A stretch of 64,000 nt of DNA, from contig OY969569.1 of assembly GCA_963701185.1 (NCBI GenBank), forward strand, positions 383,054-447,053. Reading direction: 5' to 3'. Positions within the stretch are counted from its first letter, which is position 1, and each line of letters opens with the position of its first letter. This DNA is from Candidatus Gottesmanbacteria bacterium (GTDB lineage Bacteria; Patescibacteriota; Microgenomatia; UBA10105; UBA927). The notes under the pieces were generated by a model. That model was not told the DNA's origin and searched no databases. It was given only the letters and a program-made list of their open reading frames with translations. Of this stretch, positions 1 to 64,000 are shown piece by piece. The position numbers were made by a program, and so were the translations under genes.

Positions 1-81
1 TCTCAAAGTCATCTTCGAAGTGGCGGAGGAATGGATCCGCTTCATCCGCACGAAAAAGGAAGAAATTGTATAGTCAGCTTT

Positions 82-111
82 GAAGACTGTCTTTGTACAA
101 AGACAGTCTTC
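82..111. repeat. REP-like hairpin copy 1 (gaagactgtctttgtacaaagacagtcttc)
   Basis: 30-nt palindrome read directly: 13-bp arms around a 4-nt centre. It overlaps the stop codon of the RAYT gene (110..754). Confidence 0.85.
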
Positions 112-754
112 ATTCGTCAAAACGTAACTCTGCGGGTATATTACGTATAGAGTCAGTTGCTTCAACGAAATCCTTATACCGAACAAACGGCAGTTCTTTC
201 TGATGATTGGTAAAGTGGCTTAAAATAATTGCTGTGTTGAGCCAAATCGCATGTTTTTTTCCAAGATAATAACTGTAACTTGAATACGGATACAAAACTG
301 GGTCTGTGCATATTTCAGGAATGGGATTCCTATGAATATACCGAGAAAGATACAAAAAATACGATTCATTATCGATATGTATCGCCTTATATCGTCCCTG
401 AAACAAATGTCCTTGGCGGGTATATTTTTTATTAAAAAATTTCACATATCTTGTGATCACGCTTCGCATGAATGTTTCTATTCCGTTAAAGTCTTTCTGA
501 TGTACAAACAGATGAAAGTGGTTAGGCATCATAACAAAACAAAGCAAGTTTACATGGGTATACAAATTTTTCCTTTTTATGAGTATTTTTGTTGGGTCTT
601 CTTCAGGAGGCGGGGACAAACAGTCTTTAATAATTCGTAAGAATACCGAATAATCCATTTCATCTAAAAAGATGGGGCGCTTATCAACTCCTCTATTGTA
701 AATATGATAATACCCATCTGCCACATACTCTTTCAGTTCGTTTTTGGCAGGCAT
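110..754 (-). CDS. IS200/IS605-like Y1 (HuH) transposase, REP-associated tyrosine transposase (RAYT) type
   Basis: HuH motif NHFHLFV and catalytic Tyr motif YIHRNPI. The N-terminal YHIYNRG is typical of TnpA_REP/COG1943. Both ends are flanked by REP-like hairpins. Confidence 0.85.
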   Translation of the reverse strand: MPAKNELKEYVADGYYHIYNRGVDKRPIFLDEMDYSVFLRIIKDCLSPPPEEDPTKILIKRKNLYTHVNLLCFVMMPNHFHLFVHQKDFNGIETFMRSVITRYVKFFNKKYTRQGHLFQGRYKAIHIDNESYFLYLSRYIHRNPIPEICTDPVLYPYSSYSYYLGKKHAIWLNTAIILSHFTNHQKELPFVRYKDFVEATDSIRNIPAELRFDE

Positions 755-770
755 AAATCCTAGTGTAGTT

Positions 771-802
771 CAAAGACTGTCTTTACGTAAAGACAGTCTT
801 TG
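771..802. repeat. REP-like hairpin copy 2 (caaagactgtctttacgtaaagacagtctttg)
   Basis: 32-nt perfect palindrome immediately 5' of the RAYT start. It has the same agactgtcttt / aaagacagtct arms as copy 1. Confidence 0.85.
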
Positions 803-1339
803 TCATTTAGCGGATGTCAGAGGATCGAATTTCAAATTCTCAAAAAACTTCATCTGTGACGCATGCATCTTTTGGGCGCGGGGGCTTTCGTTCATTACCC
901 AAAGTGTAGATCTGAATTCTTCCGGCCTGCTGTCGCGGAGCAAAAGTCTATTCCGTTCCTGAACCTTTTTAAATTCCTCTGTTAATCTCCCCGTGTATCC
1001 CGGAGGCAACATGGATATCGTTAGACTCTCTGAAGACATTTCAGCCAGATGTGAGAACTTATCTTTCTCCCGCAGGTATACATCATATGAGTACCCGCTT
1101 CCGTCCGGTTTTCCGAACTGGCTTCCGATACCCACCTCAATATCAGGTCCGAATCTCTTTTTCAAGTATGCTTCAACGTTTTTCGGTACATAGGATTGTC
1201 TGTCGCGGACATCAGGACGACTAGAAGCGGGCAAGGGGTTTCTCATATTTTCTTCCTGATCCCATTCCAAAATAAGCCTGTTCCACTTCTGAAACTCAAC
1301 TTCCTGTGGTTTATCTTCCGGTACGGTATTTACATTCAT
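803..1339 (-). CDS. hypothetical protein (178 aa)
   Basis: Long ORF abutting REP copy 2. No recognisable motif. Confidence 0.4.
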   Translation of the reverse strand: MNVNTVPEDKPQEVEFQKWNRLILEWDQEENMRNPLPASSRPDVRDRQSYVPKNVEAYLKKRFGPDIEVGIGSQFGKPDGSGYSYDVYLREKDKFSHLAEMSSESLTISMLPPGYTGRLTEEFKKVQERNRLLLRDSRPEEFRSTLWVMNESPRAQKMHASQMKFFENLKFDPLTSAK

Positions 1340-1396
1340 AAGGTCAATATACTGTTCTTTTCAACATAAAGCAAATAACTATTTAACCTTGATTTG

Positions 1397-1469
1397 TGAG
1401 CGCGCAGAGAATCGAACTCTGAACCGACTCCTTAAGAGGGAGTTGCTCTACCAGTTGAGCTACGCGCCC
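1397..1469 (-). tRNA. tRNA-Lys (anticodon CTT)
   Basis: Reverse complement folds as a cloverleaf: acceptor gggcgcg/cgcgctc, anticodon loop ctCTTaa, T-loop ttcgatt. CCA is not encoded. Confidence 0.85.
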
Positions 1470-1473
1470 TGAG

Positions 1474-1545
1474 CGCCCTCGAGAGGAATCGAACCTCTAT
1501 GAGCAGTTCCGAAGACTGCTGCTTTATCCGTTAAGCTACGAGGGC
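1474..1545 (-). tRNA. tRNA-Arg (anticodon TCG)
   Basis: Reverse complement gccctcgtagcttaacggataaagcagcagtcttcggaactgc.... Anticodon stem gcagt/actgc, loop ctTCGga, T-arm agagg-ttcgatt-cctct. Confidence 0.8.
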
Positions 1546-1600
1546 AACCTCATAATTATACCAGCAACACGCTGATAAATCGATTTGCTATACTGTAACG

Positions 1601-2902
1601 GTGGAAAGCAACCGGGAGTCTACAGTAAATTATATTGAAGGCGGATCACCCGAGATAACAGTCGGAGAAAATATCGGATGGGCGCAAAAAATTTTCAAGG
1701 CATTCCCGGCATTTAAAAGTAAAAAATTCCAGCTGTATTTCGGCGGACAGCTCATTTCCGTCATCGGGACATGGCTCCAAATTGTCGCCGAGGGGTGGCT
1801 CGTGTACCAGCTTACCCATTCCGCATTCTACGTCGGACTGGACGCCGCGGCCGCCACCATTCCCTCGCTCTTTTTATCATTACTGGGCGGCGTCATCGTG
1901 GATAGGTATCCCAAAAAACGTATCCTGATATTTACACAGTCCGCCTCAATGGTATTGGCGTTTACCCTCGGAATCCTTACGGTTTTACAGGTGATCACGG
2001 TATGGGAAATTATCACGCTTGCGTTTTTATTGGGCGTCGTCAACGCCATCGACGCGCCGGCAAGGCAAGCGATTATCACGGACCTTATCGACAACAAACA
2101 GTCGCTTGCATCCGCCATTGCACTCAATTCCGGCATCTTTAATGCCGCACGCGTCATCGGCCCGACCATTGCGGGACTCCTGATTGCGGCAGTCGGAGCA
2201 GGCACCGCCTTTATCCTCAATGGAGCAAGCTATATTGCCGTCATCATCGCGCTCTTCTATATCCGTCTGCCGGCAGCCGCACCGAACATTCATCTGGCTC
2301 CGATGAAGGCAATCCGGGAAGGTCTCAGCTATACCTATCACCACGATATCATCAGGACGCTTCTTATTCTTTCCGGCGTCGTCTCCATTTTCGGCTGGTC
2401 ATATTCTACCCTTCTGCCGGTTATGGCCACGGAAACGTTTCACCTGGGAGCCATGGGGTTGGGATACCTGTATGCCGCCGCCGGACTTGGAGCACTTTTG
2501 GGCACCATATGTATCTCCGCATTTTCGCGCAAACTGGGGGCGATATTCTTTATCATCGGGGGAAATATCACATTTTCCGTTTCCCTCATCCTGTTCACGT
2601 TTGTCTCCAATGTGCCCATTGCACTCATTCTTTTATTCCTCATCGGTGCGGGTCTGGTTTCCCAGTTTGCCATGACCACAACGGTCATCCAGCATCAGGT
2701 GACCGACGCTCTCCGGGGGCGAGTGATGAGCGTCTATACGCTCGTATTTTTGGGGTTGAGCCCTCTCGGGAATCTCGAAATCGGATTTGCGGCCGAACAT
2801 CTTGGAACAGAAATGGCAATCCGCGTGAGCGCCCTCATTATGCTTGGCTTTGCCGTTTATCTTTTAACCAATAAAAAAAATGTCGCACGGCTTCGCATAT
2901 GA
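1601..2902 (+). CDS. MFS-family transporter (12-TM, EntS/MFS_3-like)
   Basis: 433-aa polytopic hydrophobic protein. Motif DRYPKKR after TM2 is typical of MFS loop 2-3. Confidence 0.65.
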   Translation: MESNRESTVNYIEGGSPEITVGENIGWAQKIFKAFPAFKSKKFQLYFGGQLISVIGTWLQIVAEGWLVYQLTHSAFYVGLDAAAATIPSLFLSLLGGVIVDRYPKKRILIFTQSASMVLAFTLGILTVLQVITVWEIITLAFLLGVVNAIDAPARQAIITDLIDNKQSLASAIALNSGIFNAARVIGPTIAGLLIAAVGAGTAFILNGASYIAVIIALFYIRLPAAAPNIHLAPMKAIREGLSYTYHHDIIRTLLILSGVVSIFGWSYSTLLPVMATETFHLGAMGLGYLYAAAGLGALLGTICISAFSRKLGAIFFIIGGNITFSVSLILFTFVSNVPIALILLFLIGAGLVSQFAMTTTVIQHQVTDALRGRVMSVYTLVFLGLSPLGNLEIGFAAEHLGTEMAIRVSALIMLGFAVYLLTNKKNVARLRI

Positions 2903-3174
2903 AGAGATGGCATGTCTATATCCTTCGCTGTGCTGATAATACACTCTATACCGGGGTGACGACAGATATTGAGCGCCGGATCCATGAACATAATATAAAA
3001 TCGTCAGGGGCAAAATATACGAAAGCGAAACGCCCGGTGACGCTTGTCTATTCTGAAGCGGTTCCAAACCGAAGTGCGGCGCTCAAACGCGAAGCGGCAA
3101 TAAAAAAACTATCAAAACGGGAGAAAGAAAACTTGACGCGACACCCGGGCTATGTAACTATAGAACCATGCTAA
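2899..3174 (+). CDS. GIY-YIG nuclease-domain protein (UPF0213/YhbQ-like)
   Basis: N-terminal WHVYILRCADNTLYTGVTTDIERRIHEHN matches the GIY-YIG signature. Confidence 0.75.
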   Translation: MKRWHVYILRCADNTLYTGVTTDIERRIHEHNIKSSGAKYTKAKRPVTLVYSEAVPNRSAALKREAAIKKLSKREKENLTRHPGYVTIEPC

Positions 3175-3764
3175 GGAAGACCCTATTGGCTTTATTGTGG
3201 TTTCCGCTCACATTCACTCTGCTTATCATAAACCTGACGATATTGGGAGCAACCTCCAACTGGGACCGTCCGACTCTTCCGCTCTCAAATGCCGCACCGA
3301 ATGAGAATAGCATCACGGCCGCAGGCGGCACATCGGAGGTTCTCTCGGCGACCGTTATCGCCGGCGACGCGCGGACGTTTCTCCTGGAATCATTTCTGAA
3401 AAGAAATAATTCTCCGATGACGCCCTACGCAGGTCTTATTGTGGAACAGGCAGATGCCTATAAGTTTGATTTCCGGCTGGTGCCTGCAATCGCCATGTGC
3501 GAATCGAATCTCGGGAAACGCGTACCGCTCAAATCCGGATTTAATCCCTTTGGTATTGCGGTGTATACGGGGAGCCAATCCGGCAAAAATTTTGACAGCT
3601 GGCAAACTGCTATTGAATGGGTGAGCAAGTATATTCACGACCGATATTACGTCCAGGGGATTACTGCACTTGCGGATATCGGGGCAATTTGGGCACCTCC
3701 GTCGGTTGCCGAGGGCGGTTCGTGGGCCGACTGCGTCGGATTCTTCATGAAAAAGCTCTATTGA
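3168..3764 (+). CDS. secreted protein with glucosaminidase/FlgJ-like domain (paralog 1)
   Basis: N-terminal TM/signal segment. AIAMCESNLGKR resembles the glucosaminidase A-x-ESxxG motif. Paralogous to 3869..4426. Confidence 0.45.
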   Translation: MLRKTLLALLWFPLTFTLLIINLTILGATSNWDRPTLPLSNAAPNENSITAAGGTSEVLSATVIAGDARTFLLESFLKRNNSPMTPYAGLIVEQADAYKFDFRLVPAIAMCESNLGKRVPLKSGFNPFGIAVYTGSQSGKNFDSWQTAIEWVSKYIHDRYYVQGITALADIGAIWAPPSVAEGGSWADCVGFFMKKLY

Positions 3765-3780
3765 CAAATAGCCCATAGAC

Positions 3781-3809
3781 TTGACAACTACCCCTATTTA
3801 GGCTATACT
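3781..3809 (+). promoter_or_regulatory. sigma70-like promoter TTGACA-17-TATACT
   Basis: ttgaca at 3781-3786 and tatact at 3804-3809, with a 17-nt spacer. It lies upstream of CDS 3869. Confidence 0.45.
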
Positions 3810-3868
3810 GCCGCCTTAGATCCTAAAGTAAGCTCGTTAAACAGTTTGCTTTAGGATTTTTTGGTGGT

Positions 3869-4426
3869 ATGAAAAAAATATTAACGATCATCATGCTCCT
3901 TTTAGCCTTATCTGGCCTCTCAACGGCCAAAGTTTTTGCCACATCTGAGGCTGGTTCTACTGCAACGCTTGCCTATCATGTAGCCTCAGATACAACGAAT
4001 GACACGCGGGTTAGGCGCCTCCGAATGTTTTTGGAATCGTATGATTCGCCGCTTGCCGCTGACGCCGCAACATTCGTCGCTGAAGCTGATAAATATAACC
4101 TCGATTGGAAGCTCGTTGCCGCGATCGCAGGCGTGGAATCCACATTCGGCAAACAGATTCCGACCGGCTCATATAACAGCTGGGGCTGGGGTGTATTTAC
4201 CGGAGCGGCGGACGGCGTCCATTTTAAAGACTGGGCGCAGGGTATCGCTGTGGTTTCCGAAGGGCTGCGCAAAAACTACATAGACCGCGGTGCCCGGGAC
4301 ATCTATGACATGGGCTGGATTTATGCCGCCAACGGTGATTCGTGGGCTTCGCATGTCCGCTACTTTATCGATAAACTGGAAACGTTTCAGCCCACCGAGG
4401 TTGCCCAACTACCGGTCTCCATCTAA
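3869..4426 (+). CDS. secreted protein with glucosaminidase/FlgJ-like domain (paralog 2)
   Basis: Signal peptide MKKILTIIMLLLALSGLSTA. AIAGVESTFGKQ motif. Colinear similarity to 3168..3764. Confidence 0.45.
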   Translation: MKKILTIIMLLLALSGLSTAKVFATSEAGSTATLAYHVASDTTNDTRVRRLRMFLESYDSPLAADAATFVAEADKYNLDWKLVAAIAGVESTFGKQIPTGSYNSWGWGVFTGAADGVHFKDWAQGIAVVSEGLRKNYIDRGARDIYDMGWIYAANGDSWASHVRYFIDKLETFQPTEVAQLPVSI

Positions 4427-4432
4427 GCGGGG

Positions 4433-4438
4433 TATAAT
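4433..4438 (+). promoter_or_regulatory. -10 box TATAAT for tRNA-Leu
   Basis: ggtataat, 8 nt upstream of the tRNA 5' end. Confidence 0.4.
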
Positions 4439-4446
4439 ATCACTAT

Positions 4447-4527
4447 GCCGCAGTGGTGGAATGGTATACACGTACGCTTTAGGAGCGTATGCCGAAAGGC
4501 TTAGGGGTTCAACTCCTCTCTGCGGCA
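4447..4527 (+). tRNA. tRNA-Leu (anticodon TAG), long variable arm
   Basis: gccgcag...tacgc-ttTAGga-gcgta, variable arm tgccgaaaggctta, T-arm, acceptor ctgcggc. CCA is not encoded. Confidence 0.8.
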
Positions 4528-4558
4528 CAGTAAAAATTATCTATTGATAAGGAGTATT

Positions 4559-5032
4559 ATGAGATATCTTGAAAGTCAATTACCTAGACGGGGTGAACCT
4601 TATACTAATCGCACAGAACCAAAAGAATATTTTGATTATCAGGATGAAATCAAAAGATTAGCCAATAATATAAGTCGTGAAACGGCTAATCATATTTTTC
4701 ATTTGATCCACAGCGCAGAACAATCTTACCAACCTGCGACGGGAAAAAGAGCTGAACTATTGGAGGATCACCGAGATGATGTGGCGGATATTTTTTTCAG
4801 TTCGACCCAATACGCAGAATATTTTTATCAACACGCGATGGGAAATTGCATCGAACAATTAAATAACCCCCGGTATGTAGAAAGGACCCTGAGAAATTTA
4901 TACCCTGTTTTATTAAGAGAATTTCCGTCGTTACGGTCGATCTTTCGAGAGTCGATTACAAAATTGCCACATGGAGAAGAGGTGATTATGGCGATACAAG
5001 GATTGGATGATTTTAAAGATCTTTTCAAGTAA
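4559..5032 (+). CDS. hypothetical protein (157 aa) in islet
   Basis: ATG at 4559 with an aaggag RBS. AT-rich. No known motif. Confidence 0.45.
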   Translation: MRYLESQLPRRGEPYTNRTEPKEYFDYQDEIKRLANNISRETANHIFHLIHSAEQSYQPATGKRAELLEDHRDDVADIFFSSTQYAEYFYQHAMGNCIEQLNNPRYVERTLRNLYPVLLREFPSLRSIFRESITKLPHGEEVIMAIQGLDDFKDLFK

Positions 5033-5161
5033 ATCCATTTTCAATCCATATTGACAACATATATTCGTGTTAATTATAGTTGTGAGCTAATTGATATTTT
5101 GTGTTGGTAAAACACTTGTTTTCCATTGATTAATCCACATAATCGTGTCGTAATTTAGGAT

Positions 5162-5587
5162 ATGAAGCAAAATATCCCTAAAAAGCGACGTATTTGTGTG
5201 GACTGTAATAGTAAATTAATTAAGTGGGGGGAAACCGGTAAAGGTCGGATTCAATACCGTTGTCCGTTGTGTTTAAAAACAAAATCTTCAACCCCTCGAA
5301 CACATCGGCCACCAACCTATCTCGTCACTCAACCTACTCGGGGAATTATCTCGATTTGTGGTTTCAAGATCAGCTGTTTCAAACTCCACCACACTTTTCA
5401 CTTCCCATTCCTCATCGAGAAGAACAATACGTTTTACTCGACGGTCTTTGGTTTGGGGATAATCTCAATCTTCTTGCTTACAGACTTCATCATTGGCCAT
5501 TTATCATTCATCACTCTTTTGGGAAAAGAAAGACGACCGCTCGTAGAGGTTCAACTCCTCTCTGCGGCACAACATAACACCTTTTGA
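5162..5587 (+). pseudogene. IS1595-family transposase remnant (N-terminal zinc ribbon only, probably frameshifted or truncated)
   Basis: CVDCNSKLIKWGETGKGRIQYRCPLC matches the Zn_Tnp_IS1595 ribbon. The overlapping frame 5260..5577 carries the continuation (QYVLLDGLWFGDN). Total length is far short of a DDE transposase. Confidence 0.45.
5548..5571. repeat. direct repeat of tRNA-Leu 3' end (putative attR)
   Basis: Identical 24 nt to 4506-4529. Extended similarity of 28 nt with 1 mismatch. Confidence 0.8.
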
Positions 5588-5626
5588 TCTCTTGAATCTT
5601 CATCAAAATCCGCATATTCTTATACT

Positions 5627-5881
5627 ATGTTAACCACCCGTGATCTTTCGCAAATACAAAAAATTGTCCAGCTTGAATCAAAAAAATCGATCCAATCTGA
5701 AACGCCGGGTATCGTCAAAAAAATTGTACAGGAGGAACTGAAACCAATTAAAAAGGATATCCTGGCAATAAAGAAAGATATAAATCTCATTGTCAAAACA
5801 TTCGATCGTGATTATGTCGCGCTTCGCAAAAAAGTCGAACGCCTAGAAACTCAGCCCTTTCCGTTATTTACGCACGCCTGA
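5627..5881 (+). CDS. hypothetical small coiled-coil protein (84 aa)
   Basis: Lys/Ile-rich heptad-like sequence. C-terminus is loosely similar to 17783..18115. Confidence 0.35.
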   Translation: MLTTRDLSQIQKIVQLESKKSIQSETPGIVKKIVQEELKPIKKDILAIKKDINLIVKTFDRDYVALRKKVERLETQPFPLFTHA

Positions 5882-5902
5882 TTTCATGATACAATTCTTC
5901 CC

Positions 5903-6724
5903 ATGACTTCAACAATAAATCGGGAAACGGACGGGTCTATAGCGATTACCATTACCATCCCCTGGGCGGATGTGGCCAAAACATACGAGAAGGTCGTTGC
6001 CGATATGGTCAATCATGCGGAGCTTCCGGGCTTCCGCATCGGCAAAGCCCCCCGCGAACTGGTCGAAAAAAATATCGACAAAACAAAAGTCTATGAAGAG
6101 GCATTAAAAACTTTAATCCCGGATTCCTACAATGCCGCAGTAACGGAACAAAAAGTCAAACCGATCGTCAGCCCAAAAATTGAACTCAAGGATGCCACCG
6201 AAAACAAAGACTGGGTATTTATTGCCCACACCTGCGAAAAACCGAATATCGCGATAGGGGAGTATAAAACGGCCATCCAGGGCACCAAAACAAAAATATT
6301 AAAACCCGGCGAAGAACCAAAAAAACCCACACTCGATGAACTTCTTGCCGCTTTATATCATAATGTAACTGTCACACTCCCGTCACTTCTTATCGAACAC
6401 GAAGTAAACCGTCTGCTATCGGAACTTATCGACCAGACCAAAAAACTCGGGCTGACCGTCGAGCAATATCTGGCGTCGACTGCACGCACCAGCGAAACAA
6501 TCAAGAAAGAATATGAAGAGCAGGCAAAACGGACGCTCACATTGGAATTTGCACTTGAGGAAATCGCCGATGCCGAGGGCATTCTTGTATCTGACGATGA
6601 TATCGATGCCGTCATTAAAACCGGCAAAACCGATGAAGAAAAGAAGACACTGGAAAATCAACGCTACTATTTGGCATCGGTCCTGCGCCGCCAGAAAACC
6701 CTTGACTTTCTCGCTTCAATATAA
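5903..6724 (+). CDS. tig: trigger factor, short form lacking the PPIase domain
   Basis: ELPGFRIGKAPRELVEK is the TF ribosome-binding signature (GFRxGKxP). The C-terminal arm domain is present. Only 273 aa. Confidence 0.7.
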   Translation: MTSTINRETDGSIAITITIPWADVAKTYEKVVADMVNHAELPGFRIGKAPRELVEKNIDKTKVYEEALKTLIPDSYNAAVTEQKVKPIVSPKIELKDATENKDWVFIAHTCEKPNIAIGEYKTAIQGTKTKILKPGEEPKKPTLDELLAALYHNVTVTLPSLLIEHEVNRLLSELIDQTKKLGLTVEQYLASTARTSETIKKEYEEQAKRTLTLEFALEEIADAEGILVSDDDIDAVIKTGKTDEEKKTLENQRYYLASVLRRQKTLDFLASI

Positions 6725-6772
6725 TATTACGGGAGTGTTGTACTTCTGCTTGTCCTGTAGTATAATTTCGTC

Positions 6773-7381
6773 ATGAACAATACGGCGTTCCAACAGATCA
6801 AACAGCCAAAACGGCCAGCATCCTACACGAATGACAGCATTCTTGAGGCCCTCCGCGATCTTAGCGGCGGCGTGGGAAAAACCGTCACACGGGATGTTGC
6901 CGGCAAAGTTGCCACCGATGCACTTGCGTCGCTTTTCGGGTCACCCATCAAACAGGGAGAAATGCATCAAAATGAAAGCATCGATTTTCCGGTTGAACGC
7001 CAACCACGTCCCCAGATGCGCCGTCCGGAAGTCCGGCCGACGGAAAAAGTACTCTTTCATGAAGATCCGCAGGTGAAACAACAGATCGAAGCGGTCCGCG
7101 CGGAACTGGCAGCACTGTCCAAATCCATCAAAATGCTCACGTCCGATATCCAAAAAGCTGTCGCGGAAGTACCGGTTGCGCCGGGAGTGTATCACGTGAC
7201 GTTTTACGAAAAACTGCGCGTGGTACTGCAATTGCTTCGCGAACAAATTGACGACAGCAGAAGCTGGCTTACCATGCACACCTCACGTAAAAAGAAAATG
7301 GGGTATTGGGGTATGTTCAAAAAGCACGGAACAACCTTTGGCCTCTCCAACGAACGCTCGATTGCCACCAGCGCCGGATAA
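6773..7381 (+). CDS. hypothetical protein (202 aa)
   Basis: Long ORF with no recognisable motif. Confidence 0.4.
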   Translation: MNNTAFQQIKQPKRPASYTNDSILEALRDLSGGVGKTVTRDVAGKVATDALASLFGSPIKQGEMHQNESIDFPVERQPRPQMRRPEVRPTEKVLFHEDPQVKQQIEAVRAELAALSKSIKMLTSDIQKAVAEVPVAPGVYHVTFYEKLRVVLQLLREQIDDSRSWLTMHTSRKKKMGYWGMFKKHGTTFGLSNERSIATSAG

Positions 7382-7389
7382 ATTTCTTG

Positions 7390-7463
7390 TGGACCTGAGA
7401 GGATTCGAACCTCTGACCTTTGCAATGTGAATGCAACGCTCTAACCAACTGAGCTACAAGTCC
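7390..7463 (-). tRNA. tRNA-Val (anticodon CAC)
   Basis: Reverse complement ggacttgtagctcagttggttagagcg-ttgca-ttCACat-tgcaa... with T-loop ttcgaat. CCA is not encoded. Confidence 0.8.
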
Positions 7464-7486
7464 ATCCTCATTATTATACAATAGCA

Positions 7487-7516
7487 TTGACGGGGCTTGC
7501 TATAGGGTGTTATAAT
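7487..7516 (+). promoter_or_regulatory. promoter TTGACG-18-TATAAT; near-leaderless start of the giant gene
   Basis: ttgacg at 7487-7492 and tataat at 7511-7516. The ATG at 7527 is only about 4 nt after the predicted TSS, with no SD. Confidence 0.4.
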
Positions 7517-7526
7517 CTGGCAAATC

Positions 7527-10500
7527 ATGAAATTATTGGGCCGACGGCTCTATAAACTTTTCTCCGTTATCAGCGGCCTCTCACTCGTTTTTAATTCACT
7601 GCTTCCCGCATCACTTTTATCCGTAATTATTGCGCCTCCGGCGTATGCACTGGAAGCACCAACCGGCGCGACGGGGGCAATAGACGCAACCGGAGCGACC
7701 GGCATAACTGCAGATACCGGTGTTTCCGGACCCAGCGGCGCAACCGGAGATGTTGGCCCGACCGGCGCGTCAGCGGAAATCGGCCCCAGCGCTACGACCG
7801 GAACATCCGGATCGACGGGAGCCACCGGATCAACCGGAGAAATTTTAGACGGTATTTCCACCGAGTCAGCGCAAATGACGCCCCCGACAGAAACCATAAC
7901 TGCAACGGTTACTACCCCTGAAAACACGCCTGCCTCTGAAGTTTCCCCGACCGTCAATGAAACCGGTCCACCGGAACAAACAGCAACGCCCACACCGACG
8001 TCCACTCCGACACCCGCTCCTGAACAACCAGAAACCGGAACTGTAAGCGTCATCACGAACCCATCCAGCCAACAGCAACTTGATTTATCAACGTATGACC
8101 CGACAAGCGGGACCCTCAAAAATGATTTTGCTCCCACCGATACGGTTCTTATTATCGGAACCGGATTTAAAGCAAATCATACGTATACTGTAACAATCAG
8201 TTCGAGCGACCCGCCTGCAATTACCAACCAAACAGAGTTTACCGTTACCACCGATAACGACGGCGTCTTTAAACAAGACTATACGCTCGACGGGAACTAC
8301 CGGCCGAATTATACAGTCGTTGTCACCAACCAAGGCGGCCACCTTATCGCAACCACAACGTTTACAGATACACAACCAGCATCGGGAGATTTACAACAAT
8401 GTCGCAATGGTTCTGCAACCTCTCCAAACAATTGTCTTGATTTGGGTAGCGGGCAAGGATGGGTTAGCGGTAATGCAGGAGGATCAAACTCTCATTACGT
8501 TGAGGGATTTTCAATACCATATCGAGAAATTTTGACAAATCTTCCGACTGGAACTTCTATTACTCTCACGCTTGGGTATGACATCACACACAGTAGCAAA
8601 CACGCAATTGACTTCCTTACCCATTACAATAGGTTACAACCACACTCTCCTTTTGGTCACGCAGCAGAGACCATTACTCCTACCGATGGTGTAAGCGGCC
8701 TTTCCGCTACAGTTTCAACATACCCGATTCCGGCACCAAGTTCCATCGGTTCGCCTTCCACCGACCAACCCACTAGTAGTTTTAATTCTTTACCGAGCGG
8801 CGAACGAGTAATGACTCTTTTTGGAGGAACCATCAACAATGTTGTCTATGTTTCTCAAGGGAATTTAACTGATGCGCAAGCTGAAACGCAAATTGCTATT
8901 ACCTTCACAGCAGATAACTCAACTGCTGTGCTTGCTTGGGGTGGTCACATAGCACGCGAAATTGACTGGGGCTTAAATAATTCTGCCGGTGGCATCTCAG
9001 GATCCCCGTATCACATGCGTCAAATAGGTTGGACATTAAATAATTTAGGAAACACCGATAGATCTCTCTCTGCTGATGCTGTTGAACCTCCGAGCTCTAT
9101 AACAATTATTAAGGACGCACAACCAGATAGCGCTCAGGATTTTAGTTTCACAACTGTAGGAAACGGTCTTTCCAACTTTACACTGGATGATGATGGGGGA
9201 TCAGATAGTACGTATTCGAATACAACAACATTTAATAGTCTTCTTGCTGGAACATATACAGTAACGGAAACAACCGTTTCAGGGTGGTCATTAGCTTCAA
9301 AAACGTGTATTTCAGACGGAACGGGAAGTACCAGTTCACAAATTACGAACGGTGTTTCTGTTGTTCTTGTTGCAGGAGAAAATGTTACCTGTACATTCAC
9401 AAATTCCTTACAGTCAGCACACCTGACTCTGGTAAAAACAATTACCAACGACAACGGCGGAACGGCTGCTGCCACTGACTGGACGCTTTCTGCAAGCGGC
9501 TCGACACCAATTTCAGGCACTACAGGAAGTGGCGCCGTTACTAACGCGGAAGTTAATGGTGGAACATATACGCTTTCTGAATCTGGCCCAACAGGTTACA
9601 CAGCCGGTAGTTGGAGTTGTACAGGCGGAAGTCAAAATGGAAACCAAATTACGCTCGCAGCAGGAGAATCAGCAACTTGTACAATTAATAATAATGACAA
9701 CGCTCCTCAATTACATCTTCGTAAAACCATAACAACAGATAACGGAGGAACCGATCTTGCAACCGACTGGACACTTTCCGCAACCGGGGCACTTGGAAGT
9801 CCAACGAATTTGTCTGGATCGACGCCCGTAGATAGCACAACAGGTTTCAAAGCCGACACGTATTCGTTAGCGGAAACAGGAGGTCCAACAGGATATAATG
9901 CCGGCGCTTGGGATTGTGGTGCCGCCACCATGCCGGATGCGACTCATGTTACCGTTCCTCTTGGCGGAAACGTTACCTGTACCATTAACAATAACGACAA
10001 CGCGCCCGCATTACATCTGCGAAAAGTTGTCGTGAACAACAACGGGGGAACAGCTGTTGCAGCCAACTGGACATTGTCATCCTTCGGTCTGACTCCGCTT
10101 TCCGGAACAACTCCTGTCGACAGCGATGCTACATTTAAACAGGGTACCTACACATTGTCTGAAACCGGCCCATCAGGTTATACAGCATCGGCATGGGATT
10201 GTGTCGGCGGAACACAAAGCGGAAGCAATATCACGGTTGGGTTAGGGCAATCCGCAACCTGTACGATTACTAACACTGACATCGCCCCCACTTTAAAACT
10301 CGTTAAGGTGGTAACGAATGATAACGGCGGGAATAAAACACCGGCCAATTGGACATTGACCGCAACGGGAACGGGCGGATTTAGCGATACCGGCGATTCA
10401 ACGACATTCCATACGGTAAAAGCCAACGTAGCATATGCACTATCTGAATCCACGGTTATCGGATATGACGCAGGGACTTTTTCCTGTGACGGCGGAACGC

Positions 10501-13500
10501 TCGTTGGCCAAAACCTGACACTCGGACTCGACTCTGATGTCACCTGTACAATCACCAACAATGACCAGGCTGCACATCTTATCGTTATTAAACATGTTGA
10601 TAACGGCACGACCGGGGCCACATACACCGCAGCTGATTTCACAATGACAATTAACGACGTGACTGCATCAGGCGGAAATTCATTTGCCGGAAGTGAAAGT
10701 CCGGGTACGAATAAAACGTTAACGACTGTCGGATCATATACCGTAACAGAAAGCGGACCTCCAGGGTATACGAAAACGGCGTCAACCGATTGTTCAGGCA
10801 CAATTGCACTTGGTGAAACAAAAACCTGTACCATTACCAATACGGCAATTGCCCCGCAGCTTAAGCTTGTAAAGACTGTTACCAACGATAACGGCGGAAC
10901 GAAACAGGTATCGGATTTCCCATTGTTCATAGACGGAAATGGGGTAACTAGCGGGGTATTTAATTCTGTAACGGTTGGTTCGCATACTGCAACAGAAACT
11001 TCGGATTCCGGTTATTCCGCATCAGTTTGGGGAACGGATTGTGCATCAAACGGATCTATTACATTAGCTCTCGGAGATTCTAAAACCTGTACGATAACCA
11101 ACAATGACAAGGCCGCCCATTTAATAGTCATCAAACACGTTATTAATGATAACGGCGGGACAAAATCCGCAGCAAATTTTTCAACAACTATTTCCGGTGT
11201 AACAACTGTAACCCCGACTGCGCCAGGTGCAGAATCACCTGGAGTTGATAACATTCTGACAACAGTGGGTTCTTATAGTGTCGATGAAGGCACGCATACC
11301 GGATATGCAAAATCTCTTTCAACTGATTGTACCGGTTCAATTGCTTTGGGCGAGACCAAAACATGTACAATTACCAATGATGATATCCAACCGAAACTTA
11401 CGCTGACGAAAATCGTTAAAAACGACAATGGAGGGAATGCTGTTATTAGTGATTTCCCTCTTTTTGTAAACACCACTCCGGTGACAAGCGGAGTGCAAAA
11501 TGGATTCGATGCGGGAACGTATACTGCCTCTGAAACAAATCTAGGCGGATATACCGCAAGCGCGTGGAGCCCCGATTGTGCACCCAACGGATCAATTACG
11601 CTCGCAGTGGGAGACGTAAAGTCCTGCAGCATCGTGAATGATGATCAACCAGCGCATATCGTGCTGAATAAAGTCGTTAATAAAAATCACGGCGGCACGG
11701 CAGATGTGAATGATTTCGGTATTTCCATTGATGACGGTTCCGTTCTATCCGGATCAACTCATGACGTTACTTCAAATACCTCGCACACACTAAATGAAAC
11801 GGGGTTGACGGGTTACGAATTTGTATCACTGACAGGAGATTCAAAATGTCCAAGCGTATTAGGCGGGGGAGTAACACTCAATGAGGGTGAAACTGTCAAC
11901 TGCACGATAACGAACGAAGATATAGCCCCGACGTTACATCTTCGAAAGACTGTCACAAAGGACAACGGCGGAACTGCTCTTGATACAGCATGGACGCTGA
12001 CTGCAACTGGTACGCTCGGAAGTCCGACGAATTTGTCCGGGTCAACACCTGTGAATAGCGGAGCAGACTTTAAAGCCGATACGTATACTCTGGGTGAAAC
12101 AGGACCTTCAGGATACTCTGCGAGCGGATGGACATGTACCGGTGACGTCAAAAATTCGGGCAATTCAATTACGTTAGGACTCAGTCAATCCGCTACCTGC
12201 ACCATAAACAATGATGACAATGCGCCTTCTCTGACCCTTATCAAACACGTAACGAATGATAACGGGGGAAATGCAGCGACTACCGACTGGACATTAAGTG
12301 CTGATGGGCCCACGTCAATTTCAGGCGCTGGCGGCGTGGTAAGTGGCGCAAGTTTTGAAAAAGGTACATACGCGCTTTCAGAAAGCACCGGACCATCCGG
12401 ATATACGGCGGGAACATGGAGCTGTACAGGCGGAACTTTTGTAAATAATCAAATCACGCTCGGACTTGGCGACCAAGCCACTTGTGAAATAACCAACGAT
12501 GACCAGCCGGCAACTCTTATTGTCATTAAACACGTTGAAAACAATAACATTGGTACTGCTGTTGCAGATGATTTTACTATGAACGTGACAGGAACAAATG
12601 TTTCCGATTCGTCCTTTGCAGGTGCAGAAGATCCCGGCACATCAGTAACGCTCGATGCGGGATCGTATTCGGTGAGTGAAACGGGTATAACAGGCTACTC
12701 TGGCTCTTATTCCAATGACTGCAGCGGGGCGATAGCAAACGGGCAAACGAAGACGTGTACTGTAACCAACACGCGGGATATCGGAACAATTACTGTAAAC
12801 AAGGTACTCGTCCCAGCCAATGATCCGGGCCTTTTCACCCTTAAAATTGATGGCAGTGCTGCCGGAACCGGCACCGATGTCGGGAATGGCGGAACAACTG
12901 GCGCAATTACAGTTGGAAGCGATCTCCATTCCGTAAATGAGGTTGGCGGCACAAACGGAACAGACCTAAGCAATTATTTAACAACTTATTACTGTACCGG
13001 TGGAGAGGGATCTTTGCGCGGTACAGGAACAAATATCTCCGACATTGATGTCGGATCCGGTGATGACATTGTCTGTACGTTCACCAACACCCGAAAAACA
13101 GGAACACTTCTCGTTCATAAAGTCGCCGACACGAATGGCGATGGGCAATACGACAGCACAGATCCGACAAACTTCAAATGGGGAACGGAAAGCGCCGTAC
13201 TGGCAACCACCGATATGGGAACGCCACAGACGCTAATCACCGGAAATTATAACGTGTATGAAAATATTGTCCCGGGCTACCAATTCACTGGCTGGTTCCC
13301 GAATGGATTTATCGATGACAACGAAATCCGGTATAGCTGTGAGCGTTTACCGCAAGGGCCCCAATATACCCAGTTACCGACGGATATCGCGGTAACCACG
13401 GATCAAACGGAACTCACCCTGTGTAATAAATTTATCAATCCGATCCTGACGATTACGAAGGAGAACAACACCGGCGGGGCGGATATATCACCGGGCAGTG

Positions 13501-14078
13501 GCGTTCTGTATACCCTGACGGTCACGGCAACGCAGAGCGCTGCGTTTAACGTAACGGTGACCGACCTTCTGCCGGCAGGATTTACCTACCGGGCCGGAAG
13601 CTGGACGGCAAATTCCAACAAGCGCGGGGATATTAAATCCCCACTCGGTCCCACGACAGAACCCACCTATGCTTCACCGGGAGTCTGGAAGCTCGGCAAT
13701 ATGATTAAAGACGAAAGCGTCACCCTTACCTATATCGCGGATGTCAGCAGTGCTCAACAGGCCGGACTGTATCACGATCTTGCCTGGGCGGCAGGGTGTA
13801 AAACAGATACTAATTGTAGCGATGTCTTATCCAATGCAACCGATCCGGGATTTGTCGCCGACCATTATGTCGGAACGCAGGTAAGCATCGTTACCAACAC
13901 ACAAAACGGCGTCTCGCATAACGTCATCAATACCGTTGAAAGTCAGGTCTTGGGCGCCAGCACCGAACTGCCGGCCACAGGCGCAAACACATTCTGGCTG
14001 TATGTCGCATTCGCTCTTATCACCGGAGGAATAAGCATTGGTGCGCTGGGATGGTTTTTACGGAGGAAATATGCGTAA
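7527..14078 (+). CDS. giant LPXTG-anchored surface protein (2183 aa) with N-terminal collagen-like GXT triplets and about 13 tandem Cna-B/prealbumin-like beta-sandwich repeats
   Basis: Signal peptide. The block [13 protein letters not shown]...[11 protein letters not shown] is followed by a Thr/Pro-rich linker. Repeats of about 93 aa each contain L-x-L-x-K-x-V-x-NDNGGTA...DWTLSA...GTY-x-LSE-x-GP-x-GY...W-x-C-x-GG...ATCTI-x-N-x-D. C-terminal sorting signal LPATG plus TM plus RRKYA. Confidence 0.85.
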
Positions 14079-15021
14079 TACATTCAAAACAATCGTTCTA
14101 ACCATTGCATCGCTATGTATTGCCGGTCAGGTGTTTGCCGGATCGATGTCCATAAAAATTGAGCAACCAAAGAGCCCGACAAATTTAACAAGTTTGAACG
14201 TGAATTTTGTCGTGCTGGATTATGCTTCCAATGGCAACATCACGGCAAAATGCTACAAACAGGGTCCGTCTGACGGTGGATTTAGCCAGTTTGGCAGCGA
14301 CATAGCAATCACGCCAGGAGGAAACACCTCCAATTGTACCGCTGACAGCTCGGTTCTCACGAGTGACGGAACGTACCAGTTTTACGTCACTGCTGCAAAT
14401 TCAGGGGAAACGGTAACCAGTAATACGGTGAGCGTTATCAGAAACACCAGCGGACCGGATACGCCGACAAGCTACAGCAAAGAGGATTTCGAATCATGCA
14501 AGTACAAGATTAAATTTCATACTGCCGATGACGGCAAGACGGCAAAAGTTGAGCTATACCGCTCGCCCAACACGACATTTGATGTGAATGCGGGAAGCCT
14601 CGTGGAGACGAAAACCATCGGACCCAACGCCGACGGTGAATTTGTCAATGAGAAACCCGATTGCAGCAAAACATATTTCTACGCAATCCGTGCCTTTGAT
14701 TCAACAGGGAACGGCTCGGGGATACGGGGGGACAGCGAAACGCATACTATAACGACGACAATCCTTCCCACGACGACCACCGGTACCGCGGGTGCCATTC
14801 CAGCAGGCACCGGAGGCAATATATTGGGTGCAGAGACACTAAAGGGCGCTACAGGACCTTCCGGAGCCATTCTGGGAGAGCAAGCTTCCCCCAGCCCGAC
14901 CCAGCAACCGTATACTCCTCCGAAGCCAAACTTGTTTCGCCGCAGTACTATGCTGACGGTGGGAGCCATAGCTGTTATACTTCTTGGTATATGGCTCGCA
15001 AAAAGAAAAAAGTCCGAATAA
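14071..15021 (+). CDS. secreted/anchored surface protein with FN3-like segment and C-terminal TM anchor
   Basis: ATG at 14071 with a ggagga RBS. Signal peptide. [16 protein letters not shown] is an FN3-like strand motif. C-terminal hydrophobic stretch plus KRKKSE, with no LPXTG. Confidence 0.5.
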
Positions 15022-15593
15022 TCGGGCGAATCTCCCGCATATTATTTTGGGTTGCCGGCCTTACGTGCCTTGCCGGTATTACCATCTTGCTTCTGACATT
15101 TGGTCCGCTTGCTACACAGGAACTCCGGTATACAGCCCATGCAGTTCCGAAAGAGATTGTCCCGATTGATAAAAATTTCGGCATCGTGATCCCACGCTTA
15201 GGCGCCAATGCACGGATTATTGCCAACGTCGATCCGTATGACAGTAAGGCCTACCAGTACGCCCTCACCAAAGGAGTCGCCCATGCCCGCGGCACCAGCG
15301 TACCGGGCGCGATGGGGAACATATTTTTATTCGCCCATTCATCGGAAAATTTTTACGATGCGTTGCGATATAATTCCGTTTTTTATCTTCTCCCGAAACT
15401 CACCGCCGGAGACAAAATTCTTTTGTATTATCACGGCGTGAAGTTTACCTACACGGTAACCGGTAAAAAATTCGTAAGTTCCAAAGATGTTTCTTACCTA
15501 CAAGGAGAGTCCTTGAAGTCGACGCTTACCCTCATGACTTGCTGGCCGCCGGGCACAACCAATCAGCGACTTCTCGTATTTGCATCCCTATGA
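14991..15593 (+). CDS. sortase (transpeptidase) family protein
   Basis: N-terminal TM anchor. Conserved His in FLFAHSS. Catalytic TLMTCWP (TLxTC) and downstream Arg (QRLLV). Sits next to the LPXTG substrate gene. Confidence 0.75.
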   Translation: MARKKKKVRIIGRISRILFWVAGLTCLAGITILLLTFGPLATQELRYTAHAVPKEIVPIDKNFGIVIPRLGANARIIANVDPYDSKAYQYALTKGVAHARGTSVPGAMGNIFLFAHSSENFYDALRYNSVFYLLPKLTAGDKILLYYHGVKFTYTVTGKKFVSSKDVSYLQGESLKSTLTLMTCWPPGTTNQRLLVFASL

Positions 15594-16084
15594 TCGCACT
15601 TTCATTTGTATTCCTCATTCTTCAAATCGGATTTGTCATTTTCTTTTTTTACATGTGCATCGCGTCGTTTACCGGCGCGCCGTTTGTGCCGACGAAAAAT
15701 ACAGTTGCCGACGCAATGATCCGGCTCGCCGGTATCAAGAAAGGATCGGTCGTCTATGATTTGGGCAGCGGAGACGGCAAACTCCTCCGGCTGGCAACGC
15801 AAAAGGGGGCCCGCACAATCGGATATGAAATAAATCCGCTTTTGGTTCTTTGGGCCAACCTGCGGGGCGCGCCCACGCTTTGGAAAAATTTCTGGGGCGC
15901 GGATATTCATGATGCGGACATCGTTTTTATCTATCTCCTGCCGTGGAAAATGGAACGGCTTGCCAAAAAACTAAAAACCGAATGTAAAAAGGGAACGGTG
16001 ATCGTCTCCAACAGCTTCATATTCCCGGGGTGGAACATTGTCCGACAGGACGCGGCCCATCATGTTTACGTTTTTCGGATTTAG
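15590..16084 (+). CDS. class I SAM-dependent methyltransferase (small, N-terminal TM)
   Basis: Motif I VVYDLGSGDGKLL. Its ATG overlaps the sortase stop (ATGA). Confidence 0.6.
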   Translation: MIALSFVFLILQIGFVIFFFYMCIASFTGAPFVPTKNTVADAMIRLAGIKKGSVVYDLGSGDGKLLRLATQKGARTIGYEINPLLVLWANLRGAPTLWKNFWGADIHDADIVFIYLLPWKMERLAKKLKTECKKGTVIVSNSFIFPGWNIVRQDAAHHVYVFRI

Positions 16085-16099
16085 TACTACAATCGGAAT

Positions 16100-16669
16100 A
16101 TGACAGCATTTGACGGACAGCAGGAAGGGGAACGGATTCTCTACACGGTAACACCGCATGCAATCCATAAATATCTGGCGATTGCCCGTCTCCTATTTTT
16201 AGCACTCTTTTTCTTCATTGTCCTCTGGGTCATCGGAGAAATCGTCCCGGTCATGATGACGGCACTCCGGATCGCGGGATTTGTACTGGCCGGTATCCTT
16301 TTGGGAGTCGGGTATTGGTGGAACCTCGTGGTTTTCAAAAAATCGAGAACATATATTACCGACCGCAGGATCATACGGTTTGACGTCGTATCGCCTTTTT
16401 TTGTTACCAAACGGGCGCTCTTCTGGAACGAGGCACTCAAAACAAAAGCATATACATCCAATATTTTATTCCGGTCACTCAAAATCGGCACCATTGACGT
16501 TGAGCCGCAGCTTGCCGAGCATGAGGACGTGCGCGTCACCGATGTCTACTATTTTGAAGACCTCGCCAACTATATCGATAAAATATTGTTTACGTTCAAA
16601 AATACGCCCGGCGATATTGCCTCCATCAAGCCCTTTGTCCCCAAAGCCAAAGGCCAGCGGGATTTGTAA
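16100..16669 (+). CDS. membrane protein with bacterial PH (bPH_2/DUF304-like) domain
   Basis: Two TM helices followed by YITDRRIIRF-type bPH topology. Confidence 0.45.
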   Translation: MTAFDGQQEGERILYTVTPHAIHKYLAIARLLFLALFFFIVLWVIGEIVPVMMTALRIAGFVLAGILLGVGYWWNLVVFKKSRTYITDRRIIRFDVVSPFFVTKRALFWNEALKTKAYTSNILFRSLKIGTIDVEPQLAEHEDVRVTDVYYFEDLANYIDKILFTFKNTPGDIASIKPFVPKAKGQRDL

Positions 16670-16730
16670 TCTATCGTACATATTTCCCCAACGATATCTG
16701 CAATACTTCGCGATAGGAGGTATTTCACCC

Positions 16731-17741
16731 ATGAAACGAGTACTTGTCCTTTTGATAACGTATTTATTTTTAGCACCATCTATTTCCTCTGTATATGCCG
16801 CTGATTCCCTCACACTCTGTGTCAAAGAAAGCGGCGTGGTGTTTGCTATCGGCATCGGATTTCATACGACGGAGTGTAAAAAGAATGACAAATTGGTCAC
16901 TCTTACGTATGGCGGTTCCGGTGGAGCAGGGGCAACGGGCGCAACCGGGAATATAGGTTCTACCGGTGCGACCGGCATGCAAGGTATTGAAGGCTCCGTT
17001 GGCGCTACAGGTTTGCCAGGATCCCCGGGGGAACAGGGTTCAACAGGGGCAAGCGGACTTCCCGGTTCAATCGGTGTCACCGGACAGCAAGGAATTCAGG
17101 GGCTATCGGGAGAATTGGGCCCGACGGGCGCAACCGGTCAAGCCGGAGACATTGGTCCTGTCGGTGCTACCGGTTTATCGGGTATACCGGGGGACAAGGG
17201 TGAAACGGGAGCAAGCGGATTACCCGGTTTGGTCGGAGCAACTGGCGCAAAGGGGGATACAGGGTCAATCGGTCCAACCGGTAATGCCGGAAATATCGGT
17301 CCGCATGGCGCAACGGGCGCAACCGGCGTGGCCGGAGAAATTGGGCCTGTTGGTGCTACAGGATTAAAAGGAGAAGTCGGCTCAACCGGCAGTCAGGGGC
17401 CAGCCGGGGACGCAGGTTCGGTCGGGGCAACCGGTAATCAGGGACCGACGGGAGAAATAGGTCCGGTTGGCGCAACAGGAGCACAGGGCGTCATCGGATT
17501 TGAACTGATTACAAACATAACGGACGTTACCGATACGACATCCAAAACAGTTCCGGCTACGTGTCCCACCGGCAAAAAAGTTATCGGCGGAGGATATGCG
17601 ATCACGAGCGATGGCGCAACATTCCGGACCATCTCTGATCAACCAACATCTGACGATACATGGACAGTTGCGATCACAAGAACGTCGGGGAGCTATCTCT
17701 GGTCACTGAAAGTCATCGCAATCTGTGTAAACGCACTGTAA
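16731..17741 (+). CDS. bacterial collagen-like protein (signal peptide, about 60 GXY triplets, C-terminal globular domain)
   Basis: ATG at 16731 with an aggagg RBS. The GXY run spans GGAGATGATGNIG...GAQGVIG. The upstream in-frame part of ORF 16281..17741 overlaps the previous gene and was discarded. Confidence 0.75.
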   Translation: MKRVLVLLITYLFLAPSISSVYAADSLTLCVKESGVVFAIGIGFHTTECKKNDKLVTLTYGGSGGAGATGATGNIGSTGATGMQGIEGSVGATGLPGSPGEQGSTGASGLPGSIGVTGQQGIQGLSGELGPTGATGQAGDIGPVGATGLSGIPGDKGETGASGLPGLVGATGAKGDTGSIGPTGNAGNIGPHGATGATGVAGEIGPVGATGLKGEVGSTGSQGPAGDAGSVGATGNQGPTGEIGPVGATGAQGVIGFELITNITDVTDTTSKTVPATCPTGKKVIGGGYAITSDGATFRTISDQPTSDDTWTVAITRTSGSYLWSLKVIAICVNAL

Positions 17742-17782
17742 CGCTTATTGACTGCCCGGTGAGTTCGCAGTAAAGTAATTTT

Positions 17783-18115
17783 ATGATTACTGATGCAGAT
17801 GTCAAGAAATTAAAGGCTGTTTTTGCCACTAAAGACGACCTCGTGGCCATGGAAAAACGCTTTGACCGAAAATTTGCCACCAAAGACGATTTGAAACGCT
17901 TTGCCACCAAAGACGATTTGAAACGCTTTGCCACCAAAGACGATCTCATGTCCATAAAAAGCGATATGGTTTCCATGGAAATACGGCTCAAAAAAGAAAT
18001 TGTCGGAGCTGTCGTCGATTATCTTCAACATAATATCATTCCGATACTTAACGAGCACGACAAACGACTGGACCGGTTGGAAAAACACGTCGGAGGATTT
18101 CCGGCAATCGCTTGA
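17783..18115 (+). CDS. small coiled-coil protein with tandem KRFATKDDL repeats
   Basis: Three 9-aa (27-nt) tandem repeats. No known domain. Confidence 0.45.
   Translation: MITDADVKKLKAVFATKDDLVAMEKRFDRKFATKDDLKRFATKDDLKRFATKDDLMSIKSDMVSMEIRLKKEIVGAVVDYLQHNIIPILNEHDKRLDRLEKHVGGFPAIA
17873..17947 (+). repeat. 27-nt tandem repeat (tttgccaccaaagacgatttgaaacgc) x2.8
   Basis: Read directly. A degenerate fourth copy sits at 17821-17845. Confidence 0.8.
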
Positions 18116-18139
18116 CAGGGGTTTCTTATACTGTAGAAT
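18112..18139 (+). promoter_or_regulatory. sigma70-like promoter TTGACA-16-TAGAAT upstream of thrS, with structured 5' UTR of about 120 nt
   Basis: ttgaca at 18112-18117, tg-n-tagaat at 18132-18139. The UTR has a nested stem (gtgcgct...tccgcc-aacc-ggcgga...agcgcac) covering GGAG just before the ATG at 18268. Confidence 0.45.
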
Positions 18140-18267
18140 ATAGATACTTCTCACTTGCATGAGACGTAACTAACCTCAAAGAGAAGCGCGATCTTCGGCG
18201 AAATGAAGAAAAATTAAGTACCGTTTATTGTGCGCTGGAAACTTCCGCCAACCGGCGGAGCGCACGA

Positions 18268-20028
18268 ATGAACGGTTTTTTGTTGGAAAATATGGACCAA
18301 GAACACCTTAATCATCTTCGACACTCATGCGCACATTTGCTTGCGGCGGCGGTCATGGAGCTGTGGCCCAACACCAAACGCACGATCGGACCGGCAATCG
18401 AAAATGGATTCTATTATGATTTTGATTTCGGTGATGTGAAAATATCCGAAGAAGATTTCCCCAAAATAGAGGCAAAAATGCTGGAACTGGTCAAAACCTG
18501 GAAAGGGTTTGAACGAAGAGAAGTAAGCCGCGCGGAGGCAGTCAAAATATTTCAGGATAACGAATACAAAAAAGAATTGATCGAAGAGTTTAGCAAAGAA
18601 GGCCAAAAGCTCACAGTCTTTACATCGGGCACCTATACGGATCTTTGCCGCGGCGGCCATTGCCCGCACCCAAGCCATGATCTGAAATATTTTGATCTGC
18701 TTTCCGTCGCCGGCGCGTATTGGCGCGGGTCCGAAAAAAATAAGATGCTCACGCGCATTTACGGCACCTGTTTTCCGACACGCACGGGATTGGATGATTA
18801 TCTGAAAGGTATAGAAGAAGCCAAAAAACGCGACCACCGGAAAATCGGCAGAGAATTAGGATTATTCACGATGAATAGCGAAGTCGGACAGGGGATAACC
18901 ATCTGGCTTCCCAACGGCTCAATTATCCGCCGCGAGATAGAAGAGTATATGGTACGTGAGCAAACTAAAATTGGATTCAAACACGTGTATAGCCCGCATA
19001 TCGGTCGCAAGTCCTTGTGGGAAAAAAGCGGGCATTGGGATTTATACCGAGACAAAATGTATTCCCCGATGGATGTAGACGGCGTCGAGTATTTGGTAAA
19101 ACCCATGACCTGTCCCATGCACATTCAGTCATTTGAATTTACACCGAAATCCTACCGCGATCTCCCGTACAGAATTGCAGAAATCGGTTCCGTATACCGG
19201 TATGAACAATCCGGTGAACTCGCCGGGTTACTACGGGTCCGTGCATTCACACAGGACGATGCCCATATTTTTTGTACACCCGAACAGACAGTAGATGAAT
19301 TTCTGTCGGTTTTTTCATTTATCCAAAAACTCTACAAAGTGTTTGGGTTTAACGAATACCGCGTCAGGTTGGGTATTCGGTCTGCAAAGGGAAAATACTT
19401 AGGAAATGATAGTCTGTGGGAAAAAGCGCAGGAAAAAATTATTGAAGCTCTCGATAAATCCGGGGTCGCGTACACAATATCTGAGGGCGATGCGGCATTT
19501 TACGGACCAAAAGCCGATTTTATGATCAAGGATGCACTCGGCCGGGAGTGGCAATGTGGAACGGTGCAGGTTGATTTCATGTTACCGGAACGCTTTGGAT
19601 TAAAATATATCGACAAAAACGGTACAGAGCAGAGGCCGGTTATGATACACCGCGCACCGCTCGGGTCACTGGAGCGGTTTTTAGCAATACTGATCGAACA
19701 GTATGCCGGGGCATTTCCGGCGTGGCTGGCACCCGTGCAGGTCGTCCTTATTCCGATTGCCGAGCGGCATGTTGAAGCGGCCAAAATGATGGCCGGTGAG
19801 CTCCAAGGCCGCGGTATCCGGGTGGAGATAGACGGGAAAAGTGAGCCTATGGGCGCCAAAATCCGAAACGCAACGTTGCAAAAAGTGCCGTTCATGGGTA
19901 TAATAGGGGATAAAGAAGTGACGGAGAAGCGTATTTCCGTCCGGACACGCAAGGGTGAAGATCTCAAAGCGATGAGCCTTGAGAATTTTTTGTCCCTGCT
20001 ACAAGAAGCGATTGAGCATACTGTATAA
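18268..20028 (+). CDS. thrS: threonyl-tRNA synthetase (lacks N-terminal TGS domain)
   Basis: Class II core with RDHRKIGRELGLF, the HxxxH/C editing-domain remnant, and a C-terminal anticodon-binding domain. 586 aa. Confidence 0.9.
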   Translation: MNGFLLENMDQEHLNHLRHSCAHLLAAAVMELWPNTKRTIGPAIENGFYYDFDFGDVKISEEDFPKIEAKMLELVKTWKGFERREVSRAEAVKIFQDNEYKKELIEEFSKEGQKLTVFTSGTYTDLCRGGHCPHPSHDLKYFDLLSVAGAYWRGSEKNKMLTRIYGTCFPTRTGLDDYLKGIEEAKKRDHRKIGRELGLFTMNSEVGQGITIWLPNGSIIRREIEEYMVREQTKIGFKHVYSPHIGRKSLWEKSGHWDLYRDKMYSPMDVDGVEYLVKPMTCPMHIQSFEFTPKSYRDLPYRIAEIGSVYRYEQSGELAGLLRVRAFTQDDAHIFCTPEQTVDEFLSVFSFIQKLYKVFGFNEYRVRLGIRSAKGKYLGNDSLWEKAQEKIIEALDKSGVAYTISEGDAAFYGPKADFMIKDALGREWQCGTVQVDFMLPERFGLKYIDKNGTEQRPVMIHRAPLGSLERFLAILIEQYAGAFPAWLAPVQVVLIPIAERHVEAAKMMAGELQGRGIRVEIDGKSEPMGAKIRNATLQKVPFMGIIGDKEVTEKRISVRTRKGEDLKAMSLENFLSLLQEAIEHTV

Positions 20029-20053
20029 ACACTACCGGCTGAATTACCAAATC

Positions 20054-20539
20054 ATGAGTCCGACAGTTCGCCTGTTGGATGAAGAGGGGAAGCAAATCGG
20101 TATTGTCACCAAGCTGGAAGCACTCCAGAAGGCAAAAGAGCTTGATCTCGACGTTGTAGAAATTGCTCCGGCGGCGAAGCCTCCGGTCGCCAAGCTCATT
20201 GATTTTAAAAAGTTTAAGTACCAGGAAGCCAAAAAAGAGCAGGAAAACCGGAAAAGCCAGAAAAACGTCGGGGTGAAAGAAATCCGCCTCCGGCCCTTTA
20301 TCGGCCAACATGATTTTGATACGCGCCTGAACCGCGCAAAAGAGTTTCTGGAAGACGGGAATCAGGTCAAATTATCGCTGTTTTTCCGGGGACGGGAGAT
20401 TACGCGGAAAGAATTCGGGTTTGACGTCATGAAGCGGTTTATTGCAGGATTGGAAGCTGTACGGGTCGTCCGTGAGCCGCATCTGGAAGGAAAAGTATTG
20501 GGCGCAATGGTCGTACCGGATAAGAAGAAAGAGAGCTGA
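20054..20539 (+). CDS. infC: translation initiation factor IF-3
   Basis: IF3 N- and C-domains (VRLLDEEGKQIG...LDLVEI...). The conserved IF3 N-terminus continues upstream of the ATG in frame (LNYQI). The real start may be a non-AUG codon (CTG 20039 or ATC 20051). Confidence 0.8.
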   Translation: MSPTVRLLDEEGKQIGIVTKLEALQKAKELDLDVVEIAPAAKPPVAKLIDFKKFKYQEAKKEQENRKSQKNVGVKEIRLRPFIGQHDFDTRLNRAKEFLEDGNQVKLSLFFRGREITRKEFGFDVMKRFIAGLEAVRVVREPHLEGKVLGAMVVPDKKKES

Positions 20540-20540
20540 T

Positions 20541-20738
20541 ATGCCGAAAATGAAGACGAAAAAAATAGTACGGAAACGGTTTAAAATTACCGCAAACGGT
20601 AAGGTTATGCACCGTATGCAGGGCGCACGGCATTTACGCAGCAATAAAACCAAATCTCACCAAAGGCGCCAGGACGCACCGCAGGAGATCACGACAATCC
20701 GGTATTCACGGATGGTCAAACGGTTTTTAAATACATAA
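20541..20738 (+). CDS. rpmI: ribosomal protein L35
   Basis: MPKMKTKKIVRKRFKITANGKV... Its ATG overlaps the infC stop. Confidence 0.9.
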   Translation: MPKMKTKKIVRKRFKITANGKVMHRMQGARHLRSNKTKSHQRRQDAPQEITTIRYSRMVKRFLNT

Positions 20739-20739
20739 T

Positions 20740-21090
20740 ATGAGAGTAAAACGAGGTGTTCACGCAGGAGCAAAACATCATAAAATTCTGACAGCCAACA
20801 AAGGCTACAGGATGACCAGACGCCGCCTTATCCGTGTGGCAACGCAGGCGTACCTGCATGCGGGAGAATATGCCCATTCCGGACGAAAAAACCGCAAGCG
20901 CGATTTCCGGCAGCTCTGGATCACGAGAATCTCCGAAGCAACCAAGCAAAACGGCCTGTCCTACAGCGTATTCATGAGTAAACTGAAGGCCGCCAACATC
21001 GACATGGACCGGAAAATATTGGCAAATCTGGTCACCAATGATCCCGAAATATTCGAAGAAATCGTTGACAAAGTCAAAACGGTAAATTAA
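20740..21090 (+). CDS. rplT: ribosomal protein L20
   Basis: MRVKRGVHAGAKHHKILT... is the canonical L20 N-terminus. Confidence 0.9.
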   Translation: MRVKRGVHAGAKHHKILTANKGYRMTRRRLIRVATQAYLHAGEYAHSGRKNRKRDFRQLWITRISEATKQNGLSYSVFMSKLKAANIDMDRKILANLVTNDPEIFEEIVDKVKTVN

Positions 21091-21101
21091 AATATAAATC
21101 T

Positions 21102-21173
21102 ATGACAGCCCAAAGAATGTCAGTGAGTATGTTTTTTTGCCCCAAGCCGAACGGGGTATCTTTGGGTGCATAA
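21102..21173 (+). CDS. putative 23-codon leader peptide (MTAQRMSVSMFFCPKPNGVSLGA) upstream of pheST
   Basis: Small ORF ending inside a conserved element shared with the aro-operon leader. Contains an FF pair. Paralogous in length and ends to 26912..26983. Confidence 0.4.
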   Translation: MTAQRMSVSMFFCPKPNGVSLGA

Positions 21174-21222
21174 ATAACTAAAAATTTAACCCACGATCCC
21201 CCGCAAGGGGGATTTTTTGTGG
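21166..21222 (+). promoter_or_regulatory. conserved leader element plus intrinsic terminator (candidate Phe attenuator) upstream of pheS
   Basis: gcataaataacTaaaaatttaAcccacg..., then hairpin atccccc-gcaa-gggggat (21196-21212), then a T6 run. About 80% identical to 26975-27037. Confidence 0.5.
21196..21218 (+). terminator. rho-independent terminator (7-bp GC stem, GCAA loop, U6)
   Basis: atccccc gcaa gggggat tttttt, read directly. Confidence 0.7.
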
Positions 21223-21270
21223 AAGTATCTTGCGTGAATACAAGCTAAACCGTACAATGAAAGTGAGTCT

Positions 21271-22314
21271 ATGAGTGATCTTATACCGACACCGAATTTC
21301 ATTGGTATGCTTTTGGAGTGCCAGCAGGATGCGCTTGACGCGATTGCCGACGGTGAAAAATCCGCGGAACGGCTGCGCATAGAGCTCCTTGGCAATAAAA
21401 GTGATCTGTCAAAGTTAACCAAAAACATACGGCTTGTCCCTGCCGCAGACCGGGCCCAGGCCGGAACGGTCGTCAACCAGGTAAAACAGACCATTCTGCA
21501 GGCTCTCGCCGCACGCGGCACGACACAAACCCCCAAAACCACCCTGCCATTTGACCCGACCATGCCGGGGATTGAGCCGCCGGAGGGCCATTTGCACATC
21601 GTAACGCAGGCTATTGAAGAAATTACGCGCATATTTGAACGTATCAGTTTCATCCGCGTCCGGCACCCCGAAGTTGACTGGGACTGGTATCCGTTTGAAT
21701 CATTAAACATGCCCCACTCTCACCCGGCAAGCGACGAATGGGAAACATTTTATATTGAAGGGCACGGAATAGGACCAAAAAAACAGAAAATAGTCCTCAC
21801 GCCGCATACCAGCAACGGCCAGGTACGGGAAATGGAAAAGGGGAAACTTCCGATCCGCATGATCAATATCGCCAAGTGCTACCGCCGGCAGATTGACGTG
21901 TCCCATACGCCGATGTTCCACCAATTTGAGGGATTGTATATCGACCGCAACGTGTCCATTTCACATCTCAAAGGGGTACTGGATTATTTTGCAAAACAAT
22001 TTTTCGGCCCTGAAAGAAAAACGCGCATCCGGCCGTTTCATTTTCAGTTTACAGAACCTTCATTTGAAGTGGATGTTTCCTGCGGTGTGTGTCTCGGAAA
22101 AGGATGCAAACTGTGCAAGGAAGGCTGGCTTGAACTCGGCGGCGCGGGCATGGTGCATCCGAATGTCCTGAAAAACGGGAATGTTCCGGCCGGGTACAAC
22201 GGCTTTGCGTTCGGTTGGGGAGTCGAGCGCTGTTTTATGATGAAATCGGGAACGCAATTGGACGACATTCGACTTTTATATAGCAACGATGTGCGCTTTT
22301 TGGAACAGTTTTAA
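21271..22314 (+). CDS. pheS: phenylalanyl-tRNA synthetase alpha subunit
   Basis: Class II motifs FHQFEGLYID and GWGVERCFMM. N-terminal helical arm. Confidence 0.9.
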   Translation: MSDLIPTPNFIGMLLECQQDALDAIADGEKSAERLRIELLGNKSDLSKLTKNIRLVPAADRAQAGTVVNQVKQTILQALAARGTTQTPKTTLPFDPTMPGIEPPEGHLHIVTQAIEEITRIFERISFIRVRHPEVDWDWYPFESLNMPHSHPASDEWETFYIEGHGIGPKKQKIVLTPHTSNGQVREMEKGKLPIRMINIAKCYRRQIDVSHTPMFHQFEGLYIDRNVSISHLKGVLDYFAKQFFGPERKTRIRPFHFQFTEPSFEVDVSCGVCLGKGCKLCKEGWLELGGAGMVHPNVLKNGNVPAGYNGFAFGWGVERCFMMKSGTQLDDIRLLYSNDVRFLEQF

Positions 22315-22316
22315 AT

Positions 22317-24284
22317 ATGAACATACTCATACCTGATTCATGGCTCAGAGAATTTCTTAAAACAAAGGCAACTTCTCAACAGATAAAGGAGTATTTGTCC
22401 CTGTGTGGCCCGTCGGTCGAACGGCTTAGAAGACTGTCTTTGAACAAAGACAGTCTTCAAGGCGAAACAGTTTACGACATCGAAATCACAACCAACCGGC
22501 CCGACGCGATGTCTGTTTTTGGTGTCGCGCGCGAGGCGGCGGCGATTTTACCCCGGTTCGGGATTCCGGCAAAATTCGTCAATGACCCCTATGCCCTACA
22601 AGGACTCTCCTTGAAGGACGAGGAGAGTCCTTCTCGGAGCCTTAAACTTTTTATCAAAACCGACCCGAAGCTTAATCCCCGCTGGACATCTATTATTCTT
22701 TCGGATGTCCGCGTCGCGCCTTCGCCCCTCTGGCTCAAACAAAAACTGGAAGCAACCGGCATCCGCAGCATCAACAACGTGATTGACATCACGAATTATC
22801 TGATGCGCGCCTACGGCCAGCCGGCGCACGCGTTTGATTATGACGAAATTAAGGACTCAACAATGATCCTTCGTGAAAGTAAGAAGGGTGAAAAAATCGT
22901 CACCCTGGACGGAAAGACACACACCCTCGCAGGCGGCGACATCGTGATCGAAGACGGCGCCGGCAGACTCATTGACTTGTGCGGCATCATGGGCGCGCAA
23001 AACTCCAGCATTAAACCCGGAACGTCATCTGTTGTTCTTTTTACCCAAACGTACAATCCCGTCAATATCCGCAAAACCTCCATGGCACTGGCGGCGCGAA
23101 GCGAAGCGTCATCGCTTTTTGAAAAAGGACTCGATAGTGAACTGACACTACCTGCTTTAATCCGCGGAATAGAACTGATGGAAAAACTTACCGGCGCACA
23201 CGCTGCCAGTAAAATGTATGACATCTATCCCAAACCGTACAAACCATATTCAGTTACTGTCTCAAAAGAAAAAACGGCGGGCTATATGGGGACAGAACTC
23301 ACTGATACTGAAATAAAAAAAATACTGGTTCCGCTCGGATTCACGCCGTCTCTCACTAAAAAAGAGATTACCGTCACGGTCCCGAGCTACCGCACGGATG
23401 TGACACTGGACGTGGATGTGATTGAAGAAATCGCCCGGATATACGGATATCACAACATACAGACCACATTGCCGGAAGGCGAGCCGCCGATCGTCATACC
23501 TGATCCGCTCCTTGGATGGGAACACGAAATAAAAATACACCTGCGCGATTGGGGATTTACCGAACTCACTACCTACTCCATGATTTCCGAAAAACTCATG
23601 GGGATATTCGGCCTTGATACCAATAAAGCATATAAAATCACCAATCCGCTTTCGGAGGAATGGCTCTACATGCGGCCAACACTCCTCCCAAGCGCGCTTC
23701 TTGCCGTTGAACAGAACCTGCATTTCAGAAAGGATCTGCAATTATTTGAATTAAGTATGACGTATCAATGGCGTGAGCACGATTTGCCCAAAGAAAAACC
23801 GACACTGGTCGTTGCGTGGACCGGAAACAAACATCGCGAGGCCAAAGGAGTAGGAGAAGCTATCTGTTCGATCCTGGGTGAACGCAATTCGGGCTTCGTT
23901 GAAGAAGTTAAACCTGATCTTCTGTCAAAAATGAATATCCATACGCCGGTGACGACATTGACTCTCGATATTGCCGATCTTGTTACCCACGCAACACGGA
24001 ATAAAAAATATGTTCCGATTTCTAAATATCCTCCGATCGTCGAAGATTTATCGTTCATCGTTCCGCAGGGATTCCAGGTCGGTCCGCTTATTGACGTTCT
24101 GTCGCGGGTTCACAAACTTATCGAGTCCATCGTTTTCTTAGACGCCTATGAAAACAAACGGACGTTCCGTGTCACGTACAATGACCCGACAAAAAACCTG
24201 ACCGGCATGGATATCGCACCCATCCGTCAAAAACTCATCGAATACGCCGGAGAAAAATTCGGGGCCTCCGTGGTCACCGCTTAA
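22317..24284 (+). CDS. pheT: phenylalanyl-tRNA synthetase beta subunit (short form lacking N-terminal tRNA-binding domain)
   Basis: B3/4 and B5 domains, then an FDYDEI-containing core. 655 aa. Carries an in-frame REP hairpin at 22429-22458. Confidence 0.85.
   Translation: MNILIPDSWLREFLKTKATSQQIKEYLSLCGPSVERLRRLSLNKDSLQGETVYDIEITTNRPDAMSVFGVAREAAAILPRFGIPAKFVNDPYALQGLSLKDEESPSRSLKLFIKTDPKLNPRWTSIILSDVRVAPSPLWLKQKLEATGIRSINNVIDITNYLMRAYGQPAHAFDYDEIKDSTMILRESKKGEKIVTLDGKTHTLAGGDIVIEDGAGRLIDLCGIMGAQNSSIKPGTSSVVLFTQTYNPVNIRKTSMALAARSEASSLFEKGLDSELTLPALIRGIELMEKLTGAHAASKMYDIYPKPYKPYSVTVSKEKTAGYMGTELTDTEIKKILVPLGFTPSLTKKEITVTVPSYRTDVTLDVDVIEEIARIYGYHNIQTTLPEGEPPIVIPDPLLGWEHEIKIHLRDWGFTELTTYSMISEKLMGIFGLDTNKAYKITNPLSEEWLYMRPTLLPSALLAVEQNLHFRKDLQLFELSMTYQWREHDLPKEKPTLVVAWTGNKHREAKGVGEAICSILGERNSGFVEEVKPDLLSKMNIHTPVTTLTLDIADLVTHATRNKKYVPISKYPPIVEDLSFIVPQGFQVGPLIDVLSRVHKLIESIVFLDAYENKRTFRVTYNDPTKNLTGMDIAPIRQKLIEYAGEKFGASVVTA
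22429..22458. repeat. REP-like hairpin copy 3 (gaagactgtctttgaacaaagacagtcttc), in frame inside pheT
   Basis: 26/30 nt identical to copy 1. It encodes RLSLNKDSLQ in pheT without breaking the frame. Confidence 0.85.
22600..22632. repeat. 12-bp perfect inverted repeat (aaggactctcct ... aggagagtcctt) with 9-nt loop inside pheT
   Basis: Read directly. Shares the caagga/gagagtcct motif seen at 15498 and 55818. Confidence 0.6.
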
Positions 24285-26851
24285 GGGGTCGGCGTAGGAG
24301 CTACGTAATCCGCATTAATCCCTACATGTACATCGTTACTCGCGTGGTTTCCTTTGTTATCGACCACTTCCAGATGGATAATATGAGAGCCATTAGTCGG
24401 AATCGTAATTGTTTCATTGATATTTTTATCGTGCACGGTTTTGATAATGGATCCGTCAAGGCCAATTTCCACGCGGTCCAGATCATTGAGCGTTGATACC
24501 GTAACCTCGAGAGTAACGGAATTACTGTCCACCCGCGTCATGTCTTTGGGATTTTTGACATTCATACCGATGGAATCCGTTCCCTGATAAGTTTCCGTCG
24601 GCGGATGAAACTTCGAATCTCCCTGGCCGGCGACCCAGGCGTTAATGGCATCCTGCCAGCGGTTTTTGCCGTCTGTTGAAACCGGATCCTGTTCGGCAAA
24701 AACGACATACTGTTTCAGGTCATATTGGCCGTTGCCCACCTCAACCACATTTGCCAGTTTATTGTTATCATGCCGCGACACTTTGATATTTGCATAAATA
24801 TATGCCGGCCCGGTCGGTTCGGTGCCTTTAATAAATTTTTCGCGGCGGGTCGAATTCCCTGATACCGGCGTGCCGCCGCCATAGCTATCAATATCCATGT
24901 CGATAATCGTGGAAGGCCGGGTAAATGGTTCGTCCTTTTTGCCGGTGAGCGCCGCCTTTATAATTCTGTTCCAGATGGGAGCGGCACCGGTGACACCGGA
25001 GGCCAGCGCCTGATTCATCGGGGAATTGTCGTTATTGCCGACCCATGCTCCCACCACCATCGACGGCGTATAGCCGACCGTCCAATTATCCCGTTTATCA
25101 TCCGTCGTGCCGGTTTTTACTGCCACACTAAATCCGGGAATCGTCAGGTATGAACTGGGGCCGAACGTATCTTTGCGCGCACCGTTATCGGACAATATAT
25201 CGGAAATCAAATAGGAAACGTCTGCCGCAAGCACCCGCTGCGGAGCCGGCGGATTGTATTGGTAAATCACTTTGCCGTTCCTATCTTCAACCTTCAGAAT
25301 GGAAACGGGTGCGGCCTTCATACCTGACGTCGCAAACACGCCGTAGGCGCTGGTGAGATCCAAAAGCGTCACCTCGCCGCCCCCCAGGGTCATGGATAAC
25401 CCTAACCGCTTGAGATTGTCATTGGTCGGGGCCAACGACGAGATGCCCATATCATTGGCAGTGGCCAGCACGTCTTTGACCCCTGTCAGCGCGCTCACTT
25501 TGACGGCGATCGTGTTTATGGAATTGCCCAGGGCAAACCGGAGCTGCATGGGGCCGCGGAATTTGCCGTCATAATTTTTGGGGTTATACTCGGGTTTGGC
25601 AGGGTCACCGGAGGGGTATTTGGTATCCACATCCATAAGGAGAGTTGCCGCCGTATATCCTTTTTTAAACGCCGTTGCGTACGTAAAGGGCTTGATGGAC
25701 GAGCCCGGTTGACGCAAGCCCTGGGTGACGACGTTGAATTTATAGCCGCTGGAGTCCGTCGCCGAGTAGTCTTTGCTCCCGACCATTGATAAAACTTCCC
25801 CGGTCTTCGGGTCAATGACGACCGCCGCACCGTTTGAGACTTTCAAATATTTTGCTTTATCCACTTCCTCTTTGACAATCGCTTGTGCTTTTTGCTGAAG
25901 GCGCCAGTCCAGGGTTGTTGTCACTTTCAGTCCGCCCCCGTCAACGGTTCCCGCCCCGAATTTTGCGACCAACTGTTCTTTAACGTACGCGACGAAATGA
26001 GGCGCACGCAGCCCCTCGGTATCCGTGGCAAAATGAATACTATCCAAAAGCTTTCGTGCATCCGCTTCCTGCGTTGGGGTAATATATCCGTCCTCCCGCA
26101 TGCGCGTGAGGACGTGCTGAGTCCGGGCTACGTAGGCTTTCGGCGCCCCAAAAAAGGGCGAGTAATCATTAGGGTCCTGCGGGAGTCCTGCCAAAACGGC
26201 GCATTGAACTAAATTCAAATCTTTCACCGACGTTCCGAAATACAATTGCGAAGCGGATTCCATGCCGGCAGTCGTACCGCCGTAGGGTGCTTCATTAAGA
26301 TACATCTGGAGAATCTGTTCTTTGGAATATTTCTGTTCTATCTGGATGGCAAGAATTGCCTCTTTGATTTTGCGCGGCACGGTCCGTTCATTCGTCAAAA
26401 GCACGGTTTTCACCAGCTGCTGGGTTAGCGTGGATCCCCCCTGCAGACTCCGGGAAAAAAGGTTGGACAGAAGCGCACGGATAATACCCGACGTGGAGAG
26501 TCCCGGGTGCTTGTAAAACTCCTTATCTTCGATCGCGATTGTAGCCTCCCGGCAGTATTTGGGAATATCGTCAAAGGAAACCGGAATACGGTTGGCGTCC
26601 TGATAAATGTCATACAGGCTTTCGCCGCTGCGGTCCAGAATCACCGTGGATAAGCCGGTCGTCCGCTGCACCTTATCCGGACGGGGCAAATCCTTGGCAT
26701 ACCAGGCAAATAATACGACGGTAAACAGCACCGCGGCAACAACAACGAAAAATCCGACGACCGCCAGGGTCGTGGTGAACTGGAGATTATTTCGGGTCAT
26801 TCCGAAGCGGCGTCTAAATTGCCTTCGTTGAAAAAGGTCATACATGGACAT
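24281..26851 (-). CDS. class A penicillin-binding protein (PBP1A-type transglycosylase/transpeptidase)
   Basis: GT51 motif IAIEDKEFYKHPG. Transpeptidase motifs SSIK, SGN-like and KTGTT. N-terminal TM. Start set at Met 26851; the ORF extension to 27067 would overlap the aro leader region. Confidence 0.85.
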   Translation of the reverse strand: MSMYDLFQRRQFRRRFGMTRNNLQFTTTLAVVGFFVVVAAVLFTVVLFAWYAKDLPRPDKVQRTTGLSTVILDRSGESLYDIYQDANRIPVSFDDIPKYCREATIAIEDKEFYKHPGLSTSGIIRALLSNLFSRSLQGGSTLTQQLVKTVLLTNERTVPRKIKEAILAIQIEQKYSKEQILQMYLNEAPYGGTTAGMESASQLYFGTSVKDLNLVQCAVLAGLPQDPNDYSPFFGAPKAYVARTQHVLTRMREDGYITPTQEADARKLLDSIHFATDTEGLRAPHFVAYVKEQLVAKFGAGTVDGGGLKVTTTLDWRLQQKAQAIVKEEVDKAKYLKVSNGAAVVIDPKTGEVLSMVGSKDYSATDSSGYKFNVVTQGLRQPGSSIKPFTYATAFKKGYTAATLLMDVDTKYPSGDPAKPEYNPKNYDGKFRGPMQLRFALGNSINTIAVKVSALTGVKDVLATANDMGISSLAPTNDNLKRLGLSMTLGGGEVTLLDLTSAYGVFATSGMKAAPVSILKVEDRNGKVIYQYNPPAPQRVLAADVSYLISDILSDNGARKDTFGPSSYLTIPGFSVAVKTGTTDDKRDNWTVGYTPSMVVGAWVGNNDNSPMNQALASGVTGAAPIWNRIIKAALTGKKDEPFTRPSTIIDMDIDSYGGGTPVSGNSTRREKFIKGTEPTGPAYIYANIKVSRHDNNKLANVVEVGNGQYDLKQYVVFAEQDPVSTDGKNRWQDAINAWVAGQGDSKFHPPTETYQGTDSIGMNVKNPKDMTRVDSNSVTLEVTVSTLNDLDRVEIGLDGSIIKTVHDKNINETITIPTNGSHIIHLEVVDNKGNHASNDVHVGINADYVAPTPTP

Positions 26852-26871
26852 ATTGCTATTGTAGCGGATTT

Positions 26872-26900
26872 TTGCAAAAATTGACAACACGTGATATACT
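26872..26900 (+). promoter_or_regulatory. candidate promoter TTGCAA-17-TATACT upstream of aro leader ORF
   Basis: ttgcaa at 26872-26877, tatact at 26895-26900. An alternative pairing is TTGACA at 26881 with CATACT at 26902. Confidence 0.35.
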
Positions 26901-26911
26901 CCATACTGTTT

Positions 26912-26983
26912 ATGAATAGCCAACGCAACCAAAATTTCTTTTATTATTTTACTCCAGTCCTTGGAGGGGATTGCGTGGCATAA
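26912..26983 (+). CDS. putative 23-codon aromatic-rich leader peptide (MNSQRNQNFFYYFTPVLGGDCVA) upstream of the aro operon
   Basis: FFYYF codon cluster. The ORF stops inside the conserved element. Same length (23 codons) and similar ends to the pheST leader. Confidence 0.5.
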   Translation: MNSQRNQNFFYYFTPVLGGDCVA

Positions 26984-27037
26984 ATAACAAAAATTTATAA
27001 CACCACGGAACCCCGCCAAGGCGGGGTTTTTTTGTGG
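26975..27037 (+). promoter_or_regulatory. conserved leader element plus intrinsic terminator (candidate Phe/Tyr attenuator) upstream of DAHP synthase
   Basis: gcataaataacAaaaatttaTaacaccacgg..., then hairpin ccccgcc-aa-ggcgggg, then a T7 run. The upstream segment ggggattgcgtgg (inside the leader codons) can pair with ccacggaacccc to give an anti-terminator. Confidence 0.5.
27011..27033 (+). terminator. rho-independent terminator (ccccgcc aa ggcgggg + U7)
   Basis: Read directly. Located 20 nt before the ATG of 27053. Confidence 0.7.
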
Positions 27038-27052
27038 TGAAAAAACGTACCT

Positions 27053-28006
27053 ATGACTATTGAACAACGAAATTTCGATCTTGAAATATTTGCCGGACCA
27101 TGTTCTATCAACCGTGAGAATATCCGTGATATTTACGCTATCGCGGACATCCAGGTGAAGTCTCAGCGTGGGGAGCTCCAGCGCGCCATAGCCGGTACGC
27201 GGATCGTGGGCCTTAAATCCCGAACTGCGCTTTCACCGAATCCGGAAGATATGGGCATCGATTACCCGACCATTGAGGAACAGGTTCTCATCGTGGGGCG
27301 GGCAGTATTGGAACAAACACCTCCGAGCATCACCATATCGGCGCAGGTTGTGGCGGATACTGATCTGGCGGTTGCAACAGAAGTGATGATGCCGGAAATA
27401 CAAATACCGCATTATGTCGGAAAAATTCCACCGGGGAAGCTGCTTTTATGGAATCCATCGGTGGATCAATTAGGGTGGCACATCCTCCAGACATCGAGTC
27501 TGGCTGCCAAAAACGGGTGGAGGGTGGGAATCAAAAACGGCAAAACGCTGGGGAGTACACTTACCGATGCGAAAGATGAGACGCGGCAGACGCCGGTAGA
27601 ACTGGAACGTACATGGGCGGGACTTGCGGCATTCGCCAAAGGCATGGACGGAAGACTCGTTTTCATCCACCGCGGGGTAGAAGACCCGCAAAAAGGTGAA
27701 TGGCGAAGCGCTCTGGTTCACGAAGTTGCACGGCGCGTAAAACGCAGTGTTCCTTCCGCGAAGCTCTTTTTTGACCCAAGCCACAGTTGCGGACCGAAGC
27801 TTCGTGATCAAATCGTGCCGGTAACAATTGATGCGATGCGGATGCGGGACGGAAGCGGCTTTCTCTATGACGGAATTTTAATCGAAACCGGTCATTCAAC
27901 GACGGATACAAAACAACATATTACTATTGATGAGTTGCGATGTCTGGTTGAGGAGCTGTCGCGATTTCGGGTGTTGAAAATTCCAACGAAAGGCGGACGG
28001 ATATGA
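27053..28006 (+). CDS. 3-deoxy-7-phosphoheptulonate (DAHP) synthase, type I-beta (KDO8PS-like fold)
   Basis: FAGPCSIN (xAGPCSxE motif) and KLFFDPSHSCG (DPSHxxG motif). First gene of an aromatic biosynthesis operon. Confidence 0.7.
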   Translation: MTIEQRNFDLEIFAGPCSINRENIRDIYAIADIQVKSQRGELQRAIAGTRIVGLKSRTALSPNPEDMGIDYPTIEEQVLIVGRAVLEQTPPSITISAQVVADTDLAVATEVMMPEIQIPHYVGKIPPGKLLLWNPSVDQLGWHILQTSSLAAKNGWRVGIKNGKTLGSTLTDAKDETRQTPVELERTWAGLAAFAKGMDGRLVFIHRGVEDPQKGEWRSALVHEVARRVKRSVPSAKLFFDPSHSCGPKLRDQIVPVTIDAMRMRDGSGFLYDGILIETGHSTTDTKQHITIDELRCLVEELSRFRVLKIPTKGGRI

Positions 28007-28863
28007 ACCCTCCGATAGCCACTCCTGAGTCTATCGCTTCCATCGGGCATATCGGCTCGTACAGTTTTGCCGCCGCCCAATGGGCCGCGCCAAAAGCCGT
28101 GGTGAAATTCTTCCCTGCTTTTGCGGATGTGTGCGCTGCCGTTACACGCGGCGATTGCACGCTGGGAGTGCTTCCGATAGAAAATTCACTTACCGGCAGC
28201 ATCCATGAAAACTATGATCTGTTAAAACAACAGAAACTCCATATTGTAGGAGAAGTATGTTTAAACATAACACATGCATTGCTGGTTACACCTGGTGGTT
28301 GCGCCAACGACGACGAGAGGTTGAGGGGTGTCCGAACGATTTTTTCGCACCCGCAAGCGTTATTACAATGCGGCGTGTTTTTAAAAAAACACCCGCACCT
28401 CCAGACTATCGCCTTAGCCGATACTGCAACTGCGGCGGCACGAATCGCACGTTTGAGAAAATCCTCCGAAGCGGCCATTGCCGGTAAATCGACAGGGGAA
28501 CTCCTCGGACTTCGGGCACTGAAAATGAATGTTGCAGATCACCCATGCAATATAACGCGTTTTGTCGTCATTGCCAAACAGAAAAGAATAGATAAAGAAG
28601 CTGATAAAGCCTCTGTCATTCTGCAGCTTCCGCACGTACCCGGAAGTTTATCGCGGGTACTCCGGTGTTTTGCCGAACGAAAGTTAAACCTAACCAAAAT
28701 AGAATCCCGCCCGATCATCGGTACTCCCTGGGAGTATACATTCTACGTGGATGTCGAAATTGGGCGGAACATCAGAAATTTTATGCAGTCACTAGAGGAC
28801 ATACGCCTGGTAGCGCACAAAATACTCATATTAGGCCTGTATAAGAAAGGAGAAACGATATGA
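28003..28863 (+). CDS. pheA: prephenate dehydratase with C-terminal ACT domain
   Basis: LPIENSLTGSI, the TKIESRP (ESRP) motif, and an ACT regulatory domain. Confidence 0.85.
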   Translation: MNPPIATPESIASIGHIGSYSFAAAQWAAPKAVVKFFPAFADVCAAVTRGDCTLGVLPIENSLTGSIHENYDLLKQQKLHIVGEVCLNITHALLVTPGGCANDDERLRGVRTIFSHPQALLQCGVFLKKHPHLQTIALADTATAAARIARLRKSSEAAIAGKSTGELLGLRALKMNVADHPCNITRFVVIAKQKRIDKEADKASVILQLPHVPGSLSRVLRCFAERKLNLTKIESRPIIGTPWEYTFYVDVEIGRNIRNFMQSLEDIRLVAHKILILGLYKKGETI

Positions 28864-29141
28864 ACAGTATACCAAGTAAGTTATTACGTTTACGCCGGCA
28901 AATAGACGATGCGGATCACCATATATTGCATCTGTTGGCGAAACGCCAAAACCTATCCCGTGCAGTCGTACGGCAAAAAAAACTTCACGGGCTGGCTATT
29001 ACGCACAGAGTCCGTGAACGGCAAATCATGGAAAACAGACAAACAGTCGGCCGATCTTTGGGGCTTGATTCAATGCTGGTCCGGCGATTATTCGCCCTGA
29101 TTATACAAGAGTCAAAACGAATACAAAAAGAACATATATGA
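28860..29141 (+). CDS. chorismate mutase (AroQ class, monofunctional)
   Basis: 93-aa helical protein. LRRQIDDADHHILHLLAKR is typical of CM_2. Confidence 0.7.
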   Translation: MNSIPSKLLRLRRQIDDADHHILHLLAKRQNLSRAVVRQKKLHGLAITHRVRERQIMENRQTVGRSLGLDSMLVRRLFALIIQESKRIQKEHI

Positions 29142-30004
29142 ACATGCGTATACGCACCATAGGAATTATCGGATTGGGTCTTATCGGGACCTCTCTCGGC
29201 ATGGCTCTCAAAAGAACTGACAGGACGATGAAAATCATCGGTTTGACCAAATCGGAAAAAAGCGGAAGAACGGCAATACAAATGGGCGCGATTGACCGTT
29301 TGGCTCACACTGTTACGGAACTACTCAACGGCACAGATATGCTCATCCTGGCAACGCCTATACGCGTCACGATGACGCTTTTGCCGCATATCGGAAGGCT
29401 CGCCCAAAAACCTATTCTTATAACGGATACCGGCAGTACAAAAGTTGAAATTTGCGCAATCGCAAAAAAACTTCCCGCACACGTGACATTTATCGGTGGA
29501 CATCCGATGGCAGGGAAAGAAACAAGCGGTCCGGAACATGCGGATGCCGGCCTATTCGTTGACCGGCCATGGATCCTCACATCCGACAATACAGAAGACA
29601 ATACCCTCACGGGTATTGAATCTATCGTCAGCGCGGCGGGTGCCGTACCCATCCGGATGACGGCGGCTGATCACGACCGGCTGATTGCGTCGATATCACA
29701 TCTTCCGCTGGTTATTTCTTCCCTTCTTATGGAAACGGCGGCGGGGCACCCATCCTGGCCCGCCCTACGACGTTTAGCGGGAAACGGTTTTCGCGATACG
29801 ACCCGGCTTGCCGCAGGAAACCCGGCTATGCATACGGATATCCTCCGAACAAATAAGAAAAATATTTTATCTGCCATACTGCAGTTTGAACATGCACTGG
29901 AAACGCTCAAAACCGATATCGCTTCAGACCGCTGGCTGGCAATAAATGAAAGACTTCAGGCGGTGCAACAGGCGCGTGTTTCATGGGGAAGGAGTCAGCT
30001 ATGA
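29138..30004 (+). CDS. tyrA: prephenate/arogenate dehydrogenase
   Basis: Rossmann motif IGIIGLGLIGTSLG. PDH C-terminal domain. Confidence 0.8.
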   Translation: MNMRIRTIGIIGLGLIGTSLGMALKRTDRTMKIIGLTKSEKSGRTAIQMGAIDRLAHTVTELLNGTDMLILATPIRVTMTLLPHIGRLAQKPILITDTGSTKVEICAIAKKLPAHVTFIGGHPMAGKETSGPEHADAGLFVDRPWILTSDNTEDNTLTGIESIVSAAGAVPIRMTAADHDRLIASISHLPLVISSLLMETAAGHPSWPALRRLAGNGFRDTTRLAAGNPAMHTDILRTNKKNILSAILQFEHALETLKTDIASDRWLAINERLQAVQQARVSWGRSQL

Positions 30005-31113
30005 AGATGAATTCATTTTGGCATCATGCGGCAGCTCACCCGCCCGCTACATACATTCCAAATCAAGGCGTCATTGTCCGTCATAATTTTGCTGCCCTGG
30101 AAAACGATTTTGGTAGCAGTCCGGTCATCGACAAAGCGATTCGGACATTACGGAATGCGCAACTGAATCACTACCCGGATCGCAATGCCGTCACTCTGAA
30201 AACAAAAATTGCGTCATGGCTGGATCTCACGCCCGACATGGTGGAGCTGGGCAACGGCAGCGATGAACTCATCTCGCTTATTGCTCAGATTGCCGTTGAA
30301 CCCGGAAAATCCGTCATTGTTCAGACGCCGACATTCTTTCGGATCATTGAGGCAGTGAACAAAATGAAGGGGGCCGTCGTCCCGGTGGCCGCTCAAAAAG
30401 ATAGCGGCTTTGCTCTTGACGAACAATTTGTCGACGGTCTTATGACGGCCGCCAAAAAAAACCGCGCCGCCCTTATATGGCTGTGTACGCCCAATAACCC
30501 GACCGGAGCAGTTATGAATTCGGCCTCTATCGACCGGATAGCTGGCAGTACAAAGGCGTTTGTTGTTGTCGATGAGGCATACCAGGAACTTTGGGATCCG
30601 GAAAATAAAAAATCGGCGGTGAGGCTCATACCAAAACATGACAACCTTATCGTCACGAAAACGTTCTCCAAGGCGTTCGGTTTGGCAGCAATCCGCGTCG
30701 GCGTGATGCTGGGAAATCCGAAGCTTATATCAGCGGTGGACGCTTGGAGGCTGAATTTTCCTTTATCGTCCATATCACTGCGGATTGCAGAGGCGGCGCT
30801 GTCAGATACTGATCATCTGATCCGAATACGCAATAAGGTTTCGCGTGAACGGAATATGCTTTTTCGCCATATAGCAAAGCTGCCGATGCTGGAACTGGGA
30901 GCCGAATCAAAAACAAACGTATTTCTTTTGCGTCACAAAACAGACGACCTGCATGCATTGCTTTTAAAACAAGGCATGATGACCGCCGATTTTAACCGAA
31001 TGAACGGCCTGGAACATATGCGTTTTGTACGCATTACGGTGAAACGCCGGAAAGAAAATCTTATGTTAATGAAAGCGCTTACGGCATCGTGCGGAAAGGA
31101 AACATCTTTATGA
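30001..31113 (+). CDS. hisC: histidinol-phosphate/aromatic aminotransferase (HisC family, class II)
   Basis: PLP lysine motif KTFSKAFGLAAIRVG. Its ATGA overlaps tyrA. Context suggests an aromatic aminotransferase role. Confidence 0.75.
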   Translation: MKMNSFWHHAAAHPPATYIPNQGVIVRHNFAALENDFGSSPVIDKAIRTLRNAQLNHYPDRNAVTLKTKIASWLDLTPDMVELGNGSDELISLIAQIAVEPGKSVIVQTPTFFRIIEAVNKMKGAVVPVAAQKDSGFALDEQFVDGLMTAAKKNRAALIWLCTPNNPTGAVMNSASIDRIAGSTKAFVVVDEAYQELWDPENKKSAVRLIPKHDNLIVTKTFSKAFGLAAIRVGVMLGNPKLISAVDAWRLNFPLSSISLRIAEAALSDTDHLIRIRNKVSRERNMLFRHIAKLPMLELGAESKTNVFLLRHKTDDLHALLLKQGMMTADFNRMNGLEHMRFVRITVKRRKENLMLMKALTASCGKETSL

Positions 31114-31733
31114 AAGCTGAATTCATTATTTTCCGACATGGCGAAACCGACTGGAATCGGCAACACCGGTCTATGGGAACAACAGACATTCCTTTAAATG
31201 CGACAGGGAAACAACAGGCAGAGAGACTGGCAGTGCGGCTGGCGCAAGAACACATTAGCGCATGTTACACGTCACCGCTTGCCCGCGCGAAAGAAACCAT
31301 GTGTTTAGTAGCGAGGTACCATCATCTCCCCGTTTGGATACTTGAGGATCTCAGGGAAATGGACCTTGGCCAGTTTGAGGGGAAATTGAAAGCAGAGCGA
31401 ACACTATTATTCCCCGGGTTTGACCCCGGCAACGATGAACATAGGGAGCTCTTACACATGGACACATTTTCCCTTTGGATACCGAGGTTAAAAAATGAAA
31501 TCGTAGCCGGATTATTACAAAGACATGATGGGCAGACAATCGCCATTTCGACGCATGATCAAAAAATGCGTGCACTGCTCATCGCTCTCGGTATGCCGGA
31601 GGAAACCAAGCGGACAGTTTTAAAAAACAGTGCGGTGACGAAAGTTTCTCTGGAAAACGACGCGATGACGGTTATGTATCACAATGATACTTCTCACTTG
31701 GAGAATATAAACATTGAGAAACAAACACTATGA
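31110..31733 (+). CDS. histidine phosphatase (phosphoglycerate mutase family) protein
   Basis: FIIFRHGETDWN is the RHG catalytic motif. Its ATGA overlaps hisC. Confidence 0.7.
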   Translation: MKAEFIIFRHGETDWNRQHRSMGTTDIPLNATGKQQAERLAVRLAQEHISACYTSPLARAKETMCLVARYHHLPVWILEDLREMDLGQFEGKLKAERTLLFPGFDPGNDEHRELLHMDTFSLWIPRLKNEIVAGLLQRHDGQTIAISTHDQKMRALLIALGMPEETKRTVLKNSAVTKVSLENDAMTVMYHNDTSHLENINIEKQTL

Positions 31734-33520
31734 ACATTATTACCTTACAACCATTACCCAAGCCTGTCCGGACTACCGTCTCCGTGCCGGGTTCCAAAAG
31801 CATGACGAACCGTGCACTTGTGATCGCGGCTCTTACGCACGGCACCGTGGTTATTCACCATCCGCTCGTTTCCGATGACACACATGCCATGACATCATGT
31901 TTGTCTGCACTTGGAATTCCAGTCGAAAAAAAGAAAGACAAATGGATTGTGAGCGGAGGGTTGAATCAAGTTACATCGCTAACAAGGACTCTGCCTGCGC
32001 GGCTTTCGGGAACAACCATTCGTTTTTTGACAGCACTCGCCTGTATCGTACCAGGGGTTACCACCCTTTCGGGTGAACCGGGTCTCAACGCGCGGCCAAT
32101 TAGGGAACTGGTTTCGGCATTGCAAAAACGTGGTGCCGGCATCGAGTATCTGCGAAAAACCGGGTTTCCGCCGATTCGCGTCCGGCAGTCACAAATAAAA
32201 TCCGGGGTTATTACTATTTCAGGAACGACAAGCAGTCAGTTTATTTCAGCACTCCTGATGATACTTCCGATGCTTGAGCGATCAACGGTTTCCGTGAGGG
32301 GAAAAACGGTTTCCCGTTCATACATAGATATGACGATTGCACTCATGGCTGCGTGCGGCGTAGCTGTTTGCGAAACCAAACCCAATCATTTTGAAATATT
32401 GCACGGATGCTATACATGCAGGGATATAGAAATAGAAAGCGATGTTTCCAGCGCGTGTTATGTTGCGGCAATCGCAGCACTCACGCAGTCGACGATAACC
32501 ATACGGGGGATGCGTGCCGGCTCAGTCCAGCCGGATATGCAGTTTCTTTCAATTCTTTCTAAAATGGGAAGCCGTGTGTTATGGAAAAGCGATGCGATGA
32601 CCATTCAGGGTAAGGGTGTACGTCCGTTGTCCGTCGACATGAGCGCCTGCCCGGACCAGATACAAACACTTGCGGTGCTGGCGGCTTTTGCCCAGGGGAA
32701 CACCATCATCGAAGGCATTGGAACTTTGCGTGTCAAAGAAACAAACCGCGTTCGTGCATTGCAGACGGAATTAGCGCGGATGGGGATACGAACATCGGCC
32801 ACGAAAAACGTGCTAACGATTTTTGGCGGCCGGCCGCAGCCGGCACGTATACGTACGCACGGCGACCATCGGATGGCCATGGCCTTCGCGGTTGCCGGTG
32901 CAAAAATATCGGGAATGCAGATAGAAAATCCGGACGTCGTCAATAAAACATTTCCGGAGTTCTGGATGTGTATGCGCGATATCGGCATAACGATGGAAAA
33001 ACCGTCAAACATCGTCCTTATCGGATTTATGGGTTCCGGCAAAAGCAGTGTCGCTCCACGTCTTTCTCGGGCGCTCGGTTGGAAAGTCGTTGATATGGAT
33101 GCGCTCGTGCTGTTACGATCAAAACGGGCTTCAATTCAGGAAATTTTTGCTAAAGACGGGGAAAAAGCCTTCCGCCGTCTTGAAGAAACCGTTGCACAAT
33201 CACTGGTGTTAAAAAGTCATCAGGTTATTGCCGCGGGAGGCGGAGTTGTTATGAACGAAAAAACTTTGATGCATTTACAAAATAATGCGACTATCATTTT
33301 TCTAAAAACGTCATTGCCGGTGATAAAAGCACGCTTACGTATTGCAATGGATCGCCCGCTGTGGAACGATAAGCGGAAAGCACGCGACTTATTTATCACT
33401 CGCGCTCCGCTCTATCGTAAAAGCGCAGATATAACAATCACTACCGACAACAAATCCCTATCGGCCATAACGGCAGAAATTATTTTAGAAACAATTTTTC
33501 GTACGATAGAAAGGAAATAA
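31730..33520 (+). CDS. aroA: bifunctional EPSP synthase / shikimate kinase fusion
   Basis: N-terminal [17 protein letters not shown] (EPSPS) through about aa 425. C-terminal P-loop [11 protein letters not shown]...VVDMD (AroK). Confidence 0.85.
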
Positions 33521-33522
33521 CT

Positions 33523-34608
33523 ATGGCAGGAAATACATTTGGGCAACTATTTCGCATTACAACCTTCGGGGAATCCCATGGAGGCGCTGTCGGCGTGGTT
33601 ATCGACGGGTGCCCGCCCGGTCTTGCCATATCCGAAGCTGACATTCAAAAAGAACTGGACCGCCGCAAGCCCGGGCAAAGCCACATTACGTCGCCGCGCA
33701 AAGAAGCGGATATCATCCATATACTTTCGGGTATGTTCGGCGGGAAAACTACCGGAATGCCGATTCTTATGCTGGCATACAACAAGGATGCCAAACCAGA
33801 AGATTATGAATGTATCAAAGACGTGTACCGGCCGGGGCATGCGGACTTCACATTCCATAAAAAGTACGGTATTCGGGACTGGCGGGGATCAGGACGGGCT
33901 TCCGCGCGGGAAACGCTCGGGCGGGTCGCTGCGGGCGCTCTTGCAAAGAAGTTCCTTAAGGAAAAACTCTGTATAGAAATACTAAGCTTCGTGGAACAGA
34001 TTGCTGATATAAAAACAGCGATTGATTTCAACACGGTGACACCTGCGGCAATCGAATCCAACGTCGTCCGCTGTCCCGATCCGTTTGTCGCGGAAAAAAT
34101 GATTGCGCATATTGAATCCGTCCGTAAGGCAGGAGATTCTGTCGGAGGAATCATCCGCGGCGTGATCAAAAATGTGCCCGAGGGTCTCGGAGAACCGGTG
34201 TTTGACAAATTGCCGGCCGATTTGGGAAAAGCCATGTTAAGTATCAATGCGGTCAAAGGATTCGAAATAGGATCCGGCTTTGCGGGAGCCGCACGTTCCG
34301 GCAGCAAGCATAACGATGAGTTTTTCAAGGACACAAACGGAGATATCAGAACCAAAACAAATAATGCAGGAGGAACGCTGGGCGGCATATCCAACGGTGA
34401 AACGATCTATTTCCGTGTGGCTTTTAAACCGGTTTCAACGATCCGTAAAAAACAGCATACGGTCAATACACATGGGGAAACGGTCGAACTGGAGGCTGCC
34501 GGCAGACATGATCCGTGCGTCCTGCCGCGGGCGGTTCCCATCGTGGATGCTATGGCTGCATTAGTTCTGATGGATCATTATCTGCGGGATAAAGCTCAGT
34601 ATGCCTGA
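33523..34608 (+). CDS. aroC: chorismate synthase
   Basis: [25 protein letters not shown] is the AroC N-terminus. Confidence 0.9.
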
Positions 34609-34639
34609 TGGAATAAAAATATGCTATAGTGGAGGAAAT

Positions 34640-35827
34640 ATGGATCCCATTGATGAATTATTAACCAGGGGTGTCGAAAATATCATCCCGAACAAGGAAA
34701 AGCTGCGGGCGCGGTTGGCGAGCGGCAAAAAGCTCAATATATATCTCGGGATTGATCCGACGGCCACCAATATCCACATCGGGCACGCGGTGCCGCTTCG
34801 GAAACTCAACGCGTTTGCGAGCTTGGGCCACAACGTGACATTTCTCATCGGCGATTTTACCGCACTCATCGGGGATACCTCGGATAAAGACGCCGAACGC
34901 CCTGTCCTCACGGATGATCAAATCAGAGCAAACTTTGAAACATACAAGGCCCAAGCGGCAAAAGTACTGGATTTTTCTAAAATCAACGTTCGGTTTAATA
35001 GCGAGTGGCTCAAGGATTTACAATTTGCCGATATCGTAAAACTGTGCCAGCATTTTTCCGCCGGAGATTTCGTCGGGCGGGAACTTATTAAAAAACGTCT
35101 CGCTGAAGGCAAAAAGGTGGGACTGCACGAACTTCTCTACCCGGTGATGCAGGGCTATGACAGCTGGTTTATGAATACGGATATCCAACTCGGCGGCACG
35201 GATCAGACGTTTAATATGCAGGCGGGCAGGACGCTCCAAAAAGACTTGCGCAAAAAAGAATCGTTTATCATCGCCAACGGGTTCCTGGAGGGAACCGACG
35301 GACGTAAAATGAGTAAAACCTGGAACAACGCGATATGGCTGACGGACAACCCAAATGAAATGTTTGCGAAAGTCATGTCCCTGCGGGATGAACTCATCGT
35401 GCAGTATTTTACGCTCGCGACCAACGCGACTATGGAAGAAATCGGGTCGGTTGAAAAACGCCTGACGGCAAAAGAAAACCCGATGACCATCAAAATCGAG
35501 CTGGCGCACCGGATGGTGACGGAACTTCACATGAAAGCCGCCGCCGACGCCGCGCAAAAAGACTTCGGCAGTAGATTCCAAAAAGGAGAACTCACCCAGG
35601 CAAAACTCCCGACAATCGCATTAACACCAACATTAGCTTCTGGGGCGACAATTATCGAGGCAATGATAGCAGGAAGTATTATCTCCAGTAAATCTGAGGG
35701 GAGACGATTAGTCGAACAAAAAGCCGTAAAACGCAACAATATACTTGTCACAATACCATCAGAGTTACTCAAGTTTAAGACAGGTGATATAATAAAAGCT
35801 GGAAGGAAAGCAATAAAAATTAAATAA
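34640..35827 (+). CDS. tyrS: tyrosyl-tRNA synthetase
   Basis: GIDPTATNIHIGHAVP (HIGH), KMSKT, and a C-terminal S4 domain. ATG at 34640 with a ggagga RBS. Confidence 0.85.
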   Translation: MDPIDELLTRGVENIIPNKEKLRARLASGKKLNIYLGIDPTATNIHIGHAVPLRKLNAFASLGHNVTFLIGDFTALIGDTSDKDAERPVLTDDQIRANFETYKAQAAKVLDFSKINVRFNSEWLKDLQFADIVKLCQHFSAGDFVGRELIKKRLAEGKKVGLHELLYPVMQGYDSWFMNTDIQLGGTDQTFNMQAGRTLQKDLRKKESFIIANGFLEGTDGRKMSKTWNNAIWLTDNPNEMFAKVMSLRDELIVQYFTLATNATMEEIGSVEKRLTAKENPMTIKIELAHRMVTELHMKAAADAAQKDFGSRFQKGELTQAKLPTIALTPTLASGATIIEAMIAGSIISSKSEGRRLVEQKAVKRNNILVTIPSELLKFKTGDIIKAGRKAIKIK

Positions 35828-35892
35828 AGGCAGATCCCCGCCTTCGCGGGGATGACAACTGGAAAAATATGAACTTTTTTAGGAAACACGAA

Positions 35893-35973
35893 ATGCTTTG
35901 GAAAATCATTATTGTCGTGGCATCGCTGGCGCTTGTTGCCAGCTCCTTTCTTCCGCTTCTTTCACTCCGATAA
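35893..35973 (+). CDS. possible 26-aa hydrophobic micro-peptide (MLWKIIIVVASLALVASSFLPLLSLR)
   Basis: Short ORF directly 5' of palindrome copy A. Weak support. Confidence 0.2.
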   Translation: MLWKIIIVVASLALVASSFLPLLSLR

Positions 35974-35984
35974 AATGATAAACG

Positions 35985-36012
35985 TGTTTTAATGTTTTAA
36001 AACATTAAAACA
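35985..36012. repeat. 28-bp perfect palindrome copy A (tgttttaatgttttaaaacattaaaaca)
   Basis: Read directly. Intergenic between tyrS and recG. Confidence 0.9.
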
Positions 36013-36053
36013 GAGAAATTAAACCTTGCAGACATTACTGATATAATCACCGT

Positions 36054-37991
36054 ATGGAACTTACGCTTGAAAGCCCGGTCCGGTACGTGCCGCACATCGG
36101 GCCGGTGATGGCAACCAGACTTATTAATCTCGATATTTTTACCGTTCGGGATCTTCTGTACCACGTGCCTTTCCGCTACGACGATTTTTCCGTTGTTCTG
36201 CCGATTTCAGCCGTCCGGCCGGGGGAAACAGTCACCGTCAACGGGACGATCCAAACGATCAAAAATTTCTTTACCAAAACCGGCAAAAAAATACAGGAAG
36301 CAAAAGTGACGGACGCCTCCGGGACGCTGACCGTCATCTGGTTTAACCAGATGTATTTATTGAAAATTCTTCATCCCGGCGACGAACTTCACCTGTCCGG
36401 AAAAATCGACTGGTTCGGAAGTAGAATCGTCATGAGCAATCCTTCGTATGAGCAGGGGACGTCGCTCCATACTGGGCGGCTGGTTCCGGTCTATCCAGAA
36501 ACGGCAGGGGTGTCTTCCAAATGGCTCCGAAGCCGGATCGCTTTCCTTCTGGAAACTATTACTGTTGTCGATTTTCTTCCCGACGCCATCCTGAATGAAT
36601 ATCATTTGATGCCGCTTCCGGATGCTGTTTCCGCGGTCCATTTTCCCGACAATAAAGAGGATATCGAGCGCGGCCGGCACCGGATCGCATTTGATGAAGT
36701 CTTTCTATTACAACTTCGAGCGTATGAACAGAAACGCGTATGGAAGGAAACACAAAAAGCAAAAATCATTACTCCTGTCAACATTCCCACCATTCCTTTT
36801 ATGTTAACCCGTGATCAGAATCGCGCGATCGCGGAAATTCTTGGTGACCTCAAACAACCCATCCCGATGAACCGCATACTCGTCGGCGACGTGGGAAGCG
36901 GGAAAACCGTTGTCGCGGCAACTGCCATGTATGCCGCGTATAAAAGCAAACTGATGTCGCTTCTTATGGCCCCGACACAAATTTTGGCCGAGCAGCACTT
37001 TCAAACCATTTCGCAGCTGCTTTCGCCGTACGGTATTCGGGTTGGACTTGTGACCGGAAACACAAAAACCGAGGGCGATATTCTCGTGGGCACGCATGCG
37101 CTCCTCACACACCCATACAAAAATGTCGGCCTTGTTGTCATCGACGAACAGCACAGATTTGGGGTTGAACAAAGAGCTCAACTCGTAGGCAGCAAAAAAA
37201 TCACGCCGCATTTTCTTACGATGACGGCAACACCTATACCAAGAACAATCGCAAAGACTTTATTGGGAAATATGGACGTATCCGTTCTGAATGAAATGCC
37301 CAAAGGCCGCCGCACCGTTAAAACCTGGATTGTGCCGCCAACCAAACGGACAGCGGCGTACGATTGGATCAGGAAGCAGCCGGGCCAGGTTTTTATCATC
37401 TGTCCTCTGATTGAAGCATCCGATACACTCACGGAGGTGAAGGCCGTCAAAGAAGAATACGAAAAAATAAAAAAGATTTTTTCGGCTGTTGGCCTCCTGC
37501 ACGGAAGAATGGCCGCCGCGGAAAAAACACGGGTATTGGATAACTTCCGTAAGAAAAAAATCATGGTTCTTGTGGCAACTCCCGTCGTTGAAGTCGGCAT
37601 TGATATTCCCAATGCAACCATCATGGTTATCGAAGGAGCTGACCGGTTCGGGCTGGGACAGCTGCATCAACTCCGCGGCCGCGTGGGGCGGGGGGACCAG
37701 CAATCCTATTGTTTACTCTTTACCCAAACAGATGACGAAAAAACGCTTATCCGCCTCAAATCCCTCGAAACGATTCACAACGGACCGGATCTGGCCGACG
37801 TGGATTTGAAGCTACGGGGCCCGGGTGAAGTCTTCGGTACCCGGCAACACGGCATGCCGCACTTTAAGATTGCCTCCTTCACCGATATGGCGACCATGAA
37901 TGAAGCGCAGGAGGTACTTCATCATCTGCCACCTGCCCTCTTGAGGACGCTCGCCAAAACAGCTATAATAGACAATGTCAGTAAAGACTAA
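36054..37991 (+). CDS. recG: ATP-dependent DNA helicase RecG
   Basis: Wedge domain, Walker A GDVGSGKT, DEQHRFGV box, and the C-terminal TRG motif region. Confidence 0.9.
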   Translation: MELTLESPVRYVPHIGPVMATRLINLDIFTVRDLLYHVPFRYDDFSVVLPISAVRPGETVTVNGTIQTIKNFFTKTGKKIQEAKVTDASGTLTVIWFNQMYLLKILHPGDELHLSGKIDWFGSRIVMSNPSYEQGTSLHTGRLVPVYPETAGVSSKWLRSRIAFLLETITVVDFLPDAILNEYHLMPLPDAVSAVHFPDNKEDIERGRHRIAFDEVFLLQLRAYEQKRVWKETQKAKIITPVNIPTIPFMLTRDQNRAIAEILGDLKQPIPMNRILVGDVGSGKTVVAATAMYAAYKSKLMSLLMAPTQILAEQHFQTISQLLSPYGIRVGLVTGNTKTEGDILVGTHALLTHPYKNVGLVVIDEQHRFGVEQRAQLVGSKKITPHFLTMTATPIPRTIAKTLLGNMDVSVLNEMPKGRRTVKTWIVPPTKRTAAYDWIRKQPGQVFIICPLIEASDTLTEVKAVKEEYEKIKKIFSAVGLLHGRMAAAEKTRVLDNFRKKKIMVLVATPVVEVGIDIPNATIMVIEGADRFGLGQLHQLRGRVGRGDQQSYCLLFTQTDDEKTLIRLKSLETIHNGPDLADVDLKLRGPGEVFGTRQHGMPHFKIASFTDMATMNEAQEVLHHLPPALLRTLAKTAIIDNVSKD

Positions 37992-37994
37992 TAT

Positions 37995-38195
37995 ATGGCT
38001 CCATTACCCAAAAGACGGCATAGTACACGCCGCGGCGGCAAACGACAGGCCGCGATTAAACTCGGATTACCGAAAATTATGGTGTGTCCCAATTGCGGAA
38101 AACCCAGGCTCCCGCACCGGGCCTGCGGCACCTGCGGGTATTACGGCGGGAAAGAAGTGGTGAAACAAAGGATAGTAAAAGCAAAAAAAGCGTGA
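37995..38195 (+). CDS. rpmF: ribosomal protein L32
   Basis: CPNCG...CGTCGYY zinc ribbon. 66 aa. Confidence 0.8.
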   Translation: MAPLPKRRHSTRRGGKRQAAIKLGLPKIMVCPNCGKPRLPHRACGTCGYYGGKEVVKQRIVKAKKA

Positions 38196-38545
38196 AGACT
38201 TCCAACGACCCCAGACACCAACATAGGCGGCAGATGATGGACAGCCTGTTTGCGTTTAGCTTTGACAATAAGCAGGTCGCACCGGATATACAGCACATCC
38301 TGCCGGCATTGCCTGCTATTGATGAACGGATCGCGAGTGCGGCTCCGGAATGGCCTGTTGATAAAATCGCAAAAATAGATTTGGCGGTGTTGCGGCTTGC
38401 CGTATATGAGCTCACTGTTGAAAAAAAGGAACCTCCGAAAGTCATCATCGATGAGGCGATTGAACTTGCCAAAGAATACGGCAATGAAAATAGCTCAAAA
38501 TTCGTCAACGGCGTTTTAGGAAATATTTTAAAATCACTTTCATGA
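38192..38545 (+). CDS. nusB: transcription antitermination factor NusB
   Basis: DLAVLRLAVYEL and EAIELAKEYG helices. The GTG start at 38192 (overlapping the rpmF stop) is inferred and uncertain. Confidence 0.65.
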   Translation: MKTSNDPRHQHRRQMMDSLFAFSFDNKQVAPDIQHILPALPAIDERIASAAPEWPVDKIAKIDLAVLRLAVYELTVEKKEPPKVIIDEAIELAKEYGNENSSKFVNGVLGNILKSLS

Positions 38546-39228
38546 CATTTGAAGATTTACAAAAAAATATTCATGTTACGTTTAAAAATCCGGAGCTTTT
38601 GAAGCTCGCATTCATCCACCGCTCGTCCCTCAACGAGGCAAAGCATCTCCATACATCCAATGAACGTCTGGAATTTTTGGGTGACGCGGTCCTGTCGCTT
38701 TTAACGTCGCATTTTCTCTACAGCGCATATCCGGAATATCCGGAAGGAACACTCACCAATATCCGCTCCAGCCTGGTCAAAACCACGAGTTTGAGTGATA
38801 TTTCAAAATCGTTGGGACTGGGAGAACTCCTTTTCTTAAGCCACGGCGAAGAATCCTCAGGGGGACGAACCAACCAGTCGCTCCTTGCGGACGTATTTGA
38901 AGCGCTTTTGGGCGCGATCTATCTGGATCAGGGGATAGAAACTGCCGGAAAATTTTTGGAGAAATTCCTCTTTCCCACGGCTGAAGGCATTATCGCCACG
39001 AAATCGTATATCGATTATAAGAGTTTACTTCAGGAGCTTATCCAGGAGAACTCGCGGATCGCGCCGTCGTACCACGTCGTCAGAAGCGAAGGCCCTGACC
39101 ACGCACGGATGTTTTGGGTAGAGGCGAGAGCGGCTGAGCGAGTACTGGGAGCCGGATCCGGTAAATCAAAACAGGAAGCGGAGCAGAGGGCCGCCCTTGT
39201 CGCTCTTGAGAAGATGGGTAAAATCTGA
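38542..39228 (+). CDS. rnc: ribonuclease III
   Basis: Signature ERLEFLGDAVL plus a C-terminal dsRBD. Confidence 0.9.
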   Translation: MTFEDLQKNIHVTFKNPELLKLAFIHRSSLNEAKHLHTSNERLEFLGDAVLSLLTSHFLYSAYPEYPEGTLTNIRSSLVKTTSLSDISKSLGLGELLFLSHGEESSGGRTNQSLLADVFEALLGAIYLDQGIETAGKFLEKFLFPTAEGIIATKSYIDYKSLLQELIQENSRIAPSYHVVRSEGPDHARMFWVEARAAERVLGAGSGKSKQEAEQRAALVALEKMGKI

Positions 39229-39240
39229 TATCATGAGAGC

Positions 39241-39471
39241 ATGTTAAAAATCCGACTGACGCAAACAGGCACAACCAACCGCAAAAGCTACCGGGTGATT
39301 GCCATTGAGGAAGGCAAGCGCCGCGACGGGAAAGCAATCGAAAATCTGGGATATTTCAACCCGCTGGTGAAGCCGCCTCAGATTGTCATCGACCGGGAGC
39401 GTGTCGCGTATTGGGTATCCCACGGCGCCCAGGTAACGCCCGCAGTCGAAAAACTCCTCAAAGGGTCCTAA
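39241..39471 (+). CDS. rpsP: ribosomal protein S16
   Basis: MLKIRLTQTGTTNRKSYRVIA... Confidence 0.9.
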   Translation: MLKIRLTQTGTTNRKSYRVIAIEEGKRRDGKAIENLGYFNPLVKPPQIVIDRERVAYWVSHGAQVTPAVEKLLKGS

Positions 39472-39472
39472 C

Positions 39473-39703
39473 ATGAAAGATACGCTCTCATTCATCCTCA
39501 CCCGCATTGTTGACCACCCCGATGACATTGTTATCGATGAAGACGCGACAGAGGACAAAACAACACTGACAATTCACGCACATCAGGAAGATTACGGGAA
39601 AATTATCGGCAAAAGCGGCCGTATTATCCGATCTCTCCGGGATCTTATGAAGCTCATGGCGGCCAAACAGGGAATGTACGTCGACGTTGTACTGGCAGAA
39701 TGA
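39473..39703 (+). CDS. KH-domain RNA-binding protein (YlqC/UPF0109)
   Basis: IIGKSGRIIRSLRDL is a GxxG KH motif. Conserved position between rpsP and trmD. Confidence 0.75.
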   Translation: MKDTLSFILTRIVDHPDDIVIDEDATEDKTTLTIHAHQEDYGKIIGKSGRIIRSLRDLMKLMAAKQGMYVDVVLAE

Positions 39704-40359
39704 AACTATCTATTCTCACCCTCTTCCCCGATATGTTTTCCGGCCCGTTTAATCATTCTATCATCAAGCGGGCAATAGAGAATAAACTCTTGAATATTGA
39801 TTATATTAATATCCGCGACTTTGCTACGGATACATATAAATCCGTGGACGGGCACCCCTACGGCGGGGGAGTAGGGATGATTTTGCGGGTCGACATCGTT
39901 GACCGCGCCCTACGGAGTCTGCCGGAAGGCCGTAAAATTTTGCTTGACGCGGGCGGAACCCCATATACACAGTCAAAAGCGAAAGAATTATCAACAGTCG
40001 ATCATGTTATTCTTATCTGCGGGCACTACGAAGGGGTCGACGAACGCGTCCGAAGTCTTGTTGATGAAGAAATCACGATCGGCGATTATGTGTTAACCGG
40101 CGGGGAAATACCCGCCATGGTGCTGGCAGACAGTATTGTACGATTGATTCCCGGAGTACTGGCAAAGCCGGAAGCGACCGTCCACGAATCGTTTTCCGAA
40201 CCTCTCCTGGAATATCCCCAATATACGGAACCGCAGACATATAACGGATTATCCGTCCCGCAGGTTCTTACGAGCGGCAACCACCAAAAAATCGCCGACT
40301 GGCGCAAGACCGAAGCAGTAAAGCGTACAAAAACCCGCCGCCCGGATCTTATAGGCTAA
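39700..40359 (+). CDS. trmD: tRNA (guanine37-N1)-methyltransferase
   Basis: SPOUT fold motifs ICGHYEGVDERV and GDYVLTGGE. Confidence 0.9.
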   Translation: MKLSILTLFPDMFSGPFNHSIIKRAIENKLLNIDYINIRDFATDTYKSVDGHPYGGGVGMILRVDIVDRALRSLPEGRKILLDAGGTPYTQSKAKELSTVDHVILICGHYEGVDERVRSLVDEEITIGDYVLTGGEIPAMVLADSIVRLIPGVLAKPEATVHESFSEPLLEYPQYTEPQTYNGLSVPQVLTSGNHQKIADWRKTEAVKRTKTRRPDLIG

Positions 40360-41095
40360 ACGGGTCGGATTTGACAGCTCCGCCGGTCGGAGGCAATGTG
40401 AGCGACGGCGACTCCATAAGCTGCATCCGCGCCACCTTTGCGATGAGCTCGTCATCCGCACTTGTGAGCGCCGTCAGCGGCTGACTGACGGATCCAATCA
40501 TTGAGGGGAGCGGGGCATAGAATGTATCCATCCCCAGAGCCGCCGTTACCATGGTCGCCGACCCGCTACCGGTTTTCTGAAACGAAACATCCAGGGTCCG
40601 GATTCGAACGAGGCGCCGCACCGATATACTGGCAGCCAGAAACCCGCGTAGTTGGTCCAGCGTTCCGGAAATATTTATCGTAAACGGTACGATATTACCT
40701 CCCACCGCTTGTTCATCCGCAGTGACGCGTTTTGCCGACTCGGTCGCAAGCGACCCCAACTTGGCAATTGAAAAATTTCCTGCAGCAACTCCGGTTTTTG
40801 CACTTAATCCATCCAGAGTCCACAACAGTGTCGCAAGTGATTTATCGGAAGGGACGGCGGATAACAAGGTTTGCGCGCTGTTTCGTATCGAACCTTCATC
40901 AATGGACTCCAAAATCGACACTTTATTTTTCAATACATCAACCTCCCGGGATAAATTATTGAATTGCGTATTCATCGCAATTGTTTTCTGTAGAATCGGG
41001 ACGACGCCCAACACAATCCCCAATCCCGAGACAAGAAGGATTCCGATTGAAACAATCAGTTTCTGATACTCACGAAAAAGTTTCGATAGCTGCAT
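40349..41095 (-). CDS. pilO: type IV pilus assembly protein PilO-like
   Basis: Single N-terminal TM, coiled-coil, periplasmic domain. Operon position after pilN. Confidence 0.5.
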   Translation of the reverse strand: MQLSKLFREYQKLIVSIGILLVSGLGIVLGVVPILQKTIAMNTQFNNLSREVDVLKNKVSILESIDEGSIRNSAQTLLSAVPSDKSLATLLWTLDGLSAKTGVAAGNFSIAKLGSLATESAKRVTADEQAVGGNIVPFTINISGTLDQLRGFLAASISVRRLVRIRTLDVSFQKTGSGSATMVTAALGMDTFYAPLPSMIGSVSQPLTALTSADDELIAKVARMQLMESPSLTLPPTGGAVKSDPFSL

Positions 41096-41102
41096 ACATC
41101 AG

Positions 41103-41648
41103 TTAAAATACGGCAATAAAAGATAATCCGACATCAATGTCTCCGGTCGTTCCGAACTTTAAGGAAATAAGCTGAGGCGCGCGGATTTGTTTTGCTGTTG
41201 CCTGTTTAATCAGAACATCGGTGATGGAAATAACCTCATCGATGGACGCCGCGCGAATCGACAAAGTTACGTTATTCTTATCATCAACGGATACGTCGGA
41301 CATTTGACCGGGAGGAATAAATGACGTGAGCATGTCAAACACGCGGCCGACCGGCTGCTGGATACCCATAATTTTCGTTATCAGTGCAGTGCGCTGTTTA
41401 ATGGAAAACAGCAATCCCTCCTTCAACGCATTTTGCGTAATGATTTGCGAGAGCTCCTGACGTGCCGTTGCCAACCGGTCATACTGAATCTTCAGGTAAG
41501 AATACACCCCGCCGGCAAGGATACCGCTCACGATAAAAATCGCAAGAACCCATAGGCTGAGACGCCAAAAGAACACGGTCACGACTCCCGTTTGCGCAGA
41601 TGTTTCCGGTTTCGTTTGGATAAGATTAATTTTTCTGACGGCGTCCAT
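41103..41648 (-). CDS. pilN: type IV pilus assembly protein PilN
   Basis: INLIQTKPETS... TM then periplasmic domain. 181 aa. Confidence 0.6.
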   Translation of the reverse strand: MDAVRKINLIQTKPETSAQTGVVTVFFWRLSLWVLAIFIVSGILAGGVYSYLKIQYDRLATARQELSQIITQNALKEGLLFSIKQRTALITKIMGIQQPVGRVFDMLTSFIPPGQMSDVSVDDKNNVTLSIRAASIDEVISITDVLIKQATAKQIRAPQLISLKFGTTGDIDVGLSFIAVF

Positions 41649-41657
41649 ACTGTTTCC

Positions 41658-42680
41658 TTACGTGCGCAGCGCGAGTCCTACGGCAACACAAAAATTCGGC
41701 CCTTCCGCAGTCAGCACAGAAAATCGGGAGGGCCTACTAATCCCGACCCATGGATTTGCCAGTTGCACTTCGACACCCAGTGATTGGGCCAGATACACCA
41801 CCATGCCCGGCAGCCGTGCCGTTCCGCCGGACAATAACACCAGTTGCACACGGTCATCTTTATATTTCTCCTGATAAAATACCAGTGCCCGTTTCAATTC
41901 ATTTATGATCGTATCGGTAATCGGTTTGGCGGCGGCGGCTATTTTCCCTTCAAGTTTATCCTGCTGGACACCGTATGCCCGCTTATATTCTTCCGCTTGC
42001 GTTACATTAAAGTCCAGGCTCTGGGCGATGGAGCGGGTGATTGCATCTCCCCCCGAGGAAATTGAACGGGTGAACGTCAAAATTCCGTTTCTGACAATAG
42101 CAACATCTGTCGTTTGTGCTCCCAACGACACGATCATAACGCTGCGAATATTGGGTACCGATCGGGTAAGGACGCGTGTCGTGGCAATAACTTCAGTTTC
42201 TGCCGCAACCGGCGTTAATTCCGCAAGCTCCAAAATACTCAAATAATAGCCTACCAGCGCTTTCGGAGCCGCAACCAACAATGCTTCCATTTTATTTGTT
42301 CCTGTCTCTTTCGCATCGCGAAGAACGGTAAAATCCAAGTTTACCTGATCCAGAGGGAGGGGGATGTATTGTTCCGCTTCCCAACGGATTGCGGATGCGA
42401 GCTCCCTCTGAGAGAGCGCCGGCACTTCAATAACACGCGTAAAAACTTTCGACTCCGGAAGTGCAATACGCACGTCTTTTGATTTAACGCCCGTCTCTTT
42501 TACGAGGCGCTTAATAGCCTGGGCGACTGCCTCAGTATCAGCCTGGACGGAAGAGGCGAGCGCTTTGGGCGGGGTAGGAATACTGCCCGCGGCCATAAGT
42601 CCCGCGGAAGCTCCCTCAATCCCCAGCTCAATGAGCTTTATGGTGCGCGATCCAATATCAAGTCCGAGCGATACATTCAT
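41658..42680 (-). CDS. pilM: type IV pilus assembly ATPase-like protein PilM (actin fold)
   Basis: LGLDIGSRTIKLIEL phosphate-1 motif. ASKHA fold. Confidence 0.8.
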   Translation of the reverse strand: MNVSLGLDIGSRTIKLIELGIEGASAGLMAAGSIPTPPKALASSVQADTEAVAQAIKRLVKETGVKSKDVRIALPESKVFTRVIEVPALSQRELASAIRWEAEQYIPLPLDQVNLDFTVLRDAKETGTNKMEALLVAAPKALVGYYLSILELAELTPVAAETEVIATTRVLTRSVPNIRSVMIVSLGAQTTDVAIVRNGILTFTRSISSGGDAITRSIAQSLDFNVTQAEEYKRAYGVQQDKLEGKIAAAAKPITDTIINELKRALVFYQEKYKDDRVQLVLLSGGTARLPGMVVYLAQSLGVEVQLANPWVGISRPSRFSVLTAEGPNFCVAVGLALRT

Positions 42681-42694
42681 ATGGGCAGAACGTG

Positions 42695-43513
42695 TTATTG
42701 GGAAAACGATCCCTCACTATATACTGCATAATCAAAAAGAGATGCCGGGGCGCGATATTGCTTATAGGCAACTATTTTTCTGTTTACATCGCTTCCGGAC
42801 GTACCGGTAGATTCGATTCTGCTTCCCTGCTCCGGAAGAACCTGCGCGGGGGCGACAGCGATACGTGCTCCGCTATACACCGGCCGGATGCGAAGTGCGA
42901 TGAGCGTATCAGACGCAGGAGTGATTCCCAAATCAGAAAATGTCATCGTGGCGGAATATGCGGTATTTGTGGTGCAGCCGCCGGCCGCCGCCGCGGAAAA
43001 ATTATTTGACCGGGAATCCGGATCATATGCTGCTTTGGCTACCTGGTATGATCCGCCGAATTTACGGTAAAGAATGGAAACAGCGACAGCAGGATTCGGC
43101 GATTCGCTGCTCCAACATACGCCTATCGTATTTACCGTATATGTAGGCGTCTCTACGATGAGACCGGTCGATGGATCATGATTCACCAACCATACGGTTT
43201 CGGTGTCCTGTTTTAATGTTTTTTGAGGAAACTCGAACGGACTGGCGCTCCCGCCCACGGGGGTAACCGCCACGTTATATTTCACCCCTAACGCCGAATC
43301 GAGCGTATCTGCACTCGCAATACCTGATTTAAGACCTTCTTCGATTCCTGCTTCCGCCGCGGAAAATGCTCGGCTTGACTCTTCTACATTCCGGGTCACG
43401 GAAACATCGGTCGTTGACCTGGCAATAAGTGACAATCCCACGGTCGTTGCCACCATCAACACCAAAAGGGAAATAAGTGCTATTTGACCTGATTGTTTGT
43501 TCTTTCGAACCAT
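42695..43513 (-). CDS. PilX-like minor pilin / pilus assembly protein (PilX_N-type N-terminus)
   Basis: KQSGQIALISLLVLMVATTVGL hydrophobic N-terminus. 272 aa. Confidence 0.45.
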   Translation of the reverse strand: MVRKNKQSGQIALISLLVLMVATTVGLSLIARSTTDVSVTRNVEESSRAFSAAEAGIEEGLKSGIASADTLDSALGVKYNVAVTPVGGSASPFEFPQKTLKQDTETVWLVNHDPSTGLIVETPTYTVNTIGVCWSSESPNPAVAVSILYRKFGGSYQVAKAAYDPDSRSNNFSAAAAGGCTTNTAYSATMTFSDLGITPASDTLIALRIRPVYSGARIAVAPAQVLPEQGSRIESTGTSGSDVNRKIVAYKQYRAPASLFDYAVYSEGSFSQ

Positions 43514-43563
43514 GATATGTCTTTATTGTAATAACCGTCTATCCATTTAGCAAGCCTATTGCA

Positions 43564-44118
43564 TCAATTCCTCATGCGTACGGTGCTGTTAAATGCCGAT
43601 CTTCCGCTTTCATACGGGCTTGCCGACACTCCGATCTGTCCCAGGGTGAACGTCACGGCAACTTGGTTCTGAGTAGCGCCGGAAGCCGGCGGGCAGGAAA
43701 ACGAAAGCGAGCTGTCGGCACAGCTACTCCCCCCGGATGTGCTTAAGGTTATTGCTGCGCCGGTCAAATACACCACGGCACCCGCGGCGCTTTTCGATGC
43801 AATACGTGCCGCATTCCCGTCGGAAAAACACGTAAAAACCGTCACGTTATTATCCGGATTTCTAATTTTAGCTGACGGCGTGGATGTGGCACCGACGGTA
43901 CATGGTGTTTCGATGACGGAGGCGGCACGCACCATGCGGTCGATAATGTCCAATGCAAAATTGCCGTCCCGTTTAATATCCGTCAGGATTTCCGTTTTTT
44001 TGTTTACGTGGGTGGTCGTAAACAGCACCTGCGCCAGCAGTGTTGAGACAATCGCAAGAATCCCAACCGATATTAAAATTTCCATCAGTGTGAACCCTTT
44101 ATTTTTAGCAATCTTCAT
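43564..44118 (-). CDS. prepilin-type N-terminal cleavage/methylation domain protein (minor pilin)
   Basis: Start at Met 44118. KGFTLMEILISVGILAIV matches the G-F-T-L-x-E class III signal. Confidence 0.75.
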   Translation of the reverse strand: MKIAKNKGFTLMEILISVGILAIVSTLLAQVLFTTTHVNKKTEILTDIKRDGNFALDIIDRMVRAASVIETPCTVGATSTPSAKIRNPDNNVTVFTCFSDGNAARIASKSAAGAVVYLTGAAITLSTSGGSSCADSSLSFSCPPASGATQNQVAVTFTLGQIGVSASPYESGRSAFNSTVRMRN

Positions 44119-44123
44119 ACATC

Positions 44124-44561
44124 TCATTTCCATTGAGTCAAATATGTTATCAATTGGACTGCATTTAAGGGATTGGTTGTATCGCCCCACTTCACATCTG
44201 ATGTTACTTTCATCGTTGGAACGCCGGGGACCATGGTGGTTTGAAGTGTGACGGTTCGGGTAAATTTGTTGTCGATATTGGGCGCACAGGTTGCCTGTAC
44301 AAAAGCTCCGCCGGATCCGACACAATAGAGTGTGCCTCCCGAGCTTCCCATCGCCTCAAATGCACTCCACCCCGCATCCCGCAGCCCGCGTGCGAGTTCA
44401 ACACCGACTTGAGCATGAGAAAGGGCTTCGCTTCGAACCCGCAGCACCTCTGAACGGCTCAGCGACGCAGTCGTTCCGGCAACAATACCGGTGGCCAAAA
44501 GTACGATCACGCCGACGATGACGATCATTTCTACAAGTGTTTGACCTTGTTGTTTTACCAT
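44124..44561 (-). CDS. prepilin-type minor pilin
   Basis: QGQTLVEMIVIVGVIVLL. Confidence 0.7.
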   Translation of the reverse strand: MVKQQGQTLVEMIVIVGVIVLLATGIVAGTTASLSRSEVLRVRSEALSHAQVGVELARGLRDAGWSAFEAMGSSGGTLYCVGSGGAFVQATCAPNIDNKFTRTVTLQTTMVPGVPTMKVTSDVKWGDTTNPLNAVQLITYLTQWK

Positions 44562-44589
44562 AATGTACTCTATGGGGGGGCGTCAGTAC

Positions 44590-45045
44590 TTAATCCGATA
44601 CAATACCGGATGTAAATACGGACACCACCGATGTCGTTCCGAATCCCGTGAGCGTGATTGTCCGATCCGCCGATGCTCCGCGATTAAGCGCATAAAACGT
44701 AACAGATCCGGGGGTGGGGGAAAATAACACACCCGCCGGAAGCAAGTAAGATTCTGTATCTCCTACTTCGCCGGACTGGCAAAGCGCCCGTGCTGTATAA
44801 GATCCGGAATCCGGAAATTTCACAATATATCCGATGAGAGTATCACACCCGGCAGACTTATTACCGGACGCTGCCTTGGTCCTCACGGCCTGGAGATTGC
44901 GGACGAGCGTCGAAGCCGCCTGTTTGACAGTTTGGGAGCTATTAAATCCGTTATACCCAGCCATGAACAAACCGCTCAGAACAAGAAGGAGGGTAATACT
45001 TACGATGATCTCTATGAGGGTAAATCCGTGGGCTCGAAACTCCAT
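44590..45045 (-). CDS. prepilin-type minor pilin
   Basis: Start at Met 45045. AHGFTLIEIIVSITLLLVL. Confidence 0.7.
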   Translation of the reverse strand: MEFRAHGFTLIEIIVSITLLLVLSGLFMAGYNGFNSSQTVKQAASTLVRNLQAVRTKAASGNKSAGCDTLIGYIVKFPDSGSYTARALCQSGEVGDTESYLLPAGVLFSPTPGSVTFYALNRGASADRTITLTGFGTTSVVSVFTSGIVSD

Positions 45046-45047
45046 AG

Positions 45048-45479
45048 TTAGGGATTTTTTAAGCCGTAGTTGCATCCTGCGGGAAGCGTCACTCCTGTAC
45101 ACGTACCGCTTCCTGAAAGGTTCTCCAGACTGGCACAAATGCAATAATTATAATACGGAGCAGTCCCCAGCGGGGAATAATAATACGCACTGGTGCTTTT
45201 AGGATCCGCGGGAACTGACGGCATATATGTTGAAACAAGAGCGGACTCCAAATCCGTCAGCAATCTGAATCCGGTGGTTGATCCGGCGGGATAAAATCCA
45301 TTATCCGTACGGAACATTTCAAGCGCGCTTCGCACCTGCTCCAGATCACTTCTGCGTTTAGCGTCCCTGGAGCGTTTGTTAATGGACGCATAGGATGCAG
45401 CACCGACCACGGATAATACGGCAATGATCGTTGCCGCCACCAGTATTTCTATTAACGTAAACCCATTGTTTTTTTTCAT
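45048..45479 (-). CDS. type IV pilin (PilA-like major pilin candidate)
   Basis: Start at Met 45479. NGFTLIEILVAATIIAVL. C-terminal Cys pair. Confidence 0.75.
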   Translation of the reverse strand: MKKNNGFTLIEILVAATIIAVLSVVGAASYASINKRSRDAKRRSDLEQVRSALEMFRTDNGFYPAGSTTGFRLLTDLESALVSTYMPSVPADPKSTSAYYYSPLGTAPYYNYCICASLENLSGSGTCTGVTLPAGCNYGLKNP

Positions 45480-45481
45480 AG

Positions 45482-45892
45482 TTATTGCAGATTCCGCACG
45501 CAATCTATTCCAAGATATGGGCTTGCCGCTACAGCGCCATTACAATCAGTTTTACTGTTGGTTTCTCCTTCGAGATTCGCACAAAAACAGTACGTCGTGG
45601 CGGTACAGCTGGATTGGTACGGAATCGTCGTTGAGCCGCTTTTCGGATCTACAGGAATACCGCTTGGCAAGTACGTTGCCGATATCGTACACGTCCCCGG
45701 GTAACTCGCGCTATTATCCGCATAATATTGTTCCCACGCATTCTGCACGGCTTTCAAATCCCCATGCCTTCTGGCATCCCGGCTCTTTTTTTGTGCAGAT
45801 GAATAGGAAGCAATGCTTATTGATATGAGAATACCGATAATGGCAATCACGATGAGAAGTTCCATGAGGGTAAAACCCCGTTTATTTTTCAT
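45482..45892 (-). CDS. type IV pilin (PilA-like paralog)
   Basis: Start at Met 45892. RGFTLMELLIVIAIIGIL. C-terminal Cys pair (CTATTYCFC). Confidence 0.75.
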   Translation of the reverse strand: MKNKRGFTLMELLIVIAIIGILISISIASYSSAQKKSRDARRHGDLKAVQNAWEQYYADNSASYPGTCTISATYLPSGIPVDPKSGSTTIPYQSSCTATTYCFCANLEGETNSKTDCNGAVAASPYLGIDCVRNLQ

Positions 45893-46590
45893 AAAAATAA
45901 CCTCCATAGAGCGGTAAGTTGCGGCTGCCAGATCCAAGCCGCCACCGTTCCTATTACAAGAAACGGCCCGAAAGCAATTTTGCTTTTCCAGGTTTTTTTC
46001 CGGCTCATCATCAGTATGACACCCGCAAAAGACCCCGTCAAGAAGGCTATATAAAATGCAATCACGACCCCGGGAAATCCTAATACTAACCCCATAAGAA
46101 ATGCAAACTTGACATCTCCGAATCCCATTCCTTTGCCGCGGGTGATAGCCCATACAAGATATAAGAACGCGAAGCTTCCGACTGCGGAAACCACATGCAT
46201 GCCGTTCCACAGGGTGCCGATGATACCCAAGACAATCATGCTATCCGGTATGATCTGATATTTAAGGTCAGCGACAAAAATAACAAGCAAAGACATAAAA
46301 AGAATATAGAAAGCAATCCCATGTGGATACAACAGCACAAATCCGAGTGCGGTAACAAATTCAATCAACGGATATTGGACCGATAATTTTTTTCCGCATC
46401 GTCGGCACCGGCCCTTTTGAATAAGAAAAGAAACAATAGGAATAAGCTCATACCAACGCAGTGTCTTCTTGCAGAAATCGCACCGGGAACGCCCCCACAA
46501 TATGCTTTCTCCCTGCGGCAGTCGGTCAATTAATACATTGGCAAACGACCCGACCGCCAACCCCAGAATAAAAAGAAAAAGCGTCGTCAT
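45889..46590 (-). CDS. pilD: prepilin peptidase (A24 family)
   Basis: Start at Met 46590. N-terminal Cys-x-x-Cys pairs (CDFC...CRRC) and 8-TM A24 peptidase architecture. Confidence 0.8.
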   Translation of the reverse strand: MTTLFLFILGLAVGSFANVLIDRLPQGESILWGRSRCDFCKKTLRWYELIPIVSFLIQKGRCRRCGKKLSVQYPLIEFVTALGFVLLYPHGIAFYILFMSLLVIFVADLKYQIIPDSMIVLGIIGTLWNGMHVVSAVGSFAFLYLVWAITRGKGMGFGDVKFAFLMGLVLGFPGVVIAFYIAFLTGSFAGVILMMSRKKTWKSKIAFGPFLVIGTVAAWIWQPQLTALWRLFL

Positions 46591-46643
46591 ACTCCCAGTG
46601 TCTGATCTTACGCACCGCGTGTCAAGTATGGTACACTCGCTCC

Positions 46644-48782
46644 ATGAAATGGACGTGGCGGGATACCTACGCAATCGGCCTTATCACCCTCGTTGTCGGT
46701 GCATTTTTCTTCCGGTTATTCTGGCCTACCCCTCAGCTTATCGTCACTCCCGATTTCGGACAAAGCGACGCCGTGGCCTCCATTGCAACGAAATTTTTTT
46801 ACAGCAGAGAACTTGCCGACCATCGCATACCGCTGTGGACGTCTGCAATCGGCGGGGGATATCCGATATTTGCCCTGGGCACGATGGCGGCGTTTTTTTT
46901 ACCGAATCTTATTTTTTTCAGCATCTTTCGTACAGTCACGGCATACAATCTCACGCTCGTCTTTTCTGTGTGTTTGATGGGATGGGGCATGTACGTGTGG
47001 CTTCGTCTTATGAACTGCCGGCCGCTTGCATGCCTGTTCGGATCACTAACCACTGTTCTTTCCGGTTACACGATCGCCCAGCTTCCCCATATCACCATCG
47101 TGCAAAGTTATAGTCTTTTTCCCTGGCTTGCCGCCCTCACCCTGAAGGCGGCCACCAAGAAATCGTGGTATACCGTGGGGTGGTTTATCATTTTTCTGTC
47201 GCAACAAATTTTCATCGGGTTTCCGCAATCCGTATTTATTACGCTCCTATTCCTGGCCGCATACTGGATCTGGCTCAAACCGAAAAATATTTCATTTATT
47301 ATTGCCGTAGGCGGCGGATGTATCGCGGGGGCCGCTCAACTTCTTCCGTCGCTGGAATACTTAAAAACGCTTGCAACGGCGAATGGTTTTTCCCCGGATC
47401 AGGCAATGAAATTCTCCTACCCATTCAAACACCTTCTCACGCTCATTCATCCGTTCGCTTTGGGTAATCCTGCAACAGGCACCTACCCCAATTTTTCACG
47501 GTTTGGAGGAAGTATTTTTTGGGAAAATACCGCATATATCGGTATTATTCCTTTGATACTCCTTACCCTGTATAGTATTTTGGCCCTGCGGAAAAAACTG
47601 CGGCCAGGCTCCATGTTCTTTTTTATCCTTGTTCTTGCCGTATCCCTGCTTCTTATGACCGGTCGGAATTCACCGCTGTATTTAATTTATTCATTTTGGC
47701 CCTTTAATATCTTCCGCGTCCCTTCGCGGTTCGTTTGGCTTTTTGAAATCGCACTGATTATCATGAGTGTTCATGCCTTCAATCGACTGATCGGGTATGT
47801 TCGAAAAACGGCACCATTGATCATTTTCATCCATACCTCATCGTTGTTTGTCGTGTGGTTTTCCTATCATCTGCTTGTTCCGGCCTCACAATGGCTGCAA
47901 AATCCGCCGCTTGCCCAATACATCGATCGTTCATTTTATACGATAAGTATCGGAGCAGAAAGTTTATACAATGCTCTCAATGCCCGGGAAAACGGCCCCT
48001 CGTATTTTCTCCGCAACACCCTGACACCTGATAAAAGCATATTGTGGAATGTGCCTCACATCGGGGACTATACAGGACGAACAATACGCAGATCCGGGGT
48101 ACTTACTGATATAGTAAATCAGTCCATTACGACGGATGCATCGGGCGCCACAATAAGCGCCTCCGGCCGCAAGCTCCTTACTCTGTTGTCCATTAAAAAC
48201 GTTATCAGTGCCCTTCCTCTTACCCAGGAAGGACTCTTGCGTAAGACATCCGTCTCTTATGCGAACCGTACCATTGACCTCTTTGAAAATTCTGAGGCGT
48301 TGCCGGCCGTATATGTTGCAAAAAAAGCGATTCCCGTGCATACCGTCGAGGATGCGATAGCGGCATTTGCCTCTGATGCGTTTATTCCCGGCGATACCGT
48401 GCTTGTGGAGTCGGATGCTACCCCCGCAGCAACCCTCATTCAGGCAGATGTAGAAATCAAATCATCCGGGCAGGGAGTGTACGCCGTCAATGTGACGAAC
48501 CCGAACGAACATGCAATTCTTGTCCTCACCCAATCGTATTATCCCGGATGGCACGCAACAATTGATACAAAAGAGGTGCCCATATTTCCGGTCAATATCA
48601 AACATATCGGCATACAGGTGCCCGCCGGAAATCACTCCGTCGAATTCCGCTACCGGCCGGACAGTTTTATGTACGGGGCGTTGGTGAGCGGCGTATCTCT
48701 GGGTGTTACAATTTTTCTAATGGTGTTTGGGTTTTTCCGCTCGCAGCATCATACGCATCAAAAAGCTCTTGGGCGCGGATAG
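46644..48782 (+). CDS. YfhO-family polytopic membrane protein (GT-C-like glycosyltransferase)
   Basis: N-terminal DFGQSDAV...HRIPLWTSAIGGGYPIFA matches the YfhO D-x-x-Q...PLW...GG-P pattern. Many TM segments and a large C-terminal periplasmic domain. Confidence 0.55.
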   Translation: MKWTWRDTYAIGLITLVVGAFFFRLFWPTPQLIVTPDFGQSDAVASIATKFFYSRELADHRIPLWTSAIGGGYPIFALGTMAAFFLPNLIFFSIFRTVTAYNLTLVFSVCLMGWGMYVWLRLMNCRPLACLFGSLTTVLSGYTIAQLPHITIVQSYSLFPWLAALTLKAATKKSWYTVGWFIIFLSQQIFIGFPQSVFITLLFLAAYWIWLKPKNISFIIAVGGGCIAGAAQLLPSLEYLKTLATANGFSPDQAMKFSYPFKHLLTLIHPFALGNPATGTYPNFSRFGGSIFWENTAYIGIIPLILLTLYSILALRKKLRPGSMFFFILVLAVSLLLMTGRNSPLYLIYSFWPFNIFRVPSRFVWLFEIALIIMSVHAFNRLIGYVRKTAPLIIFIHTSSLFVVWFSYHLLVPASQWLQNPPLAQYIDRSFYTISIGAESLYNALNARENGPSYFLRNTLTPDKSILWNVPHIGDYTGRTIRRSGVLTDIVNQSITTDASGATISASGRKLLTLLSIKNVISALPLTQEGLLRKTSVSYANRTIDLFENSEALPAVYVAKKAIPVHTVEDAIAAFASDAFIPGDTVLVESDATPAATLIQADVEIKSSGQGVYAVNVTNPNEHAILVLTQSYYPGWHATIDTKEVPIFPVNIKHIGIQVPAGNHSVEFRYRPDSFMYGALVSGVSLGVTIFLMVFGFFRSQHHTHQKALGRG

Positions 48783-50637
48783 TGTCGCCGATACAATCGC
48801 GATAGGTACGTGCCTCATAATAGGTAATGGTACTGTCCGGTACGAGGCTTACTTTTTTTGCCGATTCAAATGCAGCGAGCGCCTCTGTGCATTTTTTTTG
48901 GAAAAGCCGCGTCACGCCTTCATACGTATAGGCATTTGCAAGCTCTCCGTCTCCGGCAACCGATACTGCGGCGCTAAACTGATCATACGCTTCATCCAAC
49001 ATGCCCGCGCGCATGAGTGCCGTCCCCAATGCAATCCGCGATCCGGCATACACATCACGCACATCCGAGAGCATGAGGTGATTATACCGCGATAATATAC
49101 CCGATGTCGGATCGTGCATTGTTTTCCACATCGCAAGATTCTCTTCATACATAGCGGAGGGCGACGGCTGCTCTTTTTCATCCACCAATTCATAGGTTAA
49201 CCCGTACGGCACCCAATACCATCCCGAACCGACAGAGAGCGGCGTGTTTGAAAATATCCGTCTCTTTGATCGTTGGGTCGTCACGAGATTCATCGTTGCG
49301 TCGCCGGTTCCCTGAAACGTAAGATCGGGAAATATCCCCTTCAGTGTCATCTGATAATCAGGTGACTGTAACCGGTTTACGTGAAGTGCAACAATGTCCG
49401 GACGAAAAGACAGGGCATAGCGCATATACTGCGTACTAAAGAGCGTCGAATCACGGCTTAAAAAAAGAATGCTTCCGGCGGGCAGCGGCGAGAGAATGTC
49501 GAGCCCGAGATTATCTGCCGTCCTGTCGGCCGGCAATCCATAAAACCGCCAGAATGTCACACCGAGCTGACTGACGGGGTAGAGGAATATGATCACAGAT
49601 GCAACAATAAGAACAACCGGCCTTGCGCGGAAATATTTCCCTGATGCAATCTCTCCCAGTCCGATACCGGCCACGACAACAAAGAGGACATACGACGGCA
49701 GTAAAAACCGCTCATATGTGCCGAGCGTAAACCGGCTGACCAACGGAAAGCTCGCATAAAAGAAAAAGAGGGGACCCAAAAAAAGGAGGGCAAGAACAAA
49801 AAAGCTGCAAAGCCTGCGGTCGCGCTTCCATAATGAAAAACATCCAAGCGACATAAGGAGGATTCCGACCCAGGTAAAATCCAATACTATTAACTGTGCA
49901 TATGCCTGAATCTGAAGTAAACGTTGACTGAGCTGGAGTCCGGCGCCGGCGCCGGACATAAAGGTGCCGTAGTCAGCCCGTGTCACCAGACGGATAAATC
50001 CACTCATGTCTACAGGACGGTCCCAATTAATAATCGAGTGTCCGCGGGCGGCGACAAATACGTATGCGTACGGCACCAAACCCGCCAAAAACCACCATAC
50101 CGTTGATAGCCGCACTCTGTTACCCCACAGCCGGTAGATCGCAGCCGGAACCAAAAATAGTATCATGTGATGATGCGTAAGGGCCAATCCGAAGACGAAT
50201 GCGATAAGGGAAAGAGAACTCCTGCGGATCAAAAGATATACCAAGATAATAACAAAAAGATCAAAAAGTCCAAATACTTCCGGCGTGACGCTGTAGAGGA
50301 AAAACAGGTAATTACCCAAGAGCAAAACCGCGCTGAATAATCCGATGAATTTCCGCTTCGTCAGTGAAGAAACAAGCAGATACACACATCCGACCGCGAT
50401 CGCGTGCGGCAGGCTCGACAATAATCCTACCCTCCAGGCAGGAGTAAATAAAGACAATTGAGAGGCAATCCAGCCGAAAAACGTATACAGCGGATATCCG
50501 GGAGGGTGGGCAACGCCGAACGTGGCCGCCGCCGTCACGAGATCCCCTGAATCGCCGCCGACAATACCTTGTGCCTGAAACAAGAGGAATGTAATGAATG
50601 AGAATAAACCGACAAGTGCCGCCAAAACGCTCTCCAT
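48706..50637 (-). CDS. DUF2723/PMT-like membrane glycosyltransferase with C-terminal TPR repeats
   Basis: N-terminal GGDSGDLV (the GDSGE-like motif of the DUF2723/TMTC family). About 11 TMs. C-terminal TPR-like helices. Confidence 0.55.
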   Translation of the reverse strand: MESVLAALVGLFSFITFLLFQAQGIVGGDSGDLVTAAATFGVAHPPGYPLYTFFGWIASQLSLFTPAWRVGLLSSLPHAIAVGCVYLLVSSLTKRKFIGLFSAVLLLGNYLFFLYSVTPEVFGLFDLFVIILVYLLIRRSSLSLIAFVFGLALTHHHMILFLVPAAIYRLWGNRVRLSTVWWFLAGLVPYAYVFVAARGHSIINWDRPVDMSGFIRLVTRADYGTFMSGAGAGLQLSQRLLQIQAYAQLIVLDFTWVGILLMSLGCFSLWKRDRRLCSFFVLALLFLGPLFFFYASFPLVSRFTLGTYERFLLPSYVLFVVVAGIGLGEIASGKYFRARPVVLIVASVIIFLYPVSQLGVTFWRFYGLPADRTADNLGLDILSPLPAGSILFLSRDSTLFSTQYMRYALSFRPDIVALHVNRLQSPDYQMTLKGIFPDLTFQGTGDATMNLVTTQRSKRRIFSNTPLSVGSGWYWVPYGLTYELVDEKEQPSPSAMYEENLAMWKTMHDPTSGILSRYNHLMLSDVRDVYAGSRIALGTALMRAGMLDEAYDQFSAAVSVAGDGELANAYTYEGVTRLFQKKCTEALAAFESAKKVSLVPDSTITYYEARTYRDCIGDTIRAQELFDAYDAASGKTQTPLEKL

Positions 50638-51149
50638 TACTGGATGCAGTAGAAGCAGTCGGACGTCGCACCTGCGCCGGTGCCGGATTTACAGGTCGTA
50701 ATCGATGTCCCGCCGCTTATATCATAGACCGTATTGGGATCAATCTGAAACCCTTTGGATTGCGGCTTGAAACAGGTGTGGAGAGATTCTCCGCCGGTGC
50801 TATACACATAGATGCCGTTCGGTCCGCCTGTGGCAGCCTGTGCAAGCGTCAAAAAGCCGGTCTTTAGTTCTCCCGCTTGTTCCAGTGCGTTGACGTATCC
50901 CGTCACAGACGCATCGCCGATTGACGTTGGTCCCACCATGCTGGTATTCCACGGAAACTGCCCTTTGGTAGAATAATACCGCAGGTTGGCATTATAAAAT
51001 TCCGAGAGTGTATTTCGTGTCGATGTGTCCCGGCCTTTTTTGAGCTGTTCAAACGGATCAATAGCGGCAAGCAATCCAACTGCAAGAGCGCCGAGAAGTG
51101 CGATGACAATAAGAAGTTCAATAAGCGTGAATCCTCGTGTTGATTTCAT
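50637..51149 (-). CDS. type IV pilin (third PilA-like gene)
   Basis: RGFTLIELLIVIALLGALAV. C-terminal disulfide-loop Cys residues. Confidence 0.75.
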   Translation of the reverse strand: MKSTRGFTLIELLIVIALLGALAVGLLAAIDPFEQLKKGRDTSTRNTLSEFYNANLRYYSTKGQFPWNTSMVGPTSIGDASVTGYVNALEQAGELKTGFLTLAQAATGGPNGIYVYSTGGESLHTCFKPQSKGFQIDPNTVYDISGGTSITTCKSGTGAGATSDCFYCIQ

Positions 51150-51211
51150 AATAAATAATCTCCTTTATTTACTTGTATCATTGTATTTATCCCCATGTCA
51201 ATAGGGGTAAA

Positions 51212-52423
51212 TTATTTAAATGAACTGGTTAAATTGTAAATCGGCGTAATCACGGAAATGACGATAAATCCCACGCCCACACCCATAATGACCATGATAA
51301 TCGGCTCAATCGCCGTCGTGAGACCTTTGACTAATATTTCCGTCTCCGACTGGAAATATTTTGAAAGCTTTATCAGGGTCTCATCAAGTTTCCCGGTTTC
51401 TTCGCCGACCTTCATCATTTGGGAAACGATCGGCGGAAATACCGCATACCGGGCAAACGAATCTCCGAGCGGATATCCTTTCTCCACTTTTTTGGAAATT
51501 TCATCGATTGCATTCCGAAACACGACGTTCCCGAGAGAATTTTTCAGTATGTGCAGCCCCTCAAGAATATGGATGCCGGATGCCACAAGCATTCCGAGCG
51601 TCCGCGTAAAATCGACAAGTATGATTTTTTTCTGGAGTTCCCCAAACAAGGGAATTTTAAAGACAAGCTGGTCAACGACGAGTTCCCCGAAAGGAGTTTT
51701 TCGCCACCGCTGAAAGAGTACTGCTGCCGCTCCTATAACAAGAATCATGAACCACCAAAAACGGACAAAAAAATCCGACAGAGACATAAGGAATCGGGTA
51801 GTCAACGGAAGCTGGATATTAAAATCTTTATATAACCCCGTGAGTTTCGGCATCACGACGGTCATCATCACGAATATAACGCCGATCATACCAATGAGAA
51901 TGATCACCGGATAGATCATGGCGCCGGACACTTTTCCCCGGAAATCCCGTTGGGCTTCGAGTGTTTCGGACAGTCTGGTGAGAATCTCATCCAACGTCCC
52001 GGAGGATTCTCCTGCCCGTACCAGGGCAATATAGGTTGTTGAAAAGTACCGGGGATACTTGGCAAGTGCGTCACCGAGGTTGCCTCCCGATACAATCTGA
52101 TGTTCCATATCCAGCAATATGTCAGAAAAAACTTCGTTCGTCGTCTGGGTGCGCAGTATTGTCAGTGATTCAGGAAGCGACAATCCCGCGACAACCATCG
52201 TCGCAAGCTGCCTTGTGAAGTTAACAATATCGTTGAAGGTAACCCGCTTAAAGTGTTCCTGAATTTTGGCAAGCGAAATTCCCTCTTTCGATACGTGGAT
52301 CCCGACGACAAATAACTGTTTCTCATGAAGAAGACGAATAGCAACTTCCTGCGACGGGGCTTCTACCAGCCCTGTCACTGTTTTTCCGTCTCCTCCCCGT
52401 GCTTTGTACTGAAAAAATGGCAT
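51212..52423 (-). CDS. pilC: type IV pilus platform protein PilC (GspF family)
   Basis: Two GspF repeats, three TM. 403 aa. Confidence 0.85.
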   Translation of the reverse strand: MPFFQYKARGGDGKTVTGLVEAPSQEVAIRLLHEKQLFVVGIHVSKEGISLAKIQEHFKRVTFNDIVNFTRQLATMVVAGLSLPESLTILRTQTTNEVFSDILLDMEHQIVSGGNLGDALAKYPRYFSTTYIALVRAGESSGTLDEILTRLSETLEAQRDFRGKVSGAMIYPVIILIGMIGVIFVMMTVVMPKLTGLYKDFNIQLPLTTRFLMSLSDFFVRFWWFMILVIGAAAVLFQRWRKTPFGELVVDQLVFKIPLFGELQKKIILVDFTRTLGMLVASGIHILEGLHILKNSLGNVVFRNAIDEISKKVEKGYPLGDSFARYAVFPPIVSQMMKVGEETGKLDETLIKLSKYFQSETEILVKGLTTAIEPIIMVIMGVGVGFIVISVITPIYNLTSSFK

Positions 52424-52429
52424 ACCCTT

Positions 52430-53485
52430 TTACCCTTGTTTAAGCAGTCGGTTTAATTCTTCCGGCTGCAGGGCATAACTTTGCGCCACCTCAAGGCTGA
52501 TCTTGCCTTCGCGGATCGCCCGGGCCAGCGCCCCCTCGAGGGTCACCATGCCGAGTTCCGCAGATGTCTGGATAATGTTATCAATAAGATGTGACTTGCC
52601 GTCGCGGATTGTCGTTTTAATGGCAGGCGTTGCGGTCATAATCTCCGCGACCGGCACCCGACCGCCCGAAATGGCGGGGATAAGCCGCTGGGACAATACG
52701 CCTTCAATAACAGCCGACAACTGCAGCCGGATCTGTATCTGCTGATTTTCCGGAAACACATCAACGATGCGGTCGATAGTTTGGCTCGCTGAATTGGTGT
52801 GAAGAGTCGCAAATACCAAATGCCCGGTTTCCGCAATGGTGAGGGCGGCCTGAATAGTCTCCAAATCCCGCATCTCGCCGATCAGGACCACATCGGGGTC
52901 TTCCCGAAGAACACTTCGCAGAGCCACGTTCCAGGAATGGGTATCCTGATGCATTTCCCGCTGGGAAATCACCGATACTCCCGGCGGATACACATATTCG
53001 ATGGGATCTTCGATGGTCACCACATGAACGGACCGCATCTGGTTAATCGTATTGATCATGGACGCAAGCGTTGTCGACTTTCCCTGACCGGTCGGACCGG
53101 TCACCAACACAAACCCCTGCCGGAGCTTCACAAACTCGTGACAGATGGACGGCAATCCCAATTCCTCGATTGACTTAATTTTGTCGGGAATGAGACGGAA
53201 ATCCGCGGCAACAGATTCTTTTTGATAATAGACGTTTGCACGGAACCGGTTTTTGCCGAATGCGACCGAATAATCAATCTCTTTATTCGTGAGAAATATA
53301 TCTTTTTCTCCCTCGGTAAACGTGGGGAAAATAAGCGATTCCGTATCCTGGGGGGTCAAAGGGGGAATATTGGGAATCGACACCAATTTTCCGGACACCC
53401 GCAGGACCGGCGGATACCCCACGACCAGATGGAGATCAGAGGCAGAAACCCGTAATGCTTCAGAAAATAATGCTTTAATATCCAT
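52430..53485 (-). CDS. pilT: twitching motility ATPase PilT
   Basis: Walker A GPTGQGKSTT, Asp box and His box. 351 aa. Confidence 0.85.
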   Translation of the reverse strand: MDIKALFSEALRVSASDLHLVVGYPPVLRVSGKLVSIPNIPPLTPQDTESLIFPTFTEGEKDIFLTNKEIDYSVAFGKNRFRANVYYQKESVAADFRLIPDKIKSIEELGLPSICHEFVKLRQGFVLVTGPTGQGKSTTLASMINTINQMRSVHVVTIEDPIEYVYPPGVSVISQREMHQDTHSWNVALRSVLREDPDVVLIGEMRDLETIQAALTIAETGHLVFATLHTNSASQTIDRIVDVFPENQQIQIRLQLSAVIEGVLSQRLIPAISGGRVPVAEIMTATPAIKTTIRDGKSHLIDNIIQTSAELGMVTLEGALARAIREGKISLEVAQSYALQPEELNRLLKQG

Positions 53486-53487
53486 AG

Positions 53488-55209
53488 TTAATCCTCCGCG
53501 ACCCGAAGCACTTCTTCTATCGTTGTTATCCCCTCAATCACTTTCATATAGCCATCCTGTTTTATCGTCATCATACCCTCCTTTACCGCTGCCTGCTGAA
53601 TGGCGTCCATTGATGCCCGTGTGGCGATCAATCGGGAAACTTCCATAGATATCGGCAATACTTCAAATATACCGATCCGGCCCAAATATCCGGTACCAAC
53701 ACAGGCACTACACGGTGCGCCATTGACCGTTCCTTTTCCCCGGTATAATTTCAGGGAGGCCCCTTTTGATAATAGCACACCCAAAACTTCGGTCATATCT
53801 TTTTTCACTGCTTCCTCCGGATCATATTCTTCTTTACAGGTCGGGCAAATTTTGCGGGCGATCCGCTGACCCACAACGCAATTGAGGCTGGAAACGATAA
53901 GGAACGGTTCGGCTCCCAGGTCGAGAAGTCGCGGAATGGCACCCGCCGCATTGTTCGTATGGAGTGTCGAAAATACGATATGCCCGGTAAGCGCCGCCTG
54001 AATGGCAAGCTCTGTGGTTTCCCGGTCGCGGATTTCTCCCACAAGAATAACATTGGGATCCTGACGCAAAAACGCCCTCAGGCCAGTGGCGAATGTGAGT
54101 CCGGCCGTAGGATTAATCTGTACTTGATTGACACCGGGAATTTCGTACTCAACCGGATCCTCAAGCGTCATAATGTTCACCCGCGTGTTATTTAACTTCG
54201 ACAACACAGCATAGAGTGTTGTTGTTTTTCCACTCCCGGTCGGGCCGGTAACGAGGATAATGCCGTGCGGGCGGGTGATCTGCGCTTCCAGATTTTTGAG
54301 CGCAAGGCCGCGCAGTCCCAACTCCGGGAGTGTCGGAATCCCGCCGGATTTTTTAAGGAGGCGCATAACGATTTTCTCCCCGTGTACGGTCGGCAGCGTG
54401 GATACACGAAGATCCACTTCTTCCTCACCCATTTTAAAGTTAAAGCGGCCGTCCTGGGGAATACGTTTTTCATCAATTTTCATGTCTGCAAGAATTTTGA
54501 TACGCGAGACCACGGCATCCTGCAGGCGCTTGGGCAGAACCAATCGCTCCTGCAATATACCGTCCACCCGATAGCGGACGCGGGTTTCGCCGACCTGCGG
54601 CTCAATATGGACATCCGATGCGCGAAGGTGGATGGCCTGCTCAAGGGTCGCCGAAACAATTTGGGCAATGGGTGCCTCACGGATCACTTCACCCAACCGA
54701 CCCGCCTCGTATGTTTTGACTTCGGGTTCGATTGATTCCTTCAGGGCCGCCGTAACATCCTCACCGAGATTCTGTGAGTACGTTTCTTCTATAGCACTCA
54801 AGATATCGTCTTTGAGTGCCATAAAGGGGTGAATCCGTTTCCCTGATTTCTTTTCGATAAATTCGATCACCTGAAAATCCAACGGATCGACCATGGCGAC
54901 GGACAGCTCGCTGGCTTCGGCGTCAAATTCAAACGGGATGAGAACGTATCGCCGGGCCACGGGTTCCGAAATGAAATTACCGATCGCCGGAGCAATCGCC
55001 CGTCCCGCAAGCGTGACAAACGGGACATTTAATGCTTTCGCCTTTGCTTTGGCAAGATCCCCCTCGGTGACCAACCGTTTTTTGACAAGAATATCTTCAG
55101 CAGGAGCCCCGGTAGACAGGGATTCCGTCATCACCGCATCTGCCTGCGCCTGAGCGATACGGCCGTCGGCGACGAGTGCGGTGAGAATTGATTGGGCAGT
55201 TGCGGGCAT
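53488..55209 (-). CDS. pilB: type IV pilus assembly ATPase PilB (GspE family)
   Basis: N1/N2 domains. Walker A GPTGSGKTTT. Tetracysteine CPTC...CSACVGTG. Confidence 0.9.
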   Translation of the reverse strand: MPATAQSILTALVADGRIAQAQADAVMTESLSTGAPAEDILVKKRLVTEGDLAKAKAKALNVPFVTLAGRAIAPAIGNFISEPVARRYVLIPFEFDAEASELSVAMVDPLDFQVIEFIEKKSGKRIHPFMALKDDILSAIEETYSQNLGEDVTAALKESIEPEVKTYEAGRLGEVIREAPIAQIVSATLEQAIHLRASDVHIEPQVGETRVRYRVDGILQERLVLPKRLQDAVVSRIKILADMKIDEKRIPQDGRFNFKMGEEEVDLRVSTLPTVHGEKIVMRLLKKSGGIPTLPELGLRGLALKNLEAQITRPHGIILVTGPTGSGKTTTLYAVLSKLNNTRVNIMTLEDPVEYEIPGVNQVQINPTAGLTFATGLRAFLRQDPNVILVGEIRDRETTELAIQAALTGHIVFSTLHTNNAAGAIPRLLDLGAEPFLIVSSLNCVVGQRIARKICPTCKEEYDPEEAVKKDMTEVLGVLLSKGASLKLYRGKGTVNGAPCSACVGTGYLGRIGIFEVLPISMEVSRLIATRASMDAIQQAAVKEGMMTIKQDGYMKVIEGITTIEEVLRVAED

Positions 55210-55223
55210 AGTACAATACCATT

Positions 55224-55838
55224 ATGCATGCTTTCCTTCTTGTTGGCAATAATCCTCAAGAAGAACTGGAATCCCGTGTTGCCGCATGGAAAATTTCTCC
55301 ATGGGACATACACCGGCCAGGAGGCGCAGGCATTGCGGATATCCGCGCGTTGTGCCGCGACCTGTCTCTCGCCCCGCGCGGCTACGAGCACGTAGGCATT
55401 ATCGAACACATGGAGCTTCTGACTCCTGAAGCGCAAAATGCGCTTTTAAAAACACTCGAAGAGCCCCCGCCGCATACATATATTATAGGGACCACTCACA
55501 TGCCAGAGGCGCTCTTGCCCACCGTCCGGTCACGGATGACTATTATTACAGTAAAAAATACTATCAAAAAGTCAGATGCAACAAGTCTATTAAAATTATT
55601 ACAGGAGTCTGCAGGGCAACGCCTCTCAACGCTTGAACCGTTTGTTGCCACGCGCGACGATGCGAAAATTTTTGTCACCGCGCTTCTTGATGCAACCCAT
55701 GAAGAACTTCTCACACATCCATCACCGCGCCTTACCAAACTCATCCGAAATCTCCTCGCCGCCCAGTCCCAACTCGCGGTCAACGTCAATCCGCGGCTGG
55801 TTGTCGACAACGCAGTACTACAAGGAGAGTCCTCGTAG
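55224..55838 (+). CDS. holB: DNA polymerase III delta-prime subunit-like (short AAA+ lid-only form)
   Basis: LLKTLEEPP and RSR sensor motif. 204 aa. Its stop overlaps a short hairpin and is 4 nt from palindrome copy B. Confidence 0.6.
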   Translation: MHAFLLVGNNPQEELESRVAAWKISPWDIHRPGGAGIADIRALCRDLSLAPRGYEHVGIIEHMELLTPEAQNALLKTLEEPPPHTYIIGTTHMPEALLPTVRSRMTIITVKNTIKKSDATSLLKLLQESAGQRLSTLEPFVATRDDAKIFVTALLDATHEELLTHPSPRLTKLIRNLLAAQSQLAVNVNPRLVVDNAVLQGESS

Positions 55839-55841
55839 TCC

Positions 55842-55869
55842 TGTTTTAATGTTTTAAAACATTAAAACA
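55842..55869. repeat. 28-bp perfect palindrome copy B
   Basis: tgttttaatgttttaaaacattaaaaca read directly. Preceded by tcctcgtagtcc. Confidence 0.9.
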
Positions 55870-55941
55870 AAGTTCACCAATCCACCCGGAGGGTGTATTG
55901 TCTAATTGTGTTACACTAAAGTATAGGAGGTACGTAGTACT

Positions 55942-56463
55942 ATGGCAGAATTTCCAATCAAAGATTTACCAATCGGTCCGAACCCCGGTCAACAAAACAT
56001 GGATAAAGTTGTTGCTAGTATAAATGATATGGTAAGAACAAAAATGGGAGCCTTGCCGGACACAGGACCAGCAGGTAGACATTTTCTTGATGGCGAGCAC
56101 AGTTTCTTTGGCTATAACGGCGTTGTTGTCCGTGAAGGGAAAATTGTATCATTGGTAAATCTCAATGGGGATGAGGATATTCCGCCTATCAATTTGGATA
56201 CGGAAATCACGATAGAAGGAGATTCGCGAGGGTATGTCAGTTCCGGGCATAAGCCTGGGGATAGAGTAAAAGTTATAGGATTTATTGAGCCCAATTTTAA
56301 AGCGGCAGAAGGCATACGGTCTTCCGACAAAATAATACAAGTGGAGGGGGCTGGAACAGTCGGATGGATAAAACCATCAGAATTTGACAAACAACTTCTC
56401 AAAAAACAACAGGAAGAAGAGATTGGGAAATTGTTTAATCCACCTAAACAGGAAGAGGGTTAG
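55942..56463 (+). CDS. hypothetical protein (173 aa), AT-rich cassette ORF between palindrome copies B and C
   Basis: Intact ORF with no TM and no recognised motif. Compositionally AT-rich versus its flanks. Confidence 0.5.
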   Translation: MAEFPIKDLPIGPNPGQQNMDKVVASINDMVRTKMGALPDTGPAGRHFLDGEHSFFGYNGVVVREGKIVSLVNLNGDEDIPPINLDTEITIEGDSRGYVSSGHKPGDRVKVIGFIEPNFKAAEGIRSSDKIIQVEGAGTVGWIKPSEFDKQLLKKQQEEEIGKLFNPPKQEEG

Positions 56464-56549
56464 GTTCCTTTATTTTCTAGCACCAGCACCGCCAGGAGCT
56501 AAAACCCCGGAAAAAACTTTTGATTTTTGTTCATTAAATATTTTCATAA

Positions 56550-56572
56550 CCTACGAGGATACTCCTCGTAGG
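56550..56572. repeat. hairpin cctacgagga-tac-tcctcgtagg (10-bp stem) abutting palindrome copy C
   Basis: Read directly. An imperfect homolog (ctacaagga-gag-tcctcgtag) sits at 55818-55838 before copy B. Confidence 0.7.
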
Positions 56573-56574
56573 CC

Positions 56575-56602
56575 TGTTTTAATGTTTTAAAACATTAAAA
56601 CA
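56575..56602. repeat. 28-bp perfect palindrome copy C
   Basis: Identical to copies A, B and D. Confidence 0.9.
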
Positions 56603-56624
56603 AACGTTATGATATATTTAGCGC

Positions 56625-56897
56625 ATGACAGAGCGAAAAGACATATATTTAGATAATTTTGAACAGCTTTGTCCATTAGTGAAAATAGGATGGATGCCGC
56701 TCTATCCTACGGGAAGTAATCCGCAAAATATAAATATCTTACTGACAAAGGAATTTCCTGAATTTCAGGATAAAGAAACTGAGGGCGCTGCTGCGGATGC
56801 CGTAGCTATGACGTGCTCCGATTGTGAGTATGCACATTCAAACCCCCTAACAAACACAGTATGTTTTTCTAATCAAGGAGTTCCGGAAATAGTGTAA
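56625..56897 (+). CDS. hypothetical small Cys-containing protein (90 aa)
   Basis: AT-rich ORF. Four Cys (C16, C64, C67, C80) could form a Zn site. Confidence 0.4.
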   Translation: MTERKDIYLDNFEQLCPLVKIGWMPLYPTGSNPQNINILLTKEFPEFQDKETEGAAADAVAMTCSDCEYAHSNPLTNTVCFSNQGVPEIV

Positions 56898-56993
56898 CAG
56901 CAGTTATATATGTATCTGTTAAAGGAATTGAAGTGTAAGAAATTTGATTCGTTTGCCTAGACAACCATCCTCAAGTATTGTACAATGATTTAG

Positions 56994-58946
<1,953 letters not shown>

Positions 58947-59032
58947 TATGAGCTAGCTGACACGTCCGTGGCATCGGGGCAAAAAATGCAACATTGGATA
59001 TATAATGGTTGAAATTATTTGAAAGGAGTTCT

Positions 59033-61045
59033 ATGAATCTTATAACACTATCACTTATTGCCGGCGCTGCATCTGTCCTGTACGGTTTATTTTTGGCGGC
59101 GAAAATTATTAAACTTCCGACGGGCACACCCGACATGAATGCCATCGCCGATGCCATAGCAGAAGGCGCGCAGGCATTCCTCAGGCGGCAATATACAACG
59201 ATCGGACTTCTTTCGGTTGCCATTATTATCCTTTTATACGTTGCCCTTGGCATGTATTCCGCCGTCGCGTTCGCAATTGGTGCGCTGTTGAGCGCCACTG
59301 CGGGATTTATCGGCATGAATATCTCCGTCCGGGCAAATATCCGTACGGCAGAAGCCGCTAAAACCGGACTGGCCGAGGCTCTCGGCGTGGCATTTTCCGG
59401 CGGATCCGTCACCGGACTCATGGTCGCGGGTCTCGCGCTTCTTTCCGTTGCCATAACCTATCTTGTGATCGGCCGCGGCGCTGCGTCCGGCTTTGACCTT
59501 AAACCGCTCGTGGCTCTCGGGTTCGGCGGATCGCTCATTTCAGTATTTGCACGTCTCGGGGGCGGCATTTACACCAAAGGCGCGGATGTCGGTACGGATA
59601 TGGTCGGAAAAATCGAAAAAGGCATTCCTGAGGATGATCCGAGAAACCCCGGCGTAATTGCGGATCTGGTCGGCGATAATGTCGGCGATGATGCCGGCAT
59701 GGCCGCGGATTTATTTGAAACGTACGTTGTCACGGCTGTCGCTGCGATCCTGTTGGGGCATCTCTTATTACCCGGATTTACAAACGCGCTTTTCTTCCCC
59801 ATGGCGGTCGGAGCGGCGGGCATTGTCGCTTCCATTGTAGGAACCTGGTTCGTGACGCTCGGGAAAAATAAAAAAATAATGCCTGCGCTCTATAAAGGGC
59901 TTCTCACTGCGGCATTAGTATCTGCCGTTCTTTTTTATATGATCACGAATGTGCTCATGACCGGCAACGGCCTTTATTCAAACATGAATTTGTTTCTTGC
60001 GAGCCTTATCGGCATCATGGTTACGATCGGGATGGTCGCCATAACCGAGTTTTATACGTCGAAAGCCTATGGCTCCGTCAAACATCTGGCCGAAGCCAGC
60101 ACGACGGGACACGGAACCAATATCATCGCAGGACTCGCGCTTTCCATGAAATCAACCCTGCCGGCGGTACTTCTTATCGCGGCGGCAATGCTTGGCGCAT
60201 ATGCCCTTGCCGATCTCTACGGCATTGCCGTGGCAGCTATGGCCATGATATCGCTCACAGGCATTGTGGTTGCGATTGACGCATTCGGTCCGATTACGGA
60301 TAACGCAGGCGGCATTGCGGAAATGACCAACCAGCCTGAAAAAGTGCGTGCCATCACGGATGCACTGGACGCCGTGGGCAATACGACCAAAGCAGTGACA
60401 AAATCCTACGCCATCGCATCGGCAGGACTAGCTGCACTCGTCCTGTTTGCCTCCTACACGCAGGAACTCACAGGGGCAAATGCAGGACTGACGTTCAGCC
60501 TGTCTGATCCCAATGTCGTCGTAGGACTTCTCATCGGTGCCTCCCTGCCGTATGTCTTCGGTGCGCTTGCCATGGAAGCCGTCGGAAAGGCAGCCGGAGC
60601 CATTGTCGTTGAAGTACGCAGACAATTTAAAACATTGAAAGGGATTATGACGGGAAAACAAAAACCAGAATACGGACGTGCGGTTGATATTGTTACGACT
60701 GCCGCCCTTCATGAAATGATTGTGCCTGCACTTCTTCCTGTTGCGGCACCAATTGCGGTCGGATTTTTGTTGGGACCGTCCGCGCTCGGAGGGCTGCTCA
60801 TGGGAACCATTGTCACGGGCTTGTTTGTCGCCCTCTCGATGACAACCGGCGGAGCGGCCTGGGATAACGCGAAAAAGTATATTGAGGAAGGGCATCTGGG
60901 CGGCAAAGGTTCACCGGCTCATCAGGCAGCAGTCACCGGAGATACGGTCGGAGATCCGTACAAAGATACAGCGGGGCCTGCCATTAATCCCATGATTAAG
61001 GTCGCCAATATCGTTGCATTGCTCATTGCCGGGTTTTTACGATAA
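59033..61045 (+). CDS. hppA: membrane-bound proton-translocating pyrophosphatase (likely K+-independent, GNTTK)
   Basis: [19 protein letters not shown] and [15 protein letters not shown] motifs. 16 TM. ATG at 59033 with a gaaaggag RBS. Confidence 0.85.
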
Positions 61046-61049
61046 AGAT

Positions 61050-63566
61050 ATGAACATCGGGAAAGTTAACCAATCGGAAATTACGCATGAAATGCAGAAG
61101 TCGTATCTGGACTATGCAATGAGCGTCATCGTGGCGCGTGCCCTTCCGGACGTGCGTGACGGCATGAAACCCGTCCATCGGCGCATTCTTTTCGCCATGC
61201 ACCAGACGGGGCTTCACCACACGAGCAAATACAAAAAAAGCGCGTCGGTCGTGGGAGAAGTACTCGGAAAATATCATCCGCACGGAGACGCACCCGTCTA
61301 TGAAGCAATGGTACGCCTCGCACAGGAATTTTCCATGCGGTACCGGCTCATCGACGGTCAGGGTAATTACGGCTCCATTGACGGCGACCCTCCTGCCGCC
61401 ATGCGGTACACCGAGTGTCGGCTGGCTGCAATTTCCGATGAAATGCTTCTGGATATTGAAAAGGAAACGGTGGAGTTTACCCCGAATTTTGACGGATCGA
61501 TCAATGAACCCGTGTATCTCCCTGCAAAACTGCCGAACCTGCTCCTGATGGGCAGCGAGGGCATTGCCGTGGGCATGGCGACCAAAATCCCGCCGCACAA
61601 TCTCACGGAGGTAGCTTCAGCCATCGCGGCGCTCATCGACACGGTCAAGCTGACGAAGAAAAAGGCAACCGAGGGAGTAAGCGAGATAAAAACAGATACG
61701 CAGTTTTCATTCGATATCACGACTGACCAGCTCATGGAACACATCCAGGGGCCGGATTTCCCGACTGCGGGCGCCATTTATGACATTAATGAGATTAAGC
61801 TGGCCTACACGACAGGCCGCGGCAAAATCGTCATGCGGGGCAAGGCTGAAATAGAGGATATCGGTCAGGGAAAAAGCGCCATCGCCATTACGGAACTTCC
61901 GTACCAGGTGAATAAAGCAGTGCTGGTCGCCAGAATCGCCGAGCTTGTGCGGGAGAAAAAACTTGACGGCATTTCGGACCTCCGCGATGAGTCCGACCGC
62001 CGCGGCATCCGCGTGTACGTCGAACTCAAGCGCGATGCCCGGCCCAAACAGGTCCTCAACAATCTCTATAAATACACGGCGCTTCAGACCACATTTCCGG
62101 TTAATATGGTCGCACTCGTTGATAATACACCGCAGACCTGCTCCCTTAAGCTTATTTTGGAAGAATACGTCAAACACCGCCATGACATCGTGCGCCGCCG
62201 CAGTGTTTTTGAACTGAAGGAAGCCCGCGCCCGCGAACACATTCTGGAGGGCCTCAAAATTGCCGTCGACCACATCGACGAGGTCATCTCCATTATTAAA
62301 AAAAGCAAAGACGCCGATGAAGCAAAGGTCAAATTGATGAGCAAATTCAAGCTCTCCGATATCCAGACCACTGCAATTTTGGATATGCAGCTGCGGCGCC
62401 TCGCGGCCCTCGAACGGCAAAAAATCGAAGACGAACTGGCGATGATCCGGGAAACCATCAGCTACCTCGAGGACCTTTTGGCCCACCCGCAAAAAATATT
62501 AAAAGTCGTCAAGGACGAGCTTAATAAATTAAAAGAAAAATACGGTGATCAGCGAAAAACCCGCGTATTTAAGAGTAAAGTCGGCGAGTTTTCCGAAGAA
62601 CAGCTGATTGCCAATGAGGATGTCATTATCACGATGAGCGAGTCCGGGTATATCAAGAGACTCCCGCGCGGCACGTTTAAAATGCAGGAGCGAGGCGGCA
62701 AAGGCGTCATCGGCATGACGACCAAAGAAGAAGATACGATTGATAAAATCCTCACCGCACAAACCCACGACAACATGCTCTTTTTTACCGACCGCGGACG
62801 GGTATACCAGGTGCGTGTGTGGGATATCCCTGAGACCAGCCGGCAAGCCAAAGGCCAGGCGGTCGTCAACCTCATCAATATCGAATCGGGAGAAAAAGTG
62901 ACATCCGTACTTACCTACAGTTTGAAGCGCGATGAGCAGAAAGAATCCGGCGTCAAATTTATTCTCATGGCGACCAAACACGGCACCATCAAAAAATCAA
63001 AGTTGACGGAATACGAAAATATCCGCCGCAGCGGCCTGGTAGCAATTAAATTAGAAAAGGATGATGAACTGACCTGGGCCCGCGTAACCGGCGGGGCAGA
63101 CGATATTCTTCTCGTGTCTCACGAGGGTAAATCCATCAGGTTTGTTGAAACAGAAGTCCGGCCGACGGCCCGCGATACCATGGGGGTACGCGGAATACTT
63201 TTGAAAGGCTCCGACTTCGTCGTGAGCGTGGACGTCATCAATGACGAAACGAAGAAAGCGGATTTTCTCACGATTATGGAAAAGGGAATCGGTAAAAAAA
63301 CAGCGATCAAGGATTTTCCCCGCCAGAGGCGGGGCGGGCAGGGCGTGAAAGTCGCCGAGGTCAAAGACCGGACCGGCAAGGTCGTCGTCTCTCAAATTGT
63401 TCCCGCCGACACCGACAGCGTGATTTTGACATCCATGAAAGGCCAGGTCGTCAAGCTTCCGATTAACTCCGTGCCCCGCCTCGGCCGCGCAACGTCGGGA
63501 GTGATCTTAATGCGCTTCGCCGACAAAAGTGATACGATAGCCGCCGCCACGTGTTTGACGAAATAA
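61050..63566 (+). CDS. gyrA: DNA gyrase subunit A
   Basis: Catalytic-Tyr region AAMRYTE and C-terminal beta-pinwheel repeats. Start at ATG 61050, just after the hppA stop. Confidence 0.9.
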
Positions 63567-63569
63567 ACT

Positions 63570-63839
63570 ATGGAAATAAAAGAACTTGGTACACCTCCAT
63601 ACAAAGTAAGCAATGGGTACATACCGGATCTTCATGCCGGCAACGAACAATTTTCAACAGCGCCAGATTTCTTACACGCTTTAGATATTCTTAGGGATAT
63701 TAGTGAAAATGGAGAAGATAAAAAACCGTATGTCATTGATGCAAAAAACCAAAAAGTAGTTGATTTAACTAGTGACAATGGCGTGCAATTACTCAATAAT
63801 TTCATTACTGAATTGCAAAAAGGAAATATTCATATTTAA
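63570..63839 (+). CDS. hypothetical protein (89 aa), AT-rich, followed by palindrome copy D
   Basis: ORF with no known motif. 12 nt upstream of copy D. Confidence 0.4.
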   Translation: MEIKELGTPPYKVSNGYIPDLHAGNEQFSTAPDFLHALDILRDISENGEDKKPYVIDAKNQKVVDLTSDNGVQLLNNFITELQKGNIHI

Positions 63840-63851
63840 TCTCTTAAACGT

Positions 63852-63879
63852 TGTTTTAATGTTTTAAAACATTAAAACA
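63852..63879. repeat. 28-bp perfect palindrome copy D
   Basis: Identical 28-mer. Confidence 0.9.
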
Positions 63880-64000
63880 TGGAGCCATGGATTGTTTTTG
63901 ACCATTCTTTTTCCGACAATAGACCGCGCAATAATCCTTCCAAATTATCAAAAAACTTCACCCACTTTTCTTCCTTTCCTATGTACTTCAGAGCACGTCT

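Follow-up and report, generated by a model that had tools for sequence, protein, structure and literature searches.

The closest described relatives of the repeat discussed here are the REPs of the GTAG/CGTC super-family, palindromes of 20-40 nt that are tied to REP-flanked tyrosine-transposase genes ('REPtrons') (Di Nocera et al. 2013; PMC3733652). Most of them are found at the 3' ends of genes. Some lie wholly inside ORFs, where they code for amino acids, and the genes that host such intragenic copies include tRNA-synthetase genes of X. oryzae, E. litoralis and S. alaskensis (PMC3733652). The repeat that we analyzed, termed REP-A, occurs in frame in pheT of a Candidatus Gottesmanbacteria bacterium. 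It resembles the GTAG/CGTC REPs in being a short palindrome with a REP-flanked tyrosine transposase and with presumably translated copies inside ORFs. It differs from them in several respects. REP-A has no tag (GTAG/CTAC or CGTC/GACG occurs within 12 nt of the hairpin in at most 2 of 75 copies), and each of its arms is itself palindromic. Its host belongs to Patescibacteria, whereas the hosts given in PMC3733652 are Proteobacteria and other phyla. Finally, intragenic copies are a small minority of GTAG/CGTC REPs, while 46% of REP-A copies are intragenic.

Another comparison can be made with the Rickettsia palindromic elements (RPE), which, in the account of Ogata et al. 2000 as cited in PMC3733652, are selfish palindromes residing in frame in conserved genes of a reduced genome. 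REP-A is similar in that it is a palindromic repeat lying in frame in genes of a reduced genome whose conserved protein products are presumably functional. RPE-1 is about 100-150 bp long and encodes tens of residues, and the hosts of RPE are Rickettsiales; no cognate transposase is known for RPE. REP-A, in contrast, is 28-30 nt long, adds 7-10 residues, has a RAYT-like partner gene and is hosted by Patescibacteria. REP-A behaves like an RPE, yet by size class and host it is not one.

The REP-A hairpin in pheT

The whole stretch of DNA that was analyzed, 64,000 nucleotides long, is referred to below as the window. Its ORF at 22317-24284 (plus strand) carries the Pfam domains B3_4, B5, tRNA_synthFbeta and FDX-ACB and is therefore pheT, the gene of the PheRS beta subunit. 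The alpha subunit gene, pheS (21271-22314, plus strand), ends immediately 5' of it, and the order is the same in the orthologous loci L073 and L074. PheT is an intact short form of 655 aa, which matches relatives in the PDB with E values down to 9e-68 and keeps every residue that is invariant in the family alignment. The B2/tRNA_bind domain is missing both from this protein and from all 119 relatives. The identical protein is on record from NCBI, ENA and Logan sources.

The hairpin occupies positions 22429-22458 and reads GAAGACTGTCTTTG-AA-CAAAGACAGTCTTC, a perfect stem of 14 bp with a loop of 2 nt. It spans codons 38-48, from position 2 of codon 38 to position 1 of codon 48, and encodes R-RLSLNKDSL-Q; across the segment the protein reads ...RLSLNKDSLQGETVY... 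The initial annotation described a hairpin that lies inside pheT and supplies RLSLNKDSLQ without disrupting the frame, and this is indeed so: the peptide makes up residues 39-48, and the frame stays open through to the normal C-terminus. It also gave the identity with the repeats flanking the RAYT gene as 26/30. The likeness is real but the figure has to be corrected, since the pheT hairpin matches the copy at 82-111 in 29/30 positions, with the sole difference in the loop, and the one at 771-802 in 24/30. When the window was searched for the pheT palindrome with up to 3 mismatches, only the palindrome itself and 82-111 were returned; a search with the 14-nt arm and up to 2 mismatches additionally recovered 771-802. 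Two of the three REP-A copies within the window adjoin the RAYT gene, and the pheT copy is the sole dispersed one. That chance recurrence is negligible, as had been claimed, was borne out by 100 dinucleotide-preserving shuffles, in which the same search (up to 3 mismatches) gave 0 matches.

The 40-nt region around the hairpin is predicted to fold as RNA with -22.3 kcal/mol (z = -6.3). A scan for intrinsic terminators does not call the hairpin, which has no 3' T-run and is followed by AAGGCGAAAC. A search of Rfam gave no family, only miRNA-like matches far under threshold.

The REP-encoded segment is lineage-specific. It is present in none of the 119 closest PheT homologues (up to 77% identical), and at this place our PheT is 7 residues longer than they are. 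In DNA, this amounts to 21 additional nt relative to L073 and L074. The earlier suggestion of a REP insertion tolerated in a surface loop is supported by lineage specificity, and by the structural position and the in-frame copies in other genes described below, except that the net gain is 21 nt and not 30. Either 9 nt of the old loop were replaced or the stem partly pre-existed the insertion. The endpoints of the insertion and its target site are blurred, because the nearest orthologue is just 77% identical.

In the AF2 model of PheT, strands 33-40 and 50-56 are joined by coil 41-49, so that the REP segment is placed at the tip of a beta-hairpin; the pLDDT of this block is 69, compared to 88-89 for its neighbours. 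Residues 5-40 align with residues 3-38 of T. thermophilus PheT, and residues 49-76 with 152-179. As the step from 38 to 152 in the T. thermophilus protein lies opposite the step from 40 to 49 here, the insert is at the position of the B2 domain. The same loop holds different palindromic inserts in two other Gottesmanbacteria: GCCTGCCTGC|GCAGGCAGGC in pheT of L076, and a GC-rich structured insert of about 72 nt in pheT of L075. There is no insert in this loop in 117 of 120 PheT relatives, and the three inserts are mutually unrelated in sequence. A metagenome scan for the G-C/GNNC sub-variant yielded 12 loci, among which were neither a pheT copy nor an empty-site allele.

A second, older hairpin is present in pheT at 22600-22632, AAGGACTCTCCTTG-aagga-CGAGGAGAGTCCTT, which encodes residues about 95-106, QGLSLKDEESPS. 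It falls in another hypervariable loop of low pLDDT (loop 2) and is similar to the sister palindrome AAGGACWGTCCTT discussed below. Judging from peptides such as TKPFI..AHKKEG, we guessed that most loop 2 variants might be palindromic, and rejected this idea on the z values of the DNA of L073-L076, which range from -2.6 to +1.2.

The RAYT-like gene and the REP-A family

A gene for a Y1/HUH tyrosine transposase of 214 aa lies at 110-754 on the minus strand, with a REP-A copy at either end. The copy at its 3' end (81-112, with the 30-nt match at 82-111) begins 8 nt past the stop of a convergent gene that ends at 73, and its stem contains the stop codon of the transposase gene (110-112). The copy upstream of the start codon (771-802) comes directly after the stop codon of the ORF at 803-1339 on the minus strand. 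The transposase scores 34.6 bits against Pfam Y1_Tnp, which passes the cut-off of 23, and residues H79, H81, Y139, H141 and N143 are invariant in its 33 homologues. Its AF2 model (pLDDT 87) has PDB 4er8 as the top Foldseek match (E 3e-7, TM 0.71), ahead of the TnpA structures of IS608 and ISDra2; 4er8 is the E. coli REP-associated tyrosine transposase in complex with a REP hairpin. The score against NCBIfam NF047646 (REP_Tyr_transpos) is 40.9 bits, under the cut-off of 80, which makes the protein no more than a distant relative. A PDB sequence search gave no match at E up to 1. It is about 15% identical to 4er8 (E. coli TnpA-REP), with a longer C-terminal region.

RAYT genes are, as a rule, vertically inherited at a fixed locus and not scattered in the manner of IS elements. 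The gene at 110-754 shares a syntenic neighbour with three Gottesmanbacteria orthologues, L080, L081 and L082. The C-terminus of this convergent neighbour reads ...LKVIFEVAEEWIRFIR.KKEEIV* in the window, L080 and L081, and is more diverged in L082. Homologues in L052, L080 and L082/L083 have REP-A on both sides, while for the homologue in L081 the flanking repeat is the co-varying sister palindrome AAGGACWGTCCTT. We therefore describe the predicted product of 110-754 as RAYT-like, by modelled fold, catalytic residues and REP-flanked architecture.

With the REPIN-RAYT systems of Proteobacteria it shares a Y1/HUH gene bracketed by cognate hairpins, the 4er8 fold, a conserved syntenic site and a co-varying repeat. 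Where the classic proteobacterial REPs form doublets, however, REP-A occurs as single hairpins or as arrays of 2-3 half-sites. The TnpA proteins of IS200/IS605 have the same HUH/Y1 fold, and the hairpin-gene-hairpin unit, about 720 bp here, is of IS200-like size. Yet IS200/IS605 elements are scattered, whereas four Gottesmanbacteria genomes have the RAYT-like gene at a single syntenic locus. Also unlike these elements, solo REP-A hairpins far outnumber Y1 genes, which are present in only 3 of 72 REP-A loci.

The core of REP-A can be written as AAAGAC(T)GTCTTT, a loop of 2-4 nt and AAAGAC(A)GTCTTT. The stem has 13-14 bp, and units fold with -19 to -22 kcal/mol (z below -6). The 13th stem pair covaries: 59 A-T, 10 G-C and 6 non-Watson-Crick. 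Flanks are just AT-rich, with a weak TA. In species-representative genomes, the core was found in 72 other loci, mostly of Patescibacteria, and related MAGs have up to about 17 REP-A loci per draft genome; viral contigs gave 0 palindrome matches. The same REP is indeed found in frame in many coding genes of related genomes. Of 74 copies, 34 are embedded by 20 aa or more in ORFs of 166-1728 aa, and all three reading frames are used. These ORFs represent 17 gene families, including GluRS, Def, Fmt, TrxB, PBP, P-type ATPase and Rpe, and Pfam domains were recognized in 15 of the 18 that were tested. The RNSKFEIRN variant of sortase and TrxB genes was considered as a further REP hairpin and rejected, being a 7-nt tandem repeat, (GAAATTC)n. 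Where REP-A occurs at orthologous coding sites, its arms are more strongly conserved than the flanking sequence, which is easier to reconcile with an element that is being maintained than with a purely neutral passenger.

Origin and persistence of the pheT copy

We think it quite probable that the pheT hairpin is a copy of REP-A, a repeat with a RAYT-like partner, and that it is tolerated in frame, nearly neutral, in an exposed loop. The cognate partner would be the transposase at 110-754, bracketed as it is by two REP-A copies. REP-A would most likely have reached codons 38-48 by RAYT-mediated single-strand transposition or copying from 82-111, a source suggested by the identity of 29/30. Three circumstances would allow the copy to persist: the frame that is used contains no stop codon, the length changed by whole codons (+21 nt, or +7 aa), and the copy sits at the solvent-exposed tip of a beta-hairpin in the B1 domain. 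This tip is where other bacteria house a whole B2 domain of about 110 aa. Given the open frame, the length and the exposed position, the segment would presumably be translated within a functional PheT and be neutral, or nearly so, for the enzyme. The frequent location of REP-A copies in permissive loops and linkers or overlapping gene 3' ends can be attributed to the scant intergenic space in the gene-dense Patescibacteria genomes of about 1 Mb.

Other explanations deserve consideration. The initial annotation proposed that the hairpin may also serve as an mRNA structure or a recombination hot spot. The hairpin may be a selected cis-element, acting either in RNA (as a ribosome pause, in processing or in the stability of pheST mRNA) or in DNA (as a binding site of a RAYT dimer or a host factor). 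If so, its position in a permissive loop would be the mere price of fitting into a gene-dense genome. Such a role would agree with the stability of the hairpin (-22.3 kcal/mol) and with the conservation of the arms. When orthologous coding sites are compared between species, identity is 100% over the 24 bases of the arms and only 59-84% over the 240 nt of flanks, and the loops vary; the sample is biased, since these loci were picked by exact pattern match. Among 20 sortase homologues gathered without such a bias, arm-encoded residues are 100% pairwise identical, compared to 77% for the 15 flanking residues on either side. Moreover, a compensatory change of T-A to C-G keeps the stem in the trxB copy of L045, and four coordinated changes preserve it in the sister family. 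However, recent spread, gene conversion or RAYT-dependent maintenance can also yield conserved arms. The pheT copy is missing in 119 of 119 relatives, so PheRS expression can do without it, and the missing T-run, the negative terminator scan and the lack of an Rfam family do not favour an RNA signal. Unrelated genes host the same element, it is read in three frames, and some copies lie at the ends of genes, as one would expect of a dispersed repeat and not of a gene-specific regulator. We regard a selected cis-element as an improbable explanation of the pheT copy.

It is also conceivable that the insertion is adaptive for the protein, with loop residues providing the B2-less PheT with a new contact, for example to tRNA or to a partner protein. 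The insert is exactly where other PheT proteins have the B2 domain of tRNA-binding type, and the same loop has acquired other inserts in two relatives. But the three inserts of this loop are unrelated in sequence, 117 of 120 relatives have none, and the local confidence of the model is low. The peptide is, moreover, set by the repeat, and the same repeat is read in different frames in unrelated proteins. We consider adaptation of this kind very unlikely. Also very unlikely is that the palindrome does not stem from a mobile repeat at all and arose by chance or locally, for instance by quasi-palindrome correction, or that it is an assembly artefact or part of a decaying pseudogene. The net gain of 21 nt instead of the full 30 leaves room for templated overwriting, as does the observation that in other genes the REP-bearing segment has about the same length as the non-REP segment it replaced. 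Against this stand the expectation of 0 chance matches, the identity of 29/30 with a copy 22 kb away and the recurrence of the core at 72 loci in other genomes. Further points against it are the ORF, intact over 655 codons with every family-invariant residue, and the record of the identical protein in three sources. This explanation is already largely refuted.

To return to the mobile repeat tolerated in frame, a more far-reaching suggestion can be made. RAYT-associated hairpins may be long-lived and actively maintained residents of coding sequences in Patescibacteria of the Microgenomates type, with palindrome families replacing one another at the same permissive codon sites. Candidate sites for such replacement are PheT loop 1, PheT loop 2, the TrxB hairpin and the sortase linker. 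The suggestion is based on the co-variation of the repeat with its RAYT, and on stems in which compensatory changes have preserved perfect pairing while identity in the flanking codons has dropped to 60-80%. It is tentative, and at present we are inclined to doubt it.

REPs in the Candidate Phyla Radiation

In-gene ('coding') REPs, some of them in tRNA-synthetase genes, as well as the RPE of Rickettsia have already been published. What we describe is an event of a known type in a new phylum; full-text literature searches that paired RAYT or REP with Patescibacteria/CPR gave no prior report. REP/RAYT biology is thereby extended to the Candidate Phyla Radiation, and the case indicates that a mobile hairpin is tolerated in an essential aminoacyl-tRNA synthetase at the very site where other bacteria have an extra domain. 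In these gene-dense genomes, nearly half of the detectable REP-A copies are presumably translated parts of housekeeping genes, hence lineage-specific loop 'insertions' in CPR proteins may often be derived from repeats, and should be recognized as such in annotation, phylogenetics and structure prediction.

Stem conservation at orthologous coding sites, together with the co-variation of RAYT and repeat, provides a testable handle on whether selection maintains REPs. If the hairpins are maintained residents, REP turnover would be a main driver of the evolution of loops and linkers in essential proteins of streamlined genomes, and these bacteria would be a natural system in which to study what selection favours in REP/RAYT pairs.

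A palindrome in frame within pheT

The gene pheT (22317-24284, + strand, 655 aa) begins 2 nt downstream of the end of pheS. Its product has the Pfam domains B3_4, B5, tRNA_synthFbeta and FDX-ACB, its PDB relatives are PheRS beta chains without exception, its named homologues are labelled 'Candidatus Gottesmanbacteria' or 'Patescibacteria group', and it keeps all invariant columns of a 54-sequence family alignment. At 22429-22458 the gene contains a REP-like hairpin, here called REP-A, GAAGACTGTCTTTG-AA-CAAAGACAGTCTTC, with a perfect 14-bp stem and a 2-nt loop. The hairpin runs from position 2 of codon 38 to position 1 of codon 48. As the initial annotation stated, it encodes RLSLNKDSLQ (residues 39-48) without disrupting the frame, which stays open to the normal C-terminus. 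The region folds as RNA with -22.3 kcal/mol (z = -6.3), and the palindrome has 37% G+C against 47-50% for the window. A terminator scan did not call it as an intrinsic terminator, and an Rfam search with the hairpin matched no family.

With up to three mismatches allowed, the only sites in the window are this one and 82-111; a third copy, 771-802, was picked up with a 14-nt arm search (up to two mismatches). The identity to the copies flanking the RAYT-like gene, previously put at 26/30, is 29/30 for 82-111 (one loop base differs) and 24/30 for 771-802. The first search gave no match in 100 dinucleotide-preserving shuffles of the window, which upholds the view that chance recurrence is negligible.

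The insert is lineage-specific, being absent from the other 119 of the 120 best PheT matches (N-terminal alignment, identity at most 77%). Where relatives read ...SVERxKKxG-(D/E)xxxYDIEITxNRPD, the window protein reads ...SVERLRRL-SLNKDSL-QGETVYDIEITTNRPD, seven residues longer, and its DNA exceeds that of the orthologues L073 and L074 by 21 nt. Since the palindrome has 30 nt, about 9 nt fall on positions that encode K-K-(V/I) in relatives; these were either overwritten or already similar, the nearest relative being too distant to decide. In the AF2 model (mean pLDDT 86) the insert maps to a predicted coil, residues 41-49, joining strands 33-40 and 50-56, with a pLDDT of 69 at residues 41-50 versus 88-89 on both sides. 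Phmmer aligns residues 5-40 with 3-38 of T. thermophilus PheT (weakly, but colinearly) and 49-76 with 152-179, which places the insert exactly at the position of the canonical B2 (tRNA_bind-type) domain, none being detected by Pfam in the window PheT. This PheT and all 119 homologues are of a short form (~620-695 aa) without the canonical bacterial B2/tRNA_bind domain.

The same loop holds different palindromic or structured inserts in two other Gottesmanbacteria. In L076 (pheT 3001-4932) it is a perfect 20-nt palindrome, GCCTGCCTGC followed by GCAGGCAGGC, i.e. GCCTGCCTGCGCAGGCAGGC, encoding SGLPAQA; in L075 (pheT 666-2750) it is GC-rich and structured, ~72 nt long, and adds 24 aa. Both are unrelated to the REP-A insert. 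With three different inserts, the loop is a recurrent permissive site. Upstream of pheT in L076, 1242-2999 encodes a 585-aa product that matches tRNA-synt_2c (AlaRS-type) and PheS domains; this could be a fusion protein or a PheS with an extension.

A second hairpin in the window pheT, at 22600-22632, is AAGGACTCTCCTTG-aagga-CGAGGAGAGTCCTT (14-bp stem including one G-T pair, z = -5.8). It lies in another hypervariable, low-confidence loop, residues ~95-106. Its peptide, QGLSLK...SRSL, is common at the protein level to the PheT homologues P0004 and P0016, the latter without the central part. It resembles a sister palindrome of REP-A, AAGGACWGTCCTT, with a compensatory G/C swap. The motif CTACAAGGAGAGTCCT(T/C)G recurs at 15499-15519 (in the sortase gene, as YLQGESLK) and 55820-55836; it agrees with the 5' arm region of the second hairpin at 18/21 positions, apart from a central triplet that is inverted (GAG/CTC). 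Each site may represent one half-site of the sister palindrome.

The RAYT-like gene and its repeats

The presumed partner of REP-A is encoded at 110-754 (- strand, 214 aa). The product matches Pfam Y1_Tnp above cut-off, and its best NCBIfam match is REP_Tyr_transpos, below cut-off (40.9 vs 80). It has more than 7,900 homologues, the named ones from Gottesman-, Levy- and Beckwithbacteria. H79 and H81 (HUH motif), Y139, H141 and N143 are invariant among 33 of them. Its AF2 model (pLDDT 87) best matches 4er8 (E 3e-7, TM 0.71), entered as 'REP-associated tyrosine transposase bound to a REP hairpin', with the IS608, ISDra2 and IS200 TnpA structures ranked behind.

REP-A brackets the gene at 81-112, which includes its stop codon, and 771-802. 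Homologues in L052 (42% identity), L080 (80%) and L082/L083 (65%) likewise have REP-A on both sides. The homologue in L081 (65%) is flanked instead by the sister palindrome, so the repeat co-varies with the gene. A convergent neighbour ending in ...LKVIFEVAEEWIRFIR.KKEEIV and a stop adjoins the gene in the window, L080 and L081; in L082 its C-terminus is more diverged. RAYTs, unlike insertion sequences, typically occupy a fixed syntenic locus. Y1 genes of a second subfamily (L045 2878-3690 and L040 7565-7999), with ~27% protein identity to the one in the window, have another hairpin at their flanks, CCAACTGCGTCAGTTGG or ACAACCT..AGGTTGT, so these genomes seem to harbour several RAYT/REP pairs side by side.

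The window also has four identical copies of a different perfect palindrome of 28 nt, TGTTTTAATGTTTTAAAACATTAAAACA (35985-36012, 55842-55869, 56575-56602 and 63852-63879), all between ORFs; it has stops in all six frames. The copies at 55842 and 56575 share an additional conserved upstream stretch of ~20 nt. Probably these copies form a second REP-like family, one that cannot survive inside genes as REP-A does.

REP-A in coding sequences of other genomes

When one genome per species was scanned for the exact pattern, 74 copies of REP-A turned up at 72 loci, the majority in Roizmanbacteria, 'Patescibacteria group' or AT-rich 'uncultured Gammaproteobacteria' MAGs. MAGs of the last kind (CAYYYW01, CAYIVY01, CAYWJV01 and others, among L001-L072) hold many copies; their TrxB and sortase are near-identical to Patescibacteria MAG proteins, which makes the label doubtful. 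The stem comprises 13 bp and, outside these, one pair that covaries (59 A-T, 10 G-C, 6 non-Watson-Crick), beyond which there is no pairing, and the copies have no GTAG or CGTC tag. Each arm, AAAGAC-W-GTCTTT, is palindromic in itself. Half-sites almost always form inverted pairs (TA 79, AT 7, AA 1, TT 0), and single ones occur at chance-level frequency.

The palindrome does recur in other coding genes: 34 of 74 copies are set in by 20 aa or more from both ends of ORFs of 166-1728 aa, and about ten more overlap the last codons of genes. Three frames are used by the intragenic copies, giving KTVFxKDSL, RLSLxKDSL, KDCLxKDSL or KTVFxQRQSL. The hosts form 17 families, and 15 of 18 host ORFs tested have Pfam domains above cut-off, among them glutamyl-tRNA synthetase, methionyl-tRNA formyltransferase, peptide deformylase, thioredoxin reductase (two sites), PBP transpeptidase, P-type ATPase, Rpe, U32 peptidase, carbamoyltransferase, aminotransferase, GT1, sortase and a phage-tail-like protein.

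Tolerated insertion or maintained hairpin

The pheT hairpin is most simply explained as a REP that inserted in frame and is tolerated in a permissive loop, its RAYT-like partner gene lying 22 kb away. If correct, the Y1 protein would mobilise REP-A, and the insert would be translated as part of PheT and be near-neutral for PheRS.

Alternatively, selection or RAYT-dependent homogenisation may maintain the hairpins, which then would not drift. Orthologous coding sites of different species share all 24 arm bases, with flanks at 59-84% identity and differing loops, a comparison biased by the exact-match search that yielded these loci. Of the 120 closest sortase homologues, surveyed without that bias, 20 have RLS(L/F/S)xKDSL, one of them with S at the variable position on the boundary of stem and loop. 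Pairwise identity among the 20 is 100% for the seven residues that the arms encode (R-L-S and K-D-S-L), as against 77% for the 15 flanking residues on either side and 88% for the rest of the protein. Compensatory changes point the same way, since they keep the stem: a T-A to C-G change in the trxB copy of L045, and four coordinated changes between REP-A and the sister family, which leave the hairpin intact and each arm symmetrical in itself. For the pheT copy we nevertheless regard maintenance as improbable, and prefer tolerated insertion.

At the same sortase linker, other lineages have the sister palindrome (as QGLSLNKDSPY, confirmed at DNA level in L077), a tandem repeat with a 7-nt unit, or non-palindromic sequence. 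The repeat of this unit, (GAAATTC)n, encodes EIRNSKFEIRN in frame in the L078 sortase (2001-2756) and at the C-terminal trxB site of L061, where sister lineages have REP-A in the same codon positions. The window orthologue of the sortase (14991-15593) is without the ~35-aa linker including the REP-A site, which is present in the Roizmanbacteria-type sortases of L013, L015, L019, L027, L044, L051 and L072.

Events of this kind are already known: REPs wholly within ORFs, with tRNA-synthetase genes among the hosts, are described by Di Nocera et al. (PMC3733652), who also recall the in-frame Rickettsia palindromic elements. Our full-text literature searches returned no report of REP/RAYT in CPR/Patescibacteria. 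What is new is the phylum, an untagged REP family with arms palindromic in themselves, its very high intragenic share (46%), and the repeated occupation of the same loops by different palindromes. A broader reading, which we hold to be rather unlikely, is that REP turnover shapes protein loops in these bacteria.

Follow-up and report, generated by a model that had tools for sequence, protein, structure and literature searches.

A candidate ribosome-mediated attenuator with Phe and Tyr codons upstream of an aromatic amino acid operon in Candidatus Gottesmanbacteria

Attenuators of the trp, pheA, and pheST type work by a known mechanism, and the candidate element described here, found upstream of an aromatic amino acid operon in a 64,000-nucleotide stretch of Candidatus Gottesmanbacteria DNA (GCA_963701185.1 OY969569.1:383054-447053; hereafter the window, meaning the whole stretch that was analyzed), follows identical logic. 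We regard aroR-aroF of C. glutamicum (Actinobacteria) as the closest precedent, by a purely functional resemblance. A Phe-Tyr-Phe leader peptide there precedes an operon that starts with the DAHPS gene aroF (Neshat et al. 2014, J Biotechnol 190:55; PMC11802643), and transcription rises as ribosomes stall under Phe limitation (PMC11802643). By comparison, the aromatic run of the window is longer (FFYYF, with 5-7 codons in relatives), its operon adds pheA, tyrA, aroA-aroK, aroC, and tyrS, and its putative DAHPS belongs to a divergent family.

The E. coli pheL-pheA and pheM-pheST leaders (Rfam Phe_leader, RF01859) share with the element of the window a layout of four regions (1 to 4), leader peptides rich in Phe, and a terminator of the intrinsic type. 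The E. coli leaders, however, have a Shine-Dalgarno (SD) sequence, whereas leaders of the window type have none and start 6-12 nt after a -10 box, and the aro leader of the window differs further in mixing Phe and Tyr codons. Against Rfam, the element scored 27.9 bits for Phe_leader (gathering threshold 55) and 26 bits for Leu_leader (RF00512; gathering threshold 50), and it is therefore an analogue, not a member, of these families; at gathering thresholds Rfam returned only four tRNAs over the window, and no T-box or riboswitch match was obtained in 26840-27070 even at E values up to 10. Mycobacteria use leaderless poly-Cys short-ORF attenuators in which the regulatory ORF comes first on the transcript (bioRxiv 10.1101/834739). 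There, clustered codons of one amino acid control downstream operon genes, as the aromatic run is proposed to do here, but the mycobacterial ORFs sense Cys and the window has a canonical terminator/antiterminator pair. A literature search on attenuation and leader peptides in Patescibacteria, the candidate phyla radiation, and Microgenomates, covering part of the journals, returned nothing relevant, and a paper on complete Microgenomates genomes (PMC7143001) refers to leader peptides solely with regard to bacteriocin peptidases. The mechanism is thus known, and the lineage is one for which we found no report of such attenuators, which apparently have not been described there.

The element lies in a 201-nt gap between the minus-strand PBP1A gene (24281-26851) and the start of a plus-strand operon at 27053. 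This is the divergent position upstream of a DAHP synthase gene that an earlier reading made from the sequence alone had assigned to it; the 23-codon ORF with five consecutive Phe/Tyr codons reported in that sequence-only reading is present, and the promoter proposed just 5' of the ORF was recovered by a consensus scan. The features of the locus are as follows.

26858-26887, minus strand: PBP1A promoter, back to back with the leader promoter (TTGTCA 26887-82, TACAAT 26863-58; PBP1A ATG 6 nt further)
26872-26900, plus strand: predicted leader promoter (-35 TTGCAA 26872-77, 17-nt spacer, extended -10 TGaTATACT 26892-26900; consensus scan)
26912-26983, plus strand: leader ORF, ATG 26912 to TAA 26981-26983, 23 codons plus stop, MNSQRNQNFFYYFTPVLGGDCVA
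26919-26930, plus strand: region 1, the 5' strand of the 1:2 anti-antiterminator helix, paired with 26968-26979 in minimum-free-energy (MFE) folds
26936-26950, plus strand: candidate regulatory codons TTC TTT TAT TAT TTT (F F Y Y F), where a ribosome short of Phe-tRNA or Tyr-tRNA is proposed to stall
26952-26966, plus strand: small internal hairpin CUCCA-GUCCU-UGGAG (26952-56 with 26962-66), whose 3' half, with the following GGGG, is reused as antiterminator 5' arm
26959-26985 (5' arm) with 26993-27021 (3' arm), plus strand: antiterminator hairpin, 23 bp, imperfect, -28.2 kcal/mol, in the fold without the terminator 3' arm
26967-26979, plus strand: region 2, pairing with region 1 or, alternatively, with region 3
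27001-27039, plus strand: intrinsic terminator, core CCCCGC 27011-16, CAAG loop, and GCGGGG 27021-26, with a GAA/UUU extension and U7 at 27027-33, -27 kcal/mol
27001-27007 with 27033-27039, plus strand: outer clamp of the terminator, CACCACG, pairing across the U tract
27053-28006, plus strand: first gene of the operon, DAHPS-like, 317 aa
27053-35827, plus strand: nine-gene aro/pheA/tyrA/tyrS operon (Pfam)

The leader unit on the plus strand and PBP1A's own promoter on the minus strand together account for the whole of the gap. GTG codons at 27034 and 27037, past the U tract, were considered as alternative gene starts and rejected, since neither shares the reading frame of the ATG at 27053. 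The aromatic-codon run alone is not rare: runs of at least five such codons occur four times in the window over its six frames, and at least one arose in 46 of 100 Markov simulations; the significance lies in the whole architecture and in its conservation.

Transcription is predicted to start at about 26907, which would leave a 5' UTR of only 4-5 nt, and no SD sequence was found in any leader unit, either in the window or in relatives. Nearly all relatives carry a TTGACA-17-TAtAAT promoter that ends 6-12 nt before the leader ATG, and in many of them this gap is 6-7 nt, a spacing at which the AUG would be at +1. We consider leaderless or near-leaderless translation of the leader ORF most likely, from a start site predicted by promoter spacing; the window mRNA is not strictly leaderless by its predicted start, with the -10 box ending 11 nt before the AUG. 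Elsewhere in the window, -10 boxes end 6-7 nt before start codons that have no SD at 1601, 5903, 6773, 16100, 36054, 46644, and 55224 and, on the minus strand, at 26851 and 1339. Internal operon genes of the window have AGGAG-type SDs, unlike many first-in-operon genes, and the genome appears, from these start regions, to lean heavily on leaderless mRNAs. The ATGs at 27053 and 21271, which open the first genes after each of the two attenuators of the window, have neither a recognizable SD nor a leaderless start, and the spacers that follow the attenuators (27034-27052 and 21223-21270) are A-rich.

Closer inspection of the leader RNA shows two mutually exclusive folds. The full leader has an MFE of -46.9 kcal/mol (z = -4.9 against shuffles, 0/200) and folds as two domains, a 5' domain in which regions 1 and 2 pair around the small hairpin and the terminator. 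The terminator had been drawn in the sequence-only reading as ccccgcc-aa-ggcgggg followed by U7; the scan found both terminator and U7, while the 2-nt aa loop is sterically impossible and is replaced by a CAAG loop. That reading had also proposed a pairing of 26966-78 with 27003-14, which is present but forms only the middle of the longer, 23-bp antiterminator (26959-85/26993-27021); the 1:2 anti-antiterminator hairpin is an addition to the earlier scheme. The antiterminator engages the terminator's 5' arm and loop in full and holds the UAA at 26981-83 in its apical stem. When region 1 is masked, the antiterminator (-28 to -29 kcal/mol) and the terminator state (-30.8 kcal/mol) are nearly isoenergetic, so the outcome would be decided by whichever forms first. 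Footprint-constrained MFE folding kept the terminator in every case, and the model therefore rests on co-transcriptional kinetics, as classical attenuators do; we approximated this kinetic decision by folding the transcript before the terminator 3' arm exists. A CCAC...GUGG clamp across the U tract is seen at 27001-27007/27033-27039, at 21191-94/21219-22, and at many loci in relatives, where a 'TTTTTGTGG' or 'TTTTTATGG' tail is also common 3' of these terminators. The clamp or tail could stabilize the terminator, compete with the region 2 GUGG, or act otherwise.

To assess conservation, 80 species-level homologous loci were fetched, with counts given over 82 loci, and a rule-based scan was run for an ATG-initiated ORF no longer than 45 aa, with four or more F/Y/W codons in six, followed by a terminator. 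The scan placed an attenuator unit 5' of the homologous DAHPS-like gene, in some cases in tandem, at no fewer than 60 of 82 loci, mostly in Microgenomates-type Patescibacteria and also in two Elusimicrobia; it detected no unit at the remaining 22 of the 82. Over the 575 kb scanned, 71 units lay on the strand of the gene, all upstream of it, against three dissimilar hits on the opposite strand. A covariance model based on seven members of a single subfamily returned, at E<0.01, 62 plus-strand matches against one minus-strand match, and it matched the unit of the window at 26912-27035 (36 bits, E=9e-5) as well as that of Elusimicrobium posterum. The same leader thus recurs 5' of aro genes in related genomes with helices that co-vary, and what had been called unexpected for a reduced genome is instead a widespread family in Microgenomates-type Patescibacteria.

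Individual relatives show how the unit drifts. In L001, whose first gene is 86% identical, the leader reads MNHNGNQYFFYYFAPNLGGVVVVDDR, the terminator is identical, and the 1:2 helix is altered on both strands with complementarity retained. L002 (67% identity) carries one unit 5' of a prephenate dehydratase gene and another 5' of the DAHPS-like gene; their terminator stem differs (CCUCCCG/GGGAGG), and the upstream G-rich strand is altered to match. Across the family the only conserved peptide feature is the aromatic run of 5-7 F/Y/W codons, which varies among TTY, TAY, and TGG while its phase with the conserved ATG and stop is kept; in some relatives the stop codon follows 2-3 codons past the run. 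Two leader-plus-terminator units in series, or tandem aromatic attenuators, are seen at L002, L006, L007, L013, L016, L070, and L076. In some second tandem units the ATG lies just past the first terminator, and the G-rich 3' arm of that terminator could act as an SD. A Trp codon lies within the Phe/Tyr run at L008, L009, L021, L023, L024, L026, L030, L034, L041, L044, L047, and L051 (for example SWFYFFFYF and FWFYFYF), and lineages with such leaders may sense all three aromatic amino acids. Beyond Patescibacteria, the unit is present at L018 2779-2950 (chromosome of Elusimicrobium posterum Dip510) and at L035. The L018 unit comprises TTGACA-17-TACAAT, 7 nt, ATG...MQKNLNKNFSFYFYFLMATPLG, and an imperfect terminator with U7, the gene downstream is a homologue 46% identical to the DAHPS-like gene of the window, and gene and leader may have been transferred as one piece.

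We used these units to examine whether the alternative helices co-vary. For the terminated-state structure (1:2 helix, inner hairpin, and terminator), 90.2% of cells were paired against 66.6% in shuffles, all 20 of 20 pairs had changes on both sides, and the covariation score was 0.39 against 0.12 in shuffles (0/500) and 0.02-0.06 in slid controls, all on a covariance-model alignment that is fitted to the tested structure and so inflates these figures. On the same model-fitted alignment, the terminator helix was 94% paired with compensatory changes in 8 of 8 pairs (85 aligned matches), and 7 of 7 modelled pairs of the 1:2 helix were altered on both sides. The inner hairpin had 5 of 5 pairs altered on both sides, for a helix modelled from the seed subfamily and with the window row in a different register. 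When antiterminator pairs were counted in a fixed register, 64.2% were paired against 60.0% (2/500 shuffles), a marginal excess that nonetheless lay above every slide; this column-based count is weakened because the register differs between subfamilies. A MAFFT alignment of 35 units submitted to RNAalifold predicted no pairs, since the helices are out of register in that alignment, and we therefore relied on an alignment-free duplex test together with the covariance-model alignment. In the duplex test, the segment after the aromatic run bound the terminator 5' region of its own unit more strongly than foreign partners (-20.8 against -15.5 kcal/mol), and in 44 of 46 units the own partner outperformed the median foreign one (p=1.5e-11). 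Among representatives with distinct terminator arms, the own partner exceeded the median foreign one in 15 of 15 and was the single best in 6 of 15. Permutation tests gave 0/5000 for the 2:3 pairing and 0/5000 for the 1:2 pairing, with a weak 1:3 control.

The spacing of these elements was likewise consistent with translational control. Over 46 units, the antiterminator 5' arm spans a median +8 to +27 nt past the last aromatic codon and the stop falls at +30, while a median 86% of the terminator 5'-arm bases are engaged by the antiterminator; in the window the arm spans +8 to +29 and the stop is again at +30. A ribosome covers about 12-15 nt on either side of its A site. With footprints of this size, the spacing fits a ribosome that, on the aromatic codons, would cover region 1 and leave the antiterminator arm free and that, at the stop codon, would cover the 3' half of that arm.

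The window holds a second, paralogous unit on the plus strand, between rplT and pheS, with the following features.

21065-21222, plus strand: paralogous attenuator (TTGACA 21065-70, TAAAAT 21088-93, then 8 nt and the ORF)
21102-21173, plus strand: pheS leader ORF, MTAQRMSVSMFFCPKPNGVSLGA, with only two Phe codons (21132-37)
21191-21222, plus strand: terminator of the pheS leader; 1:2 hairpin and fold as in the aro leader

The pheS and aro leaders share the motif GCATAAATAACnAAAAATTTA..CCACG, and its recurrence at 21165-21195 bears out the earlier observation that the ORF before the aro operon ends inside a conserved element. This second unit takes the place that pheM has in E. coli, and the order infC-rpmI-rplT-leader-pheST is common to the two organisms. 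Phe-rich leaders such as MNSKNFFAFFFFSSPQRVSLGA were found 5' of pheS in 22-24 of 80 metagenomic related loci, and the opposite strand at the pheS loci of relatives yielded none. Phe makes up 89% of the aromatic residues in the pheS leaders of relatives, compared with 61% Phe, 34% Tyr, and 5% Trp in their aro leaders. This tracking of codon content with the regulated genes argues for translation-based sensing and would be hard to explain otherwise. The closest pheS relatives (L083, L084, and L111, at 85-89% PheS identity, set against L085-L119) have no leader and carry only an rplT terminator and a TACAAT promoter, and several pheS loci have extra ORFs between leader and pheS; the patchy occurrence of the pheS leader suggests recent gain, loss, or rearrangement.

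The operon downstream of the aro leader encodes, by Pfam, the DAHPS-like protein followed by prephenate dehydratase with an ACT domain, chorismate mutase, prephenate dehydrogenase, and a class I/II aminotransferase (genes 2-5, plus strand), then a His_Phos_1 phosphatase, an EPSP synthase-shikimate kinase fusion, chorismate synthase, and TyrRS (genes 6-9, plus strand). Pfam recognized no aroB, aroD/aroQ, or aroE in 27053-35827, and the middle of the shikimate pathway is therefore not encoded there. The U tract ends 19 nt before the operon ATG, and no promoter-like site was reported in this interval by the consensus scan, which is weak evidence of absence; expression of the operon would thus have to pass through the terminator.

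The assignment of the first gene as a DAHP synthase in the sequence-only reading stands by fold and is not supported by curated sequence models, which do not recognize this divergent family. The 317-aa protein scored 19.6 bits for Pfam DAHP_synth_1 (curated threshold 25.5) and had no NCBIfam match and, by single sequence, no PDB match. A profile of its family weakly matches DAHPS structures (E ~0.002), and the best structural matches of its AlphaFold (AF2) model (pLDDT 94) are type I-beta DAH7PS (E 3e-14 to 4e-11, target-normalised TM-score up to 0.73, 16-19% identity), with KDO8P synthases ranking next. Given this predicted fold, "DAHP synthase" is a reasonable name for the family. Its invariant residues include C17, H244, E278, and D285, possibly the ligands of a Cys/His/Glu/Asp metal site. 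Judged by homologues, the genome belongs to the Microgenomates-type Patescibacteria, and the relatives that carry a name are Gottesman-, Levy-, and Roizmanbacteria.

Taken together, the alternative folds, their geometry, conservation at 60 or more of the 82 loci, covariation, and codon specificity support, in silico, the proposal that the leader is a ribosome-mediated attenuator, and we consider it highly probable that it couples a Phe/Tyr operon ending in tyrS to the availability of charged tRNA-Phe and tRNA-Tyr. Transcription would start some 4-5 nt before the AUG at 26912 and the leader would be translated without an SD. With Phe and Tyr plentiful, the ribosome would reach the UAA at 26981-83 and cover the antiterminator 5' arm, upon which the terminator at 27001-27039 would form and RNA polymerase would stop at U7. 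Were Phe-tRNA or Tyr-tRNA scarce, the ribosome would stall on the FFYYF codons (26936-50) and mask region 1, leaving 26959-85 free to pair with the emerging 26993-27021; this pairing would pre-empt the terminator and the polymerase would enter the operon. If the leader were not translated, region 1 (26919-30) would pair with region 2 (26968-79) and the terminator would form by default.

We weighed this proposal against three other explanations of the same sequence. Terminator and antiterminator alternatives do not by themselves name the selector, and the aromatic run is U-rich, so that the run might be an RNA motif within an attenuator sensed by a protein, a T-box-like tRNA interaction, or a metabolite instead of a ribosome. 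Such a sensor would have to account for a run that keeps its codon phase and varies only among TTY, TAY, and TGG, of which TGG breaks the U-rich pattern yet retains the amino acid class, for a Phe-only or Phe-plus-Tyr content that follows the regulated genes, and for an ATG whose distance from the -10 box stays within 6-12 nt; the RNA also matches no T-box or riboswitch family, its best sub-threshold Rfam matches being Phe_leader and Leu_leader. We consider a selector of this kind very unlikely.

Smaller still is the probability we attach to the unit at about 26907-27033 being an independent gene for a trans-acting small RNA, with the ORF incidental and the aro operon transcribed from elsewhere. 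The unit is indeed self-contained (a promoter, about 125 nt, and a terminator), and trans-acting small RNAs derived from attenuators exist, rnTrpL being an example (PMC6614838). However, the unit lies 5' of aro genes and points the same way as they do without exception (71 against 3), its in-frame ATG, aromatic run, and stop are kept while the nucleotide sequence drifts, and the 19 nt between U tract and operon ATG held no promoter-like site that the scan reported; a trans role of the terminated product would, moreover, add to attenuation and not replace it. That a small ORF with an aromatic core is conserved would also be expected of a functional hydrophobic micropeptide for which the hairpin is merely a terminator, but at the peptide level conservation is confined to the aromatic run, some relatives stop 2-3 codons after it, and the tail is kept where its GGN codons supply the G-rich strand of the antiterminator, with changes that track those of the terminator arm. 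The operon would then also have no promoter of its own by the consensus scan, and we find a micropeptide scarcely credible.

If ribosome-mediated attenuation is the correct reading, its mechanism is a textbook one, and the gain lies in distribution and variation and not in principle. The roughly 70 natural variants of the terminator/antiterminator switch provide material for studies of attenuator evolution, and Elusimicrobium posterum Dip510, which has a complete chromosome and a strain designation, may be available for experiments. The regulation would also lend independent support to the poorly recognizable 317-aa family being the DAHP synthase of the pathway, and attenuation would be linked here to a predicted leaderless translation. 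We tentatively extend this, as a possibility that we think somewhat doubtful, to the suggestion that Microgenomates-type Patescibacteria and some Elusimicrobia use leaderless leader peptides without an SD as a general amino acid sensor, in which the ribosome would initiate on the 5'-terminal AUG as it emerges, locked to RNA polymerase; the module would have been copied to pheST, to aro operons ending in tyrS, and into tandem arrays and would have travelled with the divergent DAHPS gene between phyla. A sensor of this kind, if real, would suit genomes that are poor in transcription factors. Patescibacteria (candidate phyla radiation) have ultra-small genomes that are commonly regarded as poor in regulation and auxotrophic; the present findings indicate that these genomes bear the sequence hallmarks of classical control by ribosome sensing, which would act on an aromatic amino acid pathway and on the genes of two tRNA synthetases.

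What the first reader, a model, noticed from the sequence alone, without database searches (positions are those of the whole stretch)
35985..63879. Dispersed, perfectly conserved 28-bp palindrome TGTTTTAATGTTTTAAAACATTAAAACA (4 copies in 28 kb), all intergenic
Four copies are identical at every base: 35985-36012, 55842-55869, 56575-56602 and 63852-63879. Each sits a few nt downstream of an ORF stop: a 26-aa micro-ORF, holB, the 173-aa cassette ORF, and the 89-aa ORF. None is followed by a U-run, so they are not classic intrinsic terminators. Perfect identity over 28 bp in all copies argues for recent mobility or gene conversion, not a degenerate transcription-factor operator. Candidate roles are a MITE/REP-like element, a recombination site of a cassette system, or the target of a dimeric DNA-binding protein.
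Basis: seen in the sequence. Interest (0 to 1): 0.7.

Follow-up and report, generated by a model that had tools for sequence, protein, structure and literature searches.

The report
Operator palindrome of a TrpR-like regulator
The repeated 28-base palindrome is most likely the docking site of a small Trp-repressor-like DNA-binding protein whose gene it brackets on both sides, a pairing conserved and co-evolving across a group of uncultivated ultra-small bacteria (Gottesmanbacteria/Microgenomates).

Summary
There are four perfect copies, none expected by chance, and a fifth lies about 290 nt past the window end. The window is a Candidatus Gottesmanbacteria-like (CPR) chromosome.

Copies 4 and 5 tightly bracket a 136-aa TrpR/YerC-family (PF01371) gene. 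In 15 related lineages the homologous gene has a ~28-bp palindrome just upstream, and wherever downstream DNA was available it has one there too. Eight of these lineages were found through the protein alone.

The palindrome sequence changes with the protein, always symmetrically. Only the core ATG..CAT is invariant. Synteny with gyrA shows that the change happened in place.

The 28-mer reads as two overlapping 20-bp TrpR-type operators offset by 8 bp, which is the known tandem-binding geometry of TrpR.

A genuine REP/RAYT element in the same window has non-identical copies. The perfect identity of the 28-mer therefore reflects constraint, not recent spread.

The dispersed copies, however, are all-or-none. 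They are gained and lost between close relatives and sit beside orphan low-GC ORFs. How they arise and what they regulate is unresolved.

Verdict: a new variant of a known kind, a transcription factor with its operator. Moderate interest.

The parts
35985..36012 (.). Copy 1 of the 28-bp palindrome. It lies between a conserved 26-aa micro-ORF and recG.
   Evidence: Exact match. It is absent from the syntenic spacer of relative L045, which is 57 nt shorter.
55842..55869 (.). Copy 2. It lies 3 nt after the holB stop and 72 nt before the 173-aa orphan ORF.
   Evidence: Exact match. The orthologous copy is kept 27/28 in L018, where holB is only 67% identical.
56575..56602 (.). Copy 3. It lies 22 nt before the 90-aa ORF that precedes gyrB.
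   Evidence: Exact match. It is not present at the corresponding place in L018.
63852..63879 (.). Copy 4, the downstream bracket of the TrpR-like gene. It lies between the convergent 89-aa ORF and the TrpR-like gene.
   Evidence: Exact match. The stop codon of the TrpR-like gene lies inside it. The same arrangement is seen in L020, L025 and L038.
63872..64000 (-). 3' part of the TrpR/YerC-family gene. The full gene is 136 aa, window-equivalent 63872-64282, and runs off the window. Copy 5 of the palindrome lies 8 nt upstream of its start codon, at window-equivalent 64291-64317.
   Evidence: L006 5256-5666(-). PF01371 at E=1.4e-12, 47.9 bits against a cut-off of 27. The predicted fold matches TrpR/YerC structures.
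55818..55838 (+). G+C-rich hairpin CTACAAGGAGAGTCCTCGTAG. It encodes the last codons of holB and abuts copy 2.
   Evidence: Repeat families D7 and D10. Together with the T-rich left arm of the palindrome it resembles an intrinsic terminator. The same hairpin abuts the palindrome in L018.
56550..56572 (+). Second copy of the same hairpin, abutting copy 3. Hairpin plus palindrome form a 54-nt direct repeat (93% identical) around the 173-aa ORF.
   Evidence: D7. The terminator scan hit is at 56550-56572. ssDNA fold is -19 kcal/mol.
36042..36047 (+). TATAAT hexamer 6 nt before the recG ATG. It is conserved in L045 and starts 29 nt after copy 1 ends.
   Evidence: Sequence and comparison with L045.
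43209..43222 (+). Isolated half-palindrome TGTTTTAATGTTTT inside the pilX-like coding sequence. Its status is uncertain.
   Evidence: Repeat family D14 shows that 21 of 23 nt match the left junction of copies 2 and 3. No partner arm is present.

Best explanation
The 28-bp palindrome is the specific binding site (operator) of the 136-aa TrpR/YerC-family helix-turn-helix protein encoded between copies 4 and 5.

Shown here:
- The gene is tightly bracketed by two copies. One ends about 2-11 nt before the start codon in the Gottesmanbacteria-like lineages. The other overlaps the stop codon or follows it within about 15 nt.
- This bracket is present in every related lineage examined.
- The palindrome sequence co-varies with the protein while remaining dyad-symmetric.

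Inferred:
- Two homodimers bind in tandem. The 28-mer consists of four TGTW/WACA words. These give two overlapping 20-bp registers (positions 1-20 and 9-28), each with TrpR-operator geometry (TGTW...16 bp...WACA), offset by 8 bp as in E. coli TrpR tandem binding.
- The upstream copy lies in or just after the promoter of the regulator gene and gives negative autoregulation.
- The downstream copy blocks transcription entering or leaving the gene (roadblock or insulation), or cooperates with the upstream copy.
- The other copies place the starts and ends of neighbouring transcription units under the same protein. These units are the recG operon, two orphan ORFs, and the 90-aa ORF-gyrB-PPase-gyrA unit.

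The effector and the physiological signal are unknown.
For: (1) Adjacency. Copies 4 and 5 flank the PF01371 gene.

(2) Conservation of the bracket in loci found by the palindrome. L012, L020, L025 and L027 each have two copies 439-480 bp apart around a homologue at 84-51% identity. In each case the second copy is an independent observation.

(3) Unbiased test. Eight lineages were fetched through the protein only: L030, L031/33, L034-36, L037, L038, L039/40, L041/42 and L043/44. All have a perfect 24-34-bp palindrome just upstream. All seven with downstream DNA have the same palindrome there.

(4) Co-variation of site with protein:
- window type: TGTTTTAATGTTTT|AAAACATTAAAACA
- L030/L031: TGTATTAATGTATT|...
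- L038: TGTTCTGATGTTTT|...
- L039: GGGAAAATGTTTT|...
- L043: TGTATTCATGTATC|...
- L034: TGCTACCATGATTC|...
The recognition-helix residue N is replaced by S in both TGTATT-type proteins.

(5) Symmetry. 42 cells are changed on both arms against 11.2+/-2.6 in shuffles (0/500). Only 3 cells are changed on one side. ATG/CAT at positions 8-10 and 19-21 is invariant.

(6) Change in place. The TrpR-like gene stays next to gyrA in the window, L020, L025, L038 and L030, with gyrA at 94-77% identity, while the palindrome type changes.

(7) Family. The predicted fold (pLDDT 85.7) matches only TrpR/YerC structures, including the operator complexes 1TRO and 1TRR. phmmer finds 3G1C.

(8) Published TrpR/HisR operators are 20-bp palindromes: TGTAcTnGTnnACnAgTACA, TGTAnTArnnnnyTnTTACA and cacTTTAnnnnnnTAAAgtg. 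Frequent autoregulation is reported (PMC9413887). Positions 1-20 of the 28-mer fit TTTA-N6-TAAA. The downstream site of L030 retains exactly one 20-bp register.

(9) Sigma-70-like promoters end 5-12 nt before the upstream copy in L012, L041 and L039.

(10) Internal control. REP copies of the true RAYT element in this window are only 72-94% alike.
Against: - Binding has not been shown.
- All sites are perfect, with no degenerate ones in 64 kb. This is far more information than a regulon in a 1-Mb genome needs and is untypical of operators.
- No conserved regulon member other than the regulator itself was found.
- The recG site is missing in a relative with 80% recG identity. The SIMPL/folD site of L030 is missing in L037 and L038. 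New perfect 28-mers therefore appear by insertion rather than by point mutation.
- The site has no fixed position relative to downstream starts (gaps of 8, 22, 41, 72 and 104 nt). Several sites lie between convergent genes.
- L022 and L023 have quite different recognition helices but nearly the window-type core.
- The two-register model does not fit L039, whose outer words differ.
- L028 keeps a solo palindrome where the gene is missing.
Confidence: 0.6

Rival explanations
1. A REPtron-like system. The palindromes are a self-propagating (selfish or domesticated) repeat family. The TrpR-like protein is their vertically inherited cognate partner, as RAYT transposases are for REPs. Dispersed copies arise by copy-and-insert, not by selection for regulation.
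For: - The architecture is the same as the genuine REPtron in this window: gene bracketed by cognate palindromes, with further copies dispersed.
- Copies are all-or-none perfect.
- Presence or absence differs between close relatives, with indels of about 57 nt.
- Copies lie next to variable orphan low-GC ORFs.
- There is a 54-nt direct repeat around the 173-aa ORF.
- L028 has a solo copy where the gene is missing.
- The literature describes the same pattern of REP/RAYT co-evolution and vertical inheritance (PMC3733652; listing).
Against: - The protein is a 136-aa all-helical HTH protein with no HUH/Y1 or other catalytic domain.
- There is no GTAG/CGTC tag and no loop.
- No copies lie inside genes, unlike the true REPs here.
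- Copy density is low, about 1 per 13-35 kb.
- Orthologous copies are held at 27-28/28 while flanks and neighbouring proteins diverge. This means purifying selection on the host-side sequence.
- No target-site duplications were seen.
Confidence: 0.2
2. A site-specific recombination site. This could be a dif-like site for a single Xer recombinase or an attC-like cassette boundary, at which small ORF cassettes are inserted and excised.
For: - The length is 28 bp, like dif, and can be read as 11-bp arms plus a 6-bp centre TTTAAA.
- Orphan ORFs between holB and gyrB are bounded by copies, whereas L030 has holB and gyrB adjacent.
- L018 has a different ORF in the same slot.
- The solo copy in L028 looks like the product of deletion between two copies.
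- A Xer-like tyrosine recombinase gene lies 4-5 kb away in L030 and L037.
Against: - No recombinase gene is consistently near the sites. There is none within 10 kb in L031, L034, L039, L041 or L043.
- The site is perfectly symmetric, with no asymmetric core to give directionality.
- There are several copies per 30 kb, not one.
- Specificity tracks the TrpR-like protein, not a recombinase.
- attC features are absent: an imperfect stem, extrahelical bases and an intI partner.
Confidence: 0.08
3. A purely structural nucleic-acid element with no dedicated protein: a DNA cruciform or an RNA hairpin acting as terminator, mRNA stabiliser or supercoiling sink near the gyrase genes.
For: - It is a perfect hairpin (ssDNA -8.9 kcal/mol, z = -4.5).
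- Arm symmetry is maintained through changes.
- Copies sit at the 5' and 3' ends of transcription units.
- At copies 2 and 3 the left arm supplies the T-tract of a G+C-rich hairpin.
- It contains stop codons in all six frames.
Against: - No T-run follows the palindrome itself.
- The stem is weak and A+T-rich.
- Changes are almost always Watson-Crick on both arms, with hardly any G-U-type one-sided changes (3 against 42 cells). This points to DNA dyad symmetry rather than an RNA stem.
- A generic hairpin would not need an invariant ATG/CAT core or a lineage-specific sequence shared by both flanks of one particular gene family.
- There is no Rfam match.
Confidence: 0.07

Closest known systems
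E. coli TrpR and its trp/aroH/trpR operators (PDB 1TRO, 1TRR), and the HisR (YerC) regulators of Firmicutes (PMC9413887)
   Same: - Same protein family (PF01371) and fold.
- Dyad-symmetric operator built from TGTA/TACA-type or TTTA-N6-TAAA-type half-sites about 16 bp apart.
- The 8-bp register offset matches the tandem dimer binding seen for TrpR.
- There is an operator in front of the regulator's own gene (autoregulation).
- The operator consensus is lineage-specific and co-evolves with the protein.
   Different: - The protein is 30-50 aa longer, with a conserved N-terminal M-x-Q-I/V-S-R/K motif and a long C-terminal helix.
- It falls below the curated cut-offs of both the TrpR (TIGR01321) and YerC/YecD (TIGR02531) models.
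- The site is 28 bp, not 20 bp.
- The gene is bracketed on both sides.
- All sites are perfect.
- No amino-acid biosynthesis or transport genes are among the neighbours.
- The host is a CPR bacterium.
REP elements with their RAYT transposase (REPtrons). A real one lies in this window at 81-802.
   Same: - The gene is bracketed by its cognate palindromes.
- More copies are dispersed outside genes, usually just after stop codons.
- The palindrome type is specific to the associated protein.
- Inheritance is vertical and long-term.
- Copy presence varies between relatives.
   Different: - The partner protein is a non-catalytic HTH protein, not a Y1/HUH transposase.
- There is no GTAG/CGTC tag.
- The palindrome is perfect and loop-less.
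- Copies are identical rather than 72-94% alike.
- None is intragenic.
- Copy number is far lower.
B. subtilis RTP and its Ter sites (from my own knowledge, not tested here)
   Same: - A small dimeric DNA-binding protein.
- Sites of about 30 bp made of two overlapping dimer sites.
- The gene lies next to its own sites and is autoregulated by them.
- A handful of further copies are dispersed in one chromosomal region.
   Different: - Ter sites are asymmetric and polar, whereas this site is perfectly symmetric.
- The fold is different (winged helix).
- There is no evidence that the window is a replication terminus.

Membership tests
TrpR/YerC-family regulator with its operator | The protein carries the Trp_repressor domain (PF01371) above the curated threshold. 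| tested here: met
   E=1.4e-12, 47.9 bits against a cut-off of 27. All 45 database homologues carry PF01371.
TrpR/YerC-family regulator with its operator | TrpR-like all-helical fold with a helix-turn-helix. | tested here: met
   AlphaFold model with pLDDT 85.7. The 26 best Foldseek PDB hits are all TrpR or YerC-like structures, with probability 0.99-1.0 and TM-score 0.56-0.83 normalised to the target; the YerC-like top hits score 0.75-0.83.
TrpR/YerC-family regulator with its operator | Orthologue (equivalog) of TrpR or of YerC/HisR. | tested here: not met
   TIGR01321 scores 28.8 bits against a cut-off of 67.25. TIGR02531 scores 19.1-39.5 bits against 42.2. It is a separate, longer subfamily.
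TrpR/YerC-family regulator with its operator | Dyad-symmetric operator of family type (about 20 bp, TGTA..TACA or TTTA-N6-TAAA). | tested here: inconclusive
   The 28-mer contains two 20-bp registers of that form offset by 8 bp. The downstream site of L030 keeps exactly one register. L039 does not fit. This is a pattern comparison only.
TrpR/YerC-family regulator with its operator | Site located in front of the regulator's own gene, with site and protein co-varying. | tested here: met
   15 lineages, 8 of them found without using the palindrome.
TrpR/YerC-family regulator with its operator | Demonstrated sequence-specific binding and a co-repressor ligand. | not testable with these tools
   This needs purified protein, or DAP-seq or ChIP.
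REP / RAYT (REPtron) | The bracketed gene encodes a Y1 (IS200-like, HUH) tyrosine transposase. | tested here: not met
   The bracketed gene is PF01371 only. The Y1_Tnp gene of this window (110-754) is bracketed by a different palindrome.
REP / RAYT (REPtron) | GTAG or CGTC tetranucleotide tag at one end, and an imperfect stem with a loop. | tested here: not met
   The sequence TGTTTT..AAAACA has no such tag and is a perfect 14+14 palindrome. The definition is from PMC3733652.
REP / RAYT (REPtron) | Many dispersed extragenic copies whose presence varies between relatives. | tested here: inconclusive
   There are 5 copies in about 64 kb and roughly one extra copy per 35 kb in related loci. Presence or absence is seen at recG and at SIMPL/folD. 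The whole genome could not be read.
Intrinsic terminator | G+C-rich stem-loop followed by a U-tract. | tested here: not met
   The palindrome is A+T-rich with no T-run after it. Only the composite of the neighbouring G+C hairpin plus the left arm at copies 2 and 3 fits.
Xer/dif site or integron attC | A tyrosine recombinase partner, one site per replicon (dif) or an intI-linked array (attC), and an asymmetric core. | tested here: not met
   No recombinase is consistently within 10 kb. There are several copies. The symmetry is perfect.
MITE | Terminal inverted repeats around an internal body, with target-site duplications. | tested here: not met
   The unit is the 28-mer alone. Flanks are unrelated except at copies 2 and 3, and no TSD was found.

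The most novel reading that the evidence does not exclude
A TrpR-fold DNA-binding protein and its perfect 28-bp palindrome form a REPtron-like, vertically inherited partnership without a transposase. The protein's own gene is the bracketed 'master copy'. New perfect copies are seeded by insertion at the boundaries of transcription units. Because the sites are identical across species, they serve as anchors where orphan gene cassettes are exchanged, and possibly as protein roadblocks that delimit operons in these compact genomes.
Probability: 0.15. Interest if true: 0.8.

Novelty: new variant of a known kind. Interest (0 to 1): 0.55.

Why it matters
Almost nothing is known about gene regulation in CPR/Patescibacteria, which have few transcription factors and cannot be grown easily. 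This finding offers a testable regulator-operator pair that is conserved across Microgenomates. It comes with a natural series of protein and site variants, for example N to S in the recognition helix with TGTTTT to TGTATT in the site. That series could give a recognition code for the TrpR fold.

The double bracket around the gene, the all-or-none perfect sites, and their gain and loss beside orphan genes are not what ordinary operators do. Explaining them would clarify how small genomes delimit transcription units or acquire new genes.

The window also offers a direct comparison with a true REP/RAYT element in the same genome.

Tried and rejected
- GTDB species-representative scan for the 24-bp core. 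It gave only five singletons in unrelated MAGs, with no TrpR-like neighbour. I treat these as chance or unrelated.
- Phage origin. There was no megablast hit for 50000-64000 in the phage collection, no 28-mer in viral contigs and no TrpR-like relative in viral contigs.
- Rfam. Only four tRNAs were found in the window.
- DNA-damage regulon idea (recG in the window, uvrA in L026). It was dropped because the other neighbours are unrelated (tsaC, SIMPL, pnp, a tRNA, orphans) and the recG site is absent in L045.
- The palindrome as a self-contained bidirectional promoter (TTGTTT-N16-TAAAAC). It was rejected because the outer words that would form the -10 are not kept in L038, L039 and L043.
- A fixed promoter-operator distance. 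The crude sigma-70 scan gave heterogeneous positions.
- Helical phasing of the two bracket copies. Spacings of 436-533 bp show no common phase.
- Target-site duplications around single copies or around the palindrome-gene-palindrome unit. None was found.
- Pfam, PHROGs and NCBIfam searches of the small neighbouring ORFs. No families were found, except fragments of toxin-antitoxin proteins.
- The window's own 995-kb contig could not be fetched, so no genome-wide census was possible.

Full report
**Observation**

The 28-mer TGTTTTAATGTTTTAAAACATTAAAACA occurs exactly four times, at 35985, 55842, 56575 and 63852. No further match appears at up to 3 mismatches, and 100 shuffles gave none. Looser searches also return only these four: the 16-bp core with <=3 mismatches, and the word pattern TGTT-N4-TGTT-N4-AACA-N4-AACA with <=2 mismatches. 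The family is therefore all-or-none.

**What the window is**

The window is a bacterial chromosome, not a phage. It carries tyrS, recG, nusB, rnc, trmD, type IV pilus genes, holB, gyrB, an H+-pyrophosphatase and gyrA. There was no phage hit. Named database relatives of its proteins are Candidatus Gottesmanbacteria and Microgenomates (CPR), and the source contig is 995,214 bp.

**The key neighbour**

Logan contig L006 is 100% identical to window 58617-64000 and continues past the window end. It shows a minus-strand gene lying directly after copy 4. The gene's stop codon is inside the palindrome. L006 also shows a fifth copy 8 nt upstream of that gene's start codon, and the contig breaks inside this copy.

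The gene encodes a 136-aa protein. The true start, MAQISRHP, was inferred from the conserved N-terminus in homologues. The protein carries the Trp_repressor domain (PF01371, E=1.4e-12). Its AlphaFold model (pLDDT 85.7) matches only TrpR and YerC-like crystal structures, including the TrpR-operator complexes 1TRO and 1TRR. phmmer finds the E. eligens TrpR-like protein 3G1C.

The protein scores below the curated cut-offs of both the TrpR and the YerC/YecD NCBIfam models. It is therefore a separate, longer subfamily.

**The bracket is conserved and co-varies with the protein**

A metagenome scan for the 24-bp core gave 23 loci. In L012, L020, L025 and L027, two perfect copies 439-480 bp apart flank a homologue of this protein at 84-51% identity. 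More distant homologues (L022, L023; 33-32%) have the site plus a second, variant site.

To remove ascertainment bias, I fetched loci through the protein alone. All eight lineages have a perfect 24-34-bp palindrome just before the gene. All seven with downstream DNA have the same palindrome just after it.

| Locus | Identity to the window protein | Palindrome (left arm; the right arm mirrors it) |
|---|---|---|
| L037, L041 | 69%, 56% | window 28-mer |
| L030, L031 | about 50% | TGTATTAATGTATT\|AATACATTAATACA |
| L038 | 56% | TGTTCTGATGTTTT\|... |
| L039 | 41% | GGGAAAATGTTTT\|... |
| L043 | 46% | TTGTATTCATGTATC\|... |
| L034 | 36% | TGCTACCATGATTC\|... |

Across 17 distinct sites, changes are overwhelmingly symmetric. 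There are 42 cells changed on both arms against 11.2+/-2.6 in shuffles (0/500), and only 3 one-sided changes. The core A8-T9-G10/C19-A20-T21 never varies. Both TGTATT-type proteins carry S where the TGTTTT-type proteins carry N in the recognition helix.

The gene stays next to gyrA in the window, L020, L025, L038 and L030, with gyrA 94-77% identical. The specificity therefore changed in place along a vertical lineage.

**Identity is due to constraint, not recency**

At the orthologous holB 3' end of L018 the palindrome is 27/28 identical, although holB is only 67% identical and the flanks have diverged.

The window also holds a genuine REPtron. It is a 214-aa Y1_Tnp (IS200-like/RAYT) gene at 110-754, bracketed by 32-bp palindromes at 81-112 and 771-802. 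A third copy is inserted in frame in pheT. These true REP copies are only 72-94% alike. Mobile palindromes in this very genome are thus not identical, while the TrpR-associated ones are.

**Likely mechanism**

The 28-mer can be written TGTT-TTAA-TGTT-TTAA-AACA-TTAA-AACA. Positions 1-20 and 9-28 are each a 20-bp near-palindrome with TGTW and WACA words 16 bp apart.

This is the layout of the E. coli TrpR operator (TGTACTAGTTAACTAGTACA) and of proteobacterial HisR sites. Positions 1-20 also fit the Firmicute HisR consensus TTTA-N6-TAAA (PMC9413887). The two registers are offset by 8 bp, the offset of tandem TrpR dimers (1TRR; half-site spacing as quoted). The downstream site of L030 retains exactly one such register.

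From this I infer that two dimers bind in tandem. Promoter-like -35/-10 pairs end 5-12 nt before the upstream copy in L012, L041 and L039. The copy itself ends about 2-11 nt before a start codon that lacks a Shine-Dalgarno sequence. This places the operator over the start of the transcript, a repressor position.

The downstream copy often lies between convergent genes (the window, L020, L025, L027, L031). It cannot be a promoter operator there. A roadblock or insulator role, or cooperation with the upstream copy, is an inference.

**What does not fit a simple regulon**

- Apart from the regulator gene itself, no neighbour is shared between lineages.
- In L045 (recG 80% identical, 22 kb fully syntenic) there is no copy at all. 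The tyrS-recG spacer there keeps the 26-aa micro-ORF and the TATAAT 6 nt before recG, but is 57 nt shorter.
- L030 has a copy between SIMPL and folD that L037 and L038 lack.
- The ORFs next to copies are orphans. They are 3-15 points lower in G+C than their surroundings and are not homologous between relatives.
- holB and gyrB are adjacent in L030, but are separated by different ORFs in the window and in L018.
- A 54-nt hairpin-plus-palindrome unit is directly repeated around the 173-aa ORF.
- L028 has a solo copy where the TrpR-like gene is missing.

Perfect new sites thus appear by insertion, and the sites mark variable spots. This keeps a REPtron-like reading alive, although the protein has no catalytic domain. 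It also leaves some room for a recombination-site reading, although no recombinase is consistently near.

A purely structural RNA role is unlikely. One-sided G-U-type changes are almost absent, the stem is weak, and no T-run follows.

**Comparison and verdict**

In protein family, site symmetry, half-site words, 8-bp tandem register and autoregulatory placement, the system works like a TrpR/HisR-type repressor with its operator. It is not an orthologue of either.

It differs in five respects: site length, the double bracket, the perfection of all sites, the absence of amino-acid genes among the neighbours, and its host.

I found no description of it in the searchable literature, which is limited to open-access papers and preprints.

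I rate it a new variant of a known kind, with moderate interest. The open question is how the dispersed perfect copies arise and what they control.

Noticed in passing
window 81-802 (palindromes 81-112 and 771-802; ORF 110-754, minus strand): A genuine REPtron. A 214-aa IS200-like Y1 transposase (PF01797, E=2.4e-8) is bracketed by two 32-bp palindromes, TGAAGACTGTCTTTGTACAAAGACAGTCTTCA and CAAAGACTGTCTTTACGTAAAGACAGTCTTTG. It has the same bracket architecture as the TrpR-like gene, but with a transposase.
   Followed up: partly
window 22429-22458 (inside pheT, 22317-24284); L026 5656-5683 (inside uvrA): A copy of that REP palindrome sits inside pheT as an in-frame 7-aa insertion relative to the pheT of relative L045. 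Another copy lies inside uvrA of L026. These are intragenic REP insertions in a CPR genome.
   Followed up: partly
window 15498-15520, 22596-22618, 55818-55840, 56551-56573; L018 next to its palindrome: A third repeat family, the CTAC...GTAG hairpin CTACAAGGAnnnTCCTTGNAG. The copy at 22596 coincides with a 5-aa insertion in pheT relative to L045. The copy at 55818 encodes the last codons of holB. Two copies abut the 28-mer palindrome.
   Followed up: partly
window 57021-58946: gyrB is split over four reading frames by three frameshifts, when compared with the intact gyrB of L030. At least one frameshift (near 58615) is not in a homopolymer. This is either an assembly error or a pseudogene of an essential gene.
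   Followed up: partly
window 35893-35973: The 26-aa hydrophobic micro-ORF MLWKIIIVVASLALVASSFLPLLSLR between tyrS and recG is conserved in L045 (MFWKVIIVVASLALIASSFLPLLSLR). It is therefore probably a real small membrane peptide gene.
   Followed up: partly
window 36042-36056; L045 9985-10003: recG has a TATAAT hexamer only 6 nt before its ATG and no Shine-Dalgarno sequence, in both genomes. This suggests a leaderless recG transcript.
   Followed up: no
window 43200-43222: Half of the palindrome (TGTTTTAATGTTTT), plus 7 of 9 matching bases of the left junction seen at copies 2 and 3, lies inside the pilX-like coding sequence. It is either a relic or chance.
   Followed up: no
window 55942-56463, 56625-56897, 63570-63839: Three small ORFs beside the palindromes have no family in Pfam, PHROGs or NCBIfam. 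Their G+C is low (0.42, 0.40 and 0.34, against 0.51-0.53 for the neighbouring core genes). The 90-aa ORF is 86.5% conserved in L018. The 173-aa ORF has no homologue among the fetched loci, and no homologue of the 89-aa ORF was found in the other fetched loci either.
   Followed up: partly
L028 4744-4771: In a relative with gyrA 90% identical, the gyrA-folD interval holds a solo palindrome with one mismatch and a 222-aa orphan ORF, but no TrpR-like gene. This is as expected after deletion between the two bracket copies.
   Followed up: partly
window 7527-14078 and 16281-17741: A 2183-aa ORF has roughly 290-nt internal repeats. A 486-aa ORF has collagen-like GGN-rich 9-nt periodic repeats. There are also three 27-nt tandem repeats at 17873-17953.
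   Followed up: no
L031/L033 943-970; L043 1606-1633: Some genomes have extra 28-bp palindromes of the same word structure but a different sequence from the local bracket type: TGTTACTATGTTTTAGAACATAGTAACA and TGTATCTATGTATCGATACATAGATACA. They are possibly sites of a paralogue, or of an older specificity.
   Followed up: no

Follow-up and report, generated by a model that had tools for sequence, protein, structure and literature searches.

What are two copies of the same hairpin and palindrome doing on either side of a small gene lodged between holB and gyrB? The organism is a CPR bacterium with a small genome, probably related to Gottesmanbacteria. In the window, by which the whole 64-kb stretch of DNA analysed is meant, a 54-nt module lies at 55818-55871 and again at 56551-56604, one copy on each side of a 173-aa ORF in the AT-rich stretch between the two genes (Table 1). 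The order within each copy is a hairpin (HP; CTACAAGGAgagTCCTCGTAG or CTACGAGGAtacTCCTCGTAG), 3 nt, and the exact palindrome TGTTTTAATGTTTTAAAACATTAAAACA (PAL). PAL is a perfect 28-bp palindrome, the HP stem has 9-10 bp, the two module copies are 93% identical, and PAL copies 1 and 2 are spaced 733 bp apart. An earlier note on this DNA had described the same hairpin plus 28-bp palindrome on both sides of the 173-aa ORF, an AT-rich interval, and ORFs of 173 and 90 aa, and each of these observations holds: GC content is 0.35-0.42 over 55850-57050 compared with 0.46-0.58 in the flanks, and both ORFs are present as read (55942-56463 and 56625-56897). One correction concerns holB, whose last seven codons and TAG stop lie inside HP copy 1. 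In the close relative L020 the holB stop codon is 23 nt upstream of the hairpin, the position of PAL copy 1 after holB is kept, and the A-T pair of its hairpin is replaced by a G-C pair in HP copy 2 of the window, a compensatory change.

Table 1. Positions of the features discussed, numbered from the first letter of the window
Feature	Position	Strand	Description
PAL copy	35985..36012	no strand	41 nt upstream of recG (36054-37991)
holB	55224..55838	+	DNA polymerase III delta-prime-like; Pfam DNA_pol3_delta2, E 2.7e-19
HP copy 1	55818..55838	+	CTACAAGGA-gag-TCCTCGTAG; 9-bp stem, one A.C mismatch
PAL copy 1	55842..55869	no strand	perfect 28-bp palindrome; proposed operator of TrpR-like regulator
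Box	55882..55897	+	CCACCCGGAGGGTGTA; small hairpin, conserved junction motif; variable genes begin right after
ORF173	55942..56463	+	173 aa; conserved accessory protein: N-terminal helix, SH3-like beta barrels, C-terminal helix
HP copy 2	56550..56572	+	CCTACGAGGA-tac-TCCTCGTAGG; perfect 10-bp stem, then T-rich PAL arm
PAL copy 2	56575..56602	no strand	centre TTTAAA is -35-like hexamer of ORF90 promoter-like site
ORF90	56625..56938	+	truly ~104 aa, Cys-rich, locus-restricted in close relatives; read as 90 aa to 56897
gyrB promoter-like site	56958..56986	+	TAGACA-17-TACAAT; conserved in L020 and L033
gyrB	57021..58946	+	four reading pieces; 1-nt frame changes at about 57212, 57730, 58616
ORF89	63570..63839	+	AT-rich orphan gene; second variable slot, between gyrA and PAL
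PAL copy	63852..63879	no strand	3' end of regulator gene; regulator stop codon inside PAL
TrpR/YerC-like regulator gene, 3' end	63872..64000	-	42 codons; remainder and upstream PAL just past window end

The insertion and its genes

In the distant, syntenic locus L039 (pilB/pilT, holB, gyrB, PPase, gyrA, regulator), about 23 nt separate holB from gyrB. The order in L020 is holB-HP-PAL-ORF199-ORF90-ORF319-gyrB, with a different 199-aa gene where the window has ORF173, an additional ORF319, and both ORF199 and ORF319 lying between short direct repeats of local sequence, while the order in L033 is box-ORF90-Y1 transposase-gyrB. Judged from these gene orders, what separates holB from gyrB at 55839-57020 is a variable, lineage-specific insertion of recent date. 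In L020 the box motif is found ahead of ORF199, of ORF90 and, degenerate, of ORF319, and in L033 it is found ahead of ORF90; the box is scored as terminator-like. The slot between gyrA and the regulator gene is occupied by unrelated ORFs in L022 and L027 and is empty in L039. Both junctions are small hot spots at which close relatives hold different orphan genes.

Several other origins or identities for this region were considered and set aside. A phage or plasmid source was rejected, as the interval has no DNA match in phage records, ORF173 has no protein match in plasmid records, and PAL is absent from the viral contigs searched. A known RNA family at the locus was ruled out by an Rfam search of 55700-57100, in which nothing matched at E up to 1. 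A replication origin was considered in view of the likeness of the box to a DnaA box and of a shallow minimum in cumulative GC skew near 56 kb, but it was dropped because neither a DnaA-box cluster nor a clear origin signal was found. Suspected frameshifts at 44.1-46.7 kb are separate pilin genes instead.

Homologs of ORF173 occur in six different neighbourhoods in six other genomes. The earlier note had proposed a test for co-occurrence of the two ORFs with the palindrome elsewhere; neither PAL nor HP is present at these six loci. ORF173 and its homolog in L035 share about 45 nt of upstream sequence, and ORF173 behaves as a floating accessory gene that would move with its own upstream region. 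Neither ORF173 nor ORF90 has a match in Pfam, NCBIfam, PHROGs or PADLOC, which agrees with the earlier description of both proteins as lacking known motifs, except that residues ~50-150 of ORF173 show homology to the N-terminal domain of the Thoeris ThsB-like TIR proteins P0159, P0167, and P0178 (hhalign probability 98.7%). Only this core aligns, to the non-TIR part of those proteins, and ORF173 has no TIR match of its own; unlike the ThsB-like proteins, it has no middle domain, no TIR domain, and no ThsA-like partner nearby, and it has no effector domain. One homolog adjoins a CD-NTase/Cap15 pair. Since the core is common to the N-termini of ThsB-like TIR proteins, ORF173 may play a part in phage sensing or in conflict.

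Relatives of ORF90 encode 104 aa. One nucleotide is missing from the window copy at about 56888-56890, because of which it reads as 90 aa ending at 56897, and the +1 frame reads SVTAVIYVSVKGIEV followed by a stop, to 56938. The four cysteines of the earlier note stand (Cys16, Cys64, Cys67, and Cys80 are invariant in three relatives), but the length does not. A promoter-like site (TTTAAA-16-TATGAT) lies at 56586-56613; L020 and L033, both of which are without PAL at that position, keep its -10 hexamer and the 20 nt that lead up to the ATG. The AlphaFold model of ORF90 is unusable (pLDDT 51). In gyrB, three 1-nt frame changes cause the gene to be read in four pieces. These changes and the ORF90 frameshift cluster in 1.75 kb, and the independent short-read contig L032 is 100% identical to the window from exactly 58617 onward. 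All are probably sequence or assembly errors, so that damage to gyrB as a consequence of the insertion, as previously suggested, is probably not biological. The gyrB "pseudogene" and the 90-aa length of ORF90 in this assembly are not trustworthy annotations.

A palindrome that brackets a TrpR/YerC-like regulator gene

The window has four copies of the 28-mer (35985, 55842, 56575, and 63852), with none expected in 100 shuffles, and two of the four (35985 and 63852) lie outside the locus treated in the earlier note and were not mentioned there. A metagenome scan found PAL in 23 unrelated contigs, and a 28-mer scan of a genome collection from which the window's own genome is absent found it in one Shapirobacteria contig only. 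PAL is located upstream of the regulator gene, uvrA, recG, Sua5, ORF90, and tRNA genes.

Two PAL-type palindromes bracket a TrpR/YerC-like regulator gene in 11/11 loci examined, seven of which were found via PAL (L014, L022, L027, L029, L024, L025, and L032, the last from the window's own strain) and four of which were chosen blind to PAL by protein search of the regulator family (L038, L039, L040, and L041). In every one, the distance from the end of the upstream palindrome to the start codon is -1 to 20 nt, and the second palindrome begins -7 to +21 nt from the regulator stop. The pair is 440-480 bp apart, and -10-like hexamers (TATAAT, TATGAT, TAGTAT, TATTCT, TACATT) are found 0-5 nt 5' of the upstream palindrome. 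The palindrome persists in genomes that share only 27-50% identity in their regulator proteins, and it co-varies with the regulator lineage (TGTTTTAATGTTTTAAAACATTAAAACA, TGTATTAATGTATTAATACATTAATACA, TGTACCAGTGTATTAATACACTGGTACA), including a symmetric double change in L025 (TTTCAATG...CATTGAAA). The variants have the frame TGT-N5-TGT-N-TTAA-N-ACA-N5-ACA in common, and these 8-bp-spaced TGT/ACA half-sites are reminiscent of tandem TrpR binding.

Public data contain about a thousand members of the regulator family. Those from L014, L022, L027, and L024 score above the gathering threshold of Pfam PF01371 (Trp_repressor) with 44-51 bits against a cutoff of 27, and relatives match at E 1e-11 to 1e-13. 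For P0030, the regulator of the window's own genome, a PF01371 assignment is precomputed, and it is encoded on the same 995-kb contig as ORF173. Its gene is 7 kb downstream of the ORF173 locus, beyond gyrA; L032 is 100% identical to window 58617-64000 and runs on into the rest of the gene, which completes a product of 136 aa.

TrpR-family proteins (TrpR; HisR, which is YerC) bind palindromes of about 20 bp with a lineage-specific consensus (PMC9413887). As in the repressors of this family from E. coli (TrpR) and Firmicutes (HisR), the protein here is a small HTH protein matching PF01371, and a palindromic site of lineage-specific sequence is found at the regulator's own promoter (11/11 genes), which implies autoregulation. 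Unlike TrpR and HisR, which have fewer than about 100 aa (PMC9413887), these regulators are 128-147 aa long and extended at the C terminus; the site spans 28 bp rather than about 20 bp (PMC9413887), the stop codon is always followed by a second copy, which leaves the gene bracketed, and the neighbours are not amino-acid biosynthesis genes. No specific literature on the palindrome of a CPR TrpR-like regulator was found, and we did not find a description of a regulator gene that is always bracketed by its 28-bp double palindrome.

The explanation that we consider reasonably probable is that PAL is the operator of the TrpR/YerC-like regulator, that HP is terminator-like, and that the 55839-57020 insertion carries two independent single-gene units, ORF173 and ORF90. 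At the regulator gene, where a -10-like hexamer is immediately upstream of a PAL that ends 2-10 nt ahead of the start codon, the regulator when bound would sit over the transcription start and so silence the gene that encodes it. We infer that the same regulator would bind both PAL copies around ORF173. Because PAL copy 2 overlaps the -35 region of the putative ORF90 promoter, the bound protein may repress ORF90, and PAL copies 1 and 2 would enclose ORF173 as the regulator's own gene is enclosed. This enclosure may allow a repression loop or the transcriptional insulation of ORF173 from holB and gyrB. HP copy 2 has the G+C-containing stem (10 pairs, 6 G-C) and the following T-rich run (tail CCTGTTTTAA) of an intrinsic terminator, the T-rich PAL arm behind HP contributing to that appearance, and it is a terminator-like candidate for ORF173; HP copy 1, with its A.C mismatch, is not scored terminator-like. 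The apparently low number of PAL-type sites, 2-3 per 20 kb around the regulator gene in L038-L041, four in the window, and 23 contigs in the metagenome scan, fits a regulon rather than a selfish repeat.

Some observations count against PAL being an operator. A TrpR-like gene of another subfamily in L004 is without such a palindrome. The genes adjoining PAL are functionally mixed (uvrA, recG, Sua5/TsaE, FolD, NusA, EamA, tRNA) and do not point to a coherent regulon. An SOS-like regulon was considered, as PAL precedes uvrA and recG, but Sua5/TsaE, FolD, NusA, EamA, aldehyde dehydrogenase, and S1 protein neighbours do not fit. Several copies of PAL (in L001, L010, L011, and at window 63852) are placed where two genes converge, and a promoter would not be expected there. 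The copies in the window are all exact, while most regulons have degenerate sites. PAL copy 1 has no -10-like hexamer ahead of it and is 72 nt from the ORF173 start codon. Finally, the 54-nt direct repeat around ORF173 could also be an insertion scar.

Other readings of the repeats

If PAL is instead a structural site, then it could act as a sequence-specific roadblock, a bidirectional terminator or a chromosome-organising, parS/matS-like site bound by the TrpR-like protein, and the bracketed genes would be insulated and not repressed in the classical way. The exact copies and those between convergent genes are in keeping with such a site, as are the retention of the downstream palindrome at the regulator gene whatever follows (a tRNA or convergent gyrA), the 12-bp hairpin into which PAL RNA would fold, and the location of several copies near the replication genes holB, gyrB, gyrA, dnaB, and recG. 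However, the PAL stem is AU-rich and lacks its own U tail, expression would be blocked by a terminator at the regulator gene and uvrA, where PAL is 2-10 nt ahead of the start codons, and the origin signals sought above were not found. A structural role, which we regard as unlikely, also overlaps the operator reading, with the same protein on the same site and only the outcome different.

The earlier note had interpreted the locus as a gene cassette or mobile element inserted between two essential genes. The insertion is borne out by the gap in L039, and its variability by L020 and L033, and ORF173 behaves as a floating gene, but a role of the modules as cassette ends is not supported, since PAL occurs elsewhere in the genome and brackets the regulator gene at all the loci examined. 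In its specific form, this explanation makes PAL, with or without HP, a recombination site of attC or Xer/dif type at which ORF173 was integrated. The sites of dif have an 11-6-11 layout, and PAL can be parsed by eye in the same way with arms that are identical inverted copies. As in integron attC and pdif modules, a short ORF lies between repeated palindromic sites (here the two copies of a 54-nt direct repeat) in a slot whose content differs among relatives; the gyrA-regulator slot also adjoins a PAL, and ORF199 and ORF319 in L020 each have short direct repeats on either side. Unlike in those systems, the sites track an HTH regulator gene and not a recombinase. There is no recombinase near the ORF173 locus; over about 8 kb of the window and of L032 (where the genes are pilT, pilB, holB, gyrB, PPase, gyrA, and the regulator) neither an integrase nor a Xer gene is present, and none occurs consistently in L038-L041, L039 having only a housekeeping-type integrase 4 kb away. 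While attC is an imperfect palindrome of 57-141 bp with R''/R' cores, the 28 nt of PAL pair perfectly, without extrahelical bases or a GTTRRRY core, and the symmetry extends to the spacer, which leaves no polarity. A cassette ORF is without a promoter, but ORF173 carries its own upstream region. Among the relatives, different genes occupy the junction and L039 is without the insert; the alternative occupant in L020 lacks a second PAL. With PAL missing at the ORF173 homologs elsewhere and no trace of PAL in viral contigs, of the interval in phage records or of ORF173 in plasmid records, site-specific recombination is quite improbable.

A selfish origin of the REP/REPIN or MITE type, with HP and PAL moved by a Y1 (RAYT-like) transposase and simply building up in intergenic DNA, the bracketing of ORF173 being incidental, is likewise quite improbable for PAL. 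As in REP elements with their RAYT transposase, a gene lies tightly between two palindrome copies, the palindrome is also scattered in intergenic DNA, and the PAL copies are all identical. The window has a Y1_Tnp-like gene (110-754) with a palindrome of 28-32 nt on each side, of which 22430 has a third copy, and L033 has a Y1 gene (451-1131) with its own flanking palindromes right upstream of gyrB; however, these palindromes are neither PAL nor HP. The stretch at window 83-802 is a genuine example of the REP/RAYT layout. What the PAL copies bracket is the gene of an HTH regulator that has no catalytic HUH/Y1 domain, and PAL, unlike REPs, which usually differ between species, is of apparently low copy number, is conserved across distant genomes, and changes in step with the regulator. 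For HP alone a selfish repeat is plausible. HP is a dispersed hairpin family with four members in the window (15498, 22596, 56551, and the one beside PAL copy 1) and others in L011 (two copies), L020, L028, and L030; it contains GTAG and is typically found just 3' of stop codons, with some copies inside coding sequences.

A toxin-antitoxin or two-gene defence module, which the earlier note had raised and which the adjacency of two small, uncharacterised genes within an AT-rich insertion might suggest, can be dismissed as having next to no probability: the pair is not co-inherited (ORF173 is without ORF90 in six other genomes, ORF90 without ORF173 in L020 and L033), the ORFs are separated by a terminator-like hairpin and a separate promoter-like site, and the lack of database matches and, in ORF173, of an effector domain counts against it as well, although the TIR-protein homology and the homolog beside CD-NTase/Cap15 give indirect support to a defence-like ORF173 alone.

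Enclosed genes and regulation in CPR bacteria

With PAL as the predicted operator of the TrpR/YerC-like regulator, the paired sites may be compared with the two-operator loops of lac (O1/O2), gal (OE/OI), and deo, in which the controlled promoter or gene is likewise flanked by identical operators at a spacing that permits looping; here, unlike there, the putative operators enclose a whole coding region over 440-730 bp. A bolder, and in our judgement unlikely, extension is a "gene cage" in which the TrpR-like protein would bridge PAL pairs and loop the enclosed gene, serving both for self-control and for the silencing or insulation of newly acquired genes. If this were true, acquired genes, possibly related to phage defence, would be tamed between essential genes, and the regulator would be a CPR-specific tamer of foreign DNA; as a further extension, PAL-adjacent positions might be preferred landing sites for such genes. 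Transcriptional control in CPR/Patescibacteria, most of which cannot be grown in culture, is almost unknown. One regulator family and one site make a concrete testable pair and a possible entry point to CPR regulons.

The repeated module and the holB-gyrB interval

ORF173, a 173-aa ORF between holB and gyrB, lies between the copies of a single 54-nt direct repeat (93% identical), bearing out the earlier note's report of a hairpin and 28-bp palindrome on both sides of it. In both copies a hairpin, HP (CTACAAGGA-gag-TCCTCGTAG or CTACGAGGA-tac-TCCTCGTAG), is followed by three bases and the perfect palindrome PAL, TGTTTTAATGTTTTAAAACATTAAAACA. The exact 28-mer occurs four times in the window, every copy exact, versus none in 100 shuffles, and RNA folding predicts two neighboring hairpins in each module (z-scores -4.5 and -8.0). 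The interval is also AT-rich as described, with a GC content of 0.35-0.42 over 55850-57050 versus 0.46-0.58 in both flanks, and both ORF173 and the adjacent ORF90 are present and lack known motifs (no matches in Pfam, PHROGs, PADLOC, or NCBIfam).

In L039, a relative's contig with the gene order of the window (pilB/pilT divergent from holB-gyrB-pyrophosphatase-gyrA, then a TrpR/YerC-like regulator gene), about 23 nt separate holB from gyrB, and gyrA is directly followed by the regulator's palindrome, with no gene between. In the close relative L020 the order is holB, HP+PAL, a 17-nt box (CCACCCGGAGGGTGTAT), ORF199, a second box, an ORF90 homolog, ORF319, and gyrB; ORF199 is unrelated to ORF173. 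ORF319 lies between direct repeats of agacaaccctcgtgaaa and has weak PRTase matches (PRTase-CE in Pfam, PRTase_III-A in PADLOC), both linked to conflict systems. Two other relatives, L033 and L034, have the box, an ORF90 homolog, a Y1 transposase-like gene with its own flanking palindromes, and an intein-bearing gyrB (the window gyrB has no intein); their box leads directly into the sequence upstream of ORF90, leaving the ORF173/ORF199 slot empty. The holB-gyrB interval is thus an insertion, and a variable one. Between the gyrA stop codon and the regulator's 3' palindrome is a second variable spot next to a PAL: each close relative has its own, different orphan ORF there, and L039 has none.

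ORF90 of the window has one base fewer than in L020 and L033 (CCGGAAA-TAGTG), its conserved C-terminus, SVTAVIYVSVKGIEV and stop, being regained in the shifted frame, and gyrB has frame changes at about 57212, 57730, and 58616. All four events are confined to 1.75 kb, while pilB, pilT, pyrophosphatase, gyrA, and pilins are intact, and L032, an independent short-read contig of the same strain, begins exactly at 58617, directly past the third gyrB event. A broken gyrB is implausible in a 1-Mb genome; rather than collateral damage of the insertion, as first supposed, the frameshifts are probably errors in a poorly resolved assembly stretch, caused perhaps by strain differences at this hot spot.

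Coordinates of features in the window and, where a contig is named, in other genomes
Feature	Contig	Position	Strand	Remark
Module copies		55818-55871; 56551-56604
PAL (starts)		35985; 55842; 56575; 63852
ORF173		55942-56463
ORF90		56625-56897		reads 90 aa
Regulator gene, final 42 codons		63872-64000	minus	same gene as in L022, L027
HP-like hairpin, CTACAAGGAGAGTCCTTGAAG		15498-15518		in sortase-like CDS
HP-like hairpin		22596-22616		in pheT-like CDS 22317-24284
Half-PAL, TGTTTTAATGTTTT		43209-43222		in minus-strand CDS 42695-43513
Y1 transposase (RAYT-like) gene		110-754	minus
RAYT-associated palindrome		83-110; 773-800
RAYT-associated palindrome, third copy		22427-22460		in frame in pheT-like CDS
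gyrA-regulator orphan ORF		63570-63839
gyrA-regulator orphan ORF	L022	3038-3373
gyrA-regulator orphan ORF	L027	4569-4868
ORF319	L020	667-1626	minus	between ORF90 and gyrB
Intein-bearing gyrB	L033	1230-4079		intein inserted at GDSAGG/C...HN/S
PAL-type palindrome, TGTTACTATGTTTTAGAACATAGTAACA	L041	943-970		6 nt ahead of EamA-family transporter gene start
PAL	L027	4001-4108		stretch in which PAL lies between divergent EamA and regulator genes
TrpR-like paralog, 118 aa	L038	4723-5181		26-nt palindrome GTATTAACATGTTAACACGTTAATAC just beyond 3' end
ORF173 homolog	L006	3313-5507		stretch in which the homolog lies 180 nt downstream of CD-NTase + Cap15 (CBASS-like) pair

The palindrome and a TrpR/YerC-like regulator gene

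PAL is not confined to this locus: scanning metagenome contigs for its 24-nt core gave 23 contigs with flanks unrelated to one another. Four of the 23 have one gene between two PAL copies 440-480 bp apart; contig L025 has the same arrangement with a symmetric PAL variant, and in L024 the second copy is degenerate. The product of the bracketed gene matches Pfam Trp_repressor (PF01371, E 1e-11 to 1e-13). The right end of the window is matched in gene order by contigs L022 and L027 (gyrA, small ORF, PAL, convergent regulator gene). L032, 100% identical to 58617-64000, supplies the rest of the regulator gene and terminates within a further PAL copy, which lies 8 nt ahead of the start codon.

As a reverse test against ascertainment bias, the regulator family was searched first and palindromes were looked for afterwards. 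A profile built from seven regulators found 983 relatives in Gottesmanbacteria, Azambacteria, and other Patescibacteria, the named ones bearing the designation "Trp family transcriptional regulator" or "YerC." All four relatives picked solely by long contigs and differing identity levels have 28-bp palindromes on both sides of the regulator gene: exact PAL in L038, TGTACCAGTGTATTAATACACTGGTACA in L039, TGTTATCATGTATTAATACATCGATACA in L040, and TGTATTAATGTATTAATACATTAATACA in L041. L038 also encodes a second, shorter TrpR-like paralog with a distinct palindrome. Across 11 regulator loci, the distance from the end of the upstream palindrome to the start codon is -1 to 20 nt (mostly 2-10), a -10-like hexamer lies 0-5 nt 5' of that palindrome, and its downstream counterpart begins -7 to +21 nt relative to the stop codon. 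They have the frame TGT-N5-TGT-N-TTAA-N-ACA-N5-ACA in common; the site therefore co-varies with the regulator protein yet keeps its architecture, which is how a cognate operator should behave. Proteins of the TrpR family are known to bind palindromes with a lineage-specific consensus, although these are normally about 20 bp (PMC9413887) rather than 28 bp.

The position of the upstream palindrome just after the -10 box implies autorepression, in which the bound regulator would repress its own gene. The downstream palindrome is present whether a tRNA gene (L014, L038, L041) or convergent gyrA (window, L022, L027, L039) is next, and is therefore part of the regulator unit itself; it could act as a loop, roadblock, or terminator. 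The module is probably a terminator-like hairpin joined to the operator of a TrpR/YerC-like regulator, and the interval a recent, variable accessory-gene insertion. Two operators would enclose ORF173 as they do the regulator's own gene, and the second would overlap the ORF90 promoter.

Other copies of PAL and HP

PAL precedes uvrA by 8 nt (L028), recG by 41 nt (window), and Sua5 by 45 nt (L019), lies upstream of tRNA genes and between convergent genes, and has FolD, NusA, EamA, an aldehyde dehydrogenase, and an S1 protein as further neighbors; the remaining copies do not give a coherent regulon. EamA, next to such a palindrome in L041 and L027, may be a conserved target. The half-PAL, an exact match preceded by CC as in the modules, may be a remnant. 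Mixed neighbors, convergent positions, and exact window copies weigh against a textbook regulon and keep alive the idea that the regulator binds PAL as a structural or insulating site, which is nevertheless unlikely. The same points leave room for selfish palindromic repeats, a doubtful explanation overall that is more plausible for HP than for PAL; PAL is low in copy number (2-3 per 20 kb surrounding the regulator gene in L038-L041), and none was found in a scan of viral contigs.

HP is a dispersed family separate from PAL, found at two other window sites, twice in L011 flanking a PAL, and in L020, L028, and L030, usually directly after a stop codon. The HP of the second module copy, a 10-bp stem followed by a T-rich PAL arm, is predicted to be terminator-like, and its G-C pair where L020 has A-T is a compensatory change, which speaks for selection acting on the stem. 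Relative to L020, the window has a 23-nt deletion that joins holB to HP and makes the holB stop codon the final triplet of the hairpin. The hairpin in the sortase-like CDS, just ahead of a TLxTC-type motif, codes for LQGESLK, which resembles LQGESS at the C-terminus of holB. Another palindrome, AAGACTGTCTTT-N4-AAAGACAGTCTT, tightly flanks the RAYT-like gene, window 83-802 showing the classic REP/RAYT layout. Its third copy adds about 12 residues (RRLSLNKDSLQG) to the pheT-like product, with an HP-like hairpin 140 nt beyond; palindromic elements thus seem tolerated inside an essential gene.

A recombination cassette is rather improbable. The insertion proposed in the earlier note stands on the short L039 gap and the variable content in relatives, but its mobile cassette reading is not supported. 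ORF90 and the holB-proximal module persist in sister genomes, ORF173 and the second module do not, which goes halfway toward what the earlier note said would refute it.

ORF173, ORF90, and the regulator family

The 22 ORF173 homologs (44-73% identity) occupy six different neighborhoods in other genomes, where PAL and HP are absent. The window and contig L035 have about 45 nt of sequence ahead of the ORF173 start codon in common, so the gene moves together with its control region. For ORF90 the databases gave just two homologs, each at this type of locus. ORF173 and ORF90 are therefore not a co-inherited pair, and they are separated by a predicted terminator-like site and a predicted promoter, TTTAAA (PAL center)-16 nt-TATGAT; the toxin-antitoxin or two-gene defense pair once proposed is very improbable.

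The predicted ORF173 structure (pLDDT 88.6, pTM 0.80) has an N-terminal helix, SH3-like barrels, and a C-terminal helix, and structure searches gave only generic matches (SH3, Tudor, KOW, PsaE). Among 1.84 billion representatives, a profile search detected 63 relatives, several of them larger proteins with the ORF173 core (residues about 50-150) as their N-terminal domain; three of these end in a TIR domain. The TIR part of one of the three, a Chryseolinea serpens protein, matches PADLOC ThsB1 (1.7e-38), and hhalign aligned ORF173 with its N-terminus at 98.7% probability. These relatives and the CD-NTase/Cap15 neighbor in L006 are indirect evidence for a role of the core domain in phage sensing or conflict systems; ORF173 lacks an effector domain of its own. 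Four cysteines are invariant in ORF90, and its predicted model is unusable.

For this regulator family, a gene bracketed in this manner across CPR bacteria appears undescribed in the literature searched, and the regulator/palindrome pair is directly testable with purified protein and synthetic DNA.
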